DNA of 64,000 bases from Rhizomicrobium sp. Its GTDB lineage: Bacteria > Pseudomonadota > Alphaproteobacteria > Micropepsales > Micropepsaceae. The position numbers and the translations under genes are program-made. How positions within the stretch are numbered: the first letter of the stretch is position 1; each line of letters begins with the position of its first letter. The DNA is taken from positions 15,306 to 79,305 of the forward strand of contig DASZYI010000144.1 in the NCBI GenBank assembly GCA_035545475.1. The letters are read 5' to 3'. The notes beneath the pieces were generated by a model. That model did not search any database and was not told the origin of the DNA. It saw only the letters and a list, made by a program, of their open reading frames with translations. Below, piece after piece: positions 1 to 64,000 of the stretch.

Positions 1-40
1 TCTGGCTGCTATATCGCCCTGCCGCAAACAGGAGCCGTCC

Positions 41-1438
<1,398 letters not shown>

Positions 1439-1477
1439 CGATCTAAGCGGCTGTTCCGACTCGACCAATTTAATCCG

Positions 1478-1512
1478 GCCCCAGATGTGGTTCATCAAGC
1501 CACATCTGGGGC
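1478..1512 (+). terminator. Rho-independent terminator after ahcY
   Basis: GCCCCAGATGTGGTT-CATC-AAGCCACATCTGGGGC, about 15-bp stem followed by TTCATACTTTTTT. Confidence 0.7.
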
Positions 1513-1523
1513 TTCATACTTTT

Positions 1524-1592
1524 TTAACCATATTCCCTTGCGCTGTGGATAAGCCTACCTATCATGTTGATTCCACAGTGATTCGTCGATTC
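1524..1592 (+). promoter_or_regulatory. divL upstream region: CtrA-type half-site TTAACCAT (1524-1531), perfect DnaA box TGTGGATAA (1544-1552), GANTC sites at 1569, 1580, 1588 (plus 1458)
   Basis: Motifs read directly from sequence; binding is inferred. Confidence 0.5.
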
Positions 1593-1618
1593 ACGACGAA
1601 AAATGGGGGCGACAGGGA

Positions 1619-4033
1619 ATGCGTCCCACCACAAGGGGACAGTCGACCGGGCTTGGCGTCGAGGGGCGTGGTAAGCGGGTAGGTCTGGTACTGGCGACGA
1701 TCTTGTTGCCCCTGCCGGCGCATGCTCAGGGCATAACCTCCACCGACCTCGGCATTCTTTCTACCTGCATCGCCGCCGGAGCCGTCGCCCTCGCCTTTGC
1801 CGTTGCGTTGTGGGCGCTCGCCGAACAGAGCGCCGCCCGCCGCCTCCGACGTACCATCCGTCAGTCTGGCGCACGCGCCCGCGCCGCCGTTGGCGAACGC
1901 GATGCGTTGATTTCGGCAAGCCGCGAAGCGCTCGTCGTTTGGGGTCGTGACGGCAGCGGGCCGTTTTCCTACAGCGGCGCGGACGCGATACTGGATGGTT
2001 GCCTTGCGGGCCCTGATGCAACGCAACTTTCTCGAGCACTGGACGATTTAGGCGCGAACGGTGTGCCGTTTGAACTCACCGTGCTCGATAAAAACGAACG
2101 CAAAATTGCCGCCCGCGGCCGCGCGGTTGGCGGCATGGCGGGTGTTTGGCTGGAGGAGCAAAAAGGCGAACAACGGAAAATCGATTTCGAAGCGATCCTG
2201 AACGCTCTTCCCGTCCCGGTCTGGCTACGGGACAAGGCCTTGGCATTAAACTGGGGCAATCTTGCGTTTGTTTCTTCGTCCGGCGAAGCGAATCTTTCCG
2301 CCGCGCTGGCGCATCAAGCTTCGTTGGACAAATCCGAACGCGACCTCGCATCGAGCGCCCGCAACCAGCAGCAAACGACAACGTCCCGCCGCTTTGCGGT
2401 GGTCAGCGGGCATCGGCGGGCATTGGAATTTACCCACACCCCGCTTGACGACGGCGGCATCGTAGGAACGGCCATCGATGCAACGGATGTTTCGGCGGCG
2501 GAGGCGAAACTTCAACAACATATCGACGCCCATGCCGACACGCTCGACAAGATAGCAACGGCGGTTGCAATCTTCGGCCCGGATCAACGATTGACCTTTT
2601 ACAACCGCGCTTTCGTCAGGCTCTGGGAGTTGCCGGAAACGTGGTTGGACCGGCATCCGACAGACGGCGAGATTCTGGACCGGTTGCGTGAAGCCCGCAA
2701 ATTGCCGGAGCAGCGCGATTATCAGGCGTGGAAACGGCAGCGGCTCGCCCTTTACGAAAAGACCCGGGAACAGCCGTCGGAAGATGAGTGGCATATTCCC
2801 GGCGGAACGGCACTGCGCGTGGTCGCACAACCACATCCGTTTGGCGGGCTTACTTTCCTCTACGAAGATGTGACGCAACGCATTGCTCTGGAAAGTTCTT
2901 ATAACACTCTGATCAAAGTGCAGTCGGCGACGCTCGACACGCTGTCTGAAGCTGTGGCGGTGTTTGGCCTTGACGGAAAGCTCAAATTCTCCAACGCAGC
3001 TTTTGCTCAAGTGTGGGATCTTGGCGAACGCGACCTCAGCGGCGAACCGCATGTGCGGCAGATCGCAGCTATCTGCGCGGAAAAATTCGGCGATCAAAAT
3101 GCCTGGGAAAGACTGACCTCGAGTATCGTGACGGGCTCCGAGCGCCGACGCGATTGGGGCGAGATGGAGCGCAGCGACCACACAGTGCTGTCGGTCGCGT
3201 TGTCGCCCCTGCCGGACGGAGCAACGCTGGTGACGTTTGCCGATATCACCGATCGTTTCCGTATCGAGAATGCGCTGCGCGACCGCAACGAGGCTCTGGA
3301 AGCGGCCGACAAGTTGAAGTCCGACTTCATAAAGCATGTGTCCTACGAGTTGCGCACACCGCTCAACACCATTCTGGGATTTGCAGAACACCTCGCGACG
3401 GGCTTACCAGGCGAACTGTCGCCGCGTCAGGCCGAATACGTACAGGCCATCGTGACGGGCGGTAACACCCTGCGTAGCCTCATCAACGATATCCTCGATC
3501 TTTCATTGATCGAAGCAGGGGCGCTGCGACTGGAACTCGAACGGATTGATCTGTTTGCGCTGCTGTCGGAAGTAATCGGTCATGTGCGTGAATGGGCCGC
3601 GAAGGCGGGCCTGGAACTGCAACTGGACTGCCGTGAAGATGCGGGAGTGTTTCTCGCCGATGGACGGCGCATCCGTCAGGTGGTTTTCAACCTTCTGTCG
3701 AATGCGCTCAAATATACGCCGCGCGGCGGTATCATCACTCTGATAGGCGATATTCAGGACGAAGACGTCAGCATCGCCGTTTCCGATACCGGGCCAGGCA
3801 TCGCGCCCGAAGTGAAAGCCAATGTGTTCGAGCGCTTCGCCTCAAAGGGTCGCGCTGGTCAGCGCGCCGGAGCCGGACTCGGCCTTGCGCTTGTCAACCG
3901 GTTCATTGAATTGCACAGCGGTTGGGTCGAAATCGACAGCCGTGCAGGCCAGGGAACGATCGTGCGTTGCCACATTCCGCGCCGCCTGCACAACGACGGG
4001 CCCGGCGAACGCGAGATACACGCGGCCGAATAA
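1619..4033 (+). CDS. divL: PAS-domain sensor histidine kinase-like protein, DivL type (phospho-acceptor His replaced by Tyr)
   Basis: N-terminal hydrophobic segments, several PAS-like repeats, H-box reads SYELRTPL instead of SHELRTPL, HATPase N/G boxes (NLLSNALKYT, DTGPGI, GAGLGL); follows ahcY. Confidence 0.85.
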   Translation: MRPTTRGQSTGLGVEGRGKRVGLVLATILLPLPAHAQGITSTDLGILSTCIAAGAVALAFAVALWALAEQSAARRLRRTIRQSGARARAAVGERDALISASREALVVWGRDGSGPFSYSGADAILDGCLAGPDATQLSRALDDLGANGVPFELTVLDKNERKIAARGRAVGGMAGVWLEEQKGEQRKIDFEAILNALPVPVWLRDKALALNWGNLAFVSSSGEANLSAALAHQASLDKSERDLASSARNQQQTTTSRRFAVVSGHRRALEFTHTPLDDGGIVGTAIDATDVSAAEAKLQQHIDAHADTLDKIATAVAIFGPDQRLTFYNRAFVRLWELPETWLDRHPTDGEILDRLREARKLPEQRDYQAWKRQRLALYEKTREQPSEDEWHIPGGTALRVVAQPHPFGGLTFLYEDVTQRIALESSYNTLIKVQSATLDTLSEAVAVFGLDGKLKFSNAAFAQVWDLGERDLSGEPHVRQIAAICAEKFGDQNAWERLTSSIVTGSERRRDWGEMERSDHTVLSVALSPLPDGATLVTFADITDRFRIENALRDRNEALEAADKLKSDFIKHVSYELRTPLNTILGFAEHLATGLPGELSPRQAEYVQAIVTGGNTLRSLINDILDLSLIEAGALRLELERIDLFALLSEVIGHVREWAAKAGLELQLDCREDAGVFLADGRRIRQVVFNLLSNALKYTPRGGIITLIGDIQDEDVSIAVSDTGPGIAPEVKANVFERFASKGRAGQRAGAGLGLALVNRFIELHSGWVEIDSRAGQGTIVRCHIPRRLHNDGPGEREIHAAE

Positions 4034-4035
4034 TT

Positions 4036-4356
4036 CTAATGCTGGCTTTTGGGCGTACGGACCACCAGCCCATCCAGCTCCGCGGTCACCTTGATCTGGC
4101 AGGACAAGCGACTGTTGGGTTCGATGTCCTGCGCGAAATCGAGCATGGTTTCTTCCATGTCGGATTTGGGCGGAAGCTTTTCGAGCCATGCCGGATCGAC
4201 ATAGACGTGACACGTTGCACAGGCGCACGCACCGCCGCAGTCGGCATCGATGCCGGGCACGAGATTCTTCACCGCACCCTCCATCACGGACCAGCCTTCC
4301 GGCACGTCTATCTCGCGGTCTTTGCCGGTATGATCGATATATTTGATCTTGGGCAT
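4036..4356 (-). CDS. 2Fe-2S ferredoxin, putidaredoxin/adrenodoxin type
   Basis: [13 protein letters not shown] and RLSCQI cluster motifs, 106 aa. Confidence 0.93.
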
Positions 4357-4379
4357 GGAAGCTCCTTCGTACCCGATAA

Positions 4380-5588
4380 TTAAGCCATGTTCTTCATGGG
4401 AATGGAAAGGTCGGCGAGTTTTGCGGCATCGACCGGCTTTCCCTCCGCGATCAATCTGCGGCCCACCAGATATTCGGGGGCTGCGTTGACCGCTTCGACG
4501 GCAGCAATTTTGCCGTCGCGCAAATGAAAGATCGCGAATTTACGCGCAGCGGGATCGCCGCGCAGCACTTGCTGGTCGCCCGGGCGGCCGAGGCCCGCGA
4601 TCTGCAGTTTGAGATCGTATTGGTCGGACCAGAACCAAGGCACTTCGGCATACCGCGTAGGCTTGCCGACCATGGCCAGAGCCGCATGTCTTGCCTGGTC
4701 AATGGCGTTCTGCACGCTTTCGAGGCGCAGAAAGACATCTTCGCGGCCGGGATGCCAGGTGCAATCGCCTGCCGCAAAAATGGAAGGGTCCTTTGTCCGC
4801 GCACAGTTGTCGACGACGATACCATTGTGCACTTCGAGCCCTGCGTCGTGCGCAAGTTCGGCGTTTGGGACCACACCGATTCCCACCAATGCGAGATCGG
4901 CCGGCCATGTTTTGCCGCCGGCTGTGACGCCGGTAATGGTTTTCTCGCCCTCGAATTTCTCGATGGCGGTGTTGAAATGGATCTTCACACCGGCCGCACG
5001 GTGCACTTCTTCATAGAATGAGGATATACGCGGAGAAACGGCGCGCTGCATGAGGCGGTCGAGTGCTTCGAACACCGTCACGTCGATACCGTGCTTCACC
5101 GCAACAGCCGCAACTTCCAGGCCGATATAGCCGCCGCCGACGATGGCGAGTTTCTTGCCCGGTTGGAACGCTTCGCGCAGTGCATCAACGTCGGCAATGC
5201 TGCGCAAATAGAAGATGCCTTTCAGGTTGGCATTCGGAACCAGGATCGGGCGGACGCGCGTACCGGTCGCAAGCAAGAGCTTGTCATAAGGGAGCGTGCG
5301 GCCATCGGTGAGCGTGACGCGTTTGTTTTCGCGGTCGATGCTGGCGGCGGCGATGCCGAGAATGAGTTCGACTTTGGATTCGGCGTAAAATGACTCCGGT
5401 TTCAGGAACAGCCGCTCCCGTTCGAACTTGCCCTGCAGATAGGCCTTGGATAGCGGCGGGCGCTGATAGGGAAGGTAGGGTTCGTCGCCCACCATTGTGA
5501 TGGCGCCCGTGAAACCCTCGGCCCGCAAACTCGCAATCGCCTGGGCGCCGGCCTGGCCTGCGCCGATAATGACAATTCGTTCCGACAT
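4380..5588 (-). CDS. FAD/NADH-dependent ferredoxin reductase (putidaredoxin-reductase type)
   Basis: [40 protein letters not shown]; start taken at ATG 5588 (MSERIV). Confidence 0.92.
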
Positions 5589-5701
5589 TTCCGCCCGGTT
5601 TTGCTGGATAAGCCCTTGCGGCGGTATCACGTTTGGCGCCTTTCGTGCAATCTGAAACGGGAGGCTTTGAGCAGCACGCAGGGCCGCGCTAAAACCCTGT
5701 T

Positions 5702-6181
5702 ATGGCAAATAGAATCGAGGGATTTTCCGGCCGCTTCCCGCTTCCCGACCTCGCCGCCACGGATGCTTTGGCCGCGCGGATTGCCGCAGGATTGCGGACG
5801 GGCGATTGTGTTGCGCTGAAAGGCGAGCTGGGAGCGGGAAAAACCACGCTGGTGCGCGCCATACTTCGACGGTTGGGGGTGACGGAGCATGTACCAAGCC
5901 CAACTTTCACGCTTGTTCAAAGCTACGAGACGGCGCGGGGGCCGGTGTTCCATTTCGATCTCTATCGGCTGGAGGATGCGCGCGAACTGGAGGAGCTTGG
6001 TTTTGACGAAGCCATCGACAATGGCATTGCTTTGGTCGAATGGCCGGAACGCGCGAGCGATCGTTTGCCGGTGACATTGAACGTGGCGCTGGACTTACAT
6101 CCGGAGCGGGGCCGCTCGGCGGAAATCCTTGGCGACACCTATTGGGCGAAATTTCTGAGCGAAGAAAAAGATCATGTCTGA
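5702..6181 (+). CDS. tsaE: tRNA t6A biosynthesis ATPase TsaE
   Basis: GELGAGKTT P-loop, VPSPTFTLVQSY, HFDLYRL, LVEWPER. Confidence 0.93.
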   Translation: MANRIEGFSGRFPLPDLAATDALAARIAAGLRTGDCVALKGELGAGKTTLVRAILRRLGVTEHVPSPTFTLVQSYETARGPVFHFDLYRLEDARELEELGFDEAIDNGIALVEWPERASDRLPVTLNVALDLHPERGRSAEILGDTYWAKFLSEEKDHV

Positions 6182-7286
6182 ACGCCAGGCGGCGATGGAG
6201 GATTTCCTGCACACTGCGGGATGGGGATCGGCGGGGGTGCAGGCGCTGCCGGGGGATGCTTCCACACGGCGATATTTCCGCGTGGCATCGGGAGAGCGGC
6301 AGGCGATGCTGATGGATCAGCCGCAGCATGTCGAAACGCCGACCGCTCCTGCCGAGGCAACGCCTGAGGAACGTCACGCGCTCGGCTACAATGCCGTCGC
6401 ACGGCTTGCAGGTGCGGATTGCGCGCGCTTCGTCGCGATCTCCGACTTCCTGAGAAGCCGCGCGTTGAGCGCGCCGGAAATATATGCTGCGGATTGCGCC
6501 GCCGGTTTCGTGCTGATGGAAGATTTCGGCGACCGCCTCTATGCGGATGTCCTGAACGGCGGCGGACAGGAAATCGAGCTTTACAAGGCGGCCGTGGAAG
6601 CGTTGGTGCGACTTCACGCCGATCCTGCGCCCGCCAAAATTTCTCCACAGATTTCGCTTTATCCTTACGACGAAACGGCGATGCTTGCGGAGATCGCCCT
6701 GCTGACGGACTGGTATCTGCCGCTGGCACTCAACAGGAAGGCCACGAAAGAAGAAGTCTCCGAACATCGCGAGCTGTGGCAGAAACTGCTTTTGTCGATG
6801 AAAGACTCCCATACCAAATTCGTGCATCGCGATTACCACGCGCAGAATTTGCTGTGGCTGCAGGATCGGGCGGGACCTGCGCGGGTGGGGTTGATCGACT
6901 TCCAGGATGCCGTGGCGGGATCGAACGCTTACGATCTGGTGTCGCTGTTGGAGGATGCGCGGCGCGATGTGGCGCCGGAATTGGCCGAGAGCATGACAAC
7001 CCATTATCTCTCTGCGATGCGCGCTCAAGGAGTGGCGGCGAACGAGGAAGAACTGCGTGCGGCATTCGCCATCATGGCGGCACAACGCAACGCGAAAATC
7101 GCGGGCATTTTCGCGAGGCTTCAGCTCCGCGACGGCAAGCCTCGCTACATCGCATATCTGCCGCGCGTGTGGGGCCATCTTCGTCACGATCTGGAACACC
7201 CTGTCCTCGCCGAGTTGAAGACATGGTATGAAAAGGTGCTGCCGACGGCGGCGCGGCACGGGCGCATCGAAGGAGTGGCCGCTTGA
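6174..7286 (+). CDS. Aminoglycoside-phosphotransferase-family protein, AmgK-like anomeric MurNAc/GlcNAc kinase
   Basis: GDASTRRYFR, HRDYHAQNL, IDFQDA, YDLVSLLED; adjacent to a MurU-like gene. Confidence 0.85.
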   Translation: MSERQAAMEDFLHTAGWGSAGVQALPGDASTRRYFRVASGERQAMLMDQPQHVETPTAPAEATPEERHALGYNAVARLAGADCARFVAISDFLRSRALSAPEIYAADCAAGFVLMEDFGDRLYADVLNGGGQEIELYKAAVEALVRLHADPAPAKISPQISLYPYDETAMLAEIALLTDWYLPLALNRKATKEEVSEHRELWQKLLLSMKDSHTKFVHRDYHAQNLLWLQDRAGPARVGLIDFQDAVAGSNAYDLVSLLEDARRDVAPELAESMTTHYLSAMRAQGVAANEEELRAAFAIMAAQRNAKIAGIFARLQLRDGKPRYIAYLPRVWGHLRHDLEHPVLAELKTWYEKVLPTAARHGRIEGVAA

Positions 7287-8014
7287 CGACGAAGCCCATC
7301 ACGCGCGCGATGATCATGGCCGCAGGCCTCGGCACACGAATGCGGCCCCTGACGAACGATCGGCCGAAGCCTCTGGTGGAAGTGCGCGGGCGCGCACTGA
7401 TCGATTATGCGATAGATCGGTTGGTGGCTGCGGGCGTGAAGACGATCGTCGTCAACGTGCATCACCATGCGGACATGCTGCGCGCGCATGTGGAAAAGCG
7501 CAAGGATGTGAAGATCGTGATTTCGGATGAAAGCGAGGCGCTTTTGGATTCGGGCGGCGGCATAGCGAAAGTGCTTTCGCTGTTCGAAGGCGAGCCATTC
7601 TTCACCCACAATTCGGATTCCGTCTGGGTCGAAGGTGCAGCAAGCGCGCTCGAACGCATGAAGGCGCGGTGGAATCCCGACACCATGGATTCGCTGATGC
7701 TGGTGGCACCGACAGTGAACGCCCGCTGCTATGAGGGTCGCGGCGATTTCTTCATGGACGCGGAAGGTCATCTCACACGCATTTCCGAACATCGCGTCGC
7801 GCCGTTTGTCTGGATTGGCGTGCAGATTCTGCACCCACGCCTGTTCGACGGCGCACCAGAGGGAAAGTTTTCGATCAATCCGTTGTGGGACAAATCCATC
7901 GAGAAAGGGCGGTTGTATGGCATCCGGCTCGACGGAATCTGGATGCATATCGACCGCCCGGATGCGGTGACGGACGCGGAGAGGTTCCTGAAAGACCTCG
8001 CGCCTGCGGCATAG
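7283..8014 (+). CDS. Nucleotidyltransferase, MurU-like (MurNAc-1P uridylyltransferase)
   Basis: AMIMAAGLGTRMRPLT...PKPL, LLDSGGGI; TTG start overlapping upstream TGA. Confidence 0.85.
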   Translation: MTTKPITRAMIMAAGLGTRMRPLTNDRPKPLVEVRGRALIDYAIDRLVAAGVKTIVVNVHHHADMLRAHVEKRKDVKIVISDESEALLDSGGGIAKVLSLFEGEPFFTHNSDSVWVEGAASALERMKARWNPDTMDSLMLVAPTVNARCYEGRGDFFMDAEGHLTRISEHRVAPFVWIGVQILHPRLFDGAPEGKFSINPLWDKSIEKGRLYGIRLDGIWMHIDRPDAVTDAERFLKDLAPAA

Positions 8015-8017
8015 GCG

Positions 8018-10981
8018 GTGGCGAACGTCTTCACGATTCCGGCAAGTGCGCCTTTCGCGCAAACATTGGCGGACGAACTGATCCGGCAGATAGGCGCAAA
8101 GGACGATCCGATCGCGCTGTCGCGCGCGACGATCTATGTGCCGACGCGGCGCGCGGTGCGTTCGTTGGGCGAGGTTTTCGCGCGTGCCGCCGGCGGCGCG
8201 GTGCTGCTGCCGGACATTCGCCCCTTGGGCGATGTGGACGAAGACGACTTGCTGTTCGACGCGGTGTCGGACGATGTGGAATTGTTGCCCGCCATCTCCA
8301 CCGTTCGGCGCAGGCTTTTGCTGGCGACATTGATCGCACGATGGCAGCGCAACCGCGATGGCAACGCCATCGGCTTTGCGCAGGCCGCGCGATTGGCGAA
8401 AAGCCTGGGTGCGTTTCTCGACGAGGTGCAAACGCAAGGCGCCGCACTTTCCGAGCTGCACGATCTCGCGCCGACCGCCTTGTCGCAATATTGGAGCGAG
8501 GTGCGCGACTTCCTGCTGCTGCTGGAAAAAGAATGGCCGCCGCTGCTTGCTGCGGAGAACAGGCAGGACCATATCGTTCATCGCGACAGCGCGCTTCGCA
8601 CATTGGCGCAACGGCTGAGGAGAAATCCGCCGGATGGGCCGGTGATCGCAGCGGGCTCGACGGGCAGCATTCCGGCGACGGCGGAATTGCTGGAGGCGAT
8701 TTCACGTTTGCCGACGGGCGCGGTGGTTCTGCCCGGCCTCGATCTTTCGCTGGACGAGACCAGTTGGAACGATCTCGATCCCGGCCACCCGCAATTCGGC
8801 ATGAAGCAACTGCTTCGCCGGATCGGTGTCGAACGAACCGAGGTGAAGGTTTGGGGCGGCGCCGGCCGAGACGCAACGCCGCGCGAAGTGTTGTTGCGCG
8901 AAACGCTTCGCCCTGCGCCGACCACCGATGCGTGGCGGGCGCTTGCGGAAAGCGGCACGGACGTCATCGCCAACGGACTGCAAGGATTGTCGCTTGTCGA
9001 AGCGGCCGATCCCGCGCAGGAAGCGACCGCCATCGCGCTGGTGTTGCGCGAGGTGCTGGAAGGCGACGGGCACACGGGCGCTCTGGTGACGCCCGACCGC
9101 GATCTGGCGCGGCGCGTGGCGGCGGAATTGGGGCGATGGAATATCGTCATCGACGATTCCGCAGGCAGGCCGCTTGCGCGAACGGCACCCGGAACATTCC
9201 TTTGCCTGTTGGCCGATGCCGTTCAGCAGGAATTCGCGCCCGTTGCATTGCTGGCCTTGCTGAAACATCCGCTGGCGTCGGGCGGCGAAGACACGGCGCG
9301 CTTCCGCCAAACCGTGCGGCTGCTTGACAGGTGTTTGCGCGGGCCGCGGCCGGATGCGGGGCTTGAAGGACTTCGTCATGCTGTCGCGCGCGCGGATTGC
9401 TTCGACGAGGAGACGCGCAAAGGGTTGTTGCACTGGTTTGACGGCGTTGCGGAAAAATTCGCCCCACTCGAAAAAGCCTTGCAGGCCGAAGCGCCGCTGG
9501 AGCGCTTGCTTTCGCTGCATGTCGACGTGGCGGAAGCATTGGCCGCCACCGACAAGGAAGACGGCGGTGCGCGGTTGTGGCGTGGCGATGCGGGGCACGC
9601 AGCGCAGGCGCTCGTGGCCGATCTGTTTGTGGAAGCGCAAGGTCTGCCGGCGATTGATTCCGCTTCTTACGCTTCGCTGTTTCGCGGCCTCGCGGAGGAA
9701 AAGGCGGTTCGTCCAGCATTCGGACGGCATCCACGGCTTGCCATTCTCGGCCCGCTGGAAGCACGGTTGCAGCGTTTCGATGTGGTCGTACTGGGCGGGT
9801 TGAATGAAGGAAGCTGGCCGCGCGAGGCGCCGGTGGATCCGTGGTTGTCGCGGCCGATGCGGCGCGCATTGGGATTGGAGCAGCCGGAGCGCGCCATCGG
9901 GCTTTCGGCCCACGATTTCGCAACATTGGCGGCGGGTACCCGCGTGATACTGACACGTTCCCGCAAGGTGGAAGGCTCCCCCGCTGTCGCATCGCGCTGG
10001 CTGCAACGGCTGATCCAGTTGACGCGTGGATTGAAACTCGAAGACCGGCTTGCGCCACCGCGCGATTATTGCGCCATCGCATCGGCGCTTTCCGAACCGC
10101 CATCGGCGCCGCGCCTGCAGCGGCCCGCGCCGACACCGCCGGTTGCGGCGCGGCCGCGAAGGCTTTCGGTCACCGAAATCGAGACGTGGCTGCGCGATCC
10201 CTATGCGATTTACGCAAAGCATGTCCTCAAGCTGAAACCGCTCGATCCACTGGATGCGGAGGTGGGCGCTTTGGAACGCGGAACCAATATCCACAAGGCG
10301 CTGGAAGAATTCGTGCGCGCGTTTCCCGAAGGGCCGACCGAGGATGCGGAACGGCATTTTGCGGAGATCGCGGATCGCGTGTTCGCGGAGAACAACATTC
10401 CGAAATCCGTTCTTGCCGTCTGGCGTCCGCGATTCATTCGCGCCGCCAAATGGTTTGTGGACGTTGAGCGCAGCCGCAGACACGATATCGTCAAGGCGCA
10501 TGTGGAATTGCGCGGCGAAATGAAGTTCGCAAGCCCCGGCGGCGAATTCATCCTGCACGGGCGCGCGGACAGAATCGACGAATTGCGCTACGGCAACGGC
10601 GCGATCATCGATTACAAGACCGGCGCGCCGCCGAGCGACAAGCAGGTAATCCAGTTGATCGCGGCGCAACTGCCGCTGGAAGCGGCGATGCTGGCGGAAG
10701 GCGGATTTCCCGATGCGGGAAAACTCAGCCCTACCGAACTGATCTATGTGCGCTTCGCAGGCGGGGCCAAGCCGGGCGAATTGCGGATCGTGAAGGCCGA
10801 TGCGCACGAGCTCGCGGTCAAGGTGAAGGAATTGCTGGTGGCGCGGGTGGCGCAGTTCGACGCGCCGGAGCAGCCATACCTCTCGCGCGTGATGCCGTTC
10901 CGGCTGGAGTTTTCGGGCGATTACGATCATCTCGCGCGCGCACGCGAATGGTCGGCCAGCGGATGGGGCGAAGAGGAATGA
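8018..10981 (+). CDS. addB: Double-strand break repair nuclease AddB
   Basis: AGSTGSIPATAELL, GPLEARL, LSVTEIETWLRDPYAIYAKHVL, GRADRID...IIDYKTG nuclease motif. Confidence 0.93.
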   Translation: MANVFTIPASAPFAQTLADELIRQIGAKDDPIALSRATIYVPTRRAVRSLGEVFARAAGGAVLLPDIRPLGDVDEDDLLFDAVSDDVELLPAISTVRRRLLLATLIARWQRNRDGNAIGFAQAARLAKSLGAFLDEVQTQGAALSELHDLAPTALSQYWSEVRDFLLLLEKEWPPLLAAENRQDHIVHRDSALRTLAQRLRRNPPDGPVIAAGSTGSIPATAELLEAISRLPTGAVVLPGLDLSLDETSWNDLDPGHPQFGMKQLLRRIGVERTEVKVWGGAGRDATPREVLLRETLRPAPTTDAWRALAESGTDVIANGLQGLSLVEAADPAQEATAIALVLREVLEGDGHTGALVTPDRDLARRVAAELGRWNIVIDDSAGRPLARTAPGTFLCLLADAVQQEFAPVALLALLKHPLASGGEDTARFRQTVRLLDRCLRGPRPDAGLEGLRHAVARADCFDEETRKGLLHWFDGVAEKFAPLEKALQAEAPLERLLSLHVDVAEALAATDKEDGGARLWRGDAGHAAQALVADLFVEAQGLPAIDSASYASLFRGLAEEKAVRPAFGRHPRLAILGPLEARLQRFDVVVLGGLNEGSWPREAPVDPWLSRPMRRALGLEQPERAIGLSAHDFATLAAGTRVILTRSRKVEGSPAVASRWLQRLIQLTRGLKLEDRLAPPRDYCAIASALSEPPSAPRLQRPAPTPPVAARPRRLSVTEIETWLRDPYAIYAKHVLKLKPLDPLDAEVGALERGTNIHKALEEFVRAFPEGPTEDAERHFAEIADRVFAENNIPKSVLAVWRPRFIRAAKWFVDVERSRRHDIVKAHVELRGEMKFASPGGEFILHGRADRIDELRYGNGAIIDYKTGAPPSDKQVIQLIAAQLPLEAAMLAEGGFPDAGKLSPTELIYVRFAGGAKPGELRIVKADAHELAVKVKELLVARVAQFDAPEQPYLSRVMPFRLEFSGDYDHLARAREWSASGWGEEE

Positions 10982-13900
10982 GCGCGCACGATCCCGTTCT
11001 CGCCGCCGCCGATCCCAAACATTCGGCCTGGGTTTCCGCCAATGCGGGCGCGGGCAAAACGCATACGCTTGCAAACCGGGTGACGCGATTGCTGCTGGCG
11101 AAGGCGCCGCCGGAGCGCATTCTTTGTCTGACCTATACGAAGGCGGCCGCCGCCGAAATGTCCGACCGTTTGTTCAACGTGCTCGGCAAATGGTCGATGG
11201 CATCGGACGAGGAGCTTTCCGGATACATCGCGCAGATCGGCGGAGACGATCTCAGCCCGGAAGGATTGCGCGAGGCGCGCCGTCTTTTCGCGAAGGCGCT
11301 TGAGACGCCGGGCGGATTGAAGATCCAGACCATCCATTCGTTTTGCCAGAACCTGCTGTCGCGGTTTTCGGTCGAAGCGGGCGTGCCACCGGGATTCACG
11401 GTGATCGACGAACAGACATCGCGCGAGATCATCGCGGGCGCACGCGCGCGTGTTCTGGAGCGCGCCGGTTCGGGCGACCTGGCACTGGGTACGGCGGTGT
11501 CGTTTCTGGTGACGCAGACGAGCGAACAGAAGCTGCAGGATATTCTCGATGCCGCGCTCGGCAATGAGCGGCGCAAGCTGTCGCGGGCACTGGCCGGATG
11601 CAATTCGCGCGACGGCTCGCTGACAAAGAGGATGCGCCTGTTTCACGGTGCGGACGAGAATGAGAGCGAAGACACTATTGTCGGATCGTTCTGTGCCTCG
11701 CTGAAGGCCGAGATCGCGCAGTTGAAGGCCGTCGTGGCATGGATGAAAGGCGGCAGCACGCGCGACCAGCAGCGGGCGAGCGGATTGGAACGCGCGCTGA
11801 CGATGGAATTGGGCGCGGGCGCGTTCGAAAATCTGCTTTCGTCCTTTATGACGCAGAAAGGCGAGAGTTTTGCCGAACTCGTCACCAAGAAGACGGCGCA
11901 GGCGCGGCCCGATCTTTTGAATTACTTGCAGGATCTGGAACGGCGAGTTTGCGCGGCGGAAGAAAAACGGCGCGCGGCGCATGCGGCCGCCCTTTGCGAT
12001 GCGGCGCTGACGGTGGCCGATGCGGTGCGCGACCTTTATACCGCGGAGAAACGGGCGCGCGGGGCGCTCGACTACGACGATCTCATCACCGAGACGTTGA
12101 AGCTGCTCGAACGCGGCGAGACGGCGGCCTGGGTGCTTTACAAGCTCGATGGCGGGCTCGATCACGTTCTGGTGGATGAAGCGCAAGACACCAGCCCCGA
12201 ACAATGGGCGATCCTGAAGAAGCTGACAGAGGAATTCTTTTCCGGTGCCGGGCGCGAATCCAAAACGGTGCGCACCGTGTTCGCGGTGGGCGACGAGAAG
12301 CAATCCATCTTCAGTTTCCAGGGGGCCGATCCCGCGCAATTCGACGTCAACCGGCAATATTTCGCGGGCCATATCCAGAACGCGGGATTGGCGTTCAATT
12401 ACGAACTGTTGAAGACCTCGCGGCGTTCGGTGCCGGAAGTGCTTTCGTTCGTGGATCGCGTGTTCGCCGAGGCCGATGCGCGCGACGGGCTGACTTCGCT
12501 CGGCCTCGCAATCGAACACGAGGCACTGCGCAAGGAAACGAAGGGGCGCGTCGAGTTCTGGCCGTCGATCAAGCCGGAAGACAAGGACGAACCCGATCCT
12601 TGGCGGCCCGTCGATACGCCATCCGAGGCGAGCCCAGTGGTGCGGCTGGCGGAGAAGATCGCGCGCACCATCAAGGGATGGATCGCAAACGGCGTTGCGT
12701 TGCCGGGCAAGGAACATGCGATCAGGCCCGGCGATATTATGATCCTGCTGCCGCGCCGCGAACCTTTCGGCAGCGAGATCATTCGCCAGTTGAAGGCGCT
12801 CAACGTGCCGGTGGCGGGTGCGGATCGCATTCGCATCACCGAACAGATTGCGGTGCAGGATCTGATTGCGCTGGGACGTTTCGCGCTGCTGCCAGAGGAC
12901 GATCTGACTCTCGCAACCATTCTGCGTTCGCCGCTGGCCGCCGTGAGCGAAGAGACGTTGTTCGAATTGAGCCATCAACGCCGGGGAACGCTTTGGCAGT
13001 CCTTGCAGAACAACGCCGACGAGATGCTTGACGATACGCGCGCGTTTCTTTCCGAATGTCTGGCGCGGGCGGATTTCGTGCCGCCTTACGAGTTCTTCGC
13101 CCATGTTCTGACGGTGCGCGGGATGCGGCTGAAGCTGCTGGCGCGGCTGGGCGCGGAGGCGAGCGACGCGATCGAGGAATTCCTGTCGCTCGCGCTTGCT
13201 TACGAAGCGCAGAATCCGCCCTCGCTCGAAGGCTTCCTGCACTGGATCGAACGTGGCGGCGCGGAGATCAAGCGCGACATGGAACGCGGGCGCGACGAAG
13301 TGCGGGTGATGACGGTGCACGGCGCGAAGGGACTGGAAGCCGACATCGTGATCCTGCCGGACACGACGCGCGAAGCCTCCAACGCACAGAAGCGGCAGTT
13401 GCTTTATGCCAATGACGGCGTGCTGTTCTCGGTGCCGGATGCGATTGCGCCGCAGGCGGTGAAGGCGGCCAAGCAGATGGCGAATGCCGAGGCGCTGAAC
13501 GAGCACAAGCGGCTGCTTTACGTCGCGCTGACGCGGGCAAAGGAGCGGCTCTACATCTGCGGCTTCGAAACCAGAAAGGGCGTGCGGCCGGATTCCTGGT
13601 ATGCGCTGATGGAGCGCGCGGCCAATGAATTGGGCGTCGCGGTGGAACGCGGCGGGGAGACCATTCGCATCTATGGCGAACGGGAAGACGGCATTTCCAA
13701 AAAGGCCGCGGCGGCTGAAATTGCGAAACCGCACTTGCCCAAATGGGCGACGACGGCCCCGAAAGAGATCGCAGAGCGTCCGCGCATCGTACGGCCTTCG
13801 CTGATCGAGACACCGCCCTCCCCGCTTTCGCCGCTCACGCAGGAAGGACGCAAATTCAAACGCGGCGTTCTCATCCATGCGCTGCTGGCGCGGTTGCCGG

Positions 13901-14382
13901 ACGTCGCGGCGGAATTGCGCAGCGAGGTCGCGCGCAAATTCCTTGTCGCGCGCGATGTGCCGGAGGCTGACGCGCAAGCCTTGGCCGCGGAAATCCTGCG
14001 CGTGCTGGCGGACGAGACGTTTGCGCCCGTCTTTGCGCCCGGTAGCCGGGCCGAGGTGGCGCTCGCCGCCGAGTTGCCGGAACTGGACGGCATCAAGGTG
14101 AATGGGCGCGTCGACCGGCTGGCAGTTTCGGACGGCGAGGTTCTGGTGCTGGATTTCAAGACGGACCGGACGGTTCCGGAAACAGAGACCCATGTGGCTA
14201 GCGGCTACCTCGCCCAGATGACGCTCTATCGCTCGGCCTTGCGGCGCGTGTTTCCGGCCAAAAAGGTGGTTTGCGGGCTGCTTTGGACGGCCGGCCCCCG
14301 GCTGATGCGCCTGTCCGATGGCCTGCTCGACGCACAGCTTGCGCGGGTTCAAGACCTTGACCCCCAGGGGGCGCGTTCCTAG
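10978..14382 (+). CDS. addA: Double-strand break repair helicase/nuclease AddA
   Basis: [74 protein letters not shown]...LDFKT; ATG overlaps addB stop (ATGA). Confidence 0.93.
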
Positions 14383-14425
14383 ATTCACTCAACAGAACGC
14401 ATCCTCCCAACCCAAGGAACACAAT

Positions 14426-14749
14426 ATGTCGGCCCCGCTCAAAGTTTCGGACAGCTCGTTTCAGACGGATGTGCTTTCGTCCAAGAAACCTGTCGTCGTG
14501 GATTTCTGGGCGGAATGGTGCGGGCCTTGCCGCATGATCGCCCCGGCGCTGGAGGAACTCGCGACCGAGCTGGGCGAGAAGGTGACCGTCGCCAAAATCA
14601 ACATCGACGAGAACCCGCATGTGCCGACGAAATACGGCGTGCGCGGCATTCCCACGCTGATGATCTTCAGCCAGGGTCAGGTCGCGGCGACGAAGGTTGG
14701 CGCGCTGCCGAAATCCAAGATCAAGGAATGGATCGAAGCGTCGATCTGA
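14426..14749 (+). CDS. trxA: Thioredoxin
   Basis: [15 protein letters not shown]; AAGGAA SD before ATG 14426. Confidence 0.95.
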
Positions 14750-14760
14750 CGTTCTGGTTT

Positions 14761-14973
14761 TCATATCGCAGCCTCACCCGCCGCGCCTTCCGCGCGTCGA
14801 CCTTCCTGCTTTTGGGGAGGTAAGGTTTTGTATCTCGCTGCTTCCATCGCCGCTTTCAGCTTCTGCATGCGCAGCCGCGCCTGTTTGCGTAAGCTGCGCA
14901 TTTCGGCGGTGTGAAGGCCCGTTTTGAAGGCATTGCGATTGCCTGGCTGGCCGCCGCGTTTCTTCGCGGTCAT
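14761..14973 (-). CDS. Small basic hypothetical protein with RGGQPGNRNAxKxG motif (reminiscent of phage terminase-small-subunit-like N-termini)
   Basis: 70 aa; start overlaps the stop of the upstream ORF (ATGA); C-terminus runs through a dispersed repeat. Confidence 0.55.
   Translation of the reverse strand: MTAKKRGGQPGNRNAFKTGLHTAEMRSLRKQARLRMQKLKAAMEAARYKTLPPQKQEGRRAEGAAGEAAI
14772..14824. repeat. Dispersed palindromic repeat, copy 1
   Basis: CCTCACCCGCCGCGCCTTCCGCGCGTCGACCTTCCTGCTTTTGGGGAGGTAAG, alignable to 18949-18999. Confidence 0.7.
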
Positions 14974-15269
14974 TGCTCACCATTCGTTTTCAAATTTTCG
15001 GGGGTGGGGTCCCTCCCCTTCTCGCGGACGGTGACGGTGTGATGGGTGCCCGGACGCTTCAGCCGGGCGAGCGCGGTGGCGGCCATGGCGCTGGCCTGCA
15101 TCATGCGGCTGGCGATCTTCATGCTTTCAAGCTGAACCCTCGAATCTCCGTTTTCGAAGCCGAAGCGGAATGCCCCCATGACCGCCGAATGGCATTCGCA
15201 AAGCTCGGCATGGAGCAATTCCATGGCCTGATCGAGGACAGGATCGGACTGTTGAACGTATTCTGACAT
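14970..15269 (-). CDS. Hypothetical helical protein (99 aa)
   Basis: AAGGAG SD (plus-strand 15281-15286) and near-consensus sigma70 promoter upstream; coupled to the next ORF. Confidence 0.65.
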   Translation of the reverse strand: MSEYVQQSDPVLDQAMELLHAELCECHSAVMGAFRFGFENGDSRVQLESMKIASRMMQASAMAATALARLKRPGTHHTVTVREKGRDPTPENLKTNGEQ

Positions 15270-15294
15270 AAGTTTATCATCTCCTTTATGTTGG

Positions 15295-15323
15295 ATAGTA
15301 TGCTGATGTAGGTGCGAAGTCAA
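15295..15323 (-). promoter_or_regulatory. sigma70 promoter TTGACT-N17-TACTAT for the two small ORFs
   Basis: Minus strand reads TTGACT TCGCACCTACATCAGCA TACTAT. Confidence 0.75.
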
Positions 15324-15459
15324 GGATTATGTTCTTAAATAGATTCAAGGGTTTACGCGCTAGGCAAACGTCATCAAACAGGCCGCGACGCCCCGGAGGG
15401 GAAAGGCAAGGACGTCTCCGATGCGGACGAACCGCCTTTTTGGCCGCAATCTCCGGGCG

Positions 15460-15488
15460 TTGCGGGGCCAGTACCCCGTGGCTATAAG
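15460..15488 (+). promoter_or_regulatory. sigma70 promoter of tRNA-Pro, TTGCGG-N17-TATAAG
   Basis: Exact 17-nt spacer, 18 nt upstream of the tRNA. Confidence 0.7.
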
Positions 15489-15506
15489 GGCGCCCCGATC
15501 TGAAAC

Positions 15507-15583
15507 CGGAGAGTAGCTCAGCCTGGTAGAGCACCACGTTCGGGACGTGGGGGCCGGAGGTTCGAATCCTCTCTCTCCGACCA
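15507..15583 (+). tRNA. tRNA-Pro (anticodon CGG)
   Basis: Full cloverleaf: acceptor CGGAGAG/CTCTCCG, D-arm GCTC/GAGC, anticodon stem CCACG/CGTGG with loop TTCGGGA, T-loop TTCGAAT, encoded CCA. Confidence 0.97.
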
Positions 15584-16072
15584 TTGTTTTCGATGGGTTA
15601 TCGAAATTGGCGGCCCACATTCCGTCCAGATCGTCTCTGGTCTGCGAAGCCGCTTATCGCGCTGTCGTAATAAGCCGATCCAGCAACGGCATTCGTTCCG
15701 AAATCAAATGGCTCAGCCATGACAAAAGACGGTGAAAGAACTTTCGCCACGCGTCCTTGCGGTGCTCCGTAACGAAACCAAGGAGCCACACCGTTACCAG
15801 CGTCGCGAACACAATCGTCATTACGCTGGTCAGCGGAAGAGCAACGGATGATGTGTCAGAAAAAAATGTGCATCCGGCAGCCCGATACGCGACTCGCCTT
15901 GCCCATCTGCCACTGTCCGCCCCAAGACGAAATACCGCACTACACCAGCGGGAACCTTTGGTCTGTCTGCTAGTTGACGTAGCCAGACGCCCGAACCAGG
16001 AAAGAGGTGGCGGCGCATCATGTTAACCATTAGACAAAAGCGGATCGGCGATTTCGCCTGCGAGGGCTGGCG

Positions 16073-16435
16073 GTGCGAATTCTGATCATCGAGGACGAAT
16101 TCCTCGTCGCCGACTATCTGGAGCAAATCGTGCGGGAGATGGGGCACGACGATGTTTTCGTGGCCTACGATATTGCCACCGGCACCAGAATGCTGGACGC
16201 GATCGAGCCGGATTTTGCCATTCTCGACGTGAATGTTGGCGAGGCACTGGTCTTTCCTTTGGCAGCCGAACTGTTGCAGCGGAAGATTCCGTTCGTCTTC
16301 TCGACCGCCAAACCCGAGAGCAGCTTTCCCGACGAATGGCGCAATTATCCCATCCTCCCCAAACCGGTGGACACGAAAAGGCTTGGGGTCGCGATCTCGA
16401 CGTTGGGACCTGCCGGGCCGAAATCATCGAACTGA
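16073..16435 (+). CDS. Single-domain response regulator (receiver only)
   Basis: ILIIEDE, AILDVN (phospho-Asp), PFVFST, LPKP. Confidence 0.85.
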   Translation: MRILIIEDEFLVADYLEQIVREMGHDDVFVAYDIATGTRMLDAIEPDFAILDVNVGEALVFPLAAELLQRKIPFVFSTAKPESSFPDEWRNYPILPKPVDTKRLGVAISTLGPAGPKSSN

Positions 16436-16507
16436 TTTCAACCTTTGCGGGCTGTGGGTTTGCCGTCCTGCTTGTTAGGGTGATCCGCCAGCGGAGTCTT
16501 TCCAACA

Positions 16508-17560
16508 ATGTCCAAGAGCCAGTCCGCCTATCTGGACCTGCTGCGGATTGTTGCGGCGTTGACCGTTTTGTTGTCGCACGTTTCCCGCACCAATCTGAGC
16601 GGCGGCTTCCTCTGGCAGGTACAGGCGGCCGGCCACGACGGCGTTATCGTCTTCTTCGTGCTGTCGGGCTACGTCATCAGCTATGTCGCAGACTCGCGGG
16701 AACGGCATGGCGCAGACTTTGCGATGTCGCGGTTGACCAGGCTTTACTCCGTGGTGCTGCCCGCACTGGTGTTGACTTATGTGGCGGATCGCGTCGGCAT
16801 GGCTTACGCGCCCGAACTTTATCGCGCCGCACATCACAGCGATCCGCTTCTTCGAATTGCAAGTGCAGGGCTGTTTCTCAGCCAGAGCTGGCATTTCGAC
16901 ATCGAGCTGTTTTCCAACACGGCCTATTGGTCGCTGCCGTTCGAATTCTGGTATTACGTCTTGTTCGGCGTTTTCGTATTCATACCGGGCAAAATGCGCT
17001 ATGCGGCGCTTGCCGTTGCCGCGGCCATCGCGGGACCGAAGATCCTGCTGCTGCTTCCCGTCTGGCTGTTGGGCGTAGCGAGCTATCGGGCGCGGACGCT
17101 TCCTTTGTCACAGACGGCGGCGTGGCTGCTTTTCGTGCTTTCGGCAGCGGCCACCGTTGCGATGATCTTCGCCGACATGAGCGGATTTTCACATCCGCAC
17201 TATGCCGGCTGGGCGGACGATGCTTCGCCTATCGACTACGCGCTGGGAGTGTTGGTGGCGGCGAATCTCTTCGCAGCGTCGCGTCTGGCCCTGCCCCTGG
17301 CGCGGATGGCACGCGCGATCAGGTATGTCGCCGGAATGACGTTTTCGCTCTATCTCTTTCATCTTCCCCTCCTCTATCTCTTCGCATCCTGTCTTGCGCT
17401 ACCGGACAATCCCTATGTGCGCGGGCCGATACTGGCAGCGATGGCGCTTGTGGCGTGCGAGGTGCTTTCGCATCTGACGGAACGGCGCAACGGGGATTTG
17501 AAGCGGATGCTCTCGCGGCGGCTGGGCTTGCGGATGCAGGCGCAAGCGGTCGCGCCGTAG
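16508..17560 (+). CDS. Acyltransferase-3 (OafA-like) membrane O-acyltransferase
   Basis: LDLLRIVAAL, GVIVFFVLSGY, WSLPFEFWYY, SLYLFHLP, multiple TM segments. Confidence 0.88.
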   Translation: MSKSQSAYLDLLRIVAALTVLLSHVSRTNLSGGFLWQVQAAGHDGVIVFFVLSGYVISYVADSRERHGADFAMSRLTRLYSVVLPALVLTYVADRVGMAYAPELYRAAHHSDPLLRIASAGLFLSQSWHFDIELFSNTAYWSLPFEFWYYVLFGVFVFIPGKMRYAALAVAAAIAGPKILLLLPVWLLGVASYRARTLPLSQTAAWLLFVLSAAATVAMIFADMSGFSHPHYAGWADDASPIDYALGVLVAANLFAASRLALPLARMARAIRYVAGMTFSLYLFHLPLLYLFASCLALPDNPYVRGPILAAMALVACEVLSHLTERRNGDLKRMLSRRLGLRMQAQAVAP

Positions 17561-17691
17561 CCCAACGAAAGTAAACGAAAGCTTACCGAATACGCGCCGA
17601 TGGCTGCTTTCGGGGATCGCTCCGGTTAACAGGTTGGAAACGCGGATCGGCAATACTTGCCGCCTCAGTTTCGAAGCCCGCGGGATTTCCG

Positions 17692-18945
17692 ATGCTCAAT
17701 ATCCTCATCGTCATGCTTTATGCAGCAGCAGCCGCGATTGCAGGCGGCGCAATCGGCATGTGGTTCGGCTTGCCGATCTCGCAAGGCATGACGCTTTCGG
17801 TGCTGTTCGCGGTGATCGGGGCGCAAATCCATCTCGGCCTGCTGCGCGGCAAGGACAGGAAGCGGACGACGCGCGACATTCGCATGCTGAAGCGGGCGGG
17901 ATTGTCGTTCCAGAAATCGCTGGAACAGACGAGCGAGAAGATTTCCGAGATTACGCAGATCGTCGAAACGCGCACCAACGAGAACAACCGCAAGATCGTC
18001 TCCGAATTGCAGATGCTCGAAGGGCTGATGCGCGAATTCGCAAGCCGCATCTCCAACAAGGCAAAGGAGATTCCGGCGCAGCCGCAGCGTATGGCACTGC
18101 CGACACCCCAAAGCGGCGCCTTCAACGCGCTGGGCGATTCCAAGATGCTGGAGATGATCCGCACTTCGCTGGAACAGAACCGCGTCGATCTGTATCTGCA
18201 GCCGACCGTGAGCCTGCCGCAACGCAAGCTGCGTTACTATGAAGCGCTGTCGCGGCTGCGCGCCGAAGACGGCACCGTCATCATGCCTGCCCAATATATG
18301 CGCATTGCCGCACCCGCCGGATTGATGAGCGTGGTGGACAATCTGCTGCTGTTCCGTTGCGTGCAGGTGGTGCGCCGGTTGACGCAAAAGAACAAGGAAA
18401 TCGCCATCTTCTGCAACATCGCCGGCGATACGCTGGGCGATGCGGAGTTCTTCCCGCAATTCCTGGAATACATGCATCACAATCGCGATCTTGCGGGGCA
18501 GATCGTGTTCGAGTTCTCGCAGAGCGCGATTGCCAAGGCGGGACAGGCGGGAGAAGCCAATCTCTCTTATCTGGCACAGCTTGGATTTGCGCTATCGCTC
18601 GATCATGTTGAAACGCTGGCGCTCGACTTCGCCAAGCTGAAGCGGCTGGGCTTCCGGCACATCAAGATCAAGGCATCGACGCTGGTGGGCGGCATGGACA
18701 ACGCCAAGGCCATGGTCACGGCGGAGGATTTCAAGGGCCTGCTCGCGCGCCATGGGCTGAACCTGATTGCAGAGCGCGTGGAAGACGAGAAGACGGTCGT
18801 GCAGCTCCTCGACTATGGCGTGGACTTCGCGCAGGGCTATCTGTTCGGCGAACCGCGCGCGGTGCGAGACGACGTGTTGAGGGATGCGGCACCGGAAAAG
18901 AAGGCCGGACCGGCTGCGGTGATACCGCTGAAGCGGGCGAGTTGA
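17692..18945 (+). CDS. Membrane-anchored degenerate EAL-domain protein, TipF-like
   Basis: Two N-terminal TM helices, coiled-coil-like region, YEALSRL, but DDFGTG loop replaced by LDHVETL; AQGYLFG at C-terminus. Confidence 0.8.
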   Translation: MLNILIVMLYAAAAAIAGGAIGMWFGLPISQGMTLSVLFAVIGAQIHLGLLRGKDRKRTTRDIRMLKRAGLSFQKSLEQTSEKISEITQIVETRTNENNRKIVSELQMLEGLMREFASRISNKAKEIPAQPQRMALPTPQSGAFNALGDSKMLEMIRTSLEQNRVDLYLQPTVSLPQRKLRYYEALSRLRAEDGTVIMPAQYMRIAAPAGLMSVVDNLLLFRCVQVVRRLTQKNKEIAIFCNIAGDTLGDAEFFPQFLEYMHHNRDLAGQIVFEFSQSAIAKAGQAGEANLSYLAQLGFALSLDHVETLALDFAKLKRLGFRHIKIKASTLVGGMDNAKAMVTAEDFKGLLARHGLNLIAERVEDEKTVVQLLDYGVDFAQGYLFGEPRAVRDDVLRDAAPEKKAGPAAVIPLKRAS

Positions 18946-18948
18946 AGG

Positions 18949-18999
18949 CCCCACCCGCCGCGCTTCGCGCGTCGACCTCCCCGCGGTGGGGGAGGTAAG
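18949..18999. repeat. Dispersed palindromic repeat, copy 2
   Basis: CCCCACCCGCCGCGCTTCGCGCGTCGACCTCCCCGCGGTGGGGGAGGTAAG; two hairpins (GCGC-TTC-GCGC, CCTCCCC/GGGGAGG). Confidence 0.7.
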
Positions 19000-19034
19000 T
19001 TGACGATCTGTAGTCCGTGTGCGACCGCTCCACT

Positions 19035-19898
19035 ATGACATCCAATATCCAAATCCTTTCCGGCCTTCGCGATATTGCCGACGAGTACGATGCGCTCGTC
19101 TGCGACGTGTGGGGGGTTTTGCACAATGGGCGCGCGCCGTTTCTGGCGGCGGCCGACGCGTTGCGAGCGTTTCGCGACCGGCGCGGGCCGGTGGTGCTGT
19201 TGTCCAATGCGCCGCGGCTGGTTGCAACCTTGATGAAGCAGTTTGAGCACATCGGCGTTCCGACGGATTGTTTCGACGCGGTGGTGACGTCCGGCGTGGC
19301 GGCACGCAGCGAGCTTGACGCGCGCTCGCGCGGAAAGAAACTTGCCATGTTCCATCTGGGACCGGAGCGGGACCGCGACGTGTTCGAGGGTCTGCCGAAC
19401 GTCGAAAGCGTGGCGGAAGACGACGCCGAGATCGTTCTTTGCACCGGATTGTTCGACGACGACCGCGAGACGCCGGAAGATTATGCGGAGCGGCTGGCAA
19501 AGCTGAAGGAACGCTCGCTGACCATGCTCTGCGCCAATCCCGACATCGTGGTGCAGCGGGGCGGGCAACTGGTTTACTGCGCGGGCGCTCTGGCGCGGGA
19601 ATATGAGAAGATCGGTGGAGAAGCGATCTATTTCGGAAAGCCGTATCCGGCGATCTACGATCTGACCCTGGAGACGATGCGCAAGACCTGCGGGCGCACG
19701 GTGATGCGCGTGCTGGCGGTGGGCGACGGGATGGCGACCGACCTTAAGGGCGCCAACGGAATGGGATTCGATGCGCTGTTCATCGCCCACGGCATCCACG
19801 CGGCGGAGCTGGGGGAAATGACCCATGAAACCCTGACGCAACTCTTTGAAAAATCAGGCGTTTGGGCGCGCGCGGCGATGCGCGAGCTTGTCTGGTGA
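19035..19898 (+). CDS. HAD-superfamily hydrolase, subfamily IIA
   Basis: CDVWGVLHNG, LSNAPR, CANPD, GKPY, VGDGMATDLKGA. Confidence 0.9.
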   Translation: MTSNIQILSGLRDIADEYDALVCDVWGVLHNGRAPFLAAADALRAFRDRRGPVVLLSNAPRLVATLMKQFEHIGVPTDCFDAVVTSGVAARSELDARSRGKKLAMFHLGPERDRDVFEGLPNVESVAEDDAEIVLCTGLFDDDRETPEDYAERLAKLKERSLTMLCANPDIVVQRGGQLVYCAGALAREYEKIGGEAIYFGKPYPAIYDLTLETMRKTCGRTVMRVLAVGDGMATDLKGANGMGFDALFIAHGIHAAELGEMTHETLTQLFEKSGVWARAAMRELVW

Positions 19899-19946
19899 CG
19901 GGCTGACCGATAAGACGAGGGCTCAACTGAGAGGGGCCTTGGGACG

Positions 19947-20369
19947 ATGGGTTATTACGTCGAAGATTTGAAACCGGGGATGTCGGAGAGCTACGTCCAC
20001 ACCGTCACCGAACGGGACATCCAGATGTTCGGCGAATTGTCGGGCGACATGAACCCCGCCCATTTCGACGAAGCCTATGCCGCCACCACGCCGTTCAAGA
20101 CGCGTATCGCGCACGGAATGTTGTCGGCGAGCTACATCTCGACCATCCTGGGCATGAAGATGCCGGGGCCGGGCACGATCTTCATGAGCCTGACAACAAA
20201 GTTCAAAGCCCCGGTCAGAATAGGCGACGAGGTGACGGCGACCTGTACGGTGCGCGAAGTGATCGCAGAAAAGCGGCGCGTGATCTTCGATTGTGTGTGC
20301 AAGGTCAAAGACCTTGTGGTGATCGAAGGTGAGGCCATGGTCATGGCCCCGTCGCGGCCGAAAGGATAA
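19947..20369 (+). CDS. MaoC-family (R)-specific enoyl-CoA hydratase
   Basis: SGDMNPAHFDE, IAHGML, FKAPVRIGD hot-dog fold motifs. Confidence 0.9.
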   Translation: MGYYVEDLKPGMSESYVHTVTERDIQMFGELSGDMNPAHFDEAYAATTPFKTRIAHGMLSASYISTILGMKMPGPGTIFMSLTTKFKAPVRIGDEVTATCTVREVIAEKRRVIFDCVCKVKDLVVIEGEAMVMAPSRPKG

Positions 20370-20380
20370 GACGCGCGCGC

Positions 20381-21325
20381 ATGCGCATCTTTCGTCACTA
20401 TCAGGATATTCCCGATGCGTTCAAAGGCGCGGCGGTGGCGCTCGGCAATTTCGATGGCGTGCATCGCGGGCACCAGGCGCTGATCGGCGAGGCGGGACGC
20501 ATTGCCAGGGCGAAGGGCGTGCCGTTCGGCGTGATCGCGTTCGAGCCGCATCCGCAGGAGTTCTTCCGGCCCCAGAGGGAATCGTTCCGGCTGACGCCGT
20601 TTCGCACCAAGGCGCGGCTGATCGCAGAACTGGGCGCGGACGTGATGTACGCCCTTTCGTTCGATGCGGAGATGGCGAAGAAACAGGCGCATGAGTTCGT
20701 TGCCGACGTACTGGTGAACGGGCTTGGCGTTTCGGCCATCGTGGTGGGAGAAGATTTCCAGTTCGGCAAGGGACGAACGGGAAATGTGTCGTCGCTGACC
20801 GAAATGGGAAAGCAGCACGGTTTCGATGTGACGGTGTTCGAACCCGTTACGGCGGAAGGAACCGAGAAGATTTCCTCAACGCGTATTCGCGAAGCGCTGA
20901 AACAGGGCCGGCCGGGAGAGGCGGCGGAATTGCTGGGGCGTTGGTGGAGCGTGGAAGCGCGCGTCGAACACGGCGATGCACGCGGACGCACCATCGGTTT
21001 TCCCACCGCGAACATGAGGATCGACGATTTCCTGCGGCCCGCTTATGGCGTTTATGCCGTGCGCGCAACGGTGATCGAGGACGACAAACCCGTCGGCCGT
21101 TACAATGGCGTGGCGAATTTCGGCGTGCGGCCCATGTATAAGATCGAAACGCCGCTGCTGGAAACATTCCTGTTCGATTTCAACGGCGACCTTTACGGCA
21201 AGCATTTGTCGGTGGAGCTGGTGCACTACATCCGGCCGGAAGCGAAGCTGAATGGGCTTGAGGCATTGAAGGCGCAAATCGCAAAAGACAGCGACGAGGC
21301 GCGTAAGGTATTGGCGAAAATTTGA
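20381..21325 (+). CDS. ribF: Bifunctional riboflavin kinase/FAD synthetase
   Basis: GNFDGVHRGHQ, ISSTRIR, GRTIGFPTAN, GVYAV, ETFLFDF. Confidence 0.95.
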   Translation: MRIFRHYQDIPDAFKGAAVALGNFDGVHRGHQALIGEAGRIARAKGVPFGVIAFEPHPQEFFRPQRESFRLTPFRTKARLIAELGADVMYALSFDAEMAKKQAHEFVADVLVNGLGVSAIVVGEDFQFGKGRTGNVSSLTEMGKQHGFDVTVFEPVTAEGTEKISSTRIREALKQGRPGEAAELLGRWWSVEARVEHGDARGRTIGFPTANMRIDDFLRPAYGVYAVRATVIEDDKPVGRYNGVANFGVRPMYKIETPLLETFLFDFNGDLYGKHLSVELVHYIRPEAKLNGLEALKAQIAKDSDEARKVLAKI

Positions 21326-21403
21326 TTTCTCTCTCCCGCATGGGAGACGATTGCATATATCCGGAAGCGTGCCCCGTTTCCGCGTAGATATGCTCATTGA
21401 GGA

Positions 21404-21421
21404 TGGTGGGTGATGAAGGAC
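21404..21421 (-). mobile_element. att core: displaced tRNA 3' end (attR-type)
   Basis: Minus strand GTCCTTCATCACCCACCA = end of T-loop, T-stem 3' strand, acceptor 3' strand, discriminator and CCA, with no 5' tRNA half upstream. Confidence 0.7.
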
Positions 21422-21468
21422 ATAAATACCATTGAATTTATTGAGGAATATCGAGATTTCACGAAATA

Positions 21469-21487
21469 TACCAACAGAAGTACCAAC
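21469..21487. repeat. TACCAAC direct repeat, integrase arm-type site candidate
   Basis: TACCAAC-AGAAG-TACCAAC about 50 bp inside the att core. Confidence 0.55.
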
Positions 21488-21712
21488 GGCGATCCCTAGG
21501 TTCGTCCACGCCTTCGTCGAATCAGAAAGGGCAAGATTTGTCTGGCGAGTGCATTGAACGAAAGGCTCAAGGATAAGCAGTTCTGAAGCATCAAGAGGGG
21601 ATGGTGTCGGCGGCACACAGCTATGAGCATCGAGCTACGGGTATAGGAGCGAACGCCACCCTCGGGGCAGTGCGCTTCGGTTCTGGCTCGACATCACAAA
21701 CCTAGAGCACCG

Positions 21713-22069
21713 CTAGGGGTCGCATCCCTCGTTTAGCAACTGCAGCAAGGAAGGCACGCGGACCAGACGCCGCCGACCCAACGTGGTGCTATCGACTTTT
21801 CCCTTACGCATCAATTCATAGAATTTGGTCTTTCCAAGACCCGCCGCGCTACACGCTTCGGCTACGGTGCACGTCGGGCGCTCACGAAACGGAATACTAG
21901 AATGTCTAGACAGATGCGATCTTCCGCTCTGCGGACTAATATCTTTTTTTGCTGCATGGGCCCGGATCCGCTTGTGAGCGCTTTCGGCTGGGTAGGTAGT
22001 TTGATCCGTCTGCCTTTCATCGGCCAAGGCGGAATATCCTACTTTTTTGTCTTGGTTTTCCGCACACAT
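21713..22069 (-). CDS. Excisionase-like helix-turn-helix protein (start uncertain; domain lies in the C-terminal ~60 aa)
   Basis: TVAEACSAAGLGKTKFYELMRKGKVDSTTLGRRRLVRVPSLLQLL. Confidence 0.7.
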   Translation of the reverse strand: MCAENQDKKVGYSALADERQTDQTTYPAESAHKRIRAHAAKKDISPQSGRSHLSRHSSIPFRERPTCTVAEACSAAGLGKTKFYELMRKGKVDSTTLGRRRLVRVPSLLQLLNEGCDP

Positions 22070-22355
22070 CTAACGTGCCTTCTCCTTCGAACACCGCTCA
22101 ACTCGCGCGCTGATGACGCGACCTAGGCGATCTGATTTACTCAGTTGGCGCGTTGTGACAAGTCACTGGCGGCCTCCGCGCGGCATTCTGCAGTACAAAC
22201 GTAAGAGGCTCGACATCTCCGCCGGGGCCCTAAAATGGATTACCCAAAAAGGTCGATCCCGAAGCGATGACGGGCTGAGCGGAAGCTTCGACACAATAAT
22301 TGTATCGAGGCTATCGAAGCCTACACGGCAGGCCAGAGACGCTATCATTATCGAG

Positions 22356-22380
22356 GTCAGCTTTGCGCCCCAAAGCGGAC
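22356..22380. repeat. GTCAGCTTTG-CGCCC-CAAAGCGGAC hairpin at the acyl-CoA dehydrogenase truncation point
   Basis: 9/10-bp inverted repeat; resembles the GTCCGCTTT...AAAGCGGAC motif frequent in alphaproteobacterial accessory DNA. Confidence 0.5.
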
Positions 22381-22399
22381 ATCGGAATTGTAAGAAGAA

Positions 22400-22852
22400 A
22401 ATCGGCTTGTAACTGCCCCGCCAGCATGCCGAGCAGAAGCGTCTTCTTCTGCTCGTCCGTTCCGAAATCGCGGAACATCAGGATTTGCGGGAAGTTTCCG
22501 ACGACGGAGCTTTCGTTCTGCAGATCGTTGTGCAGGCCCAATCCCTTTGTCGCCAAATGTTCACGGATGATCGCCATGGCGAGGTTGCCGATGTTCTTGC
22601 CGCCGAATTCTTCCGGCAACGCCAGCCGCAGGAACCCGCCTTGTCGGCGCGGCGGCGCATTTCGCCCAGCAATTCTTCCCATTCCTTGCGCGGCAAGCCG
22701 CCATGTTCGAAATCGGTGCGCGCCCATTCGCGGTGGTGATCGAAGAAGCGGTCGCTATCGTCCTGTTCCTGAAGCGGTTTGATCTCCTTGTCGATGAAAG
22801 CATCGATCCGGATCAGCAAGTCTGTGATTTCCTTGGGTATCGTGAAGTCCAT
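22400..22852 (-). pseudogene. Acyl-CoA dehydrogenase, frameshifted and 3'-truncated
   Basis: MDFTIP...RRRADKAG in one frame continues as FLRLALPEEFGG...LGLHNDLQNESSVVGNFP in another (1-nt loss near 22635); homology fades near 22400. Confidence 0.85.
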
Positions 22853-22860
22853 GTTACGCT

Positions 22861-24450
22861 TCAATTTATTTTGCGGGTCCTGCCTGCCCAATACCTCTCT
22901 CTGAGTTCGCGTCTAAGCACCTTCCCGCTGGCGTTCCTTGGCAGAAGCTCAACAAAGTCTACGGTCTTGGGCGCTTTAAACCCGGCAATTCGTGAGCGGG
23001 CAAATGCGATAATATCTTCGGCAGTCGCGGAATGATTTGGTTTCAGGACAACGATTGCCTTCACAGCCTCACCCCACTTTTCATCGGGTACGCCAATGAC
23101 AGCAACTTCGGCCACGTCTGGGTGGCCATAAACTGCGTTTTCGACTTCGGCCGGATAAACGTTCTCTCCGCCGGAGATGATCATGTCCTTTACCCGGTCA
23201 TGTATGAACAGATATCCTTCTTCGTCGAGATATCCAGCATCACCCGTTCGCAACCATCCCTCTTTGTCAATTGTTTTTGCGGTTGCCTCGGGCAGATTCC
23301 AATATCCGGCCATGTTCCACGGAGATCTGGTGGCAATTTCGCCAACCTGTCCGGTGCTCAACGCGTTTCCACGCTCATCAACGATTTTGATCTCCACAGC
23401 GGGTAATGGTCTTCCGGCCGACCGCATTCGGTCGTTCCCATTTAAGTCATGATCCTCGGGAGGGAGAACCACTATCGTTCCTGCCGTCTCGGTCATGCCA
23501 TACATCTGCGCAAAGCCGCAGCCGAAAACCTCGACAGCTTCGCGAAGCAAATCCAACGGTATGGGCGAAGCGCCATATCCCAAATGCTTTACCCGCGAAT
23601 AATCTGTCGAGCGAGCGCGCGGATCGCGCAAAACAATCTGTATGGCAGACGGCACGAGAAAGAGCTTACTCACACCTTCATTGGCGATATAATCTAGAAC
23701 CTTGTGGGGATTGAATTCCCTGGCGACGACGTTTCGCGCACCATTGGCGATACCCCAAAATCCCCAACCAGATCCGCTGATGTGTGACACGGGCATTGCC
23801 ACAAGGCTTATGTCATCGGTTGTCCAGATGTTCCAATCCAGCTGTGCGGTTTTCATTATTTTGTGGGTCAGAATAAAATTGGAGTGCTTAAGCATCGCAC
23901 CTTTCGGCCGCCCCGTGGTGCCAGAGGTATAGAGCTGGATCGCGATATCGGGTGATGCAAGCGGAACGTCAGGCGGGGTGATCGGTTGCGCATCGCGCCA
24001 AGTAGCAAAGCTTTGCCATTTCGATGTCCCACCTTCCATGACCACAACGGTTTGAACATTCGGAGCATTCGACAGTATGTCACTTGCGATGCCGATAAAC
24101 TCTGGACCAACAAAAAACAATTTTGCTCTTGAATCGTTGACGATGTAGCAGACCTCTGGCGGCGCCAAACGCCAACCTATCGGCGTCGTTACCGCACCCG
24201 TTTTCGCCGCGCCAAGAAACAGCTCGAAATAGACATCGCTGTTCTTTCCGAGATAGCAGATACGGTCGCCCTTTCTTATGCCTGCCGCCAGAAGCGCATT
24301 GGCCACCTGATTGGTATGCCGATCGAACTCGGCGAAGGTGGTGTTCCGCCCCTCAAACCTGAAAGCCACTTCGTTGGGGCGCGTGCGCGCGAAGTGCGGC
24401 GGCACATCGGCGATCGTCTGCCAATCGGCTTCTTCGATCGTTCGGATCAC
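22861..24450 (-). CDS. Long-chain fatty-acid-CoA ligase / AMP-binding enzyme
   Basis: QLYTSGTTGRPKG, YGMTE, RTGDAG, DRVKDMIISGGENVYPAEVE, PRNASGKV. Confidence 0.93.
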   Translation of the reverse strand: MIRTIEEADWQTIADVPPHFARTRPNEVAFRFEGRNTTFAEFDRHTNQVANALLAAGIRKGDRICYLGKNSDVYFELFLGAAKTGAVTTPIGWRLAPPEVCYIVNDSRAKLFFVGPEFIGIASDILSNAPNVQTVVVMEGGTSKWQSFATWRDAQPITPPDVPLASPDIAIQLYTSGTTGRPKGAMLKHSNFILTHKIMKTAQLDWNIWTTDDISLVAMPVSHISGSGWGFWGIANGARNVVAREFNPHKVLDYIANEGVSKLFLVPSAIQIVLRDPRARSTDYSRVKHLGYGASPIPLDLLREAVEVFGCGFAQMYGMTETAGTIVVLPPEDHDLNGNDRMRSAGRPLPAVEIKIVDERGNALSTGQVGEIATRSPWNMAGYWNLPEATAKTIDKEGWLRTGDAGYLDEEGYLFIHDRVKDMIISGGENVYPAEVENAVYGHPDVAEVAVIGVPDEKWGEAVKAIVVLKPNHSATAEDIIAFARSRIAGFKAPKTVDFVELLPRNASGKVLRRELRERYWAGRTRKIN

Positions 24451-25700
24451 AGAACGCTTCCCAATTTCTTGGGCGAAACCAGGTGACGACTATCGGAAGC
24501 CGGCGGCATGAATTGGCCAAATGAAGAGAGCTCCTTGGATGCTTTACGGAACATACGTTCAGCACATAGCACCAGAGCGGTGGCCAAAAGCAGCAAGGAT
24601 ATGGCCAGCCACAGGCAATAAGTCTGACTGACGAATGCTTTTAAAACAAAAGCCGCGACCAACGGCCCCAATGCCAGTCCCAGAAACTGCATTGGCAAGG
24701 CAAAGGTCACCACCCTGCCTTTTGAATCGATTGCGGCGAGAAGGCCCATGAAATACGCGATGCTGAAGAGCCAGCAGAACATGAACATGCCCGTGGCGAG
24801 GCCGAACAATGCGGTCATAGAGCCCAATGCCATTCCGGCAACAACCGCTACCAAAGTTAAAAGCCCGAGAAGCAGCGGAACAGACCGGCCGAAATAACCA
24901 CCGATGCCGGCCACCACAACGCCCGAGGCCATGCCAAAGAAAGTGGAATTGGTGAGCGCCAACGATACATTATCTCGCGGTAAACCCATCGCTATGCCCA
25001 GTTGCCCCACCAAAGGCCACACGATGCCGATGGCGATATATAAGCAAAGCATTGCCGCAAGACCCAAGATACTTGCCGTTAGCGTTCTCGCATCCATCCG
25101 CTCCATTTCAGGTAACGCGCCGCCAAGAGTTGCTGTTACCGGTGCATGGGCGGGCAGCCGCACAAGGAAACCGGCAGCCAAAACAGTTACGACGCTCATG
25201 ACGTAAAATACCGCAGAGCCGTTGCCAGCGTTTGTGAGTTGCCGCACCACAGCAAAGAAAGCCATCGCCACCGCGGTATTGATAACAATCTCGATGGCGA
25301 ATATGCGGTCGGGCACCTTAACCCCCGCAAACGATCCGACCATAACCGCGATCGCCAGTCCCTCACCCGCACCTGCAATAAAGCGCAAGGCCACAAGTGC
25401 GTGATAGGAACTGATCAGCGCCGTGGCAAAATCTGCGACAGCTGCAAGCGTTATGGCTGTGAGACCAAGCAGTCTGCGATCTATTGCTCCCATAAAATAT
25501 GAAACCAGAACCGTGGCTGCCGTAATGCCGAAACTCTCTGCGGAAGCAACGAAAGCGGCCTGATAGGTCGGCAAGCCGTGAGATTGTGTTAGCGCGATCA
25601 CGATTCCCGGCATGATGATACCGATACAAGAACCGCATTCGCCGGTTCCGATCATGGAAACGATTGCCGACAGGCTATCGTATTGGTCGCGCTTTCTCAT
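24447..25700 (-). CDS. MFS transporter
   Basis: About 12 hydrophobic segments, LRFIAGAGEG motif; ATGA coupling on both sides. Confidence 0.85.
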   Translation of the reverse strand: MRKRDQYDSLSAIVSMIGTGECGSCIGIIMPGIVIALTQSHGLPTYQAAFVASAESFGITAATVLVSYFMGAIDRRLLGLTAITLAAVADFATALISSYHALVALRFIAGAGEGLAIAVMVGSFAGVKVPDRIFAIEIVINTAVAMAFFAVVRQLTNAGNGSAVFYVMSVVTVLAAGFLVRLPAHAPVTATLGGALPEMERMDARTLTASILGLAAMLCLYIAIGIVWPLVGQLGIAMGLPRDNVSLALTNSTFFGMASGVVVAGIGGYFGRSVPLLLGLLTLVAVVAGMALGSMTALFGLATGMFMFCWLFSIAYFMGLLAAIDSKGRVVTFALPMQFLGLALGPLVAAFVLKAFVSQTYCLWLAISLLLLATALVLCAERMFRKASKELSSFGQFMPPASDSRHLVSPKKLGSVL

Positions 25701-27667
25701 CCGGCGGACCGTTTCTGATTGTTGGGATGGGTAACCGCATCGTTTCTTCGAACGATCTCAAAGTCGTTCAGCCGCGGATGGCGCAGGGCCTGCCAATATT
25801 CATAGCTGCCCCACGGCGCCATGACGGCGGATCGGCCAAACTCATTCTGGTAATAGGATGCCTGACCGGGAGACATCCAAATCGTTTCGGCCAGACGTTT
25901 ATCCAAGTGAATATTGTACGCATCAAAGGCATCCTGGCGAACTTCGACGGCTTTCCAATCATTGGCTATCATGGCTTCGAGCCATTGAAGCGCATAACGT
26001 GTCTGCGTCTCGCCCCACATGACGGGATTTCCGTTTCGCGGATTGGCATTGGGGCCATAGAGCGAAAAGAAATTCGGCATGTGAGGAATCGCCACGCCCC
26101 AAAACGCGCGGGCTCCGTCGCGCGCCCATACTTGCTCAAGTGAAATGCCGTCCCGACCTTCGATCTTCATTGGCCAAAAGAATTCGTTGGCTTTGAACCC
26201 TGTAGCGAGGACGATGATATCGGCCGGTACTTTCTGGCCACTGGGGGTGACAATGGTGTTTTCTTCGATCTTGCTGATACCTTCGGAGATAAGGGTGACG
26301 TTGTCTCGCACCAGGGCATCGAACCAACCATTGTCGACGATGATTCGCTTGGCCAGCGGTGGATAATCGGGCAAGCATTTTTCCATCAGATCTGGCCGGT
26401 GCCCGATCTTGCTTTCCATATAGGCGATAAGACGGTCGCGCAGTTTCTTGTTTGCTGCGCTGACGGTGTGCTCATCCTGCCATTCCGGATCGACGCCCCA
26501 AATCGGAAAGGCATGAGGTCCGGCAATCATCCAAGCCTGAATGAATCTCGACCAATTGCGATAAAATGGAACATTGGCATCGAGCCACAGCGCTTCAGAT
26601 GGAAGTTCATCGCGATAGCCGGCGATGGGCGTTACCCAACCGGCGCTCCTCTGGAATATTGTAATACTCTTTGCGCTGGGTGCGATGTCAGGGACCAACT
26701 GCATACCGCTCGCACCAGTACCGATCACAGCCACGTGCGCGCGAGTTAAATCATACTGCGCCGTCAGTTCAGTGGTGTGGATGATGCGGCCGCGAAAGTT
26801 TTCAATGCCCGGTATTTGTGGAACAGCGGGGCGATCCAGCAATCCAACCGCCATGACGATTGCGTTGGCGTGGTGGAGCTCTTCTCCGCCGTTCTTGCTT
26901 TTGACGCGAGCAATCCATTTTCCGGCGTCTTCATTCCAGCTCAGTGCGGTGACTTCGCTGTTTAAACGGAGGTTTGGTCTCACTTCATAATGATCAAAAC
27001 ACCAGTTTAGATATTTCTCCGTATCCTTCTGCGGAGAAAAAGCGGAGCGAAATTGGTGCTGGATGCCGAAGACGTGAGAATAGATACGGCTTGGAAAATC
27101 CACTCTCGCGCCCGGGTAGCGATTTTGGTGCCAAGTTCCCCCTACGCCAGCATTTTTCTCGAACACCGTGAACGGAATGCCGGCTTGCTTGAGTTGTATG
27201 GCGGCGTTGGCGCCTTCCATGCCCGCACCGATCACGATCACGTGGAACTGCTCTAGCTGTTCGGTATCAGGCTTCTGTGACCACCGCAGGCGACGCGCCA
27301 GCGGATCGAGCGCCAGCTCTTCCGTCCAGAACTCGACTTCCTGTTCGTCGACAGGCTGCCCCACAGCGATCGACATCGCTTTGGCAAGCCGGTCCCGCGA
27401 ATGGATATCGGGCGGCTCTGACTTTCCATCGCGATAGGATTTGAGCAGATCCAATGCCTTTTTGCGAAGCACACCCATTGCTTGTTCTTCGGTCAAGCCC
27501 GGTATCTCGCCGATTGCCCCGTCGATTTTGCCGACCTTGATCTGAGCCACTTCGGTATCCGCTGTGGCATGGTAGATGAGCGCCGCGAGCACAAGCGGAT
27601 CTGCAAACGCAAGTGCCGCCTGGAGTTCGCTATCACTTGCATTTGCCAATGCTGAACTGATTATCAT
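25697..27667 (-). CDS. Baeyer-Villiger monooxygenase, long N-terminal (HAPMO-like) type
   Basis: GAGMEG, GGTWHQNRYPGARVD, GTGASG, KR motif, LATGF; fingerprint FRGRIIHTTEL (W replaced by L). Confidence 0.88.
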   Translation of the reverse strand: MIISSALANASDSELQAALAFADPLVLAALIYHATADTEVAQIKVGKIDGAIGEIPGLTEEQAMGVLRKKALDLLKSYRDGKSEPPDIHSRDRLAKAMSIAVGQPVDEQEVEFWTEELALDPLARRLRWSQKPDTEQLEQFHVIVIGAGMEGANAAIQLKQAGIPFTVFEKNAGVGGTWHQNRYPGARVDFPSRIYSHVFGIQHQFRSAFSPQKDTEKYLNWCFDHYEVRPNLRLNSEVTALSWNEDAGKWIARVKSKNGGEELHHANAIVMAVGLLDRPAVPQIPGIENFRGRIIHTTELTAQYDLTRAHVAVIGTGASGMQLVPDIAPSAKSITIFQRSAGWVTPIAGYRDELPSEALWLDANVPFYRNWSRFIQAWMIAGPHAFPIWGVDPEWQDEHTVSAANKKLRDRLIAYMESKIGHRPDLMEKCLPDYPPLAKRIIVDNGWFDALVRDNVTLISEGISKIEENTIVTPSGQKVPADIIVLATGFKANEFFWPMKIEGRDGISLEQVWARDGARAFWGVAIPHMPNFFSLYGPNANPRNGNPVMWGETQTRYALQWLEAMIANDWKAVEVRQDAFDAYNIHLDKRLAETIWMSPGQASYYQNEFGRSAVMAPWGSYEYWQALRHPRLNDFEIVRRNDAVTHPNNQKRSAG

Positions 27668-28710
27668 CGCGTCACCTGTGGGTTATAAGCCGCAGTTCGG
27701 GATATCGAGAATTGGAATTGACCTGAGTCAAGGCGATACACTCGCCTGGCTGTATCCCGGAACAGCAGCGCTTTTTCGTCGGCAGACGCACCTTTCGATA
27801 TGCGCTTAAACGCATTCCACAGCGCCGTGTAGCTGCACGAAACCTTGTCGACGGGGAAATTGCTTTCGAACATGCATCGCGCCGGGCCAAACGCCTCGAT
27901 GCAAGTTTCGACATAAGGTCTCCAAGCAGCGGCAAGCTCCTCAGACGTTACGGGCGCGCTCCGCTCATGAAAGCCGAAACCGCACATTGCCATCCCCAGA
28001 CCACCAAGTTTCATGACCACGTTTGGGCATTTCGCAAGCTGCGCAATGGAGCCTTTCCAGTCAGCAAACACACTTTCGCGATTTCCGTAGGGACCTGTGC
28101 CCAGTAGACCACCGACATGATTGGCAACGATTGAAATATTGGGGAAGGCACGCGCGAGATCGATCAACTCTGGCAATTGAGGATGATATTGCCATGCATC
28201 GAATGAGAGATTGAAATCTTCAAGTTTTGCAAAACCTTCCCGAAACCGTGCATCGGCATAGAGACCTTTTTTCGGATCGGAGTGGCTGTTGCCCACTTCC
28301 GGGCTGGCGTCCCAACCCGCCGCATGGCGAATGCCGCGAAAACGATCGGCAGCGGCCCGGACATGTGCTGCCAACACGTTTTCCACCGCAGCGCCCGTGG
28401 AAAAATCGGCGCGCCCCACGATTCCTTCGCAAATCCGCACCGCGCCATATCTGTTGCTGGCAGACATGGCCGCCACGCCGTTGGCAAATTCTGTTTCGCC
28501 CACGAATTGCAGATCGCCCACACTGTCAGCGTTGTAAAATGCCGTGCACTCGACAAACACAGTGCTTTCCACCTTGTGGCCACTGCCAATGTCCTTCAGC
28601 AGCGCGTCCATCATGTATGGGCTTATGAAGCCTGGTATCTGCGCAGGGAAATCCCACAGGTGGTGGTGCGCATCACAAATCGCCAGATCGGGTTCGATAA
28701 TGTCTTCCAT
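27664..28710 (-). CDS. Amidohydrolase_2 family protein, putative lactonase
   Basis: DAHHHLWD, FRGIRH, LSFDAW, NHVGG, KLGGLG, MFESNFPVD. Confidence 0.88.
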   Translation of the reverse strand: MEDIIEPDLAICDAHHHLWDFPAQIPGFISPYMMDALLKDIGSGHKVESTVFVECTAFYNADSVGDLQFVGETEFANGVAAMSASNRYGAVRICEGIVGRADFSTGAAVENVLAAHVRAAADRFRGIRHAAGWDASPEVGNSHSDPKKGLYADARFREGFAKLEDFNLSFDAWQYHPQLPELIDLARAFPNISIVANHVGGLLGTGPYGNRESVFADWKGSIAQLAKCPNVVMKLGGLGMAMCGFGFHERSAPVTSEELAAAWRPYVETCIEAFGPARCMFESNFPVDKVSCSYTALWNAFKRISKGASADEKALLFRDTARRVYRLDSGQFQFSISRTAAYNPQVTR

Positions 28711-28726
28711 CCGACTGACGTCCTAT

Positions 28727-30418
28727 TCAAGAAACAGCTGCGGTGCGGCTCGCATGTGTTCGCGTCAGGCAAAAGTCTTCATATCCTTCGGCTGCCGATT
28801 TATCGCACCAGCCGGAATATTGCTTAAAGCCACCGATGTACATCATTGGTACCCGCGGTTTCCCGGGGATATTGGACCCGAGATACCAACTATCGACTTG
28901 CGAAACGAGAAACTGGTTCGTCACCTCATTCACATGGCCAACCCATCGATCCTCTGTGTCTGGAGAAGGTTCGATGGAAGCAAATCCATTTTGCCATAAG
29001 TAAGAGATGCAATCTCCAACCCACCGAACCTGATATTCCGACAAAAGGATCGGATGGAAGAATGCACCTGGGCTTCCGGGCCCGTCTATGATGAAGAGAT
29101 TGGGAAACCCTGACGCCATCAATCCGAGATATGTCCGCGGTCCGCTTGCCCAATGGCTTTGAATGGAGAGGCCATTTCGTCCGCGAATATCCATGCGGGT
29201 GAGAGCCCCGGTCACCGCGTCGAAGCCTGTTGCAAAGACCAGGCAATCGACTTTGTGTTCCACACCACCCTGAAGCTTGACACCATCGGCCGTAATCTCC
29301 TCGATAGGAGACTTCTTTAGGTCCACCAACGTCACATTCTGCCGATTGAAAGTCTCAAAATAGCCGGTGTCGGCACATAACCGTTTGGTTAGTATGGGAT
29401 GACTTTTCGGCGTCAGGGCTTCCGCGACAGCCGGATCCCCGACACGTTCGTGGATTTTTCCACGCACGAAATCGGCAAGGGTGCTGTTCGCTTCCCGACT
29501 GGTGTAGAGGTCGGGAAAGGAGTTGTAGAAGCAAAGGCCGCCCGAATTCCAACGATATTCGAAGTCTGTGAGCCGCTCCTCATGAGATACGTCGAGCGCC
29601 AGCGCGCTCTGCGGTTCGGACATTTGGAAATTGACGCTGACGTAGCCACCAGGAGCTTCCCATTCGCGACGACGCCATTCGGGATAGTTCGTTTTCACCG
29701 ATTGTTGAAATTCTGGGTGCATCGGCTTGTTTCGCAAGGGAATGCTGAAGTTCGCCGTGCGCTGGAACACATAAAGATGTTCTGCCTGCTGAGCGATAAT
29801 CGGGATCATCTGGATACCCGATGAGCCGGTACCTATAACTCCGACGCGCTTTCCAGAAAAATTTACACCGTCGTTCGGCCAGTCGGCAGAATGGAATTGT
29901 TTGCCGCTATACCGGTCGAGCCCCGGGATGGCCGGTTTGTTGGGTGCCGACAGAAAGCCGGTTGCCATGACGCAGAATGTTGCGCGAAGCGTGCTTCCTT
30001 TATCGGTTTGAATGGTCCAGATGTTTTCAGCCTCGCTGAATGCCGCAGAAGTCACGCGTGTGTTAAGACGGATGTGGCGGCGCAAATCGAATCTGTCCGC
30101 GACATGATTGGCGTATTTCAGCAACTCCGGCTGGCTGGCGTATCTTTCGGTCCAATTCCATTCCTGCTGAAGCTCTTCGGAAAAGGAGTAACTATATTCG
30201 ACGCTCTCTATGTCGACGCGTGCACCAGGGTAACGGTTCCAATACCAGGTCCCTCCCACTCCACTACCCGCTTCGCATACACAGACCGAAAGGCCCCGCT
30301 CCCGCAAATGATATAGCGCATAAAGCCCAGCAAACCCGGCACCGACGACAACGACGTCAAAGGTTTTGTCATCGGATGTCTGCGCAGCTCGCTTGACCGT
30401 TTTTTCTGCCATACCCAT
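28727..30418 (-). CDS. Baeyer-Villiger monooxygenase, CHMO/PAMO/steroid-monooxygenase type (start 30418 or 30412)
   Basis: GAGFAG, GGTWYWNRYPGARVD, YSGKQFHSADWP, GTGSSG, KRLC, FATGFD. Confidence 0.93.
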   Translation of the reverse strand: MGMAEKTVKRAAQTSDDKTFDVVVVGAGFAGLYALYHLRERGLSVCVCEAGSGVGGTWYWNRYPGARVDIESVEYSYSFSEELQQEWNWTERYASQPELLKYANHVADRFDLRRHIRLNTRVTSAAFSEAENIWTIQTDKGSTLRATFCVMATGFLSAPNKPAIPGLDRYSGKQFHSADWPNDGVNFSGKRVGVIGTGSSGIQMIPIIAQQAEHLYVFQRTANFSIPLRNKPMHPEFQQSVKTNYPEWRRREWEAPGGYVSVNFQMSEPQSALALDVSHEERLTDFEYRWNSGGLCFYNSFPDLYTSREANSTLADFVRGKIHERVGDPAVAEALTPKSHPILTKRLCADTGYFETFNRQNVTLVDLKKSPIEEITADGVKLQGGVEHKVDCLVFATGFDAVTGALTRMDIRGRNGLSIQSHWASGPRTYLGLMASGFPNLFIIDGPGSPGAFFHPILLSEYQVRWVGDCISYLWQNGFASIEPSPDTEDRWVGHVNEVTNQFLVSQVDSWYLGSNIPGKPRVPMMYIGGFKQYSGWCDKSAAEGYEDFCLTRTHASRTAAVS

Positions 30419-30427
30419 TCCTACGCT

Positions 30428-32656
30428 TTACATCTTATACCCAGCTCGGACTCCGATGACGCGGGGAGCATTTGCGATAACGAATACGTTCATGCCCGCC
30501 CCCGGATTCCCCGGATATTCGCGTTCGGCGACATACGCGTTCGTAAGATTTGTTCCGAATATTCCAAAAGACCAGACGCCGCCTTCTGGTTGATACATCA
30601 AAGAAGCATTCAGCAACGTGACTGGTGCTTGACTGATGTCCGGCTCATTCAATGCCGTGAAATAACGACGGCCGGCGAAGCTCACATTTACTGCAGGCGA
30701 TAATGTGCCCGAGTCGATGTGCCAATCGTATTGTGCGCCGACATTGAAGGTTATCGGCGCCGATGCCGGAAGCCGGTTGCCACGCAGCGGTTGCGCCGGC
30801 CCGCCTCGCAAGGAATCCACCTGCTCTCCCCGCAAGAAATGCGCGTCGAGAAACATGACTCCGGCATTCACGCTGAGGTCATCGGTAATCAGGGCATTTC
30901 CCTGGAGTTCGACGCCTTTCACAAGTGCAGATGCCGCGTTCTCGATAAGAACCTGGGCGGCGACATTCACATTTACCTGGAGGTCGGTGTAGTCATAGTT
31001 GAAGGCGCTCACGTTCAGCTGAACGCGGTTATCCCAAAACTCCGTCTTTGCACCAATTTCGTAGGCGGTGATTTTTTCGGGATTATACGGAGTGTTTTGC
31101 CCCAGATCACCGATATTGTAACCGCCGCTCTTAAACCCTTTGGACCATGATGCATACAACATCACTCCGTTGATCGGGCGGTACTTCAAGAGCGCGCGCG
31201 GGGTGAAGGAGTAAAATGTTTTGTCCGGAAGGGTGGTTATATTCGCAGTGTCGGGCGAGCCGATTCCCGACAAATCAAGAAGGCTGTTCTGCATGCCACC
31301 CTTTATTTCAACGCTATAACGCGCGCCGAAAGTGACATCGAGATTGTCCAGCAAAGAGTAGGTTGCGTCGCCGAAGGCTGCATAGGCGTTGGTCTTGTTT
31401 ACGCCGCCCAGGCGAAGAGGAGCAAGAACAGGCGGTATCGCGGTCCCCAATAGGAGTTGATGCTCGATGTCCTGACCTGCTTCATCTTGAAAATAATAAA
31501 AACCGGCCAAGCCATGGAACTTCTCGCCGTTGTAGAGGATCTGCAGTTCCTGGCTATATTGATCGGCGATTTCCTCGTCGAACTGAGCGGAAAGATACAC
31601 ATCGCTGGCGTCGAAATCGGAGCCATTGTGTTGCCCGGTGTGCCGATAGCCGGACAACGAGCGGAAAGTAAGTTCGTTGTTGATGGTCCAATCCAGAGTG
31701 GAAGATAGGCCATAAATCAGCGGCTGGTTTGCGTAGTATTGATCGGAATAATAAATCCGACGTCCCGGTCCAACGCCACGGCCACCATAGACAGTTACCC
31801 CCACAAGATCCTGGTCGGAAGTGAGGCCGACGAAATCGCCGAACGCGGCATGGTCATTGGCGTAATAAACATCGCCTTCGACATTCCATACCACATCGCT
31901 GCTCAAATCGGTGGCAACGCGCAATCTTGCAGAGATATCGTGCCGGTCACCTTCCGGCGAAGTGTTGTTGGAAGGATCGATGCGGGTGAAATAACCGCCA
32001 TGATCTTCCTTTGCTATTGCCAGTCTTGCCCGGATCTTTCCATCGTCGAACGGCGCATTTGCGACAACAGTTTCCTTTCCGCCCCAGGCGCCACCGTCGC
32101 CATTGTCAGAGATACGTGAGTACTCGGCAGACAAATTGAGCTCGTACCGATCGGTGGGCGCATTCGTGATCACGTTCACTGCACCAGCCGTCGCGTTTCT
32201 GCCGTAAAGCGTACCTTGAGGGCCTTCAACGACTTCTACCCGGTCTACATCCAGGAAGGCGCCGACAAGACCGCTGGGATGAGCGACATAAAATCCGTCG
32301 ATACTGGCCGCGATCGGCGATTCGAACGTACCTTGTGTAATCCCCGCATTGATACCGCGGATGTTGAGCTGAACGATTGCGCGCCCCTCGGCAACAGTCA
32401 GCCCGGGTGCCAGCGCGGGAAGATCACCGAAGCTCGAGATGTGATAGGCTTCCAATTGTTTTGCGGTAATCGCAGATACGCTCGCGGGAACGTCTTGTAC
32501 GTTTTCGGTGCGCTTTTGGGCCGTAACCACGACCGTTTCGATGCCTTCCACGGTTGGTGCGTCCTGCGCACACGCGGGAAGTGCTGATCCAAGCGAACCA
32601 ATACTGATTATTCCAGACGCCAAGCCAATGGATGCAGCCAATTTTCCTGCCTTCAT
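30428..32656 (-). CDS. TonB-dependent receptor 1
   Basis: Signal peptide, ETVVVTAQKR, RVEVVEGPQGTLYGRNATAGAVN, C-terminal beta-strand; GGGGAGG SD. Confidence 0.93.
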   Translation of the reverse strand: MKAGKLAASIGLASGIISIGSLGSALPACAQDAPTVEGIETVVVTAQKRTENVQDVPASVSAITAKQLEAYHISSFGDLPALAPGLTVAEGRAIVQLNIRGINAGITQGTFESPIAASIDGFYVAHPSGLVGAFLDVDRVEVVEGPQGTLYGRNATAGAVNVITNAPTDRYELNLSAEYSRISDNGDGGAWGGKETVVANAPFDDGKIRARLAIAKEDHGGYFTRIDPSNNTSPEGDRHDISARLRVATDLSSDVVWNVEGDVYYANDHAAFGDFVGLTSDQDLVGVTVYGGRGVGPGRRIYYSDQYYANQPLIYGLSSTLDWTINNELTFRSLSGYRHTGQHNGSDFDASDVYLSAQFDEEIADQYSQELQILYNGEKFHGLAGFYYFQDEAGQDIEHQLLLGTAIPPVLAPLRLGGVNKTNAYAAFGDATYSLLDNLDVTFGARYSVEIKGGMQNSLLDLSGIGSPDTANITTLPDKTFYSFTPRALLKYRPINGVMLYASWSKGFKSGGYNIGDLGQNTPYNPEKITAYEIGAKTEFWDNRVQLNVSAFNYDYTDLQVNVNVAAQVLIENAASALVKGVELQGNALITDDLSVNAGVMFLDAHFLRGEQVDSLRGGPAQPLRGNRLPASAPITFNVGAQYDWHIDSGTLSPAVNVSFAGRRYFTALNEPDISQAPVTLLNASLMYQPEGGVWSFGIFGTNLTNAYVAEREYPGNPGAGMNVFVIANAPRVIGVRAGYKM

Positions 32657-32715
32657 GACAACCTCCCCTGCGTACATGGCATCGCGCCTGTTCGCTTTTG
32701 GTGACGCTATTGTTA

Positions 32716-32762
32716 TGCGCTCAATTATGATGAAATTTGATCGCGTTTTCCGGCGTTGTCAA
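32716..32762 (-). promoter_or_regulatory. Degenerate operator A (TGCGCTCAA-N12-TTGATCGCG) overlapping the -10 region of a TTGACA promoter for the TBDR1 operon
   Basis: 6/9 and 6/9 match to TCCGATCTA-N12-TAGATCGGA; same 12-nt spacer and nearly the same distance to TTGACA as at 36890. Confidence 0.5.
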
Positions 32763-32872
32763 CGGTCACCCCAGATATAAATACCCAAATTTGCGACTTA
32801 CAGGGTGCAGCACCTTAACTGCCACAAGACCTTAACGGTCAGGCATATCCAGAACGATTGCGATTTCCTGGC

Positions 32873-33652
32873 TCATTTGGCGGTGCTGCCCCCATCAATA
32901 GTGAGGACCGTGCCGGTGCAATAAGATGCTTCTTCGGACGCCAGGTAGAGGCAACCATAAGCAATCTCCAACGCAGATGCGGCCCGCCCCAATGGAATTG
33001 CCCTATAGGCTTTTCGCGGATCGTCGAAATATGAGCGTTGAGCACCCAGCATCGGCGTATCGATTGCACCTGGCGCTACCACATTCGCCCGGATGCCATC
33101 CCGCGCGTAGGTGACTGCGATCGAGCGCGTAAGATTGATGACGCCGGCCTTGGCAGCGGTATACGTATGGGCGGCTTCGAGGCCCTGGAAACCAAGGATG
33201 CTGGCGACGTTTACGATCGCACCGCCACCGTTGTTTCTCATCTGAATGATAGCAGCACGATTTACCTGGTAGCAGCCGTCCAGATTGATCCGGATGATCT
33301 CGCGCCACTTTTCCGCGGAGGTTTCGGCAATGCCATTCATCGAGCCGGGGCTTTTCTCTGCCCAACTGAAGCCGACCGCGGCAGCGTGAACGAGCACATC
33401 AAGCCTGCCGAACAAACCTGCGGTCACTGCAACTACGTCTTCGGCCGCGCCATCGACGCTGATATCCGCACTTGATACTTTTGCGCAGCCGCCAGCGTCT
33501 TCTATCAAACCTTTTGTCTCCTCAAGCGTTGCGACGGTGCGCCCAACAAGCATGATCTTTGCGCCTTCGCGCGCGAACAATTTGGATACTTCGCGTCCGA
33601 CTCCGGACCCGGCACCGGTAACAAAAGCCACTTTTCCGTCGAGCCTACCCAC
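32873..33652 (-). CDS. Short-chain dehydrogenase/reductase
   Basis: VTGAGSGVG, NVASI, YTAAKAG, ANVVAPG; GTG start overlapping the P450 stop. Confidence 0.92.
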   Translation of the reverse strand: MGRLDGKVAFVTGAGSGVGREVSKLFAREGAKIMLVGRTVATLEETKGLIEDAGGCAKVSSADISVDGAAEDVVAVTAGLFGRLDVLVHAAAVGFSWAEKSPGSMNGIAETSAEKWREIIRINLDGCYQVNRAAIIQMRNNGGGAIVNVASILGFQGLEAAHTYTAAKAGVINLTRSIAVTYARDGIRANVVAPGAIDTPMLGAQRSYFDDPRKAYRAIPLGRAASALEIAYGCLYLASEEASYCTGTVLTIDGGSTAK

Positions 33653-34935
33653 TATTCGCTTCCCGCCCGCTCCGCATGCCCGGCGGCCACTCGGGGCGAA
33701 AAACGAACGTTCATTGCCGTGTAGCGAACAAGGGTGTGAAGCGGCCAATACTCAAATTGGTCCTGTAAAATCTCGATTTCAAAACGCTCGAAAGCCTGGC
33801 GGATGAAAATGCCAAGTTCCATCTTGGCCAACATCATGCCGATGCAAATATGCGCGCCGTGGCCAAAGGTTTTTGCTTGAATGGCATTCTTCCTATCTAT
33901 TCGAATGCTGCATGGTTCATCAAAAATGGCGGGGTCGGTGTTCGCTGCCATCAAACCGAGATAGACCAAATCGCCTTTCTTCAAATTCTGGGAATGCCAT
34001 TCGAAATCTTCGGCAACGATCCTGGTTTGCGCCACAGTCACGCCTGGATATCTCCAGAGCTCCGTAAGCGTCTTGTCGAAATCAGCCTGCGGCCCGCGCA
34101 CAGCCCCAACAAGTTCGGGCCGTCGAGCGATCCAATTGACGAAGATCGCGCTTGTCGACGCCGTGCTATCGAAGCCGCCGGCAACCAATATGATGACGGC
34201 CGCAAGCAGTTCCTCGTGTGTCAGCCTTTTCTCCGCGTCCCTCGCCAGTACAAGCGCCGTCAAAAGGTCGGAACTCAGCTGCTCCTTGGGGGTTGCTTCG
34301 ATTTTGGCGATGAAGCTGCTTAGCAGTTCGAAGAATTCCGCCAGTTTTCGTTCAAGCGAAGCAATGACTGTCAACGATGGCGCCTGCATTCCCTGAAAAT
34401 GGACGAAGAGAGACGAGAGATCGGTGAGGTTTTGCCAGTAAGAGTCGGGCAGACCAAGAATCCGCAATGTGACAAGCCCCGGCAAGCGATACGCGATATC
34501 CATAAAATCGAATTCGCGCATGTTCTCGCACTCGTCGAGCAGCTCTGTGACGACTTGTGCAGTCACAACCCGCATCCGATCGATTACCGGCTTTGAGAAG
34601 GCCTTTACGATGAGGGGCCTGATACGCGCATGGTCGAGCCCGTCAAGATTGTTGATGGTTGTCGGCATAAAACGAAAAACCAGCGGATATCGGTCGGCTT
34701 CCGTGCTGGCTTCCGTCGACGCGGCATCGTTGCGTTGTGAGGAGAGGCGTCGATCCATAAAGCCGGCAATGACGTCGTCATATGTCGTCACCATCCAGGC
34801 CTTCTGGATGGTGCTCCAGAATATGGGGCTGTGTTCACGGACCCGCGCAAAGCTTCCCCACGGATCGCGGAGCGCTTCCTGAGAGACAATCATAAAATCG
34901 GGGTCGAGCTTCGCTTCAACGATCGAGACGCTCAT
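33652..34935 (-). CDS. Cytochrome P450
   Basis: DHARIR, I-helix AGGFDST, ELWR (ExxR), FGHGAHICIG heme-Cys motif. Confidence 0.93.
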   Translation of the reverse strand: MSVSIVEAKLDPDFMIVSQEALRDPWGSFARVREHSPIFWSTIQKAWMVTTYDDVIAGFMDRRLSSQRNDAASTEASTEADRYPLVFRFMPTTINNLDGLDHARIRPLIVKAFSKPVIDRMRVVTAQVVTELLDECENMREFDFMDIAYRLPGLVTLRILGLPDSYWQNLTDLSSLFVHFQGMQAPSLTVIASLERKLAEFFELLSSFIAKIEATPKEQLSSDLLTALVLARDAEKRLTHEELLAAVIILVAGGFDSTASTSAIFVNWIARRPELVGAVRGPQADFDKTLTELWRYPGVTVAQTRIVAEDFEWHSQNLKKGDLVYLGLMAANTDPAIFDEPCSIRIDRKNAIQAKTFGHGAHICIGMMLAKMELGIFIRQAFERFEIEILQDQFEYWPLHTLVRYTAMNVRFSPRVAAGHAERAGSE

Positions 34936-35067
34936 ATAGCCTCCCTGATTGCGTTTACCGAGCTATCATCAGCCGGGACTCACCGGCTGCGGGCATTGGT
35001 TTGGGTGCGTTGACGTGCCGAAAACCTCAGCCGCTGTCCGACAGCCTGGGCTCGGCAACGCAACTCC

Positions 35068-36801
35068 TCATTCTGCCGCTAGCAAATCGTCTCCCCGATC
35101 GCGTCGTCCGCCGCCGTGACGCAGAAGATCGCCGGAATGGGTGTTTGTTTCCTTGTCGTCGCGGATGGTCACTTCGCCGTTTACAAGAATGAAGCGATAG
35201 CCGGAGGCGCGCTGAATCCTGCGCCATTCGCCGCCCGGTTGATCGCGCGCGATCTCATCGTCCACCACATGAAGCTTTTCATAGTCGTAAACAACGACGT
35301 CGGCCGGCGCCCCCTCAACCAACGTACCCCGCTCGCGGAAGCCGGCAACCAGTGCAGGAAGCGTGGACAACCGCCAATGCGCTTCTTCCAAGGAAATTAC
35401 GTCGTTTTCCCGAACAAAGCGGACAATCGTTTCGGTGGGGAATCTTCCACCTGTCAGGAACCGCGTATGCGCACCGCCGTCCGAGACGCCGAAGATCACA
35501 AACGGGTCCTGCACGATCTCTTTCAAGTACTTCAGGTTGTTGCGCGCGCGGTCGCCCTGGAATTCGGTTTGAAGATCTTCCTCGACGGCAATATCCAGCA
35601 TCACATCGACCGGATGTTTGCCCGTTTCTTTCGCGATATGTGCGAGCGTGTAATCCCGCCACTTCTCGTTTTTCTCGGTTTTGGGTCCGATAAGAACAAT
35701 TTCTCCAAACACCGGAATGACCGTCTTTGGCACCTCGCGCAAAGCTGCGCGTCTGGCTGGATCCGCCATCTTCGCCTTGCGCTCTTCGAACGTTCCAAGT
35801 GTGGCATCCTTCCACGCCTCGGAGTCATCGAACATGTTCCACTCGTCCAGCTTAAACATCCACGGCGCGGCGACTGTATCGCCCTGGCCGACTACGCGAA
35901 TGCCACGATCGCGACAACTTTTCAGCCACGCCAGCGTATCGCGATGAATGGAAGCATCTGAATCGTTCCATCCAACGACATTCATCACCACAGGCCGTCC
36001 CGAAACAGTGGCCAGATCTTCTATATGCTTGCGATCATGACCCGGATCGGGTGACAACAACGTCATCTGGATAAAGCCGTCATTGCGCTTGCGCAGCACT
36101 TTGGCCATCTCGATCGCCGTTTCGTCATGCATCACGTCGGTGACCATAGGCGTACCGTCGTGGTCGTTCTGCTGGCCGCCTGGATTTCCAGGAACCAGGC
36201 GCTGGGCCGACCACCCGCATGCGCCGGCATCCATTGCTTGATTGAGAAGGCGCCCCATTTCCGCATGTTCGGCGGGCGTAGGCATTCTGCCGGCCTTTGC
36301 ATCCTTCAGGCCCATAACCCAGATCATCAAAGGACCGAGCGGCACGTAGGGAAGGATATTCACCGATTTCGGTGTGCGTTCGATGGAGTCGAGAAACTCC
36401 GGAAAAGTGACCCAATCCCAAGGCATGCCCGCCTTCATCGCGGCAAGCGGTATGGCTTCGACCCGGGTCATGGAGAGCATCGCATATTCACGCTCTTCAG
36501 GCTTCACGGGCGCAAAGCCGAAGCCACAATTCCCGATCACAACGGACGTGACACCGTGCCAGCCGGAGATCGTGCAATACGGGTCCCAAAAGACTTGGGA
36601 ATCGTAATGCGTGTGCAGATCCACGAAACCAGGCGCAACGATCAGGCCTGAAGCATCGAGAATTTCGCCGGCGTCGCTTTCATCGATGCTGCCGATCTTG
36701 GCGATCAGACCGTTGCTTATGCCGATGTCGCCACGGAACCGCGGCTGCCGCGTGCCGTCAACAATGATGCCGTTTTTGATTACGCGATCGTATTTCGCCA
36801 C
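35068..36801 (-). CDS. Amidohydrolase, N-acyl-D-amino-acid deacylase-like
   Basis: PGFVDLHTHYD, HGVTSVVIGNCG, SDGGAH, GAPADVVVYD. Confidence 0.9.
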   Translation of the reverse strand: MAKYDRVIKNGIIVDGTRQPRFRGDIGISNGLIAKIGSIDESDAGEILDASGLIVAPGFVDLHTHYDSQVFWDPYCTISGWHGVTSVVIGNCGFGFAPVKPEEREYAMLSMTRVEAIPLAAMKAGMPWDWVTFPEFLDSIERTPKSVNILPYVPLGPLMIWVMGLKDAKAGRMPTPAEHAEMGRLLNQAMDAGACGWSAQRLVPGNPGGQQNDHDGTPMVTDVMHDETAIEMAKVLRKRNDGFIQMTLLSPDPGHDRKHIEDLATVSGRPVVMNVVGWNDSDASIHRDTLAWLKSCRDRGIRVVGQGDTVAAPWMFKLDEWNMFDDSEAWKDATLGTFEERKAKMADPARRAALREVPKTVIPVFGEIVLIGPKTEKNEKWRDYTLAHIAKETGKHPVDVMLDIAVEEDLQTEFQGDRARNNLKYLKEIVQDPFVIFGVSDGGAHTRFLTGGRFPTETIVRFVRENDVISLEEAHWRLSTLPALVAGFRERGTLVEGAPADVVVYDYEKLHVVDDEIARDQPGGEWRRIQRASGYRFILVNGEVTIRDDKETNTHSGDLLRHGGGRRDRGDDLLAAE

Positions 36802-36886
36802 TTGCTTGTCCTCCCAATGCGGAGCCGCTCCTGCGCCTCCTAGCCTTTGGCGGGGCGCCAGCTTTTGCTTGGTTTGCCGGCAAAAT

Positions 36887-36935
36887 TTTTCCGACCTATT
36901 TATAAGAAAATAGATCGGAAAATATGAGGTGTCAA
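36887..36935 (-). promoter_or_regulatory. Operator A (TCCGACCTA-N12-TAGATCGGA) overlapping promoter TTGACA-N17-TATTTT of the deacylase-P450-SDR operon
   Basis: 14/15-bp inverted repeat 36887-36901/36908-36922; minus-strand TTGACA at 36935-36930. Confidence 0.75.
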
Positions 36936-37057
36936 GGAGGGAAGAATCATTGTAAGTCCTCTGCGGACAATCTGAGATTGGGATTCACGGGTCTGGTAAT
37001 GAGCTTGGCATATGCAAGCGGTAAGGCTAATTTCTAGGCGCGCAGCCCGGATCTCAA

Positions 37058-37642
37058 ATGCTAAAAAGACCCGCCAAAACAAAGACTCTCAGCCGGAGTC
37101 CGAAACGCGCCGCTGCCAGTTCGTCGCGCCCCAAAGCCAAATCGGTTCCGCAATACACTTTCGTACGGGAGACGTCGGCACCGAAGGCGCTGGCGTTGGA
37201 CGAACTCGATTACAACATCCTTTCGGCGCTGCGCGAAAACGGAAGAATGCAGAACACGACAATGGCCGAAGAATTTGGCGTTTCAGAACTCACCATTGCC
37301 ACACGTCTTCGACGCCTGACGGAAAACGGCGTTGTCAGGGCGACGGCACAGTGGGATTTCGCTTCGCTCGGATATCAGGAAGTCATGTTCGTCGACATCT
37401 ACGTGCGCGATCGACTTGTCGAAGACGTCGCAGCGGACATCGGCAAACTGGAAGATTCGATAGTGATATTGGGATTGGTGGGGGAGCCCCAACTCAAGGT
37501 AATGGTTGCTGCACGGGATTTTCAGCACCGGCACGATCTGCTTTTCGGCTCCATTGCAAAAATTCCCGGCATATCGAGAACGGACATTACGATTTGTCTC
37601 GACATCGAGAAATGGCGGGCTGATTACGTTCTCGTGCTATGA
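37058..37642 (+). CDS. Lrp/AsnC-family regulator 1
   Basis: LDELDYNILSALRENGR...FGVSELTIATRLRRL HTH plus RAM-like C-terminal domain. Confidence 0.88.
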   Translation: MLKRPAKTKTLSRSPKRAAASSSRPKAKSVPQYTFVRETSAPKALALDELDYNILSALRENGRMQNTTMAEEFGVSELTIATRLRRLTENGVVRATAQWDFASLGYQEVMFVDIYVRDRLVEDVAADIGKLEDSIVILGLVGEPQLKVMVAARDFQHRHDLLFGSIAKIPGISRTDITICLDIEKWRADYVLVL

Positions 37643-38103
37643 AGAAGATATCAGAGCTAGACCACAAAATCGTTCAAGCCCTCTCCCAAGACGCTAGAAA
37701 AAGCAATCGGGAAATCGCGCGGGAAATCGGCATTTCTGACACCTACGTCAGAAAACGGCTGCTTCGCTTGCAGGAAAACGGCGCCATCCGCATCGGCAGC
37801 GTGAGTGCGATCTTGAATCTTGGCTTGAATTTTGTTGCTGAGGTCATGGTCGCAGTTCGACCCAGCGGCGTTTCCGATTTCATCGCGCTGGCCAGCAAAA
37901 TCGAAGGCATCACCTTGATTGCGAAAATCAGCGGCAAATATGACGTTCTGCTATCGGTGACAGTCCGCAACATAGAGGAATTCGAAGGCATACTCGCCAA
38001 TCAAATCCGATCGCATCCCGATGTCCTGGACATCGCCTATCACATCGTGAAGACCGTTTATAAGCATCGCTCAGACATCGCAGCCATTCGCGAACCCAAG
38101 TAG
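37639..38103 (+). CDS. Lrp/AsnC-family regulator 2
   Basis: SELDHKIVQALSQDARKSNREIAREIGIS...RKRLLRL, SGKYDVLL; ATGA-coupled to regulator 1. Confidence 0.9.
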   Translation: MKKISELDHKIVQALSQDARKSNREIAREIGISDTYVRKRLLRLQENGAIRIGSVSAILNLGLNFVAEVMVAVRPSGVSDFIALASKIEGITLIAKISGKYDVLLSVTVRNIEEFEGILANQIRSHPDVLDIAYHIVKTVYKHRSDIAAIREPK

Positions 38104-38136
38104 GCAGACAACAGGACGCGCGGGGAGGACTTCTCT

Positions 38137-39033
38137 TTACCCGCGAACTTTCGGTACTCCCACCCGATAGACGGCCTCACCAGGGCGCAGCGCATGATCA
38201 ATGCGCAGCGACAGATTTGAGATCGCAGCACTATCTTCAATGTCGGCGTAAGCCACGTCAGGCTTCTTGGCGTTAGCGGCATAGGAATCCGCCCCCTGAC
38301 GGCGTTGCGGTCTCCTGGTCTTTTTGACGTCATCACCGATAAACCGGAGCGTTAAACTGCGGCGGCGCATCCCGGCGGCCGTCGGAGCTCCGCCGTGCAG
38401 CGCATTGGAATGAAAAGCCAAAATATCGCCCCGTTTAATCGGCCAGGATACAATATCCCATTTGTCGCGCTCCTTTTCGATGTTTGGAAGACGCGGCAGG
38501 TCGTCTTCGGAGTACAGCGGAAGGGTATCGTCATCTATATCCATCGCGGTGCCGTTAAATATCTTACCCTTGAAAGACCCTCTAACGACGTCGAGCGAGT
38601 TTTCTTTTTTGAGATCGTCCAACGGAATCCAAAGGACCACGGATTTGGGACCCTCGAACGGATAATAGGATGAATCCTGATGCCAAGGCGTGCGCCTCGC
38701 GGCACCACCTTCCTTGAGCCATACCTGTTCTTCCAAGTACCAAACATCGTCGGAATCAAACAGCGCCGCCACAACTGCTGTTAACGGCGTTTCAAACAAC
38801 ATCTGCTGAAAGCTCGGCGCCGCGACGGAATTTCCCGTTGCTTGTAAAATCGTGGCGCCCAATTCAGGGTAAAACATCTCGGCAGATTTACCCGCGTTCT
38901 GCAATTTCCAAGTGAATGCGTCTTCGACAACCTGCATATGCTGTGGAGCCAAAGCCTGCTCCAAAAACACCACACCATCGCGAAGAAATGGTTCGCGATG
39001 CGAGGCATATAGGCTTGCATTGCCCTGCTTCAT
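38137..39033 (-). CDS. Fe(II)/2-oxoglutarate dioxygenase, PhyH family
   Basis: TPWHQDSSY (HxD), distal H in ALHGG, RRSLTLRF. Confidence 0.9.
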   Translation of the reverse strand: MKQGNASLYASHREPFLRDGVVFLEQALAPQHMQVVEDAFTWKLQNAGKSAEMFYPELGATILQATGNSVAAPSFQQMLFETPLTAVVAALFDSDDVWYLEEQVWLKEGGAARRTPWHQDSSYYPFEGPKSVVLWIPLDDLKKENSLDVVRGSFKGKIFNGTAMDIDDDTLPLYSEDDLPRLPNIEKERDKWDIVSWPIKRGDILAFHSNALHGGAPTAAGMRRRSLTLRFIGDDVKKTRRPQRRQGADSYAANAKKPDVAYADIEDSAAISNLSLRIDHALRPGEAVYRVGVPKVRG

Positions 39034-39110
39034 AAGAATTCTCCCCGATCGCAGTGTTTGTACCGTCCAAAATCGACTTATTTCATCAGATTAATATCAA
39101 AGATTTTCAT

Positions 39111-39155
39111 TTGTCCATTGTTATCCGATCTAATATACTATTTTTAGATCGGATA
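39111..39155 (+). promoter_or_regulatory. Promoter TTGTCC-N17-TATACT enclosed by perfect operator A (TATCCGATCTAA-N10-TTAGATCGGATA)
   Basis: 12-bp perfect inverted repeat 39122-39133/39144-39155 with the -10 hexamer in its spacer. Confidence 0.8.
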
Positions 39156-39160
39156 CTGCG

Positions 39161-39934
39161 ATGGCATCCATGGGGCTTCTGAACAATCGGGTGATATTGA
39201 TCACCGGCACGAGCTCCGGCATTGGTCGAGCATCAGCAATACGTTGCGCGGCGGAAGGCGCCATTGTCGTGGCGACATCGCGACGAGAAGAGCGCGGCAG
39301 TCTGTTGGTGGACGAAATCCAATCGTCTGGCGGAAAAGCTCGATTCATTCGGGCAGATCTATCTGATCCAAATAGCCTCGATGAGCTCTTTGCCCTGGTC
39401 AGCAACGATTATGGACGGTTGGACGGCGCATTCAACAATGCAGGTATTAGAGGCAATCCACACGCCGTTGCAGATTTCCCGGTGGGAGAATTCGATGCCG
39501 TCTTCGACACCAACGTGCGGGGAACCTGGTTGTGTATGCGGCATGAGATGAAAATGATGCGCCAGCAGGGACACGGCGCAATTGTGAATACATCATCAAT
39601 CGCAGGGCTCGTGGCCGTTCCAGACTCGTCGGTTTATGTCGCTGCAAAGCATGCGGTTATCGGAATGACAAAGGCAGCGAGCCTCGATGCCGCCGCTCTT
39701 CCGATCCGTGTAAACTGCATTGCGCCTGGCGTCGTCTATTCAGAGATGCTTGAAGAATGGCTTCAGGGTTTACCCGAAGCGGATAGAGATCCAGGAAAAA
39801 TCTTGCCCATTCCCATGAAGCGCGCCGGAAACCCAGAAGAAATCGCGTCGTTGGCAGTTTGGCTACTCTCGGATGAAACCAGCTATATGACAGGCGCCGT
39901 TGTGGTTGCGGATGGTGGTCTGACGGTTTCATAG
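39161..39934 (+). CDS. Short-chain dehydrogenase/reductase
   Basis: ITGTSSGIG, AFNNAG, NTSS, YVAAKHA, VNCIAPG. Confidence 0.92.
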   Translation: MASMGLLNNRVILITGTSSGIGRASAIRCAAEGAIVVATSRREERGSLLVDEIQSSGGKARFIRADLSDPNSLDELFALVSNDYGRLDGAFNNAGIRGNPHAVADFPVGEFDAVFDTNVRGTWLCMRHEMKMMRQQGHGAIVNTSSIAGLVAVPDSSVYVAAKHAVIGMTKAASLDAAALPIRVNCIAPGVVYSEMLEEWLQGLPEADRDPGKILPIPMKRAGNPEEIASLAVWLLSDETSYMTGAVVVADGGLTVS

Positions 39935-40020
39935 CATCCTTCATCAGGCGAATACTTCCAAATGCCCATGACGCGGCTCGCTCAACGACCTACGTTGGAA
40001 CACAGCCTTGGACTGCTATG

Positions 40021-40362
40021 CGCCGATTTTGTTGAAGAAGTCGCGCATGGGTCGAGTGGGGTGACGCGGCCTGCGATGTGCCGAGCGGATTGGGCTGTGT
40101 TTGTTAGGATCAGTTTGGCATTGGCTGTGGGTTGGGGATCAGCTTTGCCAGTTTCCTGAGGTTCTGGGCGGTTGCGGCAAGCAGGAACTCATCGCGGGCA
40201 CCGCAAGGCCCTCGCAATCGCAGCCGGCCCAACCGCAGGATGCGTTTGAGATGGGCGAACAGCATCTCGACCTTCTTCCGTTCGCGACGTGAGACTATGT
40301 AGGCATCTGTCCTGGCGATCTCGCGGGCTACGTCGCGAGCGCCTTCGTAGATGCTGCGAGGC
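40021..40362 (-). mobile_element. IS1182-family remnant: transposase C-terminus plus right end
   Basis: RRERKKVEMLFAHLKRILRLGRLRLRGPCGARDEFLLAATAQNLRKLAK; terminal ACTTCTTCAACAAAATCGGC on the minus strand. Confidence 0.8.
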
Positions 40363-40531
40363 AAAAAGCTGCTTAGCGCCACCCCTTGGTACGAGCTAGC
40401 TCTGTGGAAGTTGCCGCCTCCCCGCTACAGTCCACCGATCACGAGGAAAATCCGTCGCCTAGCTCAATTCGGCTTGATGCTCCGTAAGGGGCAGGTCCGA
40501 ATATCGGTGCGGCAACCGAGACCAGCATGGC

Positions 40532-41917
40532 CTATGCGTTCATATACTGGTCCAGCGTCATGTGGTGGCGGCGTATTCGCATCTCGAGGTAATGCCCCAA
40601 ATTCATGACTCCGATCTCGGATGCCTCGATACCCTTTTGAACCGCTTCCATATTCGCCCAGTCTTGATCAATTACAGCGCCTAACCCGCCCAATTCCTCG
40701 GCACTGGCCCAAGGCTCGTCTTCTGCGAGAAGACGCATTGGCATAGGCTTGGGGCGCGGCGTGTCTCTCGGCACCCTCTTCAAAATATAGATCTCCATCA
40801 TCGACTCGTCGTGCGCGCGATTTACGGGCCGCCAGCGATAAATATAATTCGGCGCAAAACCACCCCAAAACGCCATATTGGGGAAAACATTATAGATCAA
40901 AGAATCGCCCAGTTCGCAGTCCGCAACATGCTCGTGGCTGTAACCTGTCTCTCCTTCAAGCGCTTTCCGAGTAATGTCGGCGACATAAGAACGAGCGGTC
41001 ATTCCGGGAGGCACTTTGTGACTTACTTTTCCCGACATGGCGCGCATTCTAGAGCCCTGACTTAATAGAGCCCCCGCAATTTCGTCTTCGGAGAGCTTAC
41101 GATCCTTGATGAACGGACTTTGGTGGCCCCTCCCACTGATGTGCCGCGTAACGTGGTCGCTGAATACGTCGTACTGCGCGTTCGCATCGGTGATAAATGG
41201 AAGTATTTGCGGATGCGTAGCAATATCGTGATGCGTTTCCATGAACGCTTCCGCAGTCACATTCCAATTCGCTTTCGTCCTTTTTGCGACATGTGCAGCG
41301 ATATATTTGTCTTCAAACGTCCATCTTTCGAAATGATCGGGAATCGGCCCGAGTGCGGTTTCGAGTGGTGGCGCGTCGAGATCGAAATTGATGAAGACAA
41401 AGCCGCCCCACCGGGCCACTTTGGCTTCCGGCAACTGCATCTTCTCGGGAGGACAGTGCGGGAAGTCCCATTGAATGGGGTTCTCCAGGAATGTGCCATC
41501 GTTTTTCCAAGTAAACCCATGGAAGGCGCACCGAAACTCGGCCTTATTGCCCTCCATTGTTACTAACTTCCGGCCGCGATGCAGGCAGGAATTGTGCAAT
41601 GCTTTGATCTCATCGGGCCCGGAACGTACGACAATGAGGGATTTTCCGACGATCTCATAAAGAAGGAAGTTTCCCACTTCCGGAATTTCTTCTTCACGGC
41701 ATGCCATTTGCCATGTCTTCAACCACATCTTGCTGATGGACCGGTTGAAATACTCCTGGCTGACATATCTATCGACGGTCACCGGCGCCGTGCCGAGATC
41801 GGGCACTCTTCGTTCGCGCAACGCAGCCGGGACGGGCCGCGTGTCGCGGTCCAATATCTCCTGGTAATTGATGGCGTCACATTGAGCCATCGTCGATGGA
41901 ATAAAGCGATCGTTCAT
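40532..41917 (-). CDS. Rieske non-heme iron oxygenase alpha subunit 1
   Basis: SCLHRG and CAFHG Rieske ligands; EAFMETHHDIATHP and DQD mononuclear Fe ligands. Confidence 0.92.
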   Translation of the reverse strand: MNDRFIPSTMAQCDAINYQEILDRDTRPVPAALRERRVPDLGTAPVTVDRYVSQEYFNRSISKMWLKTWQMACREEEIPEVGNFLLYEIVGKSLIVVRSGPDEIKALHNSCLHRGRKLVTMEGNKAEFRCAFHGFTWKNDGTFLENPIQWDFPHCPPEKMQLPEAKVARWGGFVFINFDLDAPPLETALGPIPDHFERWTFEDKYIAAHVAKRTKANWNVTAEAFMETHHDIATHPQILPFITDANAQYDVFSDHVTRHISGRGHQSPFIKDRKLSEDEIAGALLSQGSRMRAMSGKVSHKVPPGMTARSYVADITRKALEGETGYSHEHVADCELGDSLIYNVFPNMAFWGGFAPNYIYRWRPVNRAHDESMMEIYILKRVPRDTPRPKPMPMRLLAEDEPWASAEELGGLGAVIDQDWANMEAVQKGIEASEIGVMNLGHYLEMRIRRHHMTLDQYMNA

Positions 41918-41965
41918 TAGAGAGCTCCTCCGGAGGCTTCGGCCCGCGATCTCAGGGCTCGAGCT

Positions 41966-41985
41966 TTATTACTGACCTGCCAAAA
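41966..41985. promoter_or_regulatory. Operator B copy upstream of Rieske 1 (TTATTACTG-AC-CTGCCAAAA)
   Basis: Matches consensus TTTTKRCAG-N2-CTGYMAAAA. Confidence 0.55.
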
Positions 41986-42119
41986 AGATACAGCGGAGAC
42001 TTTGATTTCGCAAGCAAGTCCGCTGCTTCGCGAAAACCCCTATACATAGGCCCCACAAGCAAAGAACGCCCTCTTCGCCCAGAGTGGCGGTCGCGTGCCC
42101 GTGCTCAAACATGTCGACT

Positions 42120-42337
42120 TTATGATACATCTGCCAAATTATTTTCTTGCGGCGGCGCAGCAGTGATCGAGCGCGCTGCCGCGCCCTTTATACGGCTTAA
42201 GGTTGATATTTCTATTTTTTCCCGTGTTTCCTGGGTCGATTTTGACCCTTTTACATCGAAAGCAACCCAGTTTGACCGGACTGCAAGGTGTGTCAGGCAC
42301 GATGTTGTAATTTGACTTTATGGCGTTTCTGTCAAAA
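42120..42337. promoter_or_regulatory. Two weaker operator B copies upstream of TBDR2 (42120-42139 and 42318-42337)
   Basis: TTATGATAC-AT-CTGCCAAAT; TTATGGCGT-TT-CTGTCAAAA. Confidence 0.45.
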
Positions 42338-42387
42338 ACTTTCAGAATCGAAATCTCGCCTTAGAAAAATCAGAGAGGGGAAACGTC

Positions 42388-44796
42388 ATGTACCACCGAG
42401 CTGCCCTTTTGGGCACATGCGCAACCATTTGCCTAATCGCAACGCCGATTTTTGGCCAGGTGAGCCCTCCTCCGACAGCGCCAGCGATGGTCGGCTCGAA
42501 CATCGAAACAGTTGTCGTAACCGCGCGAAAACGCGACGAACGATTGCTCGATGTGCCTGTTTCGGCGAGTGCAATGGATGGGGCAGCACTTGATCGCTAC
42601 GCCACCACCGACCTCACCAGCTTGGGAACGCAAATGCCTTCCCTGCAGGTCGATCAGGCATCCTCAGGGAATCGCGCAATTATTACCGTGCGCGGTATCA
42701 GTTCCACGTCTGGTGACGCTGGTATCGAGCAAGAGGTTACCGTTAATGTCGATGGGGTCCCGATTAGCCGTGGCAGCGTGATTCAAGACGCATTTTTTGA
42801 CGAGGACTCTATCGCGGTGCTGAAGGGGCCTCAGGCACTCTATTTTGGCAAGAACAGCCCTGCAGGCGTCATCGCTATCACCAGCGTCGATCCTGCCGAC
42901 CATTTTGAGGGTTACGCGCGAGCTGGCTTCGAAGCTGAGACTCAACAACTTTTCGGCGAAGCCGCAGTATCCCTCCCTATCACGGACGATTTCGGCGCCC
43001 GACTCGCCGTGAGGGCAAGCGATATGTTCGGCGGCTATATCCATAACGTCGCTGGCCCAATCACCGACCCCGCTGCCCTGCCGGCAAATCTTGTTGCAAT
43101 GGGACTTACCCTGCCCGGTGCCCCGGACTCACAATCTCCGCAAAACAAGGAAATTGCGGGGAGACTGACGCTGAAATATGCGCCAGATGGAAGGTTCGAC
43201 GCCACCTTCAAAGTTCTTGTTAGCGATTTCCGCGACGCTGGCATCACAGGTAATGCCGTCTTTTTCCATTGTGCCGATGGTTTCTCCCGTCCACAGGTTT
43301 TGGATTACGGAGGCAGCAATACCTATAAACAAGATCCATACGGCAGCTGTTCTCCGGGCAATGGCCAGTCTGCTGTCGGCACAGTTCCAGCATTTTTCGC
43401 TGATCACTATCCCGGGTCGCATGGCACGATTCCATATGATCATTTTCCGACCTATATTAGTTCGCTCGTAATGAACTATCGGGTGACACCGGATGTTGTG
43501 CTGACATCCACGACAGGGTTCTTCAACGTTGGAGAAACCTCTTTCGGAACGCTCGATTATACCACTCTCGCCGAGGCAACTGGCCGTAACAATGACTTCA
43601 ACTCTGCTCTCAATGAAGAACTTCGAGTCGTTACGGCTTTCGACGGACCGTTAAACTTCACGGGTGGTCTGTTCTACGAACAGACTCGCAGAGCTTTTCT
43701 GCAAAACACAATGCTGGGATATCTCGGCATAGATCCAGCGACAGGCCTTTCCACGTTCAGCGCATCTCATGACAATTTTACGGGAAATACTCTCTCGGCA
43801 TATGGAGAGCTGAGCTGGAAAATCGCACCAAATCTAGAACTTGCCGGCGGTGCGCGATATACAGCAGAGCACAAGGGCGGTACGGCAGAGAACACCTATG
43901 TCTTTCCGGGCAAGGGAGCGGCGTATCTTCCTGTTGGCCAAGTTCTTACCCCCAACCTCGCAGAGCACAACGTTTCCCCTCAGGCCACGCTGACTTGGCA
44001 CGTAACACCGGACGTTATGCTTTATGCGGCCTACAAGACGGGTTTCAAATCGGGTGGCATCCAAACGCCTACGCGGTACTCGAAAATTGCCAACTCCGAG
44101 AATATTGTTTTCAATCAAGAGACCGTTACCGGTGGTGAAGTTGGCCTTAAATTCCAGCAAATGGACGGGATGCTTACAGGGGACATAACCGGCTATCACT
44201 ATAGCTACAAGGGCCTTCAGCTGACAGCCTATGACGTTTCGTCTGCGACGTTCTTTACCCAGAACGCGGGCTCAGCCCAGGACGATGGACTTGAAGCGAA
44301 TGTCAACTATCAGGTGATGCCCGGTCTACTGCTTCGCAGCACCGTAAATTACAATAGCGCCAAATATACGGACTTCCCCGACGCGCAATGCTTCACAGGG
44401 CAGACAGTCGCTGAGGGCTGTGTTGCGGGATTACAAAATCTAAGCGGAACACCCCTGCCGCGCGCGCCGCATTGGACCGGCGATGTCGGAGTGAACTATG
44501 ATACCAGCCTGACCGGAGACTGGATGATCGGGGCGACTGCTGATCTAAGATTCAGTTCCAAATACCAAGCGTCGGGAAATTATAGCCCATGGGGTTTCCA
44601 AAACTCTTTCCAGACCTTCAACGCAAGCTTGCGGGTTTACGATGATCAATGGGAAGCCGCTTTAATCGGAACGAATCTCTCCAACACCATTTACGCCGTG
44701 TTGAAACAGGATCAGGTCCTCGGCCCGCGCGGAGATATAAATGGGTTCATCGGGCAAACCCGCCAGATCACGATGCAGATTACGCGCCGATTCTAA
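42388..44796 (+). CDS. TonB-dependent receptor 2
   Basis: Signal peptide, ETVVVTARKR, VLKGPQALYFGKNSPAG, C-terminal Phe. Confidence 0.93.
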   Translation: MYHRAALLGTCATICLIATPIFGQVSPPPTAPAMVGSNIETVVVTARKRDERLLDVPVSASAMDGAALDRYATTDLTSLGTQMPSLQVDQASSGNRAIITVRGISSTSGDAGIEQEVTVNVDGVPISRGSVIQDAFFDEDSIAVLKGPQALYFGKNSPAGVIAITSVDPADHFEGYARAGFEAETQQLFGEAAVSLPITDDFGARLAVRASDMFGGYIHNVAGPITDPAALPANLVAMGLTLPGAPDSQSPQNKEIAGRLTLKYAPDGRFDATFKVLVSDFRDAGITGNAVFFHCADGFSRPQVLDYGGSNTYKQDPYGSCSPGNGQSAVGTVPAFFADHYPGSHGTIPYDHFPTYISSLVMNYRVTPDVVLTSTTGFFNVGETSFGTLDYTTLAEATGRNNDFNSALNEELRVVTAFDGPLNFTGGLFYEQTRRAFLQNTMLGYLGIDPATGLSTFSASHDNFTGNTLSAYGELSWKIAPNLELAGGARYTAEHKGGTAENTYVFPGKGAAYLPVGQVLTPNLAEHNVSPQATLTWHVTPDVMLYAAYKTGFKSGGIQTPTRYSKIANSENIVFNQETVTGGEVGLKFQQMDGMLTGDITGYHYSYKGLQLTAYDVSSATFFTQNAGSAQDDGLEANVNYQVMPGLLLRSTVNYNSAKYTDFPDAQCFTGQTVAEGCVAGLQNLSGTPLPRAPHWTGDVGVNYDTSLTGDWMIGATADLRFSSKYQASGNYSPWGFQNSFQTFNASLRVYDDQWEAALIGTNLSNTIYAVLKQDQVLGPRGDINGFIGQTRQITMQITRRF

Positions 44797-44804
44797 GGCC
44801 AACC

Positions 44805-44828
44805 CCGGGCGGCAGGAGTGCCGCCCGG
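44805..44828. terminator. Hairpin between convergent TBDR2 and CMD1
   Basis: CCGGGCGGCA-GGAG-TGCCGCCCGG, perfect 10-bp stem. Confidence 0.65.
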
Positions 44829-44849
44829 ATTTCCCAAGACCCACTTCCT

Positions 44850-45401
44850 CTAGCGATAGTCGCGTAAATGCCTAAGTCCGCTTCGGTTCTCGAGAGGAAT
44901 ATGCAGTGTCGTCAGCATCATCGCCACCAGAGAGAACTCGGCGATCGTCATCATAAAATCAATAAGCTGCTGCGAGCTGTAGTGCTGCTCTAGGGATCGC
45001 CAAAGTCTTTCGCAAATCGGCTTTCGATCAAGAACTTCGTCCGTAGCCTCGATAACTACTGCTTCCTTTTCCGACCAATGAGAATCTCCCGGCCCCTCAA
45101 CTATCGCCTTTAGATCGGCCTCCGTCATGCCAATTTCGATGGCGAGAGCAGCATGCAACCCCCATTCGTAATCGCTGTTCCACGCGGCAGCTACACGAAG
45201 GATTATGATTTCGCGGTCCCGTTCCGGCAACGAGTTGCCTCGCAGGACCTTTTCCGCCCACGGCAGCCAAAGTCCGAGCATTTCGGGGCTATGGGCCAAT
45301 GTGCGATGCAAATTCATATTCCAAGCCTTAACCACCTCTACCGCGGGTCCTCGCAGTTCTTCGTCTGCAAGAACCTTCAATCTCGGATTTTCGCTTGTCA
45401 T
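44850..45401 (-). CDS. Carboxymuconolactone-decarboxylase/AhpD-like protein 1 (no CxxC)
   Basis: NLHRTLAHSPE, LPERDREIIILRVA, YEWGLH. Confidence 0.85.
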   Translation of the reverse strand: MTSENPRLKVLADEELRGPAVEVVKAWNMNLHRTLAHSPEMLGLWLPWAEKVLRGNSLPERDREIIILRVAAAWNSDYEWGLHAALAIEIGMTEADLKAIVEGPGDSHWSEKEAVVIEATDEVLDRKPICERLWRSLEQHYSSQQLIDFMMTIAEFSLVAMMLTTLHIPLENRSGLRHLRDYR

Positions 45402-45426
45402 ATTAACCTCCTATGGGTTGGAGGCA

Positions 45427-45446
45427 TTTAGGCAGACTTGTCAAAA
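45427..45446. promoter_or_regulatory. Operator B copy upstream of CMD1 (TTTAGGCAG-AC-TTGTCAAAA)
   Basis: Matches consensus; 26 nt from the start codon. Confidence 0.55.
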
Positions 45447-45463
45447 ACCTGCAATGAGATTGC

Positions 45464-46189
45464 CTACCGTCCTCTACGGCGTCGGGATCCGTCTTTCTTC
45501 GAAATAGCGGCGCCCAAAACCTTATCCCCCTCGAGAGTTCCAACGAGGACCTTTAGGAAAGCAAGTAATTCGCCTTCGCGGTCCTGTGCGTTGTATGATA
45601 ACCCTCGCTGCATAGCGAAGCCTTCCAAAAGAAATCGGAATATGTCCCGCCGCAAATTGAACCAGGGCGCCGACTTCTGTTCTTCGGTGAAGCTTATGAG
45701 GGAGAGTTCCCTCCTTGCGCGATCGTATTCGGCAAGCGCCGGCTCGAAAATTGACGAAAGATCATCGTCGGTATGCGCAGCGATCAGCAATTCCGTGAAT
45801 GCCGCGAAGGCATTTGTCTGAAGATGCTTCCACGCCAAATCCACAATTGTGATTGGGTCGAATATCTTCTGCTCGATGACATCCTTGACGTACATGTCCA
45901 GGCGGCATCTCATGATTTGATACACGGTCCCTTCAATAAGAGAGCTACGAGACGGAAAGTGATAAAGCATTGCTGTGCGAGTTAGCCCTGCGCGCAAAGC
46001 AACTGTGCTGGTAGTCGTGCCAGCATAGCCAGTTTCCGCAAGGCAATCGATCGCCGCGTTCAATATGCGCAACCGCGTCTTGCTACTCTTCGAGAGTTCG
46101 CCTTTGGCTATGCGGGTTGGATCAGGTAGGTGAAGAACGATCGCGTTTTTTTCCTCCCTATCCTTCTTTTTTGATTTTCGCCTGACCAT
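45464..46189 (-). CDS. TetR/AcrR-family regulator (start uncertain)
   Basis: TRLRILNAAIDCLAETGYAGTTTSTVALRAGLTRTAMLYHFPSR. Confidence 0.9.
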   Translation of the reverse strand: MVRRKSKKKDREEKNAIVLHLPDPTRIAKGELSKSSKTRLRILNAAIDCLAETGYAGTTTSTVALRAGLTRTAMLYHFPSRSSLIEGTVYQIMRCRLDMYVKDVIEQKIFDPITIVDLAWKHLQTNAFAAFTELLIAAHTDDDLSSIFEPALAEYDRARRELSLISFTEEQKSAPWFNLRRDIFRFLLEGFAMQRGLSYNAQDREGELLAFLKVLVGTLEGDKVLGAAISKKDGSRRRRGR

Positions 46190-46283
46190 TCCCCCACACC
46201 CTAAGAGCAACAGTTGAAGCTAGTTGGTAACGGCCCCTATGAAAAGACCGAATTCAACCTCTTGGCCAGGTGCTTGGTTCGTT

Positions 46284-47048
46284 TCAGAAATTGACCCGCT
46301 TTGTGAACCCGCCATCGATCACAAGGTTTGCGCCCGTCACAAATCCCGCGATCGGGCTTGCCAGAAAAACAACAGCTGCCGCGACCTCGTCAGCCGTGCC
46401 CATCCTGCCTATCGGGATCTGCGATAAAGCCCTCTCATAAACCTGCGGATTGGCCTTCTTGATATTATCCCAGCCGCCACCCTCTACAAATATGGGACCA
46501 GGCGAAACCGAATTGGCCCGTATCCGCTTGGGGGCGAGCATGTTACTTAGATTTTTCATATAGTTTATCAGACCGGCCTTCATGACGTTGTATGGCTGCG
46601 GCACGCGGAACGCTTCAACCGCTGCGGTACTTGAAATAATCGTAATCGCCCCCTCGCCTGCCTGTTCGAGAAAGGGAAGGGAAGCCTCGACCGTATGAAC
46701 TGTCCCCAGCATGTCGACCTCGAAGTTTTGGCGCCATGCTTCCAAACTTGTGCGTCCACCTCCCCCAGCACTGACGTTAGGTACCACGATGTCGAGGCCG
46801 CCCAATTCGCTTGCCGCGTCAAAAATCCATTTCCGAAGCGCCTCTCCGTTCGCCACGTCCACTGCAGCACTCACCACCTTTATGCCAGGACGAGCCAATG
46901 TCCGAGCGGCCTCCTTCACTCCACTCTCCTCCCGAGCGCATACTGCAACATGTACGCCTTCATTTACCAGGAGTTGCGCGATTGCACGGCCGATACCGCG
47001 CGATCCACCTGTCACGAGTGCGCGTTTTCCCTTTAAACGGAGGTCCAT
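46284..47048 (-). CDS. Short-chain dehydrogenase/reductase
   Basis: VTGGSRGIG, ISS, YNVMKAG, ANSVSPG. Confidence 0.92.
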   Translation of the reverse strand: MDLRLKGKRALVTGGSRGIGRAIAQLLVNEGVHVAVCAREESGVKEAARTLARPGIKVVSAAVDVANGEALRKWIFDAASELGGLDIVVPNVSAGGGGRTSLEAWRQNFEVDMLGTVHTVEASLPFLEQAGEGAITIISSTAAVEAFRVPQPYNVMKAGLINYMKNLSNMLAPKRIRANSVSPGPIFVEGGGWDNIKKANPQVYERALSQIPIGRMGTADEVAAAVVFLASPIAGFVTGANLVIDGGFTKRVNF

Positions 47049-48430
47049 AAGTTTCTCCCTTGTGAATTTGAAAGTTGTGAAGTCAGAACGGGTGTTGTCA
47101 CTTCCGGCGTGCCGGAGGGGATGTCTAGAAATGACCGAAGGGGGGCAAGTACGCGCAGCAGCATCAACACTGCTACCGGCAGGGTCAGCAGTGCGAAGAC
47201 AATTAGGGAGTACCGAATCGATTGCTCATCGAAAATGTGGTCGGTGATGTATCCAACCGCAAGCGGGCCAATGCCCAAGCCCAGGATGTTTACAAAGAAT
47301 AAATATCCGGCCGTGATCTGACCACGCATTCGATTGGGCACAACCATCTGTATGGTAGCGGCCGCGAGTGGAAACGGGGCTTGCAGAAAAAAGGTCGACA
47401 CACCTTGAAGGGCCAAGGCCGTGATGCCATCAGGGGCCAGAAGCGCGGCGACGCAAAATGGTATCGAAATGGCGATACAGGCAAGTGCCGTTTGAACTAG
47501 CGCATCGCGACGGCCCCTCGAAAGAAGCCAGTCCGCGATGAAGGCGCTGGCAATCGGACCCAGGCAGCCCGTTACGATACCGATCGCGCCCGATACGAGT
47601 CCCACCGAGGATGTCGACCATCCGTATGTGCGCACGACAAATGCCGGGGCCCACACGGCCTGAGCCTGGCCATAAAGAGTGCAGAATCCCATGCCCACAA
47701 TCAAAGATGCCAGCAGGGTGCGATGCGACAAAAAATAGTGCCAGACCGTCCTAACCTTATGGTGCCCCTCGGTGTCGGGAACGCTCAATCCGTCATTGGT
47801 CAAATTGGTGCGCTTTGGCTCGGTAACGGTAAACGCCATAAGCAGAGCGACAAGCACTCCGGGTGCAGCCGCCGCAAGAAAAGTAGCGCGCCAAGCGGGA
47901 ATGACTCCGACCACTGGCAACGCTATTTGGCTCCCCTCACCGATCGCGCGGATCAGCAGTCCCCCGCCGATAAACGCCAGCCCGGAACCTAGGAACCCCC
48001 CGGTAATAATCACACCAATCGCACGAGACAGCATGTTGCGCGGCATGTAGTCGGCCACACTCGACATAGCGGTCGGATAGACAACGGCTTCTCCGATTCC
48101 GACACCGACCCGTGCAAAGAACAGTCCGTAAAATCCCTTTGCAACGCTGCATACGGCCGTTGCCAGAGTCCAAACCACGATGCCGGTGGTCGCTATCCAT
48201 TTGCGCGGAAAGCGATCCACCATTCGCCCCACGGGTAAACTGAAGGTCGCATAAGCGAGTCCAAAACAAAGCCCCGTGAGCACCCCCATTTCGACGTCGG
48301 TAAATCCAAGATCCTTTTTTATGGGCTGCACGAGCAGAGTCAGCATGGCCCGATCCGCATAGGAAAGGGCGTTTGTCACCGCGTAAATCGTGACCACATA
48401 CCACGCCAATTTTCTTGACGGTCTCGTCAT
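47033..48430 (-). CDS. MFS transporter (spinster/aromatic-acid-type)
   Basis: SYADRAMLTLLVQPIKKDL, GRMVDRFPRK, ARVGVGIGEA. Confidence 0.9.
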   Translation of the reverse strand: MTRPSRKLAWYVVTIYAVTNALSYADRAMLTLLVQPIKKDLGFTDVEMGVLTGLCFGLAYATFSLPVGRMVDRFPRKWIATTGIVVWTLATAVCSVAKGFYGLFFARVGVGIGEAVVYPTAMSSVADYMPRNMLSRAIGVIITGGFLGSGLAFIGGGLLIRAIGEGSQIALPVVGVIPAWRATFLAAAAPGVLVALLMAFTVTEPKRTNLTNDGLSVPDTEGHHKVRTVWHYFLSHRTLLASLIVGMGFCTLYGQAQAVWAPAFVVRTYGWSTSSVGLVSGAIGIVTGCLGPIASAFIADWLLSRGRRDALVQTALACIAISIPFCVAALLAPDGITALALQGVSTFFLQAPFPLAAATIQMVVPNRMRGQITAGYLFFVNILGLGIGPLAVGYITDHIFDEQSIRYSLIVFALLTLPVAVLMLLRVLAPLRSFLDIPSGTPEVTTPVLTSQLSNSQGRNLWTSV

Positions 48431-48503
48431 GCGCGACAACATTCCTCGACGTCGGCGTCCCTCATCAATCCAGATTGTCGGTGCCGCCCGCCCCGGTCAA
48501 GCT

Positions 48504-48617
48504 TTTTGGCAAATTTGCTATATTTCCAAAATGCCAGACGTTGCTGCGCCGCAATAAGCCTCTGGGAAGGCTCCGGGCAGCTTTTGCCTTGACCAGATTT
48601 TTACAGACCTGTACAAA
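48504..48617. promoter_or_regulatory. Divergent MFS/acoA control region: operator B copies at 48504-48523 and 48598-48617; promoter TTGACC-N17-TACAAA (48589-48617)
   Basis: TTTTTACAG-AC-CTGTACAAA is an 8/9 palindrome overlapping the -10; TTTTGGCAA-AT-TTGCTATAT is a weaker copy. Confidence 0.65.
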
Positions 48618-48666
48618 TCATTCAATACCACAACATTTGCGAACCGTTCGGTTCTTGGGAGGCAAG

Positions 48667-49632
48667 ATGCAACTCACGCGGAATCAGCTTCTCGAAGCAT
48701 ATCGGAGAATGAAACGCATTCGGGAGTTCGAAGAGCGAGTTCATGCGGAGTTCTCAAGGGGAAACATTCCCGGGTTCTGTCACTTGTACGCCGGGCAGGA
48801 GGCATCGGGTGTGGGAGCATGCATTCATCTGGGCGACCTTGACTGGATTGCATCGACACACCGGGGCCATGGCCACTGCATTGCTAAGGGCTGCGAAATC
48901 GACGGCATGATGTCGGAAATTTTCGGCAAGGATCGCGGGGTCTGCCGGGGCAAGGGCGGCTCGATGCACATTGCCGATCTGTCAAAAGGTATGCTCGGCG
49001 CCAATGCCATTGTCGGCGGAAACCCTCCGTTGGTTATAGGGGCCGCATTGAGCAACAAAGCCCTTAGGAACGGGAAGGTAGCCGTTTCATTCACGGGCGA
49101 CGGTGGTGCAAACCAGGGGACAACGTTCGAATCCATGAATCTCGCGGTCGTCCTGAAATTACCCGCAATCTTTGTGCTGGAGAACAATGGATACGGTGAA
49201 GGAACGGGATTCAGCTATCATTGCGGAGCCAAGAGCCTGGCAGAACGCGCGGCCGCCTTTGGAATGCCCGCCGTAACGGTGGACGGCACCGATTTCTTTG
49301 CCGTGGCCGAAGCCATGCGAGATGCGATTGCGCGCGCTCAAGCCGGGAAAGGACCTTCCGCGATCGAAACAATCTGCCCGCGCTTTTATGGTCATTTTGT
49401 CGGCGATCCCCAACTCTACCGTTCGAAAGCGGAAATCGAAATAGCTCGCAAGAACGACCCGTTGCGGAAATTTCGCGAACGCGTAGCGGAAATGCGCATT
49501 GTCGATCTCTCGCTGCTCGACGTCATCGACCAGGAAGTCGCACAGGAAATTGAGGATGCCGTGATAGCTGCCAGCGCCGCTTCGTGGCCCGACATCGGTC
49601 AACTGGATACAGACGTCTACGTCGCTTACTGA
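48667..49632 (+). CDS. acoA: TPP-dependent dehydrogenase E1 alpha, acetoin-dehydrogenase (AcoA) type
   Basis: IPGFCHLYAGQEA, STHRGHGH, GDGGANQG, RFYGHFVGD; start taken at ATG 48667. Confidence 0.85.
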   Translation: MQLTRNQLLEAYRRMKRIREFEERVHAEFSRGNIPGFCHLYAGQEASGVGACIHLGDLDWIASTHRGHGHCIAKGCEIDGMMSEIFGKDRGVCRGKGGSMHIADLSKGMLGANAIVGGNPPLVIGAALSNKALRNGKVAVSFTGDGGANQGTTFESMNLAVVLKLPAIFVLENNGYGEGTGFSYHCGAKSLAERAAAFGMPAVTVDGTDFFAVAEAMRDAIARAQAGKGPSAIETICPRFYGHFVGDPQLYRSKAEIEIARKNDPLRKFRERVAEMRIVDLSLLDVIDQEVAQEIEDAVIAASAASWPDIGQLDTDVYVAY

Positions 49633-49663
49633 CGGCATAGTCCGTTAATTCGGGAGCCCCTAT

Positions 49664-50671
49664 ATGCCTAAAAAGAGTTACCGCAAGGCCATAAACGAGG
49701 CCATCGCGCAAGAGATGCGGCGGGACACAACGGTCGTGGTAATTGGCGAAGATGTCGCCGGTGGACAAGGCGGCACCGGTGAAATCGACGCCTATGGCGG
49801 CGTCTTGGGTGTGACGAAAGGCTTGATCGGCGAATTCGGCGAAGATCGGGTCATCGATACGCCGATCACCGAGTCCGGCTTCATCGGTATGGCGGCCGGC
49901 GCCGCATGTACCGGACTTAGACCGGTCGTTGAATTGATGTTCGTGGATTTCATCGGCGTCTGTTTCGACCAGATATTCAACCAAGCAGCAAAGTTCCGCT
50001 ATATGTTCGGCGGAAAAGCTCGCACGCCATTGGTCATACGATCGATGATTGGCGGTGGGTTGCGCGCCGCGGCACAGCACAGCCAGACACTTCATTCGAT
50101 TTTTACGCATGTACCAGGCCTAAAAGTGGTCATGCCATCGAGCCCTTACGACGCCAAAGGGCTGCTCATTCAGGCTATTCGTGACGATGACCCAGTTATC
50201 TTCCTCGAGCACAAGACGCTTTATGACATCGAAGAGGACGTTCCTGACGGTAGCTATACGATACCTTTTGGCGAGGCGACGGCGACCCGCGAGGGCGATG
50301 ATGTGACGATTGTCGCGCTTTCCGCAATGGTACATCGTGCCAATGCCGTAGCCGACAAGTTGGCAAAAGAGAATATTTCCGTCGAAGTCATCGATCCCCG
50401 CACCACGTCACCATTTGATGAACATGCGGTGTTGGAAAGTATCTCGCGAACCGGCCGCTTGGTCATCGTCGATGAAGACACTCCACGCTGCAGCATGGCC
50501 AGCGATATCGCGGCATTGGCTGCTGAAAGAGGCTTTTCGTCGCTGACCGCGCCGGTGCTGCGAGTCACATGTCCCCATACGCCAGTTCCCTTCTCACCCA
50601 CGTTGGAGGACGCCTATATGCCGTCCGCGGCGCGCATCGAAACGGCCGTTCGGCAGTGTCTCGGTAGTTGA
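49664..50671 (+). CDS. acoB: TPP-dependent dehydrogenase E1 beta, AcoB type
   Basis: DTPITESG, ELMFVDF, AAQHSQ, FLEHK. Confidence 0.85.
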   Translation: MPKKSYRKAINEAIAQEMRRDTTVVVIGEDVAGGQGGTGEIDAYGGVLGVTKGLIGEFGEDRVIDTPITESGFIGMAAGAACTGLRPVVELMFVDFIGVCFDQIFNQAAKFRYMFGGKARTPLVIRSMIGGGLRAAAQHSQTLHSIFTHVPGLKVVMPSSPYDAKGLLIQAIRDDDPVIFLEHKTLYDIEEDVPDGSYTIPFGEATATREGDDVTIVALSAMVHRANAVADKLAKENISVEVIDPRTTSPFDEHAVLESISRTGRLVIVDEDTPRCSMASDIAALAAERGFSSLTAPVLRVTCPHTPVPFSPTLEDAYMPSAARIETAVRQCLGS

Positions 50672-50716
50672 TCGCTGCAAAAAGCAAGCTGAATAAATCA
50701 TTCTTGGAGATCACAG

Positions 50717-51832
50717 ATGACTTTGCATGCCGTCACGGTCCCAAAATGGGGGCTAGCGATGGAAGAAGGGCAAATCGTTCATTGGTATGTCGCCCCCGGG
50801 GCTCGCGTTTCCACTGGCGACGCGCTTGTGGACATCGAGACGCCGAAAATCACAAATACGTTGGAGGCTGAAGGGCCGGGAACAATTCGTCGCATTCTTG
50901 GCGCAGAGGGTGAGACCCTTCCGTGCGGACAAGTTATCGCGGTACTTGACGATGGGGAATCCGGCGAGCCCGACGTCGACGATTTCGTCAAGAATGCGAT
51001 TCTCAGCCTCGAGGCAAAACATCCCGAGGAAACTACTGGTAAAACGCTCAGGCCCGCTCTCGTTGACGTAGGCAGTGGCAGCCTAAATTACCTGGCGATG
51101 GGCGCACCCACGGATTTGTCGATCATACTGATCCATGGGTTCGGCGGAGACCTAAACAATTGGATGTTTAACCAGCCCGTGCTCGCAGCGGCAGGTCGTA
51201 CCATTTCTTTCGATCTGCCGGGGCATGGAGGATCGACAAAGACGGTGGGAAATGGATCGATCGACGAGTTAGCTTTGAGGATTTCCGTCGCTTTGAAATC
51301 CCTCCAACTCGAAAGATTCCACTTGGTCGGACACTCCCTCGGTGGTGCAGTCGCATCTAAGGTCGCCGCGTCTGTTCCCGGAAGCTGCGCATCCCTCACG
51401 CTGATCAGTTCCGCGGGCCTCGGAGAGGAGATCAACGGTGACTACCTCGAGGCGTTTGTCGTCGCAAAGCGGCGTAGGGAATTGCAGAAAGTTCTTGAAA
51501 GCCTGTTTGCGGACCCGTCCCTCGTTACATCTGATATGGCAGAAGAGATTTTGCGTGCGAAACGGTTAGATGGTGCCGAGGCCGCGTTACGCCAGGTTTT
51601 GGCAGCCAATTTCGCGGACTCCCGCCAGCTGTTTGGCCTGCGAGAGCAAATAATTCATCTCGACATTCCCATAATGACGATCTGGGGTGAAAGTGATCTG
51701 ATCATTCCGGCAACGCACAGCAACGGACTTCCCGGAAGTACTCAAGTGCTGGCGGAGACCGGACATATGGCACATATCGAAAAAGCGGCCGAGGTGAATA
51801 CCCTGATCGCCAAACATATTGCCGCGGCGTAG
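50717..51832 (+). CDS. acoC: AcoC-type protein: lipoyl domain fused to alpha/beta-hydrolase fold
   Basis: PKWGLAMEEG, IETPKI lipoyl Lys, HGFGGDLNNW, GHSLGG, GHMAH. Confidence 0.85.
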   Translation: MTLHAVTVPKWGLAMEEGQIVHWYVAPGARVSTGDALVDIETPKITNTLEAEGPGTIRRILGAEGETLPCGQVIAVLDDGESGEPDVDDFVKNAILSLEAKHPEETTGKTLRPALVDVGSGSLNYLAMGAPTDLSIILIHGFGGDLNNWMFNQPVLAAAGRTISFDLPGHGGSTKTVGNGSIDELALRISVALKSLQLERFHLVGHSLGGAVASKVAASVPGSCASLTLISSAGLGEEINGDYLEAFVVAKRRRELQKVLESLFADPSLVTSDMAEEILRAKRLDGAEAALRQVLAANFADSRQLFGLREQIIHLDIPIMTIWGESDLIIPATHSNGLPGSTQVLAETGHMAHIEKAAEVNTLIAKHIAAA

Positions 51833-51845
51833 TGAGGGCAGCCAT

Positions 51846-52448
51846 TCATTTAAACCGTTTCATGAACGGCGCAGGGCCATTGATATCGGACGGTAATATA
51901 GGCAACGGGACCGCGTCAGGAGGGAGTGGAACGCCGTCGGCGTTGAGGATCAATGACACGGCACAATAGTAACCCGCGAGAGCGACCAAATCTGCGGTGA
52001 TAGTATCGCCAAACCGAGCTCTGACGGAGTTGAAGACTTCATCCGAGATATGTCCACGGCATACAAGCTCGCTGACAAAGTCGAACACTTTGGCTTCATC
52101 CGCGTCCATTTCCGCGGGTCTGTACCCTCCGCCAATCGCGTCGCATTTGGCTCGATCCAAACCCGCTTCGATAGCGAGGCTGCTGTGAATGTGCCATTCG
52201 AATTGTGCAGTCCACGCGCGCGCCACAATTATGATGGCAAGTTCCTTGAGCTTTTTTGGCAATCCGCTCTCAAAACGCAAATACCCGCCAAGATGCTCAA
52301 AGGCCATGGCAAGTTTCGGACTCCTCAACAGAAGATTCGCCGGTCCGCCAATCGCGCCTCTGCTTTTCACCCATGCATCGCGGGCCTCGCGTTGCTCGTT
52401 GCTCATATCTCGTGGTTCGAGCGGACCAAACCTGTTGCCAGAGCTCAT
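51846..52448 (-). CDS. Carboxymuconolactone-decarboxylase/AhpD-like protein 2 (no CxxC)
   Basis: GPANLLLRSP, LPKKLKELAIIIVAR, FEWHIH. Confidence 0.85.
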   Translation of the reverse strand: MSSGNRFGPLEPRDMSNEQREARDAWVKSRGAIGGPANLLLRSPKLAMAFEHLGGYLRFESGLPKKLKELAIIIVARAWTAQFEWHIHSSLAIEAGLDRAKCDAIGGGYRPAEMDADEAKVFDFVSELVCRGHISDEVFNSVRARFGDTITADLVALAGYYCAVSLILNADGVPLPPDAVPLPILPSDINGPAPFMKRFK

Positions 52449-52513
52449 TTAGAAACCTCCAATCCCGGCGGAATCGCTTGCGATCTATGAATCACTCTTT
52501 TCTCGGGTCCTCT

Positions 52514-52533
52514 TATTTACTACTCTGTAAAAA
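52514..52533. promoter_or_regulatory. Operator B copy between divergent CMD2 and Rieske 2 (TATTTACTA-CT-CTGTAAAAA)
   Basis: Right half-site is a perfect match to the consensus. Confidence 0.55.
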
Positions 52534-52578
52534 AGTATTCTGCCGGCCGGCGGCAGTGCTGACAAGCAGGTGATTGAA

Positions 52579-53988
52579 ATGAAAAAACTGCTAACTTCTT
52601 CCAATCACCCGACGCGCAAAGATCGATGCGACGCGATTTCCTATCAGGAACTGCTCGATCGAGACACGATGCCGGTGCCGGCAGCCCTCCGCGAACAATC
52701 GGAACCCGATTTGGGAACGAGTGGAATTCCGATCGAACACTATACCAGCCAGGATTATTTCGATCGCTCGGTCGGCAGGATGTGGCTAAAGACCTGGCAA
52801 ATGGCATGCCGCGAACAGGATATTCCGGAAGTGGGAAATTTTGTTCTCTACGAAGTGGTCGGAAAATCCCTCATCATCGTACGTTCCGGGGCTGATCAGA
52901 TCAAAGCGTTGCACAACTCCTGTCTGCACCGGGGTCGCAAGCTCGTGACACTGGAAGGCAGCAAGTCCGACTTCCACTGCCCCTTTCATGGGCTCGTCTG
53001 GAAGAACGACGGTACGTTTCTGGAAAATCCGATCCAATGGGACTTCCCGCAGTGTCCGGCTGAGGAGATGCGGCTGCCGGAAGCCAAAGTCGCCAGATGG
53101 GGCGGATTTGTGTTCATCAATTTCGACCTCGATGCCCCCTCACTCGAAAGTACCCTAGGACCTATCCCAAAACACTTCGAAAGATGGGACATAGAAAATC
53201 GTTACAAGGCCGCGCATGTGGGTAAAATCATAGCGTGCAATTGGATGGTCGCACTTGAGGCTTTCATAGAGGCACACCATTCACTCACGACCCATCCCCA
53301 AATACTCATGTGTTCCGGAGATGCCAATGCCCAGCACGATATCTTTAGCGATCACGTAACGAGGATGATAAGCGCGAAGGCTACGCCGAGTCCGTTCCTC
53401 GGCGACCGGATTGTTACGGAGGACGAGATAGTGCGGTGCATGGTCGGTCGCGTTCGTGGCGGACGTGGTTTCGTAGACCAGGACTCTTTCCCAAAGGCGG
53501 AAAAAATCGTGCCAGAAGAGACAACCGCTCGGGCCTATCTGGCCAGCTTTGCTCGGGCCGCTCTCAGGTCGGAGACAGGGATCGATCACAGCATTGCGTC
53601 CGACGCCGAACTTGGAGACTCCATTCTCTACAATGTCTTTCCGAACTTGACCTTATGGGGAGGCTTCTTGCCCAATTTGGTCTATCGTTGGAGACCAAAT
53701 GGCCTCGACCATGCATCTTGCCTGATGGAAGTAATGATATTGAGACCACGCTCAAAGGGAACTGCACCAAAATCATCGCAGTTCCATTTGTTGAAAGAGG
53801 ATGAAGCTTGGGCGGATGCGGAAGAACTCGGTGGCTTGGGCGCAATTATCGATCAAGACATGGGGAATATGCCATTCGTTCAGCAGGGTCTCGTCGCTGC
53901 CGTTGGCAGAACCATCGAAGTCGGCAAATATTCGGAGAGTCGCATACGGGCACATCACATTACCTTGACGAGGTATGTGGAGGGTTGA
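52579..53988 (+). CDS. Rieske non-heme iron oxygenase alpha subunit 2 (paralog of 40532-41917)
   Basis: SCLHRG, CPFHG, EAFIEAHHSLTTHP, DQD. Confidence 0.92.
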   Translation: MKKLLTSSNHPTRKDRCDAISYQELLDRDTMPVPAALREQSEPDLGTSGIPIEHYTSQDYFDRSVGRMWLKTWQMACREQDIPEVGNFVLYEVVGKSLIIVRSGADQIKALHNSCLHRGRKLVTLEGSKSDFHCPFHGLVWKNDGTFLENPIQWDFPQCPAEEMRLPEAKVARWGGFVFINFDLDAPSLESTLGPIPKHFERWDIENRYKAAHVGKIIACNWMVALEAFIEAHHSLTTHPQILMCSGDANAQHDIFSDHVTRMISAKATPSPFLGDRIVTEDEIVRCMVGRVRGGRGFVDQDSFPKAEKIVPEETTARAYLASFARAALRSETGIDHSIASDAELGDSILYNVFPNLTLWGGFLPNLVYRWRPNGLDHASCLMEVMILRPRSKGTAPKSSQFHLLKEDEAWADAEELGGLGAIIDQDMGNMPFVQQGLVAAVGRTIEVGKYSESRIRAHHITLTRYVEG

Positions 53989-54310
53989 AGCGGCTTGGAT
54001 TATCTGCGGGCGGTCGGATACACAGGGCGTCGGCGGGGCCCGGCGAACATTTTGAACCAGTGGGATTGGCACGCGAGATGAAATTTAATTTTGCGTCGGG
54101 GGCGGGGCAGCGGTGGCGGTTCGCCCCCCGAGATTGATAATAAGTTGAATTCGCAACTGTGAAAGACAACCCTTTCAAGACAGGCGGAACTTGATACCAT
54201 CCCGTCAATTGGACCAAAAGCGTACCCTGCTACCCTTGCCTGACATTGAACCTACCGTACGTTCCTATTGCGTGTCTGAATCATAGAAAAAGCTCTCAGG
54301 GCCGACCGCT

Positions 54311-54724
54311 ATGCCTGCCGATATGACAGATGCGAAGCCCGGGGTAACGCAAATCCTGGCGGCCATCGTCGAGACTTCGCACGACGCGATTATCAGCAAA
54401 GATCTGAACGGCATCATTTCAAGTTGGAACAGGAGCGCTACGCATCTCTTTGGATACGCTCCTGATGAGATCATCGGTCGCCCGGTTACGATTCTCATTC
54501 CGCCGGATAGGCAAGATGAGGAAACACACATCCTTGGCATGGTTCGTCGCGGGGAGCGTGTGGATTCATACGAGACCATTCGGCAGCGCAAGGATGGAAG
54601 CCTTGTAGAGGTCTCCCTAACAGTATCGCCGATCAAGGATTCGGAAGGCCGAGTTGTCGGCGCTTCTAAGATCGCACGCGACATCACAGAATTGAAAAAA
54701 GCGAGGAAACAACAAGAGCTTCTA
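54311..54724 (+). pseudogene. PAS domain of a sensor kinase, truncated just before the expected kinase H-box
   Basis: AAIVETSHDAIISKDLNGIISSWN...SKIARDITELKKARKQQELL, then unrelated sequence. Confidence 0.8.
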
Positions 54725-54725
54725 C

Positions 54726-55031
54726 GGCGGCGTCGATCTGGTGTTCGACGTCATCGGCGGCGAGATCGGCAAGCAATCCGCACGTCTCATTCGAGCTGGA
54801 GGAACGGTCGTGTCCATCGTCGGTCCGCCCGTGCCGCGGCCCGATGACGGTTTGGCGGTCGACTTCGTTGTCGAGACAGATCGCGCTCAACTGACCGAGA
54901 TCGTCAACCTGGTGCGGGATGGACGATTGCGGACGAACATCGGCGATGTCTCATCTCTCGATGATGCTATCGCTGCGTTAAACCCGACCGGGCGACGCAA
55001 GGGGAAGACGATTATCCGCGTTCGTCAGTAA
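54726..55031 (+). pseudogene. C-terminal fragment of an NADP-dependent oxidoreductase (zeta-crystallin/MDR family)
   Basis: GGVDLVFDVIGGEI...LVRDGRLRTNIG...RKGKTIIRVR; no N-terminal part. Confidence 0.8.
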
Positions 55032-55496
55032 GGACGCAAGGAACAGCGCACTCGGATAGGACACCGCGCAGGCCGCAGACGCCGCGATGGCCTGGGCCAT
55101 CAGTTCATCGATTCGCTCAAGGCCGGCAACGTCAAGGATGCTGCGGCTCATTTATCCATGTTTCGATTATTGATGAGTTCTTGCCTTATCACGGGAATTC
55201 TTTCGGGCTTCGCGAATCCCCCCATTCCAACGTCATCCTAGTTGATGGCGGCTCGATAGATTTGTTCGTTCGGGTGGGAATGATCGGATCCTAGCTTCAG
55301 TTGGGCCTTGGTTGCCTGCAGAGGCCAATGTGGCGCTTTCCGGCCGTCGGCACAGATCTGCGTATCGTGTTCTTACTTCGTAAAGTTCGTGGCTTTTCGG
55401 GGTCTCGGTACTGCTCTACGTCTTCACCGTTCCTGCCATCGAAGTAAGCCGCCCTCCGCCGAGGAATCCAAAGAAGGCCGGAAAGCAAATGAATGC

Positions 55497-56021
55497 TCAA
55501 ATTTTGCGACGCGGTTTTTTTGCTTTGCGTCGCCGCTTGCCATTTGACGTCGCGGTATGAGCTCCAGACGGAAGCTCTGATATGCGCTTGACGACTTTAC
55601 CCCAATCCAAATTCAGAACGCGTTTCAAGGCAGCATAGTCTTCGCCGCCGATCCGGCTGCGCAATACGTCTTCCAAATCGCGAATCGCATTACGGGCGAA
55701 CTCGCGAATTCCCGTCGAGCGTTGCGTAAAGCCAAGAATCACGGAACGCCCGTCCGCCGGATCGTCGTGTGCGAGAAGGATCTTCTGCGCGATGAGTTGG
55801 TTCGCGATATGCCGTATCGCCTGACGCGAAAGGCGCATCTTCCGTGCGATATCGCTCGGCCTGGTCACGCCTGCCGAAACATAAAGCACCATCATGGACT
55901 GGGACTTGTTCAATGGACGAAAGCCGCCGTCCTTCACAAGGTTCTGCAGCCCGTTATCGAACCAGTCCCAGCCTTCCAGCAGGCCTGACATCAGGAAGGG
56001 GTGTCGGTCGATCCGCGGCAT
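55497..56021 (-). CDS. MarR-family regulator
   Basis: RPSDIARKMRLSRQAIRHIANQL...DDPADGRSVIL winged HTH. Confidence 0.88.
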   Translation of the reverse strand: MPRIDRHPFLMSGLLEGWDWFDNGLQNLVKDGGFRPLNKSQSMMVLYVSAGVTRPSDIARKMRLSRQAIRHIANQLIAQKILLAHDDPADGRSVILGFTQRSTGIREFARNAIRDLEDVLRSRIGGEDYAALKRVLNLDWGKVVKRISELPSGAHTATSNGKRRRKAKKPRRKI

Positions 56022-56107
56022 GGTCCCTCATCTGCAATGCCCGACGATGAGCAAGCACCGAGGGATGTAAATACCGGACGGTTCATCTGCCCACAAGTCT
56101 AGACGTC

Positions 56108-57355
56108 TCAAACCACGGGCGAGTTCGGTGGTAGTCCGATCAAAGCACGACCATGAAGCTCCGAAGCGCCATCTAGATCGTAGACGACATGGCTCGACAT
56201 CACATTGATGTCCCTGAGCGCCCGTTGCAGGGGATTGTCCAGAAAGTGTGCGCTTGAGCCGCTCGCCTCGCATGCCAGACGGATGGCTGTTCGACACAAG
56301 TCCATGGCGTAGGCGATCTGGATTCTGAGGCTTATGCGTTCCTCGACCTCCGCCAGCTTCCCGCTCTGGCCCAAAGCTACGTTTTTGCGTCCGGCATCGC
56401 GCACCAGCAATTCGGCCGTCCGCGTTTTCACGTCGGCGAGCGCGAGCCGCATCTGGGCGGCGGGTTTCTCCGCCTGCTTCAACTCGGTTCCGAACACCAC
56501 TCTTTCTGCAAGACGTGCTCGGAAATGTTCGACAGCCGCGCGTGCTGTGGCGACGGCAGGAAGCGCTGCGGTCAGCGCAAGAAACGGGAGCATCGGCATT
56601 TTGTAAATCGGATTGTCATGAAGCAGCGCGCCCGGCGCCCGCCCCTCCCGCATGTGACCGAAATTGAGCACACGATGCCCCGGTATGAAGGCATCTTCGA
56701 TGACGATGTCGTTGCTACCCGTACCGATCATGCCGTCGACGTGCCAGGTATCCAAAATCCGGACATCCGACACCGGCAAAACGAAAAACAGTACGGCCGG
56801 AGAGCTGCCACCATCTGGATCGAGTCCGGTCGCCAGCACCCAATCGGCGTGCATCACGCCGGTCCCCCACTTCCAGTGACCGGTCAGGCGATAGCCGCCG
56901 CTAACCTTCGTGACTTTTCCGGGTGGCTGAGTAACGCCCGGCGCAATGATATAAGGATACTGTCCGAAGATTTCTGCCTGCGCTTCTTCGGGAAACTGCG
57001 ACATCATCCAGTTGTGTTCGACGCAGAACGACGTCACCCAGCCGGTCGACGAACAACCTTCGCCAAGAGGAAGCATGGCGTTCACAAAGGTTTCAACGTC
57101 GAATTCCAGCCCGCCATATCTTTTGGGCACGAAGTGGTAAAACACGCCCGCGCGCCGTATCGCATTCCATGCCTCATTCACTGGACGGCGCAACCGCTCC
57201 GCTTCGCGGGTATGACCGGCGAGCAGCGGTTTGAGGGCAGTCGTGCGCTCGACCAGCATCGCTGGCGTCATTTGGGCAAGCTCGGCCCGGTTAAGCCAAT
57301 CGCCGGGTGGCGGGCTTTCCGGCCTGATGGTTTTGGCGGTGTCAACGGGGGGCAT
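56108..57355 (-). CDS. Two-component flavin-dependent monooxygenase, oxygenase subunit (group D, HsaA/HpaH-like, acyl-CoA dehydrogenase fold)
   Basis: PKRYGGLE, GCSSTGWV, GHWKWGTG, DTWHVDGMIGTGSND, NPLQRALRD, SH. Confidence 0.88.
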   Translation of the reverse strand: MPPVDTAKTIRPESPPPGDWLNRAELAQMTPAMLVERTTALKPLLAGHTREAERLRRPVNEAWNAIRRAGVFYHFVPKRYGGLEFDVETFVNAMLPLGEGCSSTGWVTSFCVEHNWMMSQFPEEAQAEIFGQYPYIIAPGVTQPPGKVTKVSGGYRLTGHWKWGTGVMHADWVLATGLDPDGGSSPAVLFFVLPVSDVRILDTWHVDGMIGTGSNDIVIEDAFIPGHRVLNFGHMREGRAPGALLHDNPIYKMPMLPFLALTAALPAVATARAAVEHFRARLAERVVFGTELKQAEKPAAQMRLALADVKTRTAELLVRDAGRKNVALGQSGKLAEVEERISLRIQIAYAMDLCRTAIRLACEASGSSAHFLDNPLQRALRDINVMSSHVVYDLDGASELHGRALIGLPPNSPVV

Positions 57356-57375
57356 CGAACGCAATCTCCATATTG

Positions 57376-57457
57376 GGAAAATATTTTACAATATGCGCCG
57401 CAGACCCGCAACCGCATACGTTTGCCCCATGACAAGAAAGGACAAATTTTTTACTAT
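57376..57457. promoter_or_regulatory. Divergent promoters TTGCGG-N17-TAAAAT (minus) and ATGACA-N17-TACTAT (plus), each overlapped by operator C
   Basis: GGAAAATATTTTAC 57376-57389; GACAAATTTTTTAC 57441-57454; ideal palindrome GTAAAATATTTTAC. Confidence 0.7.
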
Positions 57458-57487
57458 CTCGCCTGCAACCGTCCGGAGGCCAGCCCG

Positions 57488-58600
57488 ATGACCGACGACA
57501 GCAAGCTCATGCCCCTTTTTGATCCTCTTAAGATTGGCAATTTGCATCTTCCCCATCGTATTGCGATGGCGCCGATGACCAGGTTCCGATGCAACGAAGA
57601 CGGGATTCCGGCGCCATATGTAAGCGAATACTATGCGCAGCGCAGTTCCGCCGCGCTCATCGTGTGCGAATCCGTCTACACGATTCCCAGCGGCCGGATC
57701 GCGCCGCTGGCGGGAGGCCTGATAACCGAACCCCAGCGCACGGCCTGGGCGGCTGTTGCCTCCGCTGTGCACGCAAAGGGCGGACGGATCTTCCTGCAGC
57801 TCATTCATGGCGGACGCGTCTCTCATCCGCTGCTTCAACCCGGTGGCGTGCAACCCATTGCCCCCTCCGCCGTGCTCGCGGACGACAAGGTCCGGCTTGC
57901 GCAGGGATTCGTTGCACCGGTCGTGCCGCGCGCAATGGAAATCTCCGAAATCCACGAGGTGATCGAAAGTTTCGCGGTAGCGACGCGTCACGCGGCGGAG
58001 GCGGGGTTTGACGGTGTCGAGTTGCATGCGGGCAATGGATATCTGCCCTGCCAATTCCTGTCGTCGAACACCAATCTCCGGCAGGACGACTACGGCGGAA
58101 CGCTCACGAACCGCCTGCGCTTTGTTATGGAAACCCTTGAGGCGATGTGCGCCGTACGTAGTCCTGACTTCGTGGGCGTCAAGATATCGCCGGGTTTTCG
58201 CTATCACGATGCTCGCGATGAGGCGCCTGAGGAAACCTACACAGAACTGGCCAAGGCCCTTGGCAAAATGGACCTCGCTTATACCCATATTCAAATTCCG
58301 CTGGATTTCATTCAACCCGAAGGTGCTGCGTTCGATCCCGTTGCCTTGGTACGCAACCACTATCGCGGCGTTTTGCTCGCGGGCGGCAATCTCGATCGCC
58401 GCAGCGCGGCGCACATGATCGCTACAGGTGCTGCCGATGTTGCAGTGTTCGGGCGGCGGTTCATCGCTAATCCGGATCTCCCCGAGCGATTCCGCCTGGG
58501 AGCCGGCGAGACCGAACTCGATCCGGATACGCTGCATGTTCCGGGCCACAAAGGCTACATCGACTATCCTACGCTGCGTGTAGCCGGCGAACCGCATTGA
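57488..58600 (+). CDS. Old Yellow Enzyme / alkene reductase 1 (canonical H-x-x-N-x-Y)
   Basis: MAPMTR, GFDGVELHAGNGYL, NLRQDDYGG, GRRFIANPDLP, GYIDYP; start ATG 57488. Confidence 0.93.
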   Translation: MTDDSKLMPLFDPLKIGNLHLPHRIAMAPMTRFRCNEDGIPAPYVSEYYAQRSSAALIVCESVYTIPSGRIAPLAGGLITEPQRTAWAAVASAVHAKGGRIFLQLIHGGRVSHPLLQPGGVQPIAPSAVLADDKVRLAQGFVAPVVPRAMEISEIHEVIESFAVATRHAAEAGFDGVELHAGNGYLPCQFLSSNTNLRQDDYGGTLTNRLRFVMETLEAMCAVRSPDFVGVKISPGFRYHDARDEAPEETYTELAKALGKMDLAYTHIQIPLDFIQPEGAAFDPVALVRNHYRGVLLAGGNLDRRSAAHMIATGAADVAVFGRRFIANPDLPERFRLGAGETELDPDTLHVPGHKGYIDYPTLRVAGEPH

Positions 58601-58610
58601 TGGCCTGCAA

Positions 58611-58635
58611 CCGCGCCCGCTAGAAGCGGACGCGG
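58611..58635. terminator. Hairpin between convergent OYE1 and TBDR3
   Basis: CCGCGCCCGC-TAGAA-GCGGACGCGG, 9/10 bp. Confidence 0.45.
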
Positions 58636-60824
58636 CCCTCAAGCGAGATCGTGCGCGTCTCATCGAGGAAAACCACGCCCGTCGCCGGCGTCGAAAGCGG
58701 CCACAGATAGCTGAACGATTCGGTCAGATTGTTGGTAAGATTCTTTCCGACCAACGCCACGGACCATCTGTCATCCGTTTGCGCCAGCTCGATGCGCGTA
58801 TCGAACTTGGCGTAGCTGCCCTGCGTTCCATAATACGGACTGAGATCGCTTGCTGTTGCGAATGTGCTGCGGAACGAAACGATGCCGGTCAATGACAGTT
58901 TCAGATCGTCATTAAGAGGCTCGTGGAAATTGCCCTGCACATTCCCGCTCCATTTGGAAGCGCCCGGCAATGGGGTTCCTGCGATGTTGTTGGTCGTTGC
59001 CGAGCAGGGTGGCTGTGGCTGGGTGGCAAGACAGGCCGCGCCCGGAAAGTCGTCATAGGCGGCCTCCAAATAGGCGGCAGATCCAGAAAGCTCCAGATTG
59101 TCCAGTGCCAGCCACTGTAGCGACGCTTCAACGCCTTTGCCTGTTGCCCGCGCGGCGTTTTTCGTGATGAACGTTGCCTGGGACGGATCGTAGTCGGATA
59201 CCTGAAGATCGCGAAACTTGGTATCATAAAGGTCTATATCGGCGACCACCCGTCCATCGAACAAGGTGGCCTTGGCGCCGATTTCATAGTTGGTCGATTT
59301 CTCGTCGCCGAAGACAAAGGAATCCGGCGTCACCGTTCGGGTGTTGCTTACAAAACCACCGGCCTTGGACCCCCGGCCATAAGTTGCATACACCATAATG
59401 CCGGGCTGGATGTCGTATTGCACCGTGGCGGACGGATCGAGATTGTCTTCCGTCAACGTGGTCAGAGGAATGGATCGAGGCGCGGCAATCGGTATGCCGA
59501 AATCGAGATACTCATCGAAGGCTGCCCGCTTATGATTTTCGGTGTAACGGAGGCTGCCGAGGATGCGCAGGTCCTCTGTGACATGGAACGTCCCCTGGCC
59601 AAAGAGCGACCATGTGGAGGAATGCTGACGGAAGGCGATATGGGTCTGACCCACCAGCGTGTGGCCAAAGAGATCGTAACGCGAAGGATTGAGCAGGTTG
59701 TAGTCGCTTTGGTCGTAATAGGCTCCAACGATGTATTCGAAACGCTCTCCCGTCGGCGACAACAGGCGCACTTCCTGCGAGACCTGGTTGAACTTTTCGT
59801 TGAAGGTCGAAAGCCAACTTTCCGGATCGCCGGCCGACCCGCCCACAAATTTGTTGTCCTTGAAAGCCGAGAAGCCAGTGATCGACGTTAGCGTGAAATC
59901 TCCGAGCTGAAGATTTGCAGTGGTCGAGCTGTTGTAAGAATCCTGGGTGTCGGTTTCGGGCGTTCCAAACGGCGAGGCCGCGTCTTTCTCGTCGTCGAGA
60001 ACCTGAGGCGCCGCAGGCGCCACCCGAATCTGGTTGGTGCCAAGCGTGCGGAAGTCTGCATACTCGAACTTCGTCGTTATGTTGAAATAGTCCGTCGGCT
60101 CGTATTTGAGCGAAATTCGGCCAAGGTTGTCTCGCAACCTCGGGTCGTTTGTGCCCGTAGCCGTATTGCCAATGTAACCGTCTTCATAGGTGAATTTGAG
60201 CGCGATCCTGGCGCTCAGCGTGTCCGTAAGAGGACCCGAAACATAGCCAAACGCATCGATACCGCTGCGTGAGAAATTGTAGGCGGCCGTGGCACTGGCC
60301 TCAAAATGATCTGTCGGGCCTGCGGTGATGATGTTCACCGCCCCGGCAGCGGTGTTCTTGCCGAGAAGTGCTCCTTGCGGGCCGCGCAGCACTTCGATGC
60401 GCTCCACATCGAAAAAGGGGGCCATGAACTGACGATTGCGGCCACCATATATGCCATCCTCGTACAGGCTCACTGATTGTTCGAAAGCGTAATTGGCCGC
60501 TGGTGAACCGAAACCGCGGATGTAAATGGCGTCGTTACCGGGCGAAGGCTGCACGAGAAGATTGGGAACGTAATTCATAAGCGCCTTGAAATCGCTCGTA
60601 TGGAAGTTCTCGAGCTGGCGTCCCTGGAAGACCTCCATGGAAATCGGGACGTCTTGGACATCCTGTTCGCGCTTCTGGGCGGTGACGACAACGGTTTCGA
60701 TTCCCTCGGTAACCGCAGATGGTGTCGGGACATCTTGCGCCGGCTGCGCAGAGGCCGACATTGGCCAACCTGCGACCGCGATTGCCACCGTTGTCAACAA
60801 TGTCGGCAATACCGTCTTGTTCAT
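58620..60824 (-). CDS. TonB-dependent receptor 3
   Basis: Signal peptide, ETVVVTAQKR, RIEVLRGPQGALLGKNTAAGAVN, C-terminal Phe. Confidence 0.93.
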   Translation of the reverse strand: MNKTVLPTLLTTVAIAVAGWPMSASAQPAQDVPTPSAVTEGIETVVVTAQKREQDVQDVPISMEVFQGRQLENFHTSDFKALMNYVPNLLVQPSPGNDAIYIRGFGSPAANYAFEQSVSLYEDGIYGGRNRQFMAPFFDVERIEVLRGPQGALLGKNTAAGAVNIITAGPTDHFEASATAAYNFSRSGIDAFGYVSGPLTDTLSARIALKFTYEDGYIGNTATGTNDPRLRDNLGRISLKYEPTDYFNITTKFEYADFRTLGTNQIRVAPAAPQVLDDEKDAASPFGTPETDTQDSYNSSTTANLQLGDFTLTSITGFSAFKDNKFVGGSAGDPESWLSTFNEKFNQVSQEVRLLSPTGERFEYIVGAYYDQSDYNLLNPSRYDLFGHTLVGQTHIAFRQHSSTWSLFGQGTFHVTEDLRILGSLRYTENHKRAAFDEYLDFGIPIAAPRSIPLTTLTEDNLDPSATVQYDIQPGIMVYATYGRGSKAGGFVSNTRTVTPDSFVFGDEKSTNYEIGAKATLFDGRVVADIDLYDTKFRDLQVSDYDPSQATFITKNAARATGKGVEASLQWLALDNLELSGSAAYLEAAYDDFPGAACLATQPQPPCSATTNNIAGTPLPGASKWSGNVQGNFHEPLNDDLKLSLTGIVSFRSTFATASDLSPYYGTQGSYAKFDTRIELAQTDDRWSVALVGKNLTNNLTESFSYLWPLSTPATGVVFLDETRTISLEGRVRF

Positions 60825-60907
60825 GGCATCCCTCCCGCGGTCAAAGCTCTTATGGCTTCGATCTTGTTTGCGTCTCGTGGAAGTCTACGAGCACACGGCG
60901 AATGTTG

Positions 60908-61022
60908 GCAAAATATTTTACATTGTCAATCTGCGTTCGAAAATAAGATTTCGAAGTATCTCGAGGGTCGCGTTCGGCCAGGAACCAGTTGACAGAATTG
61001 TCCGAAGGTAAAATAATTTCAC
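60908..61022. promoter_or_regulatory. Divergent TBDR3/OYE2 control region with operator C copies (60908-60921, 61008-61021) and promoter TTGACA-N17-AATAAT (60989-61017)
   Basis: GCAAAATATTTTAC (13/14) and GTAAAATAATTTCA (11/14). Confidence 0.7.
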
Positions 61023-61041
61023 AACCTGTGGAGGTTCACCG

Positions 61042-62154
61042 TTGCGCAACTACCGCTTTTTGCTGTCGGCCGGCCGGGTTGGCGACATCGTGCTGCGCAA
61101 CCGCATGATCATGTCGCCGATGACCCGCTTCCGGGTCACCGAAACCGGGGTACCTAGCGATCTCAACATCATTTATTACGGCCAGCGCGCTTCGGCGGGG
61201 TTGATCATCAGCGAGGGCACATACAGCGAACCGAAAGGGCGGCTAACGCCCCGCACGGCTGGCCTACACACCGAAGAACACGTTTCAGCCTGGCGTGCGA
61301 TCACAGACGCGGTGCACGAAAAGCAGGGGCGCATGTTTGTGCAATTGTGTCATGGAGGCCGCGTATCTCATCCCCTGCTCCAGCCCGATGGCGAACTCCC
61401 GGTTGCCCCATCCGCTATCGCCAAAACAGGACAGGTAAGGATTCGCGAGAATGAGACCGAGGGCGTGATTAAGGTCGATGCGCCGATCCCCAGAGCGTTA
61501 GACCTGCCGGAAATCACTTCCATAGTCGAAGAATTCGGGCGCGCTACCGAACGCGCGGTTACGGCCGGATTTGATGGTGTCGAACTGCATGCGGCCAGTG
61601 GCCTGTTGCATCAGCAATTTCTTACCACGACTGCCAACGTCCGCTCCGATCGCTACGGAGGATCGCCTTTGAACCGGTGCCGCTTTGTCATCGAGACACT
61701 CGAAGCTATGTCAGCCGTTCGCGGATCGGGTAGAGTCGGCATAAAGATCGCACCGAACTTTGCCTACAACGGGACCGATATGCCCATGCGCGATATCATC
61801 GACACGTATTCGCTTCTCGTCGAAGAGCTGAAACGTCTCGACCTTGGATACGTGCACGTGCAGTACCCACCGTGGGGCCTGTTTTCCGGGCCCAAAAGTT
61901 TTAACCCGATAATGTTCGTCCGCCCGTTGTACAAGGGCACCTTGATCGGCGCAGGCGAGTTCAACCGCGATACAGCTGAGGATATGCTGGCAGCAGGCCA
62001 TAGCGACTTCATAGCGTTTGGCCGACGTTTTATTGCCAACCCGGATCTTCCGGCACGCATTGCCGCCGGTGCTGAAGAAAATGCCTGGGATGAGGCGACT
62101 CTCTATACACCGACGCCCGAGGGATTTATCGACTATCCAACTCTGAGCCACTGA
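61042..62154 (+). CDS. Old Yellow Enzyme 2, non-canonical active site (H-x-x-S-x-L)
   Basis: MSPMTR, GFDGVELHAASGLL, NVRSDRYGG, GRRFIANPDLP, GFIDYP; TTG start after GGAGG. Confidence 0.9.
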   Translation: MRNYRFLLSAGRVGDIVLRNRMIMSPMTRFRVTETGVPSDLNIIYYGQRASAGLIISEGTYSEPKGRLTPRTAGLHTEEHVSAWRAITDAVHEKQGRMFVQLCHGGRVSHPLLQPDGELPVAPSAIAKTGQVRIRENETEGVIKVDAPIPRALDLPEITSIVEEFGRATERAVTAGFDGVELHAASGLLHQQFLTTTANVRSDRYGGSPLNRCRFVIETLEAMSAVRGSGRVGIKIAPNFAYNGTDMPMRDIIDTYSLLVEELKRLDLGYVHVQYPPWGLFSGPKSFNPIMFVRPLYKGTLIGAGEFNRDTAEDMLAAGHSDFIAFGRRFIANPDLPARIAAGAEENAWDEATLYTPTPEGFIDYPTLSH

Positions 62155-62405
62155 CCGGCGTGACCGCCCATTGGCTGCTACGATCCGCGGGATGATCAGG
62201 CGCAGATCACTGAAATCGAGGCTCGACCGTCGGTAAATTTGACCTCTTGAGCCATCACAAAGCAATTGTGGACCGGCCGGCGAAGGAACCCGGCTGCTAG
62301 ATGGTGCCGATGGTGCCCAGGCCAGGCAGGAGAAACAATTGGCATAGAACGGCTTAAATGGGATCGTGGTTTCCGAAGAGTGGCAAAAAAATTTGACGGA
62401 GGGCG

Positions 62406-62433
62406 CTTGAAAAGTCGCTCGTCAATTCTAGCT
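62406..62433 (+). promoter_or_regulatory. RpoH (sigma32)-type promoter CTTG(AA)-N17-TCTAGCT
   Basis: Resembles the alphaproteobacterial RpoH consensus CTTG-N17-cCTAtcT; upstream of hsp20. Confidence 0.55.
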
Positions 62434-62439
62434 CATATA

Positions 62440-62522
62440 CCGCCGGATGCCCCGTGGGGTCCGATGCGGTCCTGTAAAGGACCGGCTCGTAACCGTGTTG
62501 CTCTGATGGAGGATGCGATATG
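62440..62522 (+). ncRNA. ROSE-type RNA thermometer in the 5' UTR of hsp20
   Basis: GUGUUGCUC-UGAUG-GAGGAUGC pairs the UUGCU motif with the SD, leaving the hallmark bulged G; upstream hairpins include GGUCCU-GUAA-AGGACC. Confidence 0.8.
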
Positions 62523-62981
62523 AGAAACACGATCGACATGACGGCTTTGGGCCGTTCCGCTATTGGCTTTGAGCGGATGTTCGACCTGCTCCGAGCCAAC
62601 GAAGGCGAAAGCACCGATACCTACCCGCCTTATAACATCGAAAAACTCGGCGAGGATCATTACCGGATCGCGCTTGCGGTTGCGGGATTCGCCGAAAGTG
62701 ACCTCGCCGTCACCCAGGAGTCCAACCTTCTGACAGTGACGGGGAACAGAACCGAGGAACCGGACAAGGGAACCGCGTATCTCTACCGCGGGATTGCCGG
62801 GCGGCCTTTTACGCGGCAGTTCAGCCTTGCGGATTATGTGCATGTCCGCGGCGCCACGCTTTCCAACGGTCTGTTGACCATCGACCTGGAGCGCGAACTG
62901 CCGGAGGCCATGAAACCTCGGCGGATTTCGATAGGTTCGGAAGCGGCGAAGGCTGTTTCCGAGCGACGCGCGGCAGCCTAA
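62520..62981 (+). CDS. ibpA: Small heat-shock protein, class A (IbpA-like)
   Basis: IGFERMFD, YPPYNIEK, YRIALAVAGF, YLYRGIA.R.F.RQF.LA, NGLLTIDL. Confidence 0.9.
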   Translation: MRNTIDMTALGRSAIGFERMFDLLRANEGESTDTYPPYNIEKLGEDHYRIALAVAGFAESDLAVTQESNLLTVTGNRTEEPDKGTAYLYRGIAGRPFTRQFSLADYVHVRGATLSNGLLTIDLERELPEAMKPRRISIGSEAAKAVSERRAAA

Positions 62982-63032
62982 ACCGAAACCCAAACACCCA
63001 AATTGGGCGGCGTGCGGAACGCGCCGCGCGCC

Positions 63033-63050
63033 GCCTCTTGCAAAGGAGGT
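63033..63050 (+). promoter_or_regulatory. SD-sequestering hairpin before the second hsp20
   Basis: GCCUCUU-GCAA-AGGAGGU, 7 bp with two G-U pairs and a GNRA loop; 5 nt before ATG 63056. Confidence 0.55.
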
Positions 63051-63055
63051 AGCCA

Positions 63056-63547
63056 ATGAACATGCGCAGTATCATTCCCTGGGGCCGGGAGACCGCGGTC
63101 GCCGCCACACGTGATATGGAAGAGCCAAGCCCGTTCCTGAGCCTGCACCGCCAGGTCAACCGGCTGTTCGATGACTTCTTCCGGGACTTCGACATGCCGC
63201 TTTCGCGCGATGGCTGGTCCGCCCACTGGCCGAGCGTTGAAGTCAGCGAGGACGATCGCAACGTGAAGGTCGTTGCCGAACTGCCCGGTCTGGACGAGAA
63301 GGACATTGACGTCACATTGCGCGACGGAATCCTGACGCTCCAGGGCGAGAAGAAACGGGAAACAGATGGCGCGACCTATAGCGAGCGCTGGCACGGACGG
63401 TTTTCGCGGGCCATCCAGCTTGGCCCGGAAGTCGATCCCGACAAGGTACAGGCATCATTTGCCAAGGGCGTTCTCACCGTAACGCTGGAAAAACGCCCGG
63501 AGGCGCAAAGCAAGGTCAAGCGAATAGCAGTCAATCGTGCTGCTTGA
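63056..63547 (+). CDS. Small heat-shock protein, class B (Hsp20)
   Basis: SLHRQVNRLFDDFF, WPSVEVSE, AELPGLDEKD, SERWHGRFSR, ASFAKGVLTV. Confidence 0.92.
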   Translation: MNMRSIIPWGRETAVAATRDMEEPSPFLSLHRQVNRLFDDFFRDFDMPLSRDGWSAHWPSVEVSEDDRNVKVVAELPGLDEKDIDVTLRDGILTLQGEKKRETDGATYSERWHGRFSRAIQLGPEVDPDKVQASFAKGVLTVTLEKRPEAQSKVKRIAVNRAA

Positions 63548-63603
63548 CGTCGGTCGTAGCCGGCGGTGTGCATTCGGCACGCCGCCGGCAATGGGAGGCA
63601 CTT

Positions 63604-63942
63604 ATGGAGATCAAGAAACCAGACGCTGTACGCAACGCAAAAACTATCTATCGCTTCTCGTTTCCCCACGAGGTGGTCGACGATCCTTCGCTCAGCCTGA
63701 GCGAGAAGCGTTCGATCCTGTCTCGTTGGGCGTCCGACGCCTGCGCAGTCGAATCTTTCCCTACGTTGCGCTGGCTTCCCGGCACGACCTTTCCGGTCAC
63801 GTTCTCGGCGGTCATGGACGCACGCGAATGGCTGGATCGACGCACCCAGCGAAGGGAGGATTCCACCGAGAAACCGATCGCCCCGCGAAACGTCGTGGTG
63901 GCGAACTTTGCCCGGAAACGCGAACATCGAGCCGACAACTGA
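63604..63942 (+). CDS. Hypothetical protein downstream of the Hsp20 genes
   Basis: GGGAGG SD; FSFPHEVVDDPSLSLSEKRSILSRWASDACAVES...LRWLPG motif. Confidence 0.7.
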   Translation: MEIKKPDAVRNAKTIYRFSFPHEVVDDPSLSLSEKRSILSRWASDACAVESFPTLRWLPGTTFPVTFSAVMDAREWLDRRTQRREDSTEKPIAPRNVVVANFARKREHRADN

Positions 63943-64000
63943 AGCGGTAGACTTACATAGAGCCGAACGGACATGCACCATCCGGCTTTGTGTCGGAACC

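What the first reader, a model, noticed from the sequence alone, without database searches (positions are those of the whole stretch)
22400..62154. Three stacked TonB-receptor-anchored oxidative utilization cassettes, each with a private regulator and operator
Best candidate for an undescribed system. Cassette A (22.4-39.9 kb): TBDR1, MFS, Lrp pair, operator TCCGATCTA-N12-TAGATCGGA. Cassette B (40.5-54.0 kb): TBDR2, MFS, TetR, operator TTTTKRCAG-N2-CTGYMAAAA. Cassette C (55.5-62.2 kb): TBDR3, MarR, operator GTAAAATATTTTAC. I noticed each motif only inside its own cassette, and it overlaps most recognisable promoters. Cassette borders coincide with debris (truncated ACAD, IS1182 end, PAS/oxidoreductase chimera). 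The logic parallels polysaccharide-utilization loci but with oxygenases as payload, suggesting mobile import-and-oxidize units for hydrophobic small molecules.
Basis: partly seen in the sequence, partly recalled or inferred. Interest (0 to 1): 0.8.

Follow-up and report, generated by a model that had tools for sequence, protein, structure and literature searches.

The report
Three receptor-led catabolic loci on island
A strain-specific genomic island in a soil alphaproteobacterium carries three neighbouring gene clusters, each pairing an outer-membrane TonB-dependent importer and oxygenases with its own repressor and operator; the layout is real but of a kind already described in lignin- and steroid-degrading sphingomonads.

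Summary
There are three TonB-dependent receptors (TBDRs). Each sits among oxygenase and oxidoreductase genes with its own one-component regulator: an Lrp/AsnC pair, a TetR, or a MarR-like protein. Each has its own palindromic operator, found only in that cluster's promoter regions.

A scoring matrix trained only on two orthologous loci places its top 7 window hits in cassette-B intergenic DNA. Cassettes B and C recur as conserved, separately located syntenic blocks in other alphaproteobacteria, with the operator conserved. Cassette A has no syntenic relative.

Debris at the borders is confirmed: a frameshifted ACAD, an IS1182 fragment, and PAS and ADH fragments.

Corrections:
- The region from 21422 to beyond 64000 is one tRNA-Lys-integrated island. 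It is absent from 99.6%-identical relatives and sits at lower depth in the source soil metagenomes.
- The "unknown" ORF in cassette C is spurious and hides a second OYE gene on the other strand.
- The exact consensus GTAAAATATTTTAC does not occur.

These are independent import-and-oxidise regulons. However, the design matches the DDVA locus of Sphingobium SYK-6 and the CUT loci. No cassette shows mobility signatures of its own. They are new members of a known kind; interest is moderate.

The parts
21404..21421 (-). 18-nt 3'-terminal remnant of tRNA-Lys(CUU), marking the left junction of the island (att-like)
   Evidence: Contigs L094, L096, L097 and L099 are 99.6-99.9% identical to the window up to 21421 and then diverge. 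They carry a full tRNA-Lys there. The remnant is unique in the window.
21422..64000 (.). Genomic island of at least 42.6 kb; the right end lies outside the window
   Evidence: Relatives lack it and have rodA and PBP2 after the tRNA instead. GC is 54-58% against 61% in the core. Depth in the source soil metagenomes is 3-7x against 10-18x for the core, and contigs break at 21421. Island proteins are near-singletons in the protein collection.
21713..22069 (-). HTH_17 (AlpA/excisionase-like) gene next to the island junction
   Evidence: Pfam HTH_17, E = 3e-5
22311..22891 (-). Frameshifted, truncated acyl-CoA dehydrogenase pseudogene (distal end of the cassette A operon)
   Evidence: Translations in two frames
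22861..36801 (-). Cassette A operon, in order of transcription: amidohydrolase_3 35068-36801; P450 33652-34935; SDR 32873-33748 (start uncertain); TBDR1 30428-32677; BVMO 28727-30418; amidohydrolase_2 (lactonase-like) 27664-28710; BVMO 25697-27667; MFS 24447-25700; acyl-CoA ligase 22861-24450
   Evidence: Pfam and NCBIfam. The last six genes are separated by <=16 nt or overlap by 4 nt. No promoter-like or terminator-like site lies in the internal gaps.
36890..36919 (.). Lrp box 1, TCCGACCTA-N12-TAGATCGGA, in the divergent amidohydrolase_3 / lrp intergenic region
   Evidence: It overlaps a promoter-like element, TTGACA-17-TATTTT, on the minus strand at 36935-36907.
37058..38103 (+). Two overlapping Lrp/AsnC regulator genes (37058-37642 and 37639-38103; 29% identical to each other)
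   Evidence: Pfam
38137..39033 (-). PhyH-family Fe(II)/2-oxoglutarate dioxygenase
39124..39153 (.). Lrp box 2, TCCGATCTA-N12-TAGATCGGA (perfect), between PhyH and the SDR
   Evidence: It overlaps a promoter-like element at 39111-39139 on the plus strand.
39161..39934 (+). SDR oxidoreductase (cassette A)
40139..40361 (.). IS1182-family transposase gene fragment (the A/B border)
   Evidence: Megablast hits to annotated IS1182 transposases
40532..53988 (.). Cassette B: Rieske alpha 40532-41917(-); TBDR2 42388-44796(+); CMD 44850-45401(-); TetR 45464-46210(-); SDR 46284-47048(-); MFS 47033-48442(-); AcoA-like E1 alpha 48667-49632(+); E1 beta 49664-50671(+); AcoC-like 50717-51832(+); CMD 51846-52448(-); Rieske alpha 52570-53988(+)
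   Evidence: Pfam and NCBIfam. L002 has the same 11 genes in the same order and orientation at 55-87% identity, and L003 has a variant.
41966..41985 (.). TetR operator site (Rieske1 side of the divergent region)
   Evidence: 21.1 bits
42120..42139 (.). TetR operator-like site (middle of the Rieske1/TBDR2 region)
   Evidence: 18.1 bits
42318..42337 (.). TetR operator site just after a TTGACT -35-like hexamer upstream of TBDR2
   Evidence: 17.2 bits. The orthologous site is present in L002 and L003.
45427..45446 (.). TetR operator site between tetR and the CMD gene
   Evidence: 22.4 bits. The orthologous site in L002 is at 6928.
48504..48523 (.). TetR operator-like site (MFS side of the MFS/acoA region)
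   Evidence: 18.1 bits
48598..48617 (.). TetR operator site (acoA side), after a TTGACC -35-like hexamer
   Evidence: 23.9 bits. Two orthologous sites occur in each of L002 and L003.
52514..52533 (.). TetR operator site between CMD2 and Rieske2
   Evidence: 19.4 bits. The orthologous site in L002 is at 13630.
54311..55031 (+). Debris at the B/C border: a PAS-domain fragment (54311-54847) and a zinc-ADH C-terminal fragment (54741-55031)
55497..62154 (.). Cassette C: MarR-like regulator 55497-56021(-); HsaA/HpaH-like flavin monooxygenase 56108-57364(-); OYE2 57488-58600(+); TBDR3 58620-60824(-); OYE1 61042-62154(+)
   Evidence: The module is conserved in L004-L008.
57376..57389 (.). MarR-type operator GGAAAATATTTTAC in the divergent HsaA-like / OYE2 region
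   Evidence: A related box lies upstream of the HsaA-like gene in L005.
60908..60921 (.). MarR-type operator GCAAAATATTTTAC next to a TTGACA -35-like hexamer of the TBDR3 promoter
   Evidence: The same TTGACA + box arrangement occurs in L005.
61008..61021 (.). Weaker third box, GTAAAATAATTTCA, overlapping the promoter-like element of OYE1

Best explanation
From position 21422 onward the window is a strain-variable genomic island integrated into the 3' end of a tRNA-Lys gene of a soil alphaproteobacterium. Its cargo includes three adjacent but independent catabolic loci.

**How each locus works.** In each, a TonB-dependent outer-membrane transporter takes up a scarce organic substrate, probably bulky or hydrophobic. 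In A and B an MFS permease carries it across the inner membrane. Co-encoded oxygenases and oxidoreductases start its breakdown.

Each locus is kept off by its own one-component regulator: an Lrp/AsnC pair in A, a TetR in B and a MarR-like protein in C. The regulator binds palindromic operators that overlap the promoters of that locus only. The substrate or an early metabolite is inferred to release the regulator.

**Likely chemistry (inferred).**
- A: an alicyclic or terpenoid-type route. P450 hydroxylation, SDR oxidation to a ketone, Baeyer-Villiger lactonisation, lactone hydrolysis, CoA activation, then a second BVMO or beta-oxidation.
- B: Rieske mono- or dioxygenation followed by ThDP-dependent, acetoin-dehydrogenase-like cleavage of an alpha-hydroxyketone or diketone.
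- C: hydroxylation of a phenolic compound by an HsaA/HpaH-type monooxygenase, plus ene or quinone reduction by two OYEs.

**Shown and inferred.** Shown are gene content, operator distribution and conservation, modular recurrence of B and C, and island status. Inferred are the repressor logic, the substrates and the transport function.
For: - **Domains.**. AcoC passes its NCBIfam equivalog cutoff (414 against 307 bits). The monooxygenase in C is HsaA-like by PDB comparison (2rfq, 1e-54).
- **Operators.** They are private and non-random.
- **Independent operator test.** A PWM trained only on L002 and L003 places its top 7 of 64,000 positions in cassette-B intergenic DNA. These score 17-24 bits against a null maximum averaging 13.6.
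- **Promoter overlap.** Operators overlap or adjoin TTGAC-type -35-like hexamers, and the arrangement is conserved across loci.
- **B recurs alone.** L002 has all 11 genes at 55-87% identity with a different left neighbour. L003 has a variant.
- **C recurs alone.** L004-L007 and Caulobacter mirabilis carry it: TBDR 61-64%, HsaA-like 68-73%. The OYE1-like gene is 62-64% in L004 and C. mirabilis but only 32% in L005-L007. The MarR-like regulator is 60-67% in L004-L006, and C. mirabilis has a MarR of only 35%.
- **Receptors are not duplicates.** The three TBDRs are only 25-31% identical to each other.
- **Island status.**
- **Experimental precedent.** In Sphingobium SYK-6, DdvT (TBDR), DdvK (MFS) and DdvR (a MarR-type repressor of ddvT and ligXa) work this way (PMC6874591).
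Against: - There is no expression, binding or transport data for any of these genes.
- Cassette A has only two operator copies, no orthologous locus to confirm them, and a 195-bp gap without a box upstream of TBDR1. Lrp-type proteins are often activators.
- Cassette C has no inner-membrane transporter and no ring-cleavage enzyme.
- No ferredoxin or reductase for the P450 and Rieske enzymes lies in the cassettes. The only candidate in the window is a ferredoxin reductase in the core, at 4380-5630.
- The MarR-like assignment rests on weak profile matches: Pfam E = 5e-5 and below the cutoff, and the NCBIfam Saro_0803 family at 30 against 200 bits.
- L004 and L008 carry different boxes at the orthologous promoters of module C.
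Confidence: 0.72

Rival explanations
1. Each cassette is an autonomous mobile import-and-oxidise element that moves on its own.
For: Pseudogene or IS debris lies at every cassette border. B and C occur in different genomic neighbourhoods in other bacteria. Homology between the window and L002 stops exactly at the Rieske1 stop codon, next to the IS1182 fragment.
Against: No cassette has flanking inverted or direct repeats, an intact transposase or an integrase. The IS1182 piece is about 220 bp. Module C sits among housekeeping genes in Caulobacter mirabilis, which fits ordinary vertical descent plus recombination. The only demonstrated mobility signature is the single tRNA-Lys junction of the whole island.
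Confidence: 0.1
2. The three clusters are successive stages of one pathway for a single complex substrate and only look separate; a higher-level regulator coordinates them.
For: They are adjacent on one island and at similar depth in the metagenomes. All are oxidative. None contains a complete route to central metabolism.
Against: They have distinct regulators and operators, with no shared motif between cassettes. B and C occur without each other or A in other genomes. In the 265-kb contig that holds a B variant, the TBDR3-like gene lies about 16 kb away in a different cluster.
Confidence: 0.1
3. The TBDRs are ordinary iron or metal receptors that lie next to catabolic genes by chance, and the palindromes are generic AT-rich promoter features.
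For: Source databases label the homologues "iron complex outer-membrane receptor". Oxygenases need iron.
Against: TBDR-enzyme synteny is conserved across genomes at 56-78% identity. The TBDR promoter carries the same operator as the enzyme promoters. The receptors have no STN domain and no FecIR pair beside them, unlike the FecIR-coupled receptors seen in L003 and L092. Motif counts far exceed the shuffled expectation.
Confidence: 0.05

Closest known systems
DDVA uptake/catabolism locus of Sphingobium sp. SYK-6 (ddvT TBDR, ddvK MFS, ddvR MarR-type repressor, ligXa/ligZ/ligY) (PMC6874591)
   Same: It has a TBDR, an MFS permease and a local one-component repressor that controls both the receptor and a Rieske-type oxygenase gene, together with catabolic enzymes. 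It occurs in an alphaproteobacterium. This is the same logic as cassettes A and B, and as C apart from the MFS.
   Different: The enzymes and presumably the substrates differ. The regulator families in A (Lrp pair) and B (TetR) differ. No sequence comparison with the Ddv proteins was made here. Function here is predicted only.
CUT loci (carbohydrate utilisation loci containing TBDRs) of Xanthomonas and aquatic bacteria (PMC1790865), and Bacteroidota PULs
   Same: The design is the same: a TBDR, an inner-membrane transporter, degradative enzymes and a dedicated regulator in one locus, with many such loci per genome.
   Different: The payload here is oxygenases and dehydrogenases, not glycoside hydrolases. 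No SusD-like lipoprotein is present. The substrates are non-carbohydrate.
Sphingomonad steroid/bile-salt clusters (Sphingobium sp. Chol11 cluster 2: TBDR Nov2c232, an MFS, CoA ligase, ACAD, Rieske monooxygenase, amidases) and the estradiol-induced TBDR of Novosphingobium tardaugens (10.1101/2021.05.19.444901)
   Same: A TBDR and an MFS are embedded with a CoA ligase, ACAD, Rieske monooxygenase and amidohydrolase-type genes for a hydrophobic substrate. This resembles the gene mix of cassettes A and B.
   Different: No orthology was tested. Cassette A uses BVMOs and a P450, and cassette B has an acetoin-dehydrogenase-like complex that the paper does not mention.
Acetoin dehydrogenase enzyme system (AcoA/AcoB/AcoC)
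   Same: Cassette B encodes an E1 alpha, an E1 beta and a lipoyl + alpha/beta-hydrolase AcoC. The AcoC passes the NCBIfam equivalog cutoff.
   Different: There is no E3 (AcoL) and no sigma-54 activator AcoR in the locus. The complex is embedded with a TBDR, an MFS, two Rieske oxygenases and two CMD proteins under a TetR. This suggests a larger alpha-hydroxyketone substrate than acetoin.
tRNA-integrated genomic islands / integrative elements
   Same: The junction is exactly inside the 3' end of a tRNA gene. An Xis/AlpA-like gene lies next to the junction. GC is lower than in the core. The island is absent from near-identical relatives and shows subpopulation depth.
   Different: The integrase, the intact tRNA copy with its direct repeat, and any transfer genes lie outside the window and were not seen.

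Membership tests
TBDR-linked catabolic locus (DDVA-locus / CUT-locus type) | A TonB-dependent receptor (Plug + 22-strand barrel) encoded inside the locus | tested here: met
   Pfam Plug and TonB_dep_Rec_b-barrel are present in all three receptors
TBDR-linked catabolic locus (DDVA-locus / CUT-locus type) | An inner-membrane transporter in the same locus | tested here: inconclusive
   MFS_1 is present in A (24447-25700, 38 bits) and B (47033-48442, 161 bits). None is present in C.
TBDR-linked catabolic locus (DDVA-locus / CUT-locus type) | Substrate-degrading enzymes co-located and syntenic with the receptor | tested here: met
   Synteny is conserved for B and C, but not demonstrated for A.
TBDR-linked catabolic locus (DDVA-locus / CUT-locus type) | A local regulator controls both the receptor gene and the enzyme genes | tested here: inconclusive
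   In silico only. The same operator lies at the TBDR promoter and the enzyme promoters in B and C. In A the TBDR lies inside an operon whose only recognised promoter carries the box. No binding or expression data exist.
TBDR-linked catabolic locus (DDVA-locus / CUT-locus type) | TonB-dependent uptake of the catabolised substrate | not testable with these tools
   This needs uptake and growth assays with deletion mutants
Bacteroidota polysaccharide utilisation locus (PUL) | A SusC-like TBDR paired with an adjacent SusD-like lipoprotein, plus CAZymes | tested here: not met
   No SusD or glycoside hydrolase domain was found in any gene of 22-62 kb
Acetoin dehydrogenase enzyme system | E1 alpha, E1 beta and AcoC (lipoyl + alpha/beta hydrolase) | tested here: met
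   Pfam E1_dh, Transket_pyr/Transketolase_C and Biotin_lipoyl + Abhydrolase_1. NCBIfam NF011457 scores 414 bits against a cutoff of 307.
Acetoin dehydrogenase enzyme system | A dedicated E3 (AcoL) and the AcoR activator in the operon | tested here: not met
   No such genes lie in 40.5-54 kb; the locus regulator is a TetR
tRNA-integrated genomic island | A junction within a tRNA gene, and absence from close relatives | tested here: met
tRNA-integrated genomic island | An integrase and a second att repeat with the intact tRNA at the far end | not testable with these tools
   The far end is beyond position 64000. The window holds only tRNA-Pro at 15507.
Composite transposon / autonomous cassette | Flanking IS copies or terminal repeats around each cassette | tested here: not met
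   Only one IS1182 fragment of about 220 bp is present. No shared border repeats were found among the intergenic regions.

The most novel reading that the evidence does not exclude
Module B is conserved in several uncultured alphaproteobacteria. It comprises a TBDR, an MFS, a TetR with a 20-bp operator at about 7 sites, two alpha-only Rieske oxygenases, two CMD-family proteins, an SDR and an AcoABC-like ThDP/lipoyl complex. It may encode an undescribed catabolic route. In this route a receptor-imported aromatic or isoprenoid compound would be oxygenated to an alpha-hydroxyketone or 1,2-diketone side chain. An acetoin-dehydrogenase-like complex would then cleave that side chain oxidatively. This would be a C-C cleavage strategy not yet assigned to such substrates.
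Probability: 0.2. Interest if true: 0.6.

Novelty: new member of a known kind. Interest (0 to 1): 0.4.

Why it matters
The region gives three cleanly delimited regulator-operator-receptor-enzyme sets. They could serve as test cases for TonB-dependent uptake of non-carbohydrate, non-siderophore organic substrates, which is still documented for only a handful of compounds.

Modules B and C are conserved across alphaproteobacteria, and C occurs in the cultured Caulobacter mirabilis. Their substrates are unknown. Their predicted repressor-operator pairs are ready-made candidates for biosensors and for inducer screens.

The window also shows how such loci accumulate side by side on a tRNA-integrated island that only part of a natural soil population carries.

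Tried and rejected
1. Exact look-ups of the window's own TBDR1 and of P0001 and P0002 returned nothing.
2. Megablast of 22-64 kb against plasmids found only the IS1182 fragment and short conserved stretches, so this is not a known plasmid region.
3. A genome-contig scan with BVMO1 gave a best hit of 56% and no cassette-A-like synteny. The only partial matches were BVMO + ligase in L009 and lactonase + BVMO in L042.
4. A metagenome scan with TBDR1 found only 28% relatives. The context of the 37% relative P0004 is unrelated, and that of P0005 is only loosely similar, with TBDR-SDR-P450.
5. The 425-aa ORF 57386-58663(-) had no Pfam, NCBIfam or PDB match and an Arg-rich sequence. It was rejected as spurious.
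6. A tblastn search with TBDR2 against plasmids gave at best 40% identity. The one context inspected, the 37% hit on the Sphingomonas paeninsulae plasmid, is a different TBDR stack and not module B.
7. A literature search for the cassette-B gene combination found no paper.
8. Only DNA metagenome runs hold the sequence, so there is no RNA data to test induction.
9. A weak PWM-B hit in the cassette C intergenic region (60987, 15.1 bits) is within the null range and was not counted.

Full report
**1. What is in the sequence**

The first 21.4 kb is ordinary alphaproteobacterial core DNA. It holds ahcY, a PAS histidine kinase, a ferredoxin reductase, addB and addA, tRNA-Pro, an EAL protein, a HAD hydrolase and ribF. 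Its GC content is 61%.

From about 22 kb the GC content falls to 54% and the gene content changes.

Cassette A is a tightly packed minus-strand operon. In order of transcription it encodes:
- amidohydrolase_3
- P450
- SDR
- TBDR1
- BVMO
- amidohydrolase_2 (lactonase-like)
- BVMO
- MFS
- acyl-CoA ligase
- a frameshifted ACAD

Divergent from this operon are two overlapping Lrp/AsnC genes. A PhyH dioxygenase and a second SDR follow them.

Cassette B encodes:
- Rieske alpha(-)
- TBDR2(+)
- CMD, TetR, SDR and MFS (all -)
- AcoA-like, AcoB-like and AcoC-like genes (all +)
- CMD(-)
- Rieske alpha(+)

Cassette C encodes a MarR-like regulator(-), an HsaA/HpaH-like monooxygenase(-), OYE2(+), TBDR3(-) and OYE1(+).

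The ORF I first took as a 425-aa unknown between TBDR3 and the monooxygenase is an Arg-rich artefact. The real gene there is a second OYE on the opposite strand, at 57488-58600, with a GGAGG ribosome-binding site.

The three receptors are only 25-31% identical to each other.

**2. The operators**

*Motif A.* TCCGATCTA-N12-TAGATCGGA occurs twice, at 36890 and 39124. The chance expectation is 0.03. Both copies lie in divergent intergenic regions and overlap promoter-like hexamers. The half-sites pair nowhere else in the window.

A stricter test was possible because orthologous loci exist. I built a 20-bp matrix only from the sites in L002 and L003 and scanned the whole window. The 7 best positions were 48598, 45427, 41966, 52514, 42120, 48504 and 42318, scoring 17-24 bits. 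All lie in cassette-B intergenic DNA, while the best score in random sequence averaged 13.6 bits.

Cassette-B intergenic DNA is about 1.1 kb of the 4.7 kb of island intergenic DNA listed. This placement is therefore not a side-effect of AT-rich spacers.

*Motif C.* The quoted 14-mer has no exact copy. Two 1-mismatch copies lie at 57376 and 60908, against 0.00 expected, and a weaker copy at 61008.

Because OYE2 reads on the plus strand, 57376 now lies in a divergent promoter region. The site at 60908 directly follows a TTGACA hexamer upstream of TBDR3.

*Cross-cassette check.* A search for 9-mers shared among all island intergenic regions found runs of consecutive shared words only within a cassette. 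Those runs are exactly these three motifs. Words shared between cassettes are isolated singletons.

**3. Do the cassettes exist separately?**

*Cassette B: yes.* A 13.8-kb metagenome contig (L002, TBDR 78% identical) has all eleven genes in the same order and orientation at 55-87% identity. It also has the operator at every orthologous promoter. Its left neighbour is an acyl-CoA ligase gene, not cassette A.

Nucleotide homology to the window begins exactly at the Rieske1 stop codon, beside the IS1182 fragment. In the window, module B has therefore been cut there.

L003 (TBDR 56% identical) is a variant that adds a P450, a ThuA protein and an extra SDR. It again has the operator next to TTGAC -35-like hexamers.

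*Cassette C: yes.* L004, L005-L007 (an alphaproteobacterial MAG) and Caulobacter mirabilis (L008) carry the module:
- TBDR at 61-64% identity
- HsaA-like gene at 68-73%
- OYE1-like gene at 62-64% in L004 and L008, but only 32% in L005-L007
- MarR-like regulator at 60-67% in L004-L006; C. mirabilis instead has a MarR only 35% identical

In C. mirabilis the module sits beside housekeeping genes.

L005 keeps the TTGACA + GTAAAA-N-ATTxxC arrangement at both the TBDR and the HsaA-like promoters. L004 and L008 have different boxes.

*Cassette A: not shown.* Its TBDR has almost no relatives; the next best are 59% (partial), 42% and 37%. Scans anchored on BVMO1 and on TBDR1 found only gene pairs and never the block.

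**4. The island**

RibF has identical copies on 17 metagenome contigs. Four of them align at 99.6-99.9% identity to window 15728-21421 and diverge exactly after 21421.

In those contigs a tRNA-Lys(CUU) gene follows, and then rodA and a PBP2 gene. The window keeps only the last 18 nt of that tRNA, at 21404-21421, and this remnant is unique in the window. An AlpA/Xis-like HTH_17 gene follows 290 bp later.

The window's own island proteins are singletons or nearly so among 15 billion sequences. RibF and the core reductase, by contrast, have tens of near-identical copies.

In the four soil-metagenome runs that hold the sequence, depth falls from 10-18x in the core to 3-7x in the island. Contigs also break at 21421.

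All three cassettes are therefore cargo of one tRNA-Lys-integrated island of at least 42.6 kb, carried by part of the population. Its far end, and any integrase, lie beyond the window.

The debris at the cassette borders points to a mosaic built by successive rearrangements. It does not point to self-mobile cassettes, because no cassette has terminal repeats or a transposase or integrase of its own.

**5. How it most likely works**

Operators overlap or adjoin the -35 and -10 regions of promoters in front of both the receptor and the enzyme genes. This arrangement is the classical signature of ligand-released repression for TetR and MarR proteins; that is established family knowledge, and inference here. 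For the Lrp pair the direction of control is less certain.

The chemistry is inferred from the families present.
- **Cassette A.** The combination of a P450, an SDR, a BVMO (PtlE-like, 291 bits), an amidohydrolase_2 lactonase-like protein, a CoA ligase and a second BVMO is the textbook order for alicyclic or terpenoid ketone degradation.
- **Cassette B.** It joins two alpha-only Rieske oxygenases to a complete AcoABC-type E1/E2 set. The oxygenases are only distantly related to phthalate dioxygenase, CntA and GbcA. The AcoC passes its equivalog cutoff. This combination suggests oxidative cleavage of an alpha-hydroxyketone larger than acetoin.
- **Cassette C.** It joins an HsaA/HpaH-type phenol hydroxylase component (PDB 2rfq, 1e-54) to two NemA-like OYEs.

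Electron-transfer partners are not encoded in the cassettes. The only candidate in the window is the core ferredoxin reductase at 4380-5630.

**6. Comparison with what is known**

The architecture is that of the DDVA locus of Sphingobium sp. SYK-6. There the TBDR DdvT, the MFS DdvK and the MarR-type repressor DdvR sit with ligXa, ligZ and ligY. DdvR represses both ddvT and ligXa (PMC6874591).

The same design was generalised earlier as CUT loci (PMC1790865). It also appears in sphingomonad steroid clusters that hold a TBDR, an MFS, a Rieske monooxygenase, a CoA ligase, an ACAD and amidases (10.1101/2021.05.19.444901).

Stacking of such loci is also common:
- The 265-kb contig that holds the B variant has six TBDR genes in two 22-kb stretches.
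- One of these stretches includes a cluster of a MarR, a SnoaL protein, a luciferase-like monooxygenase, a TBDR, an MFS and EthD proteins.
- A Sphingomonas paeninsulae megaplasmid shows two more receptor stacks.

The region is not a PUL in the strict sense, because it has no SusD and no CAZymes.

I found no paper describing the cassette-B gene combination.

**7. Verdict**

Its functional logic, with private regulons and modularity of B and C, is supported by comparative evidence.

The claims of an undescribed kind of system and of cassette-level mobility are not supported. These are new, uncharacterised members of a known kind, sitting on a tRNA-Lys island. Interest is moderate.

The most promising lead is the conserved module B and its unusual enzyme set.

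Noticed in passing
window 57386-58663 (-) versus 57488-58600 (+): The long minus-strand ORF is an Arg-rich artefact. The real gene is a second OYE (Oxidored_FMN, 223 bits) on the plus strand, 47% identical to OYE1. This makes 57365-57487 a divergent promoter region.
   Followed up: yes
window 21685-21697, 22205-22217, 62218-62227: A short repeat, GAGGCTCGACATC (10-13 nt), occurs twice around the Xis-like gene near the island's left end and once after cassette C. It may be chance or a binding site of the island's recombination machinery.
   Followed up: no
window 4380-5630 (-): A BphA4/putidaredoxin-reductase-type ferredoxin reductase lies in the core genome. It belongs to a common cluster of 45 members. 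It is the only candidate electron-transfer partner in the window for the island's P450 and Rieske oxygenases, which lack their own.
   Followed up: partly
window 25697-27667 (-): The second BVMO has an N-terminal extension of about 140 residues before the flavin-binding domain, with no Pfam match. This may be a wrong start codon or an extra domain.
   Followed up: no
window 62520-62981 and 63056-63547 (+): Two Hsp20 small heat-shock genes follow cassette C and still lie inside the island.
   Followed up: partly
window 16336-17574 and 19947-20369: In the near-identical relatives the called genes here are a 350-aa acyltransferase_3 (probably 16508-17560 in the window) and a 140-aa MaoC dehydratase. 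The 412-aa ORF has no Pfam hit and probably starts too early.
   Followed up: no
L003 and L092 (same 265,528-bp ENA contig, about 16 kb apart): This contig carries a dense array of TBDR loci of two regulatory types: FecI/FecR-coupled receptors with STN domains, and repressor-coupled (TetR or MarR) catabolic receptors. It is a useful contrast set for classifying TBDR loci.
   Followed up: partly
window 54675-55341: Depth in the soil and rhizosphere metagenomes rises to 14-83x over the ADH C-terminal fragment. Many loose ends fall at 54725. This piece is shared with other, more abundant genomes.
   Followed up: no
window 60987-61006: A palindrome-like sequence, AGTTGACAGAATTGTCCGAA, lies in the TBDR3/OYE1 region. 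It resembles the TTGACnTTGTCAA boxes seen at the orthologous promoters of L004 and scores 15 bits with the cassette-B matrix. It may be a second regulator's site or chance.
   Followed up: no

Follow-up and report, generated by a model that had tools for sequence, protein, structure and literature searches.

The window, by which we mean the whole 64-kb stretch of DNA analysed, contains two copies of a long palindrome, here named Operator A. Judged from its sequence, Operator A is most likely an ordinary repressor operator whose half-sites are unusually widely spaced, and its role as an operator is well supported. More specifically, we propose that it controls a small local regulon by repression and that the neighbouring Lrp1/Lrp2 pair binds it, probably in the form of two heterodimers; to this we give roughly even chances.

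Two long palindromes with a common arm sequence

The two copies are as follows.

36890..36919, Operator A site 1, TCCGACCTA tttataagaaaa TAGATCGGA, one mismatch to a perfect dyad
39124..39153, Operator A site 2, TCCGATCTA atatactatttt TAGATCGGA, perfect dyad

An earlier reading of the sequence alone had claimed near-perfect palindromes at exactly these positions, and they were found there with one mismatch (site 1, TCCGAcCTA-N12-TAGATCGGA) and none (site 2). They are the sole matches in the window at up to three mismatches, for a chance expectation of 0.03, and at least two matches were obtained in 0 of 100 shuffles. A weight-matrix scan of the window likewise set them apart, with scores of 32.5 and 30.4 bits versus 14.1 for the next position. 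In both sites the centres of the arms are 21 bp apart, and the dyads reach past the 9-bp arms: that of site 1 extends from 36887 to 36922 (15-bp arms, 6-bp centre, one mismatch) and that of site 2 from 39122 to 39155 (12-bp arms, 10-bp centre). The two spacers had been described as the same 12-nt AT-rich sequence. This is correct for their length and AT-richness, each being A or T at 11 of 12 positions, but not for their sequence, which is identical at only 1 of the 12.

The sites overlap promoter-like sequences between divergent genes

Both sites are located between divergent gene starts and flank the overlapping Lrp/AsnC gene pair on either side. The relevant features are listed here.

32873..36801, minus strand, presumed target operon of site 1 (amidohydrolase_3, 35068-36801; cytochrome P450, 33652-34935; short-chain dehydrogenase (SDR), 32873-33748)
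36907..36935, minus strand, promoter-like TTGACA-17-TATTTT for the amidohydrolase-P450-SDR operon (consensus scan)
37058..37642, plus strand, Lrp1, Lrp/AsnC-family regulator of 194 aa (Pfam, NCBIfam, PDB hits, AF2 and Foldseek)
37639..38103, plus strand, Lrp2, Lrp/AsnC-family regulator of 154 aa, start overlapping the Lrp1 stop (ATGA)
38137..39033, minus strand, PhyH-family dioxygenase gene, divergent from the SDR gene
39111..39139, plus strand, promoter-like TTGTCC-17-TATACT for the SDR gene (consensus scan)
39161..39934, plus strand, SDR gene, presumed target of site 2, start codon 8 nt past the operator

The 256 bp between the amidohydrolase and Lrp1 genes contain site 1, at ~90 nt from the start of the former and ~140 nt from that of the latter; site 2 is in the next divergent region, 1 kb beyond Lrp2. 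The consensus scan reproduced both promoters that had been proposed here from the sequence, the TTGACA promoter whose -10 is covered by the site at 36.9 kb and the TTGTCC-N17-TATACT promoter whose -10 falls inside the spacer of site 2. More precisely, the -10 at 36912-36907 extends across the boundary between the right arm and the spacer of site 1, and the other -10 occupies positions 39134-39139. They are the only promoter-like matches in the 36.7-39.3 kb region, for which 1.9 matches to the sigma-70-like consensus are expected by chance. Each site overlaps a promoter match at its -10 hexamer and predicted start of transcription, such matches occurring at chance frequency; relative to these starts the operators extend roughly from -19 to +10 and from -22 to +8. 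In addition, the PhyH gene has a likely -35, TGGACA (39118-39113), read from the sequence, which abuts site 2.

A further palindrome, CTTGGCATATGCAAG (37004-37018), was considered as the 'true' Lrp box and rejected; it is single in the window and its right half is not conserved in the related strain L006. More simply, its TTGGCA would be the -35 of the Lrp1 promoter.

The same reading had placed the operator over three promoters, the third copy preceding the TBDR1 operon.

32716..32745, candidate degenerate site 3, TGCGCTCAA ttatgatgaaat TTGATCGCG, upstream of the TonB-dependent receptor gene
30428..32677, minus strand, TonB-dependent receptor gene, which site 3, if genuine, may control

For two promoters the claim is supported by the dyads, the divergent starts, the overlap with -10 and start, and the conservation of site 1, but not for the third. 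The arms of site 3 contain 6 mismatches in 18 positions; it is among 16 sites in the window with up to six mismatches, versus 11.6 in shuffles, and its weight-matrix score of 4.2 bits ranks 18 among N12 positions, which is chance level. The promoter scan gave nothing above threshold at this site. Some features speak for site 3: it is intergenic, it follows a TTGACA at a distance of 11 nt, compared with 10 nt for site 1, and in L006 its arms are identical at 18/18 positions while 4 of the 12 spacer positions differ. By sequence alone site 3 is not separable from chance, and we regard it as possible but unproven.

Conservation of site 1 and its promoter

The host of the locus is an uncultured soil alphaproteobacterium. 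Homologous Lrp pairs occur in three lineages, one of them the species-level lineage of the window itself (L006-L009) and the others more distant and on short contigs, and a search of 185,579 species genomes (GTDB representatives) revealed no relatives; the pair is an orphan lineage. The amidohydrolase-Lrp1 intergenic DNA of L006 is 72% identical overall. When compared in 16-nt blocks, the region 36882-36961, comprising the operator, the TTGACA and the sequence downstream, keeps 12-14 of 16 positions, versus 6-9 of 16 for the adjoining blocks. Site 1 of L006 reads TCCGATCTA-tttcaagaaaaa-TAGTTCGGA; it contains point variants, and the central 4-6 bp of the spacer vary. Both hexamers of the site 1 promoter are unchanged, and the amidohydrolase-P450-SDR gene order is the same. 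Site 2 is present without differences in the contigs of three separate sequencing runs (X1-X3) and is also identical in L008. Public contigs compared at the sites for population variants or extra copies yielded only identical contigs and low-coverage unitig breaks.

Operator A was absent from the sparse flanking DNA of the more distant pairs, L004/L005/L096 and L095 (53-67% identity); the contigs of L004/L005/L096 all end ~92 nt upstream of Lrp1. TTCCG was tried as a common half-site in L004, where three copies lie within 35 bp. This candidate was discarded because the 5-mer occurs ~4-5 times per kb in these genomes, and three copies are therefore not significant.

Lrp1 and Lrp2 are full-length Lrp/AsnC proteins

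Pfam assigned an HTH_AsnC-type and an AsnC_trans_reg domain to both proteins, which are 29% identical to each other. Both align over their full length to PH0140, FL11 and AsnC in PDB sequence and profile searches, and the top ~38 Foldseek matches of the AF2 models are all Lrp/AsnC regulators. Among proteins of solved structure, the DNA-binding FFRPs PH0140, FL11, AsnC and Lrp are closest to them and rank above sirohaem decarboxylases. Lrp1 and Lrp2 are thus full-length members of the family, with a wHTH and a RAM (beta-alpha-beta-beta-alpha-beta) domain. None of the NCBIfam models reached its cut-off for either protein, and we therefore claim no orthology. Kinship with fused Lrp/NirDL-type proteins was also considered, the best matches of an exhaustive protein search being double-Lrp proteins of 300-350 aa. 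These rank high because two stretches of 25-30% identity add up, and it was the DNA-binding FFRPs that PDB and NCBIfam favoured; this kinship was rejected.

Lrp1 has an N-terminal tail of ~45 aa that is basic, disordered and conserved in homologues. The ATGA stop/start overlap between the two genes is kept in all four known loci, and the codon differences between Lrp2 and its L006 counterpart comprise 60 synonymous and 0 non-synonymous changes. Together, these observations fit obligate co-expression of a constrained complex.

A proposed mode of repression by the Lrp pair

Judged by their position, Lrp1 and Lrp2 are plausible and the most likely binders of Operator A; repression, the heterodimer geometry and the ligand are what we infer beyond this. 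A protein complex would contact both arms, which are separated by two helical turns and lie on the same side of the DNA, and would occlude the -10 and start of two sigma-70-type promoters, one serving the operon at 36.9 kb and the other the SDR gene (39.1 kb). The AT-rich centre of either site would also serve as the -10 region. Lrp1 and Lrp2 would form heterodimers, each reading one asymmetric ~15-bp box composed of an arm and flanking A/T, and two dyad-related heterodimers, in a tetramer or octamer, would yield the 30-36-bp palindrome. Repression may be released by a small molecule that binds the RAM domains, probably one related to the pathway substrate.

The boxes described for the Lrp family are semi-palindromes of 13-15 bp whose centre is AT-rich, and they are usually degenerate and clustered (PMC2995911, PMC10201364), which agrees with the earlier remark that a long, wide and specific palindrome would be unusual for this family. 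The 30-36-bp dyad of Operator A is not such a 13-15-bp single-dimer box. Moreover, Lrp/AsnC boxes are clustered in threes or more, whereas Operator A consists of one sharp 30-36-bp dyad per promoter, and it is unlike known Lrp systems in that two different, translationally coupled Lrp genes are involved. In other respects it resembles them. Like the boxes of E. coli Lrp, Pyrococcus FL11, Sulfolobus Ss-LrpB and BarR, it has palindromic half-sites around an AT-rich centre; like Lrp/AsnC boxes it is located in a control region common to a regulator gene and a divergent catabolic operon, and its units lie two helical turns apart on one DNA face. Both sites show the Lrp-type spacing (two or three turns, one face), and their location is Lrp-type too (control region of the regulator gene or a divergent target).

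Adjacent Lrp dimers with a spacing of two or three helical turns are on record (PMC2995911), and the 21 bp from arm centre to arm centre can accordingly be read as two ~15-bp boxes on one face, which is a less exotic reading than a single stretched site. The 14-bp boxes centred on the arms are self-complementary at 2, 4, 8 and 10 of 14 positions. They are not self-palindromic, which argues against a homodimer on each box and fits a heterodimer. We propose more tentatively, and with distinctly less confidence than binding by the pair as such, that Lrp1 and Lrp2 are obligate heterodimers recognising asymmetric ~15-bp boxes, a dyad pair of which reads the sharp 30-36-bp palindrome; the conserved basic tail of Lrp1 may then occupy the AT-rich centre. 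Hetero-assemblies have been proposed in the Lrp family, with little documentation (PMC2995911), and a heteromeric, highly specific way of reading DNA such as this would have no described precedent there. If the adjacent pair binds, Operator A would be a compact and testable example of a long, sharp palindrome read by heteromeric Lrp/AsnC proteins. It would then also supply a clean promoter/operator pair, open to induction, for the oxidative catabolic island linked to the TonB receptor.

Other explanations of the palindromes

It is conceivable, though on the whole improbable, that Operator A serves another regulator: the TetR-family protein (45464-46210), an unassigned ORF, or a protein encoded outside the window. 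The binder may then be a tetramer whose two DNA-binding dimers are set two turns apart, or the long palindrome may be occupied by a pair of TetR dimers. QacR IR1 and other long palindromes of the TetR family, roughly 28-30 bp, are bound by two dimers and, like Operator A, cover the -10 and start of the regulated promoter. Unlike the QacR IR1-type case, however, the nearest TetR gene here is 6 kb away within another operon, whose promoter region has unrelated palindromes of its own (GCAAATTTGC, 48509-48518; TACAGACCTGTA, 48602-48613). FitAB sites have an 8-N12-8 spacing, and the 9-N12-9 geometry of Operator A, while unlike described Lrp boxes, is typical of the NikR and FitAB/VapBC architectures. 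In FitAB/VapBC, where two translationally coupled genes form a module, dimers on the two half-sites of a long inverted repeat are bridged by the other protein of the module (PMC3378870). These are RHH/AbrB toxin-antitoxin modules that autoregulate only their own promoter, whereas the present genes are Lrp/AsnC paralogues with catabolic targets. The NikR operator, GTATGA-N16-TCATAC, is a wide palindrome that represses a promoter (PMC7055735); its likeness to Operator A, short specific arms about two helical turns apart over a promoter, is one of geometry only, NikR being a ribbon-helix-helix tetramer and no such gene being seen at the locus. Another regulator would also agree with the motif missing at the more distant Lrp-pair loci, where there is little flanking DNA, and with the seven ORFs in the window that have no family assignment. 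Against it, both sites flank the Lrp pair, and apart from the Lrp and TetR genes the scanned ORFs of the window yielded no gene for a DNA-binding protein, whether RHH, AbrB or other. If another regulator binds, this would be a routine local operator.

Very unlikely, in our view, is a role of the palindromes as RNA hairpins in 5' leaders that affect translation or stability, for instance by masking the weak Shine-Dalgarno sequence and AUG of the SDR gene. The fully transcribed folds are stable (-13.7 to -23.4 kcal/mol, z = -4.5 to -7.8), and the extended fold of site 2 pairs with the AUG at 39161-39163. The predicted starts lie inside the palindromes, however, so that only one arm would be transcribed, and the distances of site 1 to the two gene starts leave no ribosome-binding site to be masked. 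Furthermore, the changes in the arms are non-compensatory: the mismatch in the window is in the left arm, and that in L006 is at the mirror position of the right arm.

Least probable of all, the palindromes could be a repeat, structural or mobile, that regulates nothing, be it a REP-like element, a recombination core flanking Lrp1-Lrp2-PhyH or an adapter artefact. Two copies 2.2 kb apart do bracket three genes, a transposase remnant is present at 40110-40382, unitigs of low coverage are broken in site 1 (36917/36918) and the contig of L006 stops at the first bases of site 2; in addition, the arm ends TTCCGATCT / AGATCGGAA match what we take to be the last 8-9 nt of Illumina adapter ends. Yet REP element, terminator, tyrosine-recombinase core pair and adapter artefact were each rejected: both copies are at gene 5' ends and lack a T-run, as neither terminators nor typical REPs would, no terminator call overlaps either site, and there are only two copies in 64 kb; spacers differing at 11 of 12 positions would not be tolerated in a recombination pair, and no recombinase is among the annotated ORFs of the window; and the adapter identity ends after 8-9 nt, three runs span site 2 cleanly and L006 has point variants. 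The motif is also found at chance level only in public genomes, exact and relaxed scans of the 185,579 species genomes and of JGI metagenomes giving 3, 2 and 3 matches and no informative homologous site. Several of the relaxed-scan matches come from genomes of 28-32% G+C and are hairpins with a T-run behind them.

Operator A: a sharply defined dyad in two copies at two predicted core promoters

The genes around Operator A, a palindrome with 9-bp arms and a 12-nt spacer, were assigned by Pfam. They are listed below together with the operator sites and the promoter-like sites found at them.

Gene order, Operator A sites and promoter-like sites
30428-32677, minus: TonB-dependent receptor
32716-32745: candidate site 3, TGCGCTCAA-N12-TTGATCGCG, 6 arm mismatches
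32873-33748, minus: SDR
33652-34935, minus: cytochrome P450
35068-36801, minus: amidohydrolase_3
36890-36919: Operator A site 1, TCCGACCTA-tttataagaaaa-TAGATCGGA
36935..36907, minus: promoter-like site TTGACA-17-TATTTT, with the -10 straddling the junction of right arm and spacer
37058-37642, plus: Lrp1, regulator of the Lrp/AsnC family
37639-38103, plus: Lrp2, regulator of the Lrp/AsnC family
38137-39033, minus: PhyH-family dioxygenase
39111..39139, plus: promoter-like site TTGTCC-17-TATACT, with the -10 within the spacer
39124-39153: Operator A site 2, TCCGATCTA-atatactatttt-TAGATCGGA, perfect dyad
39161-39934, plus: SDR

Sites 1 and 2 are the sole matches to Operator A at up to 3 mismatches in the 64 kb, where 0.03 would be expected by chance, and none of 100 shuffled sequences contained two matches. 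The near-perfect copies noted in the sequence-only reading are thus borne out. A weight matrix derived from the arms gave 32.5 and 30.4 bits for the two strong sites, whereas no other position at spacings of 10 to 14 exceeded 14.1. Both dyads extend past the 9-bp arms, to TTTTCCGACCTATTT / AAATAGATCGGAAAA around a 6-bp centre at site 1 (36887-36922) and to TATCCGATCTAA / TTAGATCGGATA around a 10-bp centre at site 2 (39122-39155). The two spacers had been described as the same; they agree in length and in A+T content (11/12 each) but not in sequence, being identical at only 1 of the 12 positions. Each strong site lies between divergent gene starts, one on either side of the Lrp pair.

A consensus promoter scan of the 36.7-39.3 kb region found exactly two promoter-like sites, the same two that had been recognized in the sequence-only reading: one whose -10 is covered by site 1, and one with its -10 in the site 2 spacer. 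The proposal that the operator overlies three promoters did not hold in full, as no promoter-like hexamers passed at site 3. Promoter matches alone are not evidence, because shuffled sequences give as many (1.9, against 2 observed); the coincidence of both with the dyads is notable. Taking the predicted starts as reference, the operators cover about -19 to +10 and -22 to +8, where a repressor acting by occlusion is classically placed, and the AT-rich dyad centre would double as the -10 element. We regard Operator A as a real, sharply defined dyad whose two copies overlie two predicted core promoters.

Other promoter-like sequences were seen nearby. At 39111-39118 (TTGTCCA), the plus strand reads as a -35 for the SDR gene (TTGTCC) and the other strand reads TGGACA with ATTAAT 16 nt on; back-to-back divergent promoters possibly have one common -35 region beside site 2. 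A second palindrome, CTTGGCATATGCAAG, unique in the window, is found at 37004-37018, preceding the Lrp1 start by 40 nt; its right half is altered in L006, a contig from a related strain. TTGGCA within it and TAATTT 17 nt downstream (37005..37033) resemble an Lrp1 promoter, and both hexamers are kept in L006.

Conservation of the operator sites

The same genes are present on L006, a Logan contig obtained in a different study, with nucleotide identities of 79-90%. Over its whole length, the spacer between the amidohydrolase gene and Lrp1 matches at 72% of positions; the blocks covering 36882-36961 retain 12-14 of 16, versus 6-9 of 16 in the flanking blocks, and both site 1 promoter hexamers are unchanged. 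Site 1 itself differs in the bases at the middle of the spacer and at a single arm position. At this position, arm position 6, the window has C in the left arm and L006 has the mirror change in its right arm; judged from these sequences, the position seems tolerant of change.

Site 2 is identical in a contig of the same species-level lineage (L008), and contigs of three separate runs span it without difference. The arm ends, ...TTCCGATCT / AGATCGGAA... (36911-36922; 39122-39132 / 39145-39153), match the final 8-9 nt of the ends of Illumina TruSeq adapters. The clean site 2 in the three runs and the identity in L008 rule out an artefact of assembly or adapters. Adapter trimmers could clip reads at these arm ends; Logan unitigs of low coverage are interrupted at 36917/36918, and the L006 contig runs out where site 2 begins.

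A candidate third site

The degenerate copy at 32716-32745, by its sequence, is indistinguishable from chance. The window contains 16 sites with up to 6 mismatches, compared with 11.6 in shuffles; site 3 ranks 18th by weight matrix among N12 positions, and the promoter scan found nothing above threshold over it. Its context mildly favours it: the site is in the 195-bp intergenic stretch that precedes the TonB-dependent receptor gene, a TTGACA precedes it by 11 nt (10 nt at site 1), and its arms are identical in L006 at 18 of 18 positions while the spacer differs at 4 of 12. We keep site 3 as a candidate.

The Lrp pair is the best candidate for binding Operator A

The most likely role of Operator A is to act as a repressor operator for a small regulon of catabolic genes, and the best candidate for its binder is the Lrp pair next to it. 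Lrp1 and Lrp2, 29% identical to each other, are both full-length wHTH+RAM proteins. By sequence, profile and predicted fold, their best solved relatives are the DNA-binding feast/famine regulators PH0140, FL11 (including its DNA complex), AsnC, Lrp, NMB0573 and AldR, with sirohaem decarboxylases ranking lower; the AF2 models, of moderate confidence (mean pLDDT 62 and 73), were used for topology only. The stop codon of Lrp1 and the start codon of Lrp2 overlap in the sequence ATGA (37639-37642) in all four known loci (the window, L006 and the more distant L004 and L095). Comparison of the window with L006 shows 60 synonymous and 0 non-synonymous codon differences in Lrp2, and 47 and 11 in Lrp1. 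Lrp1 starts with a basic, K/R/P/S-rich tail of ~45 residues (37058-37195), predicted to be disordered (pLDDT < 50), and homologues P0153 and P0154 have the tail at similar length; it is missing from the gene as called on the contig of the window itself (148 aa).

The pair forms an orphan lineage: a search across 5.8 billion protein clusters gave homologues from only two other lineages (53-67% identity), and no relatives of the pair were found in 185,579 species genomes. Double-Lrp proteins of 300-350 aa topped the exhaustive search, a rank due only to two weak stretches summed. Contigs from three different assemblers (L004, at its positions 1-25, and L005 and L096, at their starts) all stop ~92 nt ahead of the L004-type Lrp1 gene. 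In the L004 glyoxalase/AMP-ligase divergent region (2190-2230), TTTCCG-N9-CGGAAA and a third TTTCCG were rejected as not significant given word frequency.

[quoted passage not shown] A palindrome as long and wide as Operator A had been considered unusual for this family. This agrees with the published descriptions: Operator A does not fit a single box. It does fit two ~15-bp boxes with centres 21 bp apart. One homodimer per box is disfavoured, because the boxes are self-complementary at only 2-10 of 14 positions. Instead, each non-palindromic box might be read by a heterodimer of the differing paralogues, and the long palindrome would arise if a tetramer or octamer placed two such heterodimers about its dyad. 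We infer this heterodimer geometry and regard the heteromeric Lrp reading as an interesting possibility.

It is possible, although rather doubtful, that a regulator other than the Lrp pair binds Operator A. Quite different proteins use similar geometries: NikR recognizes the wide palindrome GTATGA-N16-TCATAC (PMC7055735), and FitAB/VapBC bind their operators as bridged dimers (PMC3378870). However, the only other regulator found in the window is a TetR protein encoded 6 kb away, in an operon with its own, unrelated promoter-region palindromes. That the palindromes act as RNA hairpins is very improbable. Transcribed whole, they would be stable (-13.7 to -23.4 kcal/mol), and the one at site 2 could cover the AUG. 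However, the predicted transcription starts fall within the dyads, no start codon lies close to site 1, and the arm changes relative to L006 are not compensatory, unlike what an RNA stem requires. Because the two copies have different centres and no recombinase gene was found nearby among the window's annotated ORFs, recombination sites are unlikely; REP elements are unlikely too, because both copies are at 5′ ends of genes and the motif occurs only at chance level in public genomes. Since sites 1 and 2 lie between divergent starts, a terminator role is excluded.

Other features of the locus

All of these genes fall within a stretch (22-54 kb) that has ~54% G+C, against ~60% in its flanks. The AdoHcyase gene (90% identity) places the organism near Rhizomicrobium/Micropepsaceae, Alphaproteobacteria, and DNA of the locus is present in soil and rhizosphere metagenomes. 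The SDR gene at 39161-39934 is followed by a transposase remnant, a Rieske oxygenase, a second TonB receptor and then the operon with the TetR gene (45464-46210). Palindromes GCAAATTTGC (48509-48518) and TACAGACCTGTA (48602-48613), in the divergent region between this MFS-SDR-TetR-CMD operon and E1/E2-like genes, are likely operators of the TetR protein. The remnant (40110-40382, minus), a 90-aa ORF whose match to a DDE transposase (PF13751, E = 4e-8) is confined to the C-terminal end of the latter, is an IS remnant within the catabolic island. Finally, a motif of ~23 nt, GACTTTATGATACATCTGCCAAA, occurs as three direct copies (41962-41984, 42116-42138 and 42314-42336) in the 470-bp region from the Rieske oxygenase to the second TonB receptor gene, and may form a separate regulator-binding array.

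Follow-up and report, generated by a model that had tools for sequence, protein, structure and literature searches.

A recurrent gene cluster of Rhizomicrobium sp. linking Rieske oxygenases to an acetoin dehydrogenase-type complex, with a predicted common regulon

Two outward-facing Rieske oxygenase genes that bracket CMD-fold and acetoin dehydrogenase-type genes raise the question of whether such a set serves one catabolic route or was brought together by chance. Analysis of a 64-kb stretch of DNA from the soil alphaproteobacterium Rhizomicrobium sp. (the window) revealed the genes of this cassette to be real, at the following coordinates, some of which have been corrected:

40532–41917, minus strand: Rieske1, an alpha-only Rieske non-haem-iron oxygenase of 461 aa (Pfam Rieske and Ring_hydroxyl_A)
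42388–44796, plus strand: TonB-dependent outer-membrane receptor of 802 aa (Pfam Plug and TonB_dep_Rec_b-barrel), found at the same position in the metagenome contig L087
44850–45401, minus strand: CMD1, an AhpD/CMD-fold protein of 183 aa without CxxC (Pfam CMD)
45464–46210, minus strand: TetR-family regulator (Pfam TetR_N)
46284–47048, minus strand: classical SDR oxidoreductase of 254 aa (Pfam)
47033–48442, minus strand: MFS transporter (Pfam MFS_1), with a 16-nt overlap with the SDR gene
48667–49632, plus strand: E1alpha of the acetoin dehydrogenase-type AcoA family, 321 aa (Pfam E1_dh; GDG...NN TPP motif)
49664–50671, plus strand: E1beta of the AcoB family, 335 aa (Pfam Transket_pyr and Transketolase_C)
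50717–51832, plus strand: AcoC, a lipoyl domain fused to an alpha/beta-hydrolase-fold acyltransferase (Pfam)
51846–52448, minus strand: CMD2, a second CMD-family protein of 200 aa, no CxxC
52570–53988, plus strand: Rieske2, a paralogue of Rieske1 (Pfam Rieske and Ring_hydroxyl_A)

The original prediction had named all of these genes except those for the TonB-dependent receptor and the TetR regulator. The Pfam domains of both Rieske proteins agreed with its account of a cassette bracketed by two alpha-type genes, and Pfam and NCBIfam matches bore out the SDR, MFS, E1alpha, E1beta and AcoC assignments. The E1alpha gene starts at 48667 and not at the ORF start of 48415, giving 321 aa as in its relatives; Rieske2 probably starts at the ATG at 52579, since the database gives a protein of 469 aa. 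In Pfam scans, which covered every larger ORF of the window and several smaller ones, neither a beta subunit nor a ring-cleavage dioxygenase was found, as had been predicted. The cassette itself also had no ferredoxin or reductase, as predicted; elsewhere the window contained the following:

4036–4356, minus strand: [2Fe-2S] ferredoxin of 106 aa (Pfam Fer2)
4380–5630, minus strand: ferredoxin reductase (Pfam Pyr_redox_2 and Reductase_C)
22861–36801, minus strand: cassette A, upstream, encoding an AMP-ligase, MFS, BVMO, amidohydrolase_2, second BVMO, TonB receptor, SDR, P450 and amidohydrolase_3 (Pfam; PDB matches)
40110–40382, minus strand: C-terminal remnant of an IS5/IS1182-type DDE transposase (Pfam DDE_Tnp_1_6, profile positions 57–124 of 125 only)

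The transposase remnant indicates that the left edge of the cassette has been rearranged. PDB matches placed the second BVMO of cassette A close to PAMO/STMO. The ferredoxin and its reductase lie 35 kb from the cassette, among housekeeping genes and without an operator site, and are candidate sources of electrons for both the P450 and the Rieske enzymes. Within the cluster there was no gene for E3, lipoate handling or a dedicated Rieske reductase.

Gene-neighbourhood comparison showed that the combination of Rieske, CMD and aco genes recurs in other genomes. L087 carried the whole order (CMD2; AcoC-E1beta-E1alpha; MFS-SDR-TetR-CMD1; receptor; Rieske), with identities to the window of 81% for Rieske, 74% for CMD1 and 87% for E1alpha. 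An AMP-ligase follows its Rieske gene, at the position of the transposase remnant of the window. Loci L004/L098, L008/L100 and L099 shared the order SDR-MFS followed by E1alpha-E1beta-AcoC-Rieske, and ACAD_2 and MarR were also syntenic in L004. These instances are not fully independent, since the organism of the window may be fairly closely related to those of L004, L008, L087 and L099. A tree of 81 Rieske homologues placed Rieske1 and Rieske2 in one clade of nine tips, all of which had CMD and/or E1 within 10 kb. Homologues of E1alpha or E1beta were found within 10 kb of a Rieske homologue at about 20 of the 81 non-redundant loci, across several phyla and gene architectures. The cultured strain Caenimonas aquaedulcis (L090) had the order fused E1alpha-beta, IclR, Rieske, esterase and reductase. 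The P0131 contig kept the Rieske-Aco link in a different gene order. When 80 relatives of AcoC were examined, the three at 57% identity all had Rieske, SDR, MFS and TetR genes, and none of the other 77 (41–49% identity, 577 kb) had Rieske, MFS or TetR. The coupling of Rieske and aco genes is well supported. In L001, L088, L091 and L092 the Rieske, CMD and SDR genes occurred with no E1, which makes the Aco step an optional addition to the core. The gene that most constantly accompanied the Rieske family was the SDR: 45 of the 82 non-redundant sources encoded it (window included), and orthologues of 70–74% identity were found in L001, L004 and L008; TetR orthologues in the same three loci shared about 60%. 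A P450 recurred alongside the Rieske clade in L004, L088, L091 and L092.

A 16-bp palindrome, TTKACAGNNCTGTMAA, recurs in promoter regions across the window: those of Rieske1, CMD1, Rieske2/CMD2 and MFS/E1alpha, of three receptor genes and of the P450 operon upstream. The operator-like sites (no strand assigned) were:

32747–32762: site in cassette A, from the motif search
34954–34969: site in cassette A, from the motif search
41968–41983: palindrome ATTACTGACCTGCCAA, upstream of Rieske1
42272–42287: palindrome TTGACCGGACTGCAAG, upstream of the TonB-dependent receptor
45429–45444: site TAGGCAGACTTGTCAA, between TetR and CMD1
48600–48615: best copy, TTTACAGACCTGTACA, with 1 mismatch, in the divergent MFS/E1alpha promoter region
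52516–52531: copy TTTACTACTCTGTAAA, with 2 mismatches, in the divergent CMD2/Rieske2 promoter region
60989–61004: site TTGACAGAATTGTCCG, between a TonB receptor gene (58620–60824, minus strand) and an OYE gene (61042–62154, plus strand)

The window contained 12 matches to the palindrome against 3.66 ± 2.22 expected, a number that none of 100 shuffles reached, although these statistics are partly post hoc because the motif was derived from two of its eight intergenic sites. These eight of the 12 matches were all at promoter positions (intergenic DNA makes up 11.8% of the window), and intergenic matches to 400 composition-matched permuted palindromes averaged 0.74 ± 0.95, with a maximum of 5. 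The palindrome was also present at orthologous positions in L087, L004/L098, L008, L088, L092 and L099. Orthologous counterparts of the MFS/E1alpha site were present in L004/L098, L008, L099 and L087, one of those in L087 being perfect, and L087 also had an operator-like site at the TetR/CMD position. The two sites in cassette A would place at least its receptor and P450 operons in the same predicted regulon. The presence of one palindrome before the aco, Rieske and CMD genes argues against regulation of aco independently of the Rieske genes and predicts a common regulator, for which the TetR of the cluster is the probable repressor. A search for RNA sequencing runs containing this DNA returned none. 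Given the recurrence, the AcoC comparison and the palindrome, the genes were taken to form a functional unit, and a chance neighbourhood was rejected in favour of one predicted regulon.

We tentatively favour, at somewhat short of an even chance, the reading that this interval is the core of a repressor-controlled catabolic regulon in which the product of the Rieske and SDR enzymes is cleaved by the Aco-type complex. The substrate would be an organic acid, with an alicyclic, terpenoid-like or aryl-alkyl ketone structure as the probable type, entering by way of the TonB-dependent receptor and an MFS permease of the anion type; the best subfamily match of the MFS protein was to the anion:cation symporters (D-galactonate transporter model, TIGR00893, 120 bits, under the cut-off). 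Unactivated carbons would be oxygenated by Rieske1 and Rieske2, alpha-only paralogues whose substrate pockets have diverged, with electrons from the general ferredoxin and ferredoxin reductase. The conserved SDR may then oxidise the alcohol to leave a hydroxyl adjoining a carbonyl (an acyloin, or alpha-hydroxyketone). The C-C bond of this acyloin would be cleaved to an aldehyde and an acyl-CoA by the Aco subclade, comprising TPP-dependent E1alpha/beta and lipoylated AcoC, with the required E3 encoded elsewhere. The TetR of the cluster would repress all units through TTKACAGNNCTGTMAA. Judged by family assignments, the originally proposed sequence of hydroxylation or dealkylation, formation of an acyloin or diketone and TPP-dependent cleavage is plausible.

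The E1beta protein scored 354.7 bits against NF006667 (cut-off 321), and AcoC scored 413.8 bits against the acetoin-system equivalog NF011457 (cut-off 307). The probable lipoyl site of AcoC is Lys44 in IETPKI, and its acyltransferase domain contains GHSLGG. E1alpha was 61–65% identical to the E1alpha of annotated, canonically organised acetoin operons of Acinetobacter, Klebsiella and Rhodococcus, a level often seen between orthologues. At this identity, acetoin or a compound very similar to it could be the substrate. It is also conceivable, though unlikely, that E1alpha/beta and AcoC form a 2-oxoacid dehydrogenase that oxidatively decarboxylates a 2-oxoacid formed later in the route, such as one arising from oxidation and ring opening, to an acyl-CoA for beta-oxidation-like steps, with no acyloin. 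The E1 fold and the NCBIfam and PDB matches are common to pyruvate dehydrogenase E1, and an AMP-ligase follows the Rieske gene in L087. Additionally, a sister Rieske clade has E1 beside a standard 2-oxoacid_dh E2 and E3, near acyl-CoA genes (ligase, DUF35, SCPx-type thiolase and ACADs). However, the E1alpha tree grouped the protein with AcoA of canonical acetoin operons and not with PDH or BCKDH E1, and AcoC lies above the equivalog cut-off.

That same resemblance, the equivalog match and the several Rieske/CMD loci without any E1 would suit a plain acetoin/2,3-butanediol operon lying inside a catabolic island and biochemically unlinked to Rieske and CMD. We consider this distinctly unlikely, as the Rieske link is confined to the AcoC subclade nearest the window (3/3 vs 0/77), survives rearrangement in the P0131 contig and in Caenimonas, and is accompanied by the same palindrome at the aco and Rieske promoters. 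The window also had no annotated butanediol/acetoin reductase, sigma-54 or LuxR-type aco regulator, or E3.

Rieske1 and Rieske2 were 60% identical overall, with 80% identity in the Rieske domain and 40–61% in the catalytic domain. The identical peptides quoted in the original prediction were present in both, and their catalytic domains have diverged, but these peptides are motifs common to the whole family; NSCLHRGR[KR] and WGGFVF[IV]N were its most conserved patterns in a locus scan. As DNA, the peptide-identical stretches were just 70–89% identical, which indicates old paralogues under purifying selection rather than a recent duplication or conversion. The cluster ligands of Rieske1 are C111, H113, C130 and H133, and family alignment columns revealed the motif E227-x2-H230-x4-H235 and an invariant D419; ligands and motif were invariant throughout the family. 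This family was consistently alpha-only across 80 loci and is one without a characterised member. The AF2 model of Rieske1 (pLDDT 91.4) had CntA and Stc2 as its nearest structures (TMq 0.60–0.63, 16–17% identity). The best NCBIfam match of the Rieske proteins was GbcA, at 96.5 bits against a cut-off of 670 and in the N-terminal half only.

CntA, GbcA and Stc2 are alpha-only too, and E227, H230 and H235 of Rieske1 aligned with the bridging-Glu motif E-x2-H-x4-H of CntA, which is shared by both Rieske proteins. N- or O-dealkylation of a quaternary amine or methoxylated substrate, whose skeleton would pass to the Aco-type complex, is nevertheless improbable: the structural similarity (TMq about 0.6) is barely above that to alpha3beta3 dioxygenases, the window has no methylamine, formaldehyde or betaine handling genes, and its P450, BVMOs, OYE, MDR enone reductases and SDRs point to hydrophobic ketone/alcohol chemistry. 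A classical aromatic ring-hydroxylating pathway with its beta subunit, ferredoxin, reductase and ring-cleavage dioxygenase elsewhere in the genome would fit Ring_hydroxyl_A, the N-terminal resemblance to alpha subunits of phthalate and biphenyl dioxygenases and an SDR that could serve as cis-diol dehydrogenase, but is very improbable given the alpha-only family, the lack of a beta subunit in the scanned ORFs and in the gene tables of close relatives, a bridging Glu as in alpha-only monooxygenases vs Asp in classical dioxygenases, and a sole ring-cleavage-type gene (BphC/glyoxalase-like) about 8.5 kb from the Rieske gene of L090.

The CMD proteins had been described as twin and Cys-less; they were just 28% identical and contained 1 and 3 cysteines. 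The predicted (Y/F)EWxxH motif was present in both (DYEWGLH and QFEWHIH), and CxxC was absent. Family alignment of CMD1 showed E64, E79, W80 and H83 to be invariant, and a structure search with its AF2 model (pLDDT 96.8) revealed an AhpD-like fold (TM up to 0.78–0.79, 12–21% identity). CMD1 orthologues (about 64–74%) adjoin Rieske genes in L001, L087, L088 and the P0128 contig. The contexts read for its relatives held the same Rieske clade and/or an AcoC-E1 set; the CMD1 family almost always co-occurs with the Rieske clade of the window. Within the favoured regulon, cysteine-poor CMD1 would be a dedicated partner, for which decarboxylation, isomerisation or lactone handling are guesses at a function. 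A CMD2 orthologue in the same context was found in L087 only (58–59%) and more distant relatives were in unrelated contexts; the link of CMD2 to the cluster outside L087 is weak.

Literature searches gave no published description of the Rieske, CMD and acoABC combination, in agreement with the original prediction, and the cluster probably degrades an imported organic acid via a route so far undescribed. Compared to canonical AcoC loci, in which the palindrome occurs at 0.021 per kb, the window has 0.19 per kb, and its Aco genes form a distinct subclade of the acetoin dehydrogenase system.

The gene map of the cassette was drawn from the ORF listing and from Pfam and NCBIfam scans of the window. 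All of the genes named in the original prediction were present, together with a TonB-dependent receptor and a TetR regulator that it had left out. The cassette and its edges were organised as follows:

40110-40382, minus strand: remnant (C-terminal end) of a DDE transposase, directly downstream of Rieske1
40532-41917, minus strand: Rieske1, a Rieske oxygenase
42388-44796, plus strand: TonB-dependent receptor
44850-45401, minus strand: CMD1, a CMD-family protein
45464-46210, minus strand: TetR regulator (Pfam)
46284-47048, minus strand: SDR
47033-48442, minus strand: MFS transporter, best subfamily match to anion:cation symporters
48667-49632, plus strand: E1alpha of an acetoin-dehydrogenase-type (Aco-type) complex; the ORF from 48415 was over-extended, relatives being 321 aa
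49664-50671, plus strand: E1beta
50717-51832, plus strand: AcoC
51846-52448, minus strand: CMD2, a CMD-family protein
52570-53988, plus strand: Rieske2, a Rieske oxygenase
54311-54847, plus strand: isolated PAS-domain ORF flanking the cassette
54741-55031, plus strand: C-terminal remnant of a zinc-type MDR dehydrogenase, downstream of Rieske2

As originally predicted, the scanned ORFs of the window, all of the larger ones included, contained neither a beta subunit nor a ring-cleavage dioxygenase; no E3 was found among them, and no Ring_hydroxyl_B gene was present in the window or in the gene tables of close relatives. The small ORF downstream of Rieske1 was considered as a ferredoxin and ruled out, being the transposase remnant. 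In related loci the Rieske gene is followed by an AMP-ligase (L087) or by an SDR and an intact MDR (L004), and these differing neighbours, together with the flanking gene remnants, suggest IS-mediated rearrangement at the cassette edges. The first 21 kb of the window had the housekeeping order ahcY, tsaE, APH/NTP-transferase, addB, addA and ribF, which appears to be of alphaproteobacterial type. Beyond the cassette, a 425-aa ORF (57386-58663, minus strand) had no family match and was spurious; the real gene was an Old-Yellow-Enzyme-type (OYE) flavin oxidoreductase on the plus strand (57401-58600; Oxidored_FMN, 225 bits), and a second OYE was located at 61042-62154. Among sequencing runs, window DNA was found in soil and rhizosphere DNA metagenomes only, and no RNA runs containing it were found.

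Alignment of Rieske1 and Rieske2 revealed 60% identity over the full length; the Rieske domains were 80% identical and the catalytic domains 40-61%, in agreement with the prediction that the Rieske domains are alike and the catalytic domains diverged. The peptides identical in the two proteins are family-wide motifs, and the DNA encoding them has 70-89% nucleotide identity; as the differences are at synonymous sites, the pair are old paralogues. On this nucleotide identity, and on the position of the two genes on different branches of their clade, recent duplication and gene conversion were rejected. The Rieske [2Fe-2S] ligands C111, H113, C130 and H133 (CxH...CxxH) were invariant in 60 sequences. 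E227, H230 and H235 aligned on the E-x2-H-x4-H motif of CntA, and H230, H235 and D419 were invariant in the family alignment, D419 being the putative carboxylate ligand of the mononuclear iron. The AF2 model of Rieske1 (pLDDT 91.4) had CntA and Stc2 as its nearest solved structures (TMq 0.60-0.63, 16-17% identity), barely ahead of alpha3beta3 dioxygenases. No characterised member of this Rieske family was found.

The combination recurs in other genomes, so that the lack of recurrence named beforehand as a refutation of the original prediction did not hold. The evidence includes L087, the Rieske-Aco loci L004/L098, L008/L100 and L099, and a reverse test that began from AcoC. L087, a 13.8-kb metagenome contig, has the whole order CMD2-like / AcoC-E1beta-E1alpha / MFS-SDR-TetR-CMD1-like / receptor / Rieske, with identities to the window of 81% (Rieske), 74% (CMD1), 59% (CMD2) and 87% (E1alpha). 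The other loci have the order receptor-TetR-P450-ThuA-SDR-SDR-MFS / E1alpha-E1beta-AcoC-Rieske-SDR-MDR. Further synteny with the window (ACAD_2, MarR) means that L004, L008, L087 and L099 may be related lineages, and more independent support comes from three other arrangements: AcoC-E1alpha-E1beta-TetR-CMD on the P0131 contig; ThuA-CMD-SDR beside Rieske-P450-TetR-MFS-SDR in L091 and L092; and TctC, a fused E1alpha-beta, IclR, Rieske, an esterase-like alpha/beta hydrolase and a PDR-type reductase in L090, from the cultured Caenimonas aquaedulcis. Partial sets were also found, with contiguous SDR-CMD-Rieske and no E1 in L088 and the P0128 contig, and Rieske-cupin-SDR-CMD and no E1 in L001.

A tree built from 81 Rieske homologues placed the window pair in one clade of 9 tips, all nine of which had a CMD and/or E1 gene within 10 kb. 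In the reverse test, 80 metagenome relatives of AcoC were examined. The three at 57% identity all occurred with Rieske, SDR, MFS, TetR and receptor genes, whereas the other 77 (41-49% identity; 577 kb in all, with 30 loci of at least 8 kb) had no Rieske, CMD, MFS or TetR homologue. This sharp break indicates that the Rieske-linked AcoABC is a distinct subclade. The view that the combination is not a described pathway also stood, as no published description of Rieske genes with acetoin/acoABC or CMD genes was found; nor was one found for Rieske, ThuA, P450 and TonB together.

An imperfect palindrome was common to the divergent MFS/E1alpha and CMD2/Rieske2 promoter regions. A search with the 16-bp motif TTKACAGNNCTGTMAA, which was derived from two of its intergenic sites, gave 12 matches in the window at up to 3 mismatches, compared with 3.66 ± 2.22 expected, and none of 100 shuffles reached 12. 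Eight of the 12 were intergenic, although intergenic DNA makes up 11.8% of the window (binomial chance of at least 8, ~1e-5), and all eight were in promoter positions; 400 composition-matched permuted palindromes gave 0.74 ± 0.95 intergenic matches (maximum 5). These sites lie upstream of Rieske1, the receptor at 42388, CMD1, the receptor at 30428 and the P450 operon, and in the divergent regions MFS/E1alpha, CMD2/Rieske2 and receptor-58620/OYE-61042. The motif was also present in related loci: L087 had a perfect copy in E1alpha/MFS and sites at TetR/CMD and upstream of Rieske; L004/L098 and L099 had two copies each in MFS/E1alpha; L008 had copies in MFS/E1alpha and AcoC/Rieske; L088 had two upstream of CMD-Rieske; and L092 had copies upstream of ThuA-CMD-SDR and of Rieske-P450. 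Its density was 0.19 per kb in the window versus 0.021 per kb in canonical AcoC loci. The motif predicts one putative TetR regulon, which would comprise the aco genes, both Rieske genes, CMD1, the transporters and cassette A, a separate gene block upstream of the cassette. A consensus promoter and terminator scan of the window showed no enrichment. The region between the two blocks (37639-39934) encodes an AsnC/Lrp regulator, a PhyH-family Fe(II)/2-oxoglutarate dioxygenase and another SDR, and as no operator-like site was found there, these genes may be a separate unit.

Cassette A encodes a P450, an SDR, two Baeyer-Villiger-type monooxygenases (BVMOs), an amidohydrolase, a CoA ligase (AMP-ligase) and an MFS transporter. 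The BVMOs were:

25697-27667: second, longer BVMO
28727-30418, minus strand: BVMO matching phenylacetone monooxygenase (E ~1e-188) and Rhodococcus steroid monooxygenase (E ~1e-181)

Both are in one operon with the P450, SDR, amidohydrolase_2, MFS and AMP-ligase genes, and this operon appears to have the operator motif in common with the cassette. The substrates of phenylacetone and steroid monooxygenases are methyl ketones.

The two CMD proteins had been described as twin and Cys-less, and neither term held: CMD1 and CMD2 share 28% identity, and CMD1 has one Cys (C130) and CMD2 three, with CxxC in neither. The CMD1 model (pLDDT 96.8) has the all-helical AhpD/CMD fold, with a TM of up to 0.78-0.79 to Streptococcus pneumoniae AhpD and 0.74-0.79 to SMU.961, at 12-21% identity to solved structures, and the E...EW..H signature is kept. 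As CMD1, unlike AhpD-type alkylhydroperoxidases, does not have the CxxC, it is not a thiol peroxidase. Neither protein matched the NCBIfam PcaC equivalog; both had general Pfam CMD matches, with weak YciW-related and peroxidase-related NCBIfam matches for CMD1 and none for CMD2. The CMD1 family is small (27 proteins found) and tied to this Rieske clade. Linkage is strong for CMD1 and weak for CMD2, which was rejected as a constant partner beyond L087. The nearest PDB relatives of the SDR, P450 and CMD1 were all generic and were discarded as clues to the substrate.

The prediction that ferredoxin and reductase are missing held for the cassette and not for the window, which encodes a pair 35 kb upstream:

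4036-4356, minus strand: [2Fe-2S] ferredoxin of the adrenodoxin/putidaredoxin type, 106 aa
4380-5630, minus strand: ferredoxin reductase (Pyr_redox_2 and Reductase_C), 416 aa

The pair lies among housekeeping genes, between a PAS histidine kinase gene and tsaE, and no operator-like site was found near 4036-5630. These proteins are likely to be general electron donors for the window P450 and possibly serve the Rieske oxygenases. No reductase gene adjoins the Rieske genes except in L090, where the PDR-type reductase (Fer2 and NAD_binding_1) shows the type able to serve this Rieske clade. A tblastn search of the window with this reductase and with the Rieske ferredoxin of L013 gave no match.

The wider Rieske family comprised 2,742 proteins at E <= 1e-20 among the candidates examined, and relatives were present at >590 loci in reference genomes, 80 of which were kept for analysis. 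It is plentiful in Caulobacterales and Sphingomonadales from soil and in Halieaceae and Luminiphilus from the sea, groups believed to take part in the turnover of recalcitrant organic matter of alicyclic and terpenoid kinds. In 82 sources (81 non-redundant loci and the window), the commonest partners were SDR (45), acyl-CoA dehydrogenase (26), SCPx-type thiolase (25), DUF35 (24), CoA ligase (24), TetR (23), MDR enone-reductase-like (21), SnoaL-like (20) and E1alpha (15). An E1alpha or E1beta homologue was within 10 kb of the Rieske gene in ~20 of 81 loci, compared with a rough expectation of 1-2% for a random 20-kb window, assuming a few E1 operons per genome. Among cultured sphingomonads, up to three Rieske paralogues were found in L178 (plasmid pNL2 of Novosphingobium aromaticivorans DSM 12444, 153.5-173.7 kb) and L094 (plasmid p1 of Novosphingobium sp. 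ES2-1), one paralogue overlapping a ThuA-domain gene; several SDR genes and VOC, NTF2-like, FAD oxidoreductase, GMC oxidoreductase and OB-fold plus thiolase genes surround them. In L004, L091 and L092, too, a ThuA gene adjoins CMD or P450.

A sister Rieske clade (43-50% identity) was found in Halioxenophilus, Zhongshania, Pseudomaricurvus, Luminiphilus, other Halieaceae and some Alphaproteobacteria. Its operon has the order TetR / E1alpha-E1beta-E2 (2-oxoacid_dh type)-E3-DUF35-SCPx-type thiolase-Rieske, often with a CoA ligase, the DUF35 protein being a ChsH2-like OB/zinc ribbon. An example is L031:2104-11347 (Halioxenophilus aromaticivorans KU68F), and others are L032, L033, L035, L039, L057, L059, L010 and L011. 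No published description of this operon was found. Its content suggests that the Rieske enzyme acts on CoA thioesters, with thiolytic or aldolytic C-C cleavage to follow.

E1alpha of the window matched Pfam E1_dh and E1beta matched Transket_pyr and Transketolase_C, and the E1alpha sequence contains a TPP motif (GDGGANQG...ENNGY) that fits GDG-X(~26)-NN. AcoC scored 413.8 bits (cut-off 307; full length, 2-370) against NF011457, the NCBIfam equivalog for the acetoin-system E2, and has a lipoyl domain at its N-terminus, fused with an acyltransferase of the alpha/beta-hydrolase fold (Biotin_lipoyl and Abhydrolase_1). E1alpha was 61-65% identical to that of annotated acetoin operons of Klebsiella, Acinetobacter and Rhodococcus, taken from annotated plasmid records. 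The Acinetobacter and Rhodococcus operons include acetoin reductase and 2,3-butanediol dehydrogenase, and that of Klebsiella has a LuxR-type regulator with E1alpha/beta-E2-LpdA. In a neighbour-joining tree, canonical AcoA was nested among Rieske- or DUF35-linked E1alpha clades, and the window, L087, L004 and L008 formed a sister subclade of their own. A rival reading gives the complex a 2-oxoacid dehydrogenase role, and the E2 of the marine operons is indeed of the 2-oxoacid_dh type; for the window, the AcoC score, the E1alpha identity and the tree together place the complex in the AcoABC family by sequence. In L090 (7162-13208), a single 673-aa protein is a fused E1alpha-E1beta with no E2 nearby, a fusion which hints that the TPP enzyme is able to act with no lipoyl carrier.

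The best-supported reading of the cassette is one pathway that acts on an organic acid taken up by the cell. That the substrate is an imported organic acid is suggested by the similarity of the MFS protein to anion:cation symporters and by the TctC binding proteins found in its place in L088, L090 and the P0128 contig. The P450, Rieske enzymes, SDRs, OYE/MDR enone reductases, BVMOs and lactonase-type amidohydrolase fit alicyclic or alkyl-ketone oxidation better than that of arenes. The Rieske enzymes would hydroxylate, SDR oxidation would then yield an alpha-hydroxyketone, and the Aco-type complex would split this into an aldehyde and an acyl-CoA. Given how near E1alpha is to its counterpart in canonical acetoin operons, the acyloin could be a small molecule and might even be acetoin freed from a side chain. 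The Rieske-Aco coupling is evidenced, whereas the hydroxylation and acyloin chemistry, the same as in the original prediction, is a proposal from gene content.

The component families are all known. What is new is that a distinct subclade of AcoABC is coupled, in a conserved manner, to a CMD protein without CxxC and to an alpha-only Rieske clade that is uncharacterised, along with the predicted shared operator and the parallel marine AcoABCL-DUF35-thiolase-Rieske operon; a publication on any of the three was not found. Catabolic islands of this sort are common in soil Alphaproteobacteria. A much broader idea, which we hold tentatively and consider rather doubtful, is that of a widespread, undescribed catabolic strategy in which the alpha-only Rieske enzymes of this family and an SDR would make an alpha-hydroxyketone from a C-H/C-H or C=C position of compounds that are not aromatic (alicyclic, terpenoid-like, carboxyl-rich), to be cut by an Aco-type TPP/lipoyl complex in place of a ring-cleavage dioxygenase. 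It would exist in two forms, CMD with AcoC in soil Alpha- and Betaproteobacteria, and DUF35, thiolase and AcoABCL in Halieaceae, Zhongshania, Luminiphilus and other marine Gammaproteobacteria. If the chemistry proposed for the cassette holds, thousands of genes labelled 'aromatic ring-hydroxylating dioxygenase subunit alpha' would gain a function, Aco-type complexes would have substrates other than acetoin, and the TetR/operator pair could serve as a biosensor in the search for the inducer. The cultured carriers Caenimonas aquaedulcis, Halioxenophilus aromaticivorans KU68F, Zhongshania spp., Pseudomaricurvus hydrocarbonicus and Novosphingobium aromaticivorans (pNL2) make this chemistry testable.

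In acoXABC of Cupriavidus necator and Pseudomonas putida, which is of the AcoABC type, AcoC is likewise a lipoyl and alpha/beta-hydrolase protein. The window set shares the domain architecture of E1alpha, E1beta and AcoC, the TPP motif and the lipoyl domain with acoXABC and with acoABCD/L of Klebsiella, Acinetobacter and Rhodococcus, a likeness expected if acoABC were an ordinary acetoin operon. Unlike those systems, the window Aco set is a separate subclade; the window, L004, L087 and L099 do not have acoX, an aco regulator, an acetoin/butanediol dehydrogenase or an E3, and the window has no sigma-54 or LuxR-type aco regulator and no gene annotated as butanediol/acetoin reductase. Its Aco genes sit instead amid Rieske, CMD, SDR, TetR, MFS and TonB receptor genes, whose predicted operator they share.

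For the Rieske proteins, CntA-like dealkylation is the alternative that their architecture brings to mind, as they share the missing beta subunit, CxH...CxxH, the bridging Glu and Ring_hydroxyl_A with CntA (carnitine), Stc2 (stachydrine) and GbcA (glycine betaine). However, their chains exceed those of the three enzymes by ~70-100 residues and carry a conserved extension at the N-terminus (YQEILDRDTRPVP...), and their context, unlike that of the three, is without amine or C1 metabolism. The GbcA model matched residues 50-250 only, at 96.5 bits (cut-off 670), and a family-level match was not reached. A KshA-like steroid hydroxylase, as in the Sphingobium Chol11 papers, belongs to another Rieske family and had no support.

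The classical aromatic pathways bph, nah and tod combine a Rieske alpha3beta3 oxygenase, ferredoxin and reductase with an SDR-type cis-diol dehydrogenase and an extradiol dioxygenase. A classical dioxygenase pathway with its remaining parts encoded elsewhere would share with bph/nah/tod the succession of Rieske oxygenase, SDR and dedicated C-C cleaving enzyme, but the bridging residue is Glu and not the Asp of classical alpha3beta3 ring-hydroxylating dioxygenases, beta subunit and extradiol/intradiol dioxygenase are both missing, and aromatic substrates are not indicated for the cassette. In the single pathway preferred here, the TPP/lipoyl complex would fill the C-C cleaving position.

The ibuprofen-CoA pathway of Sphingomonas Ibu-2 (ipfABDEF) consists of a CoA ligase, Rieske, DUF35 and SCPx-type thiolase, IpfA having a beta subunit, IpfB. 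The operons of the sister Rieske clade, which encode DUF35, an SCPx-type thiolase and in many cases a CoA ligase, resemble this ipf logic with a full Aco-like complex in addition. Compared with ipf, the window has neither DUF35 nor thiolase, and the marine operons add a complete AcoABCL-like complex.
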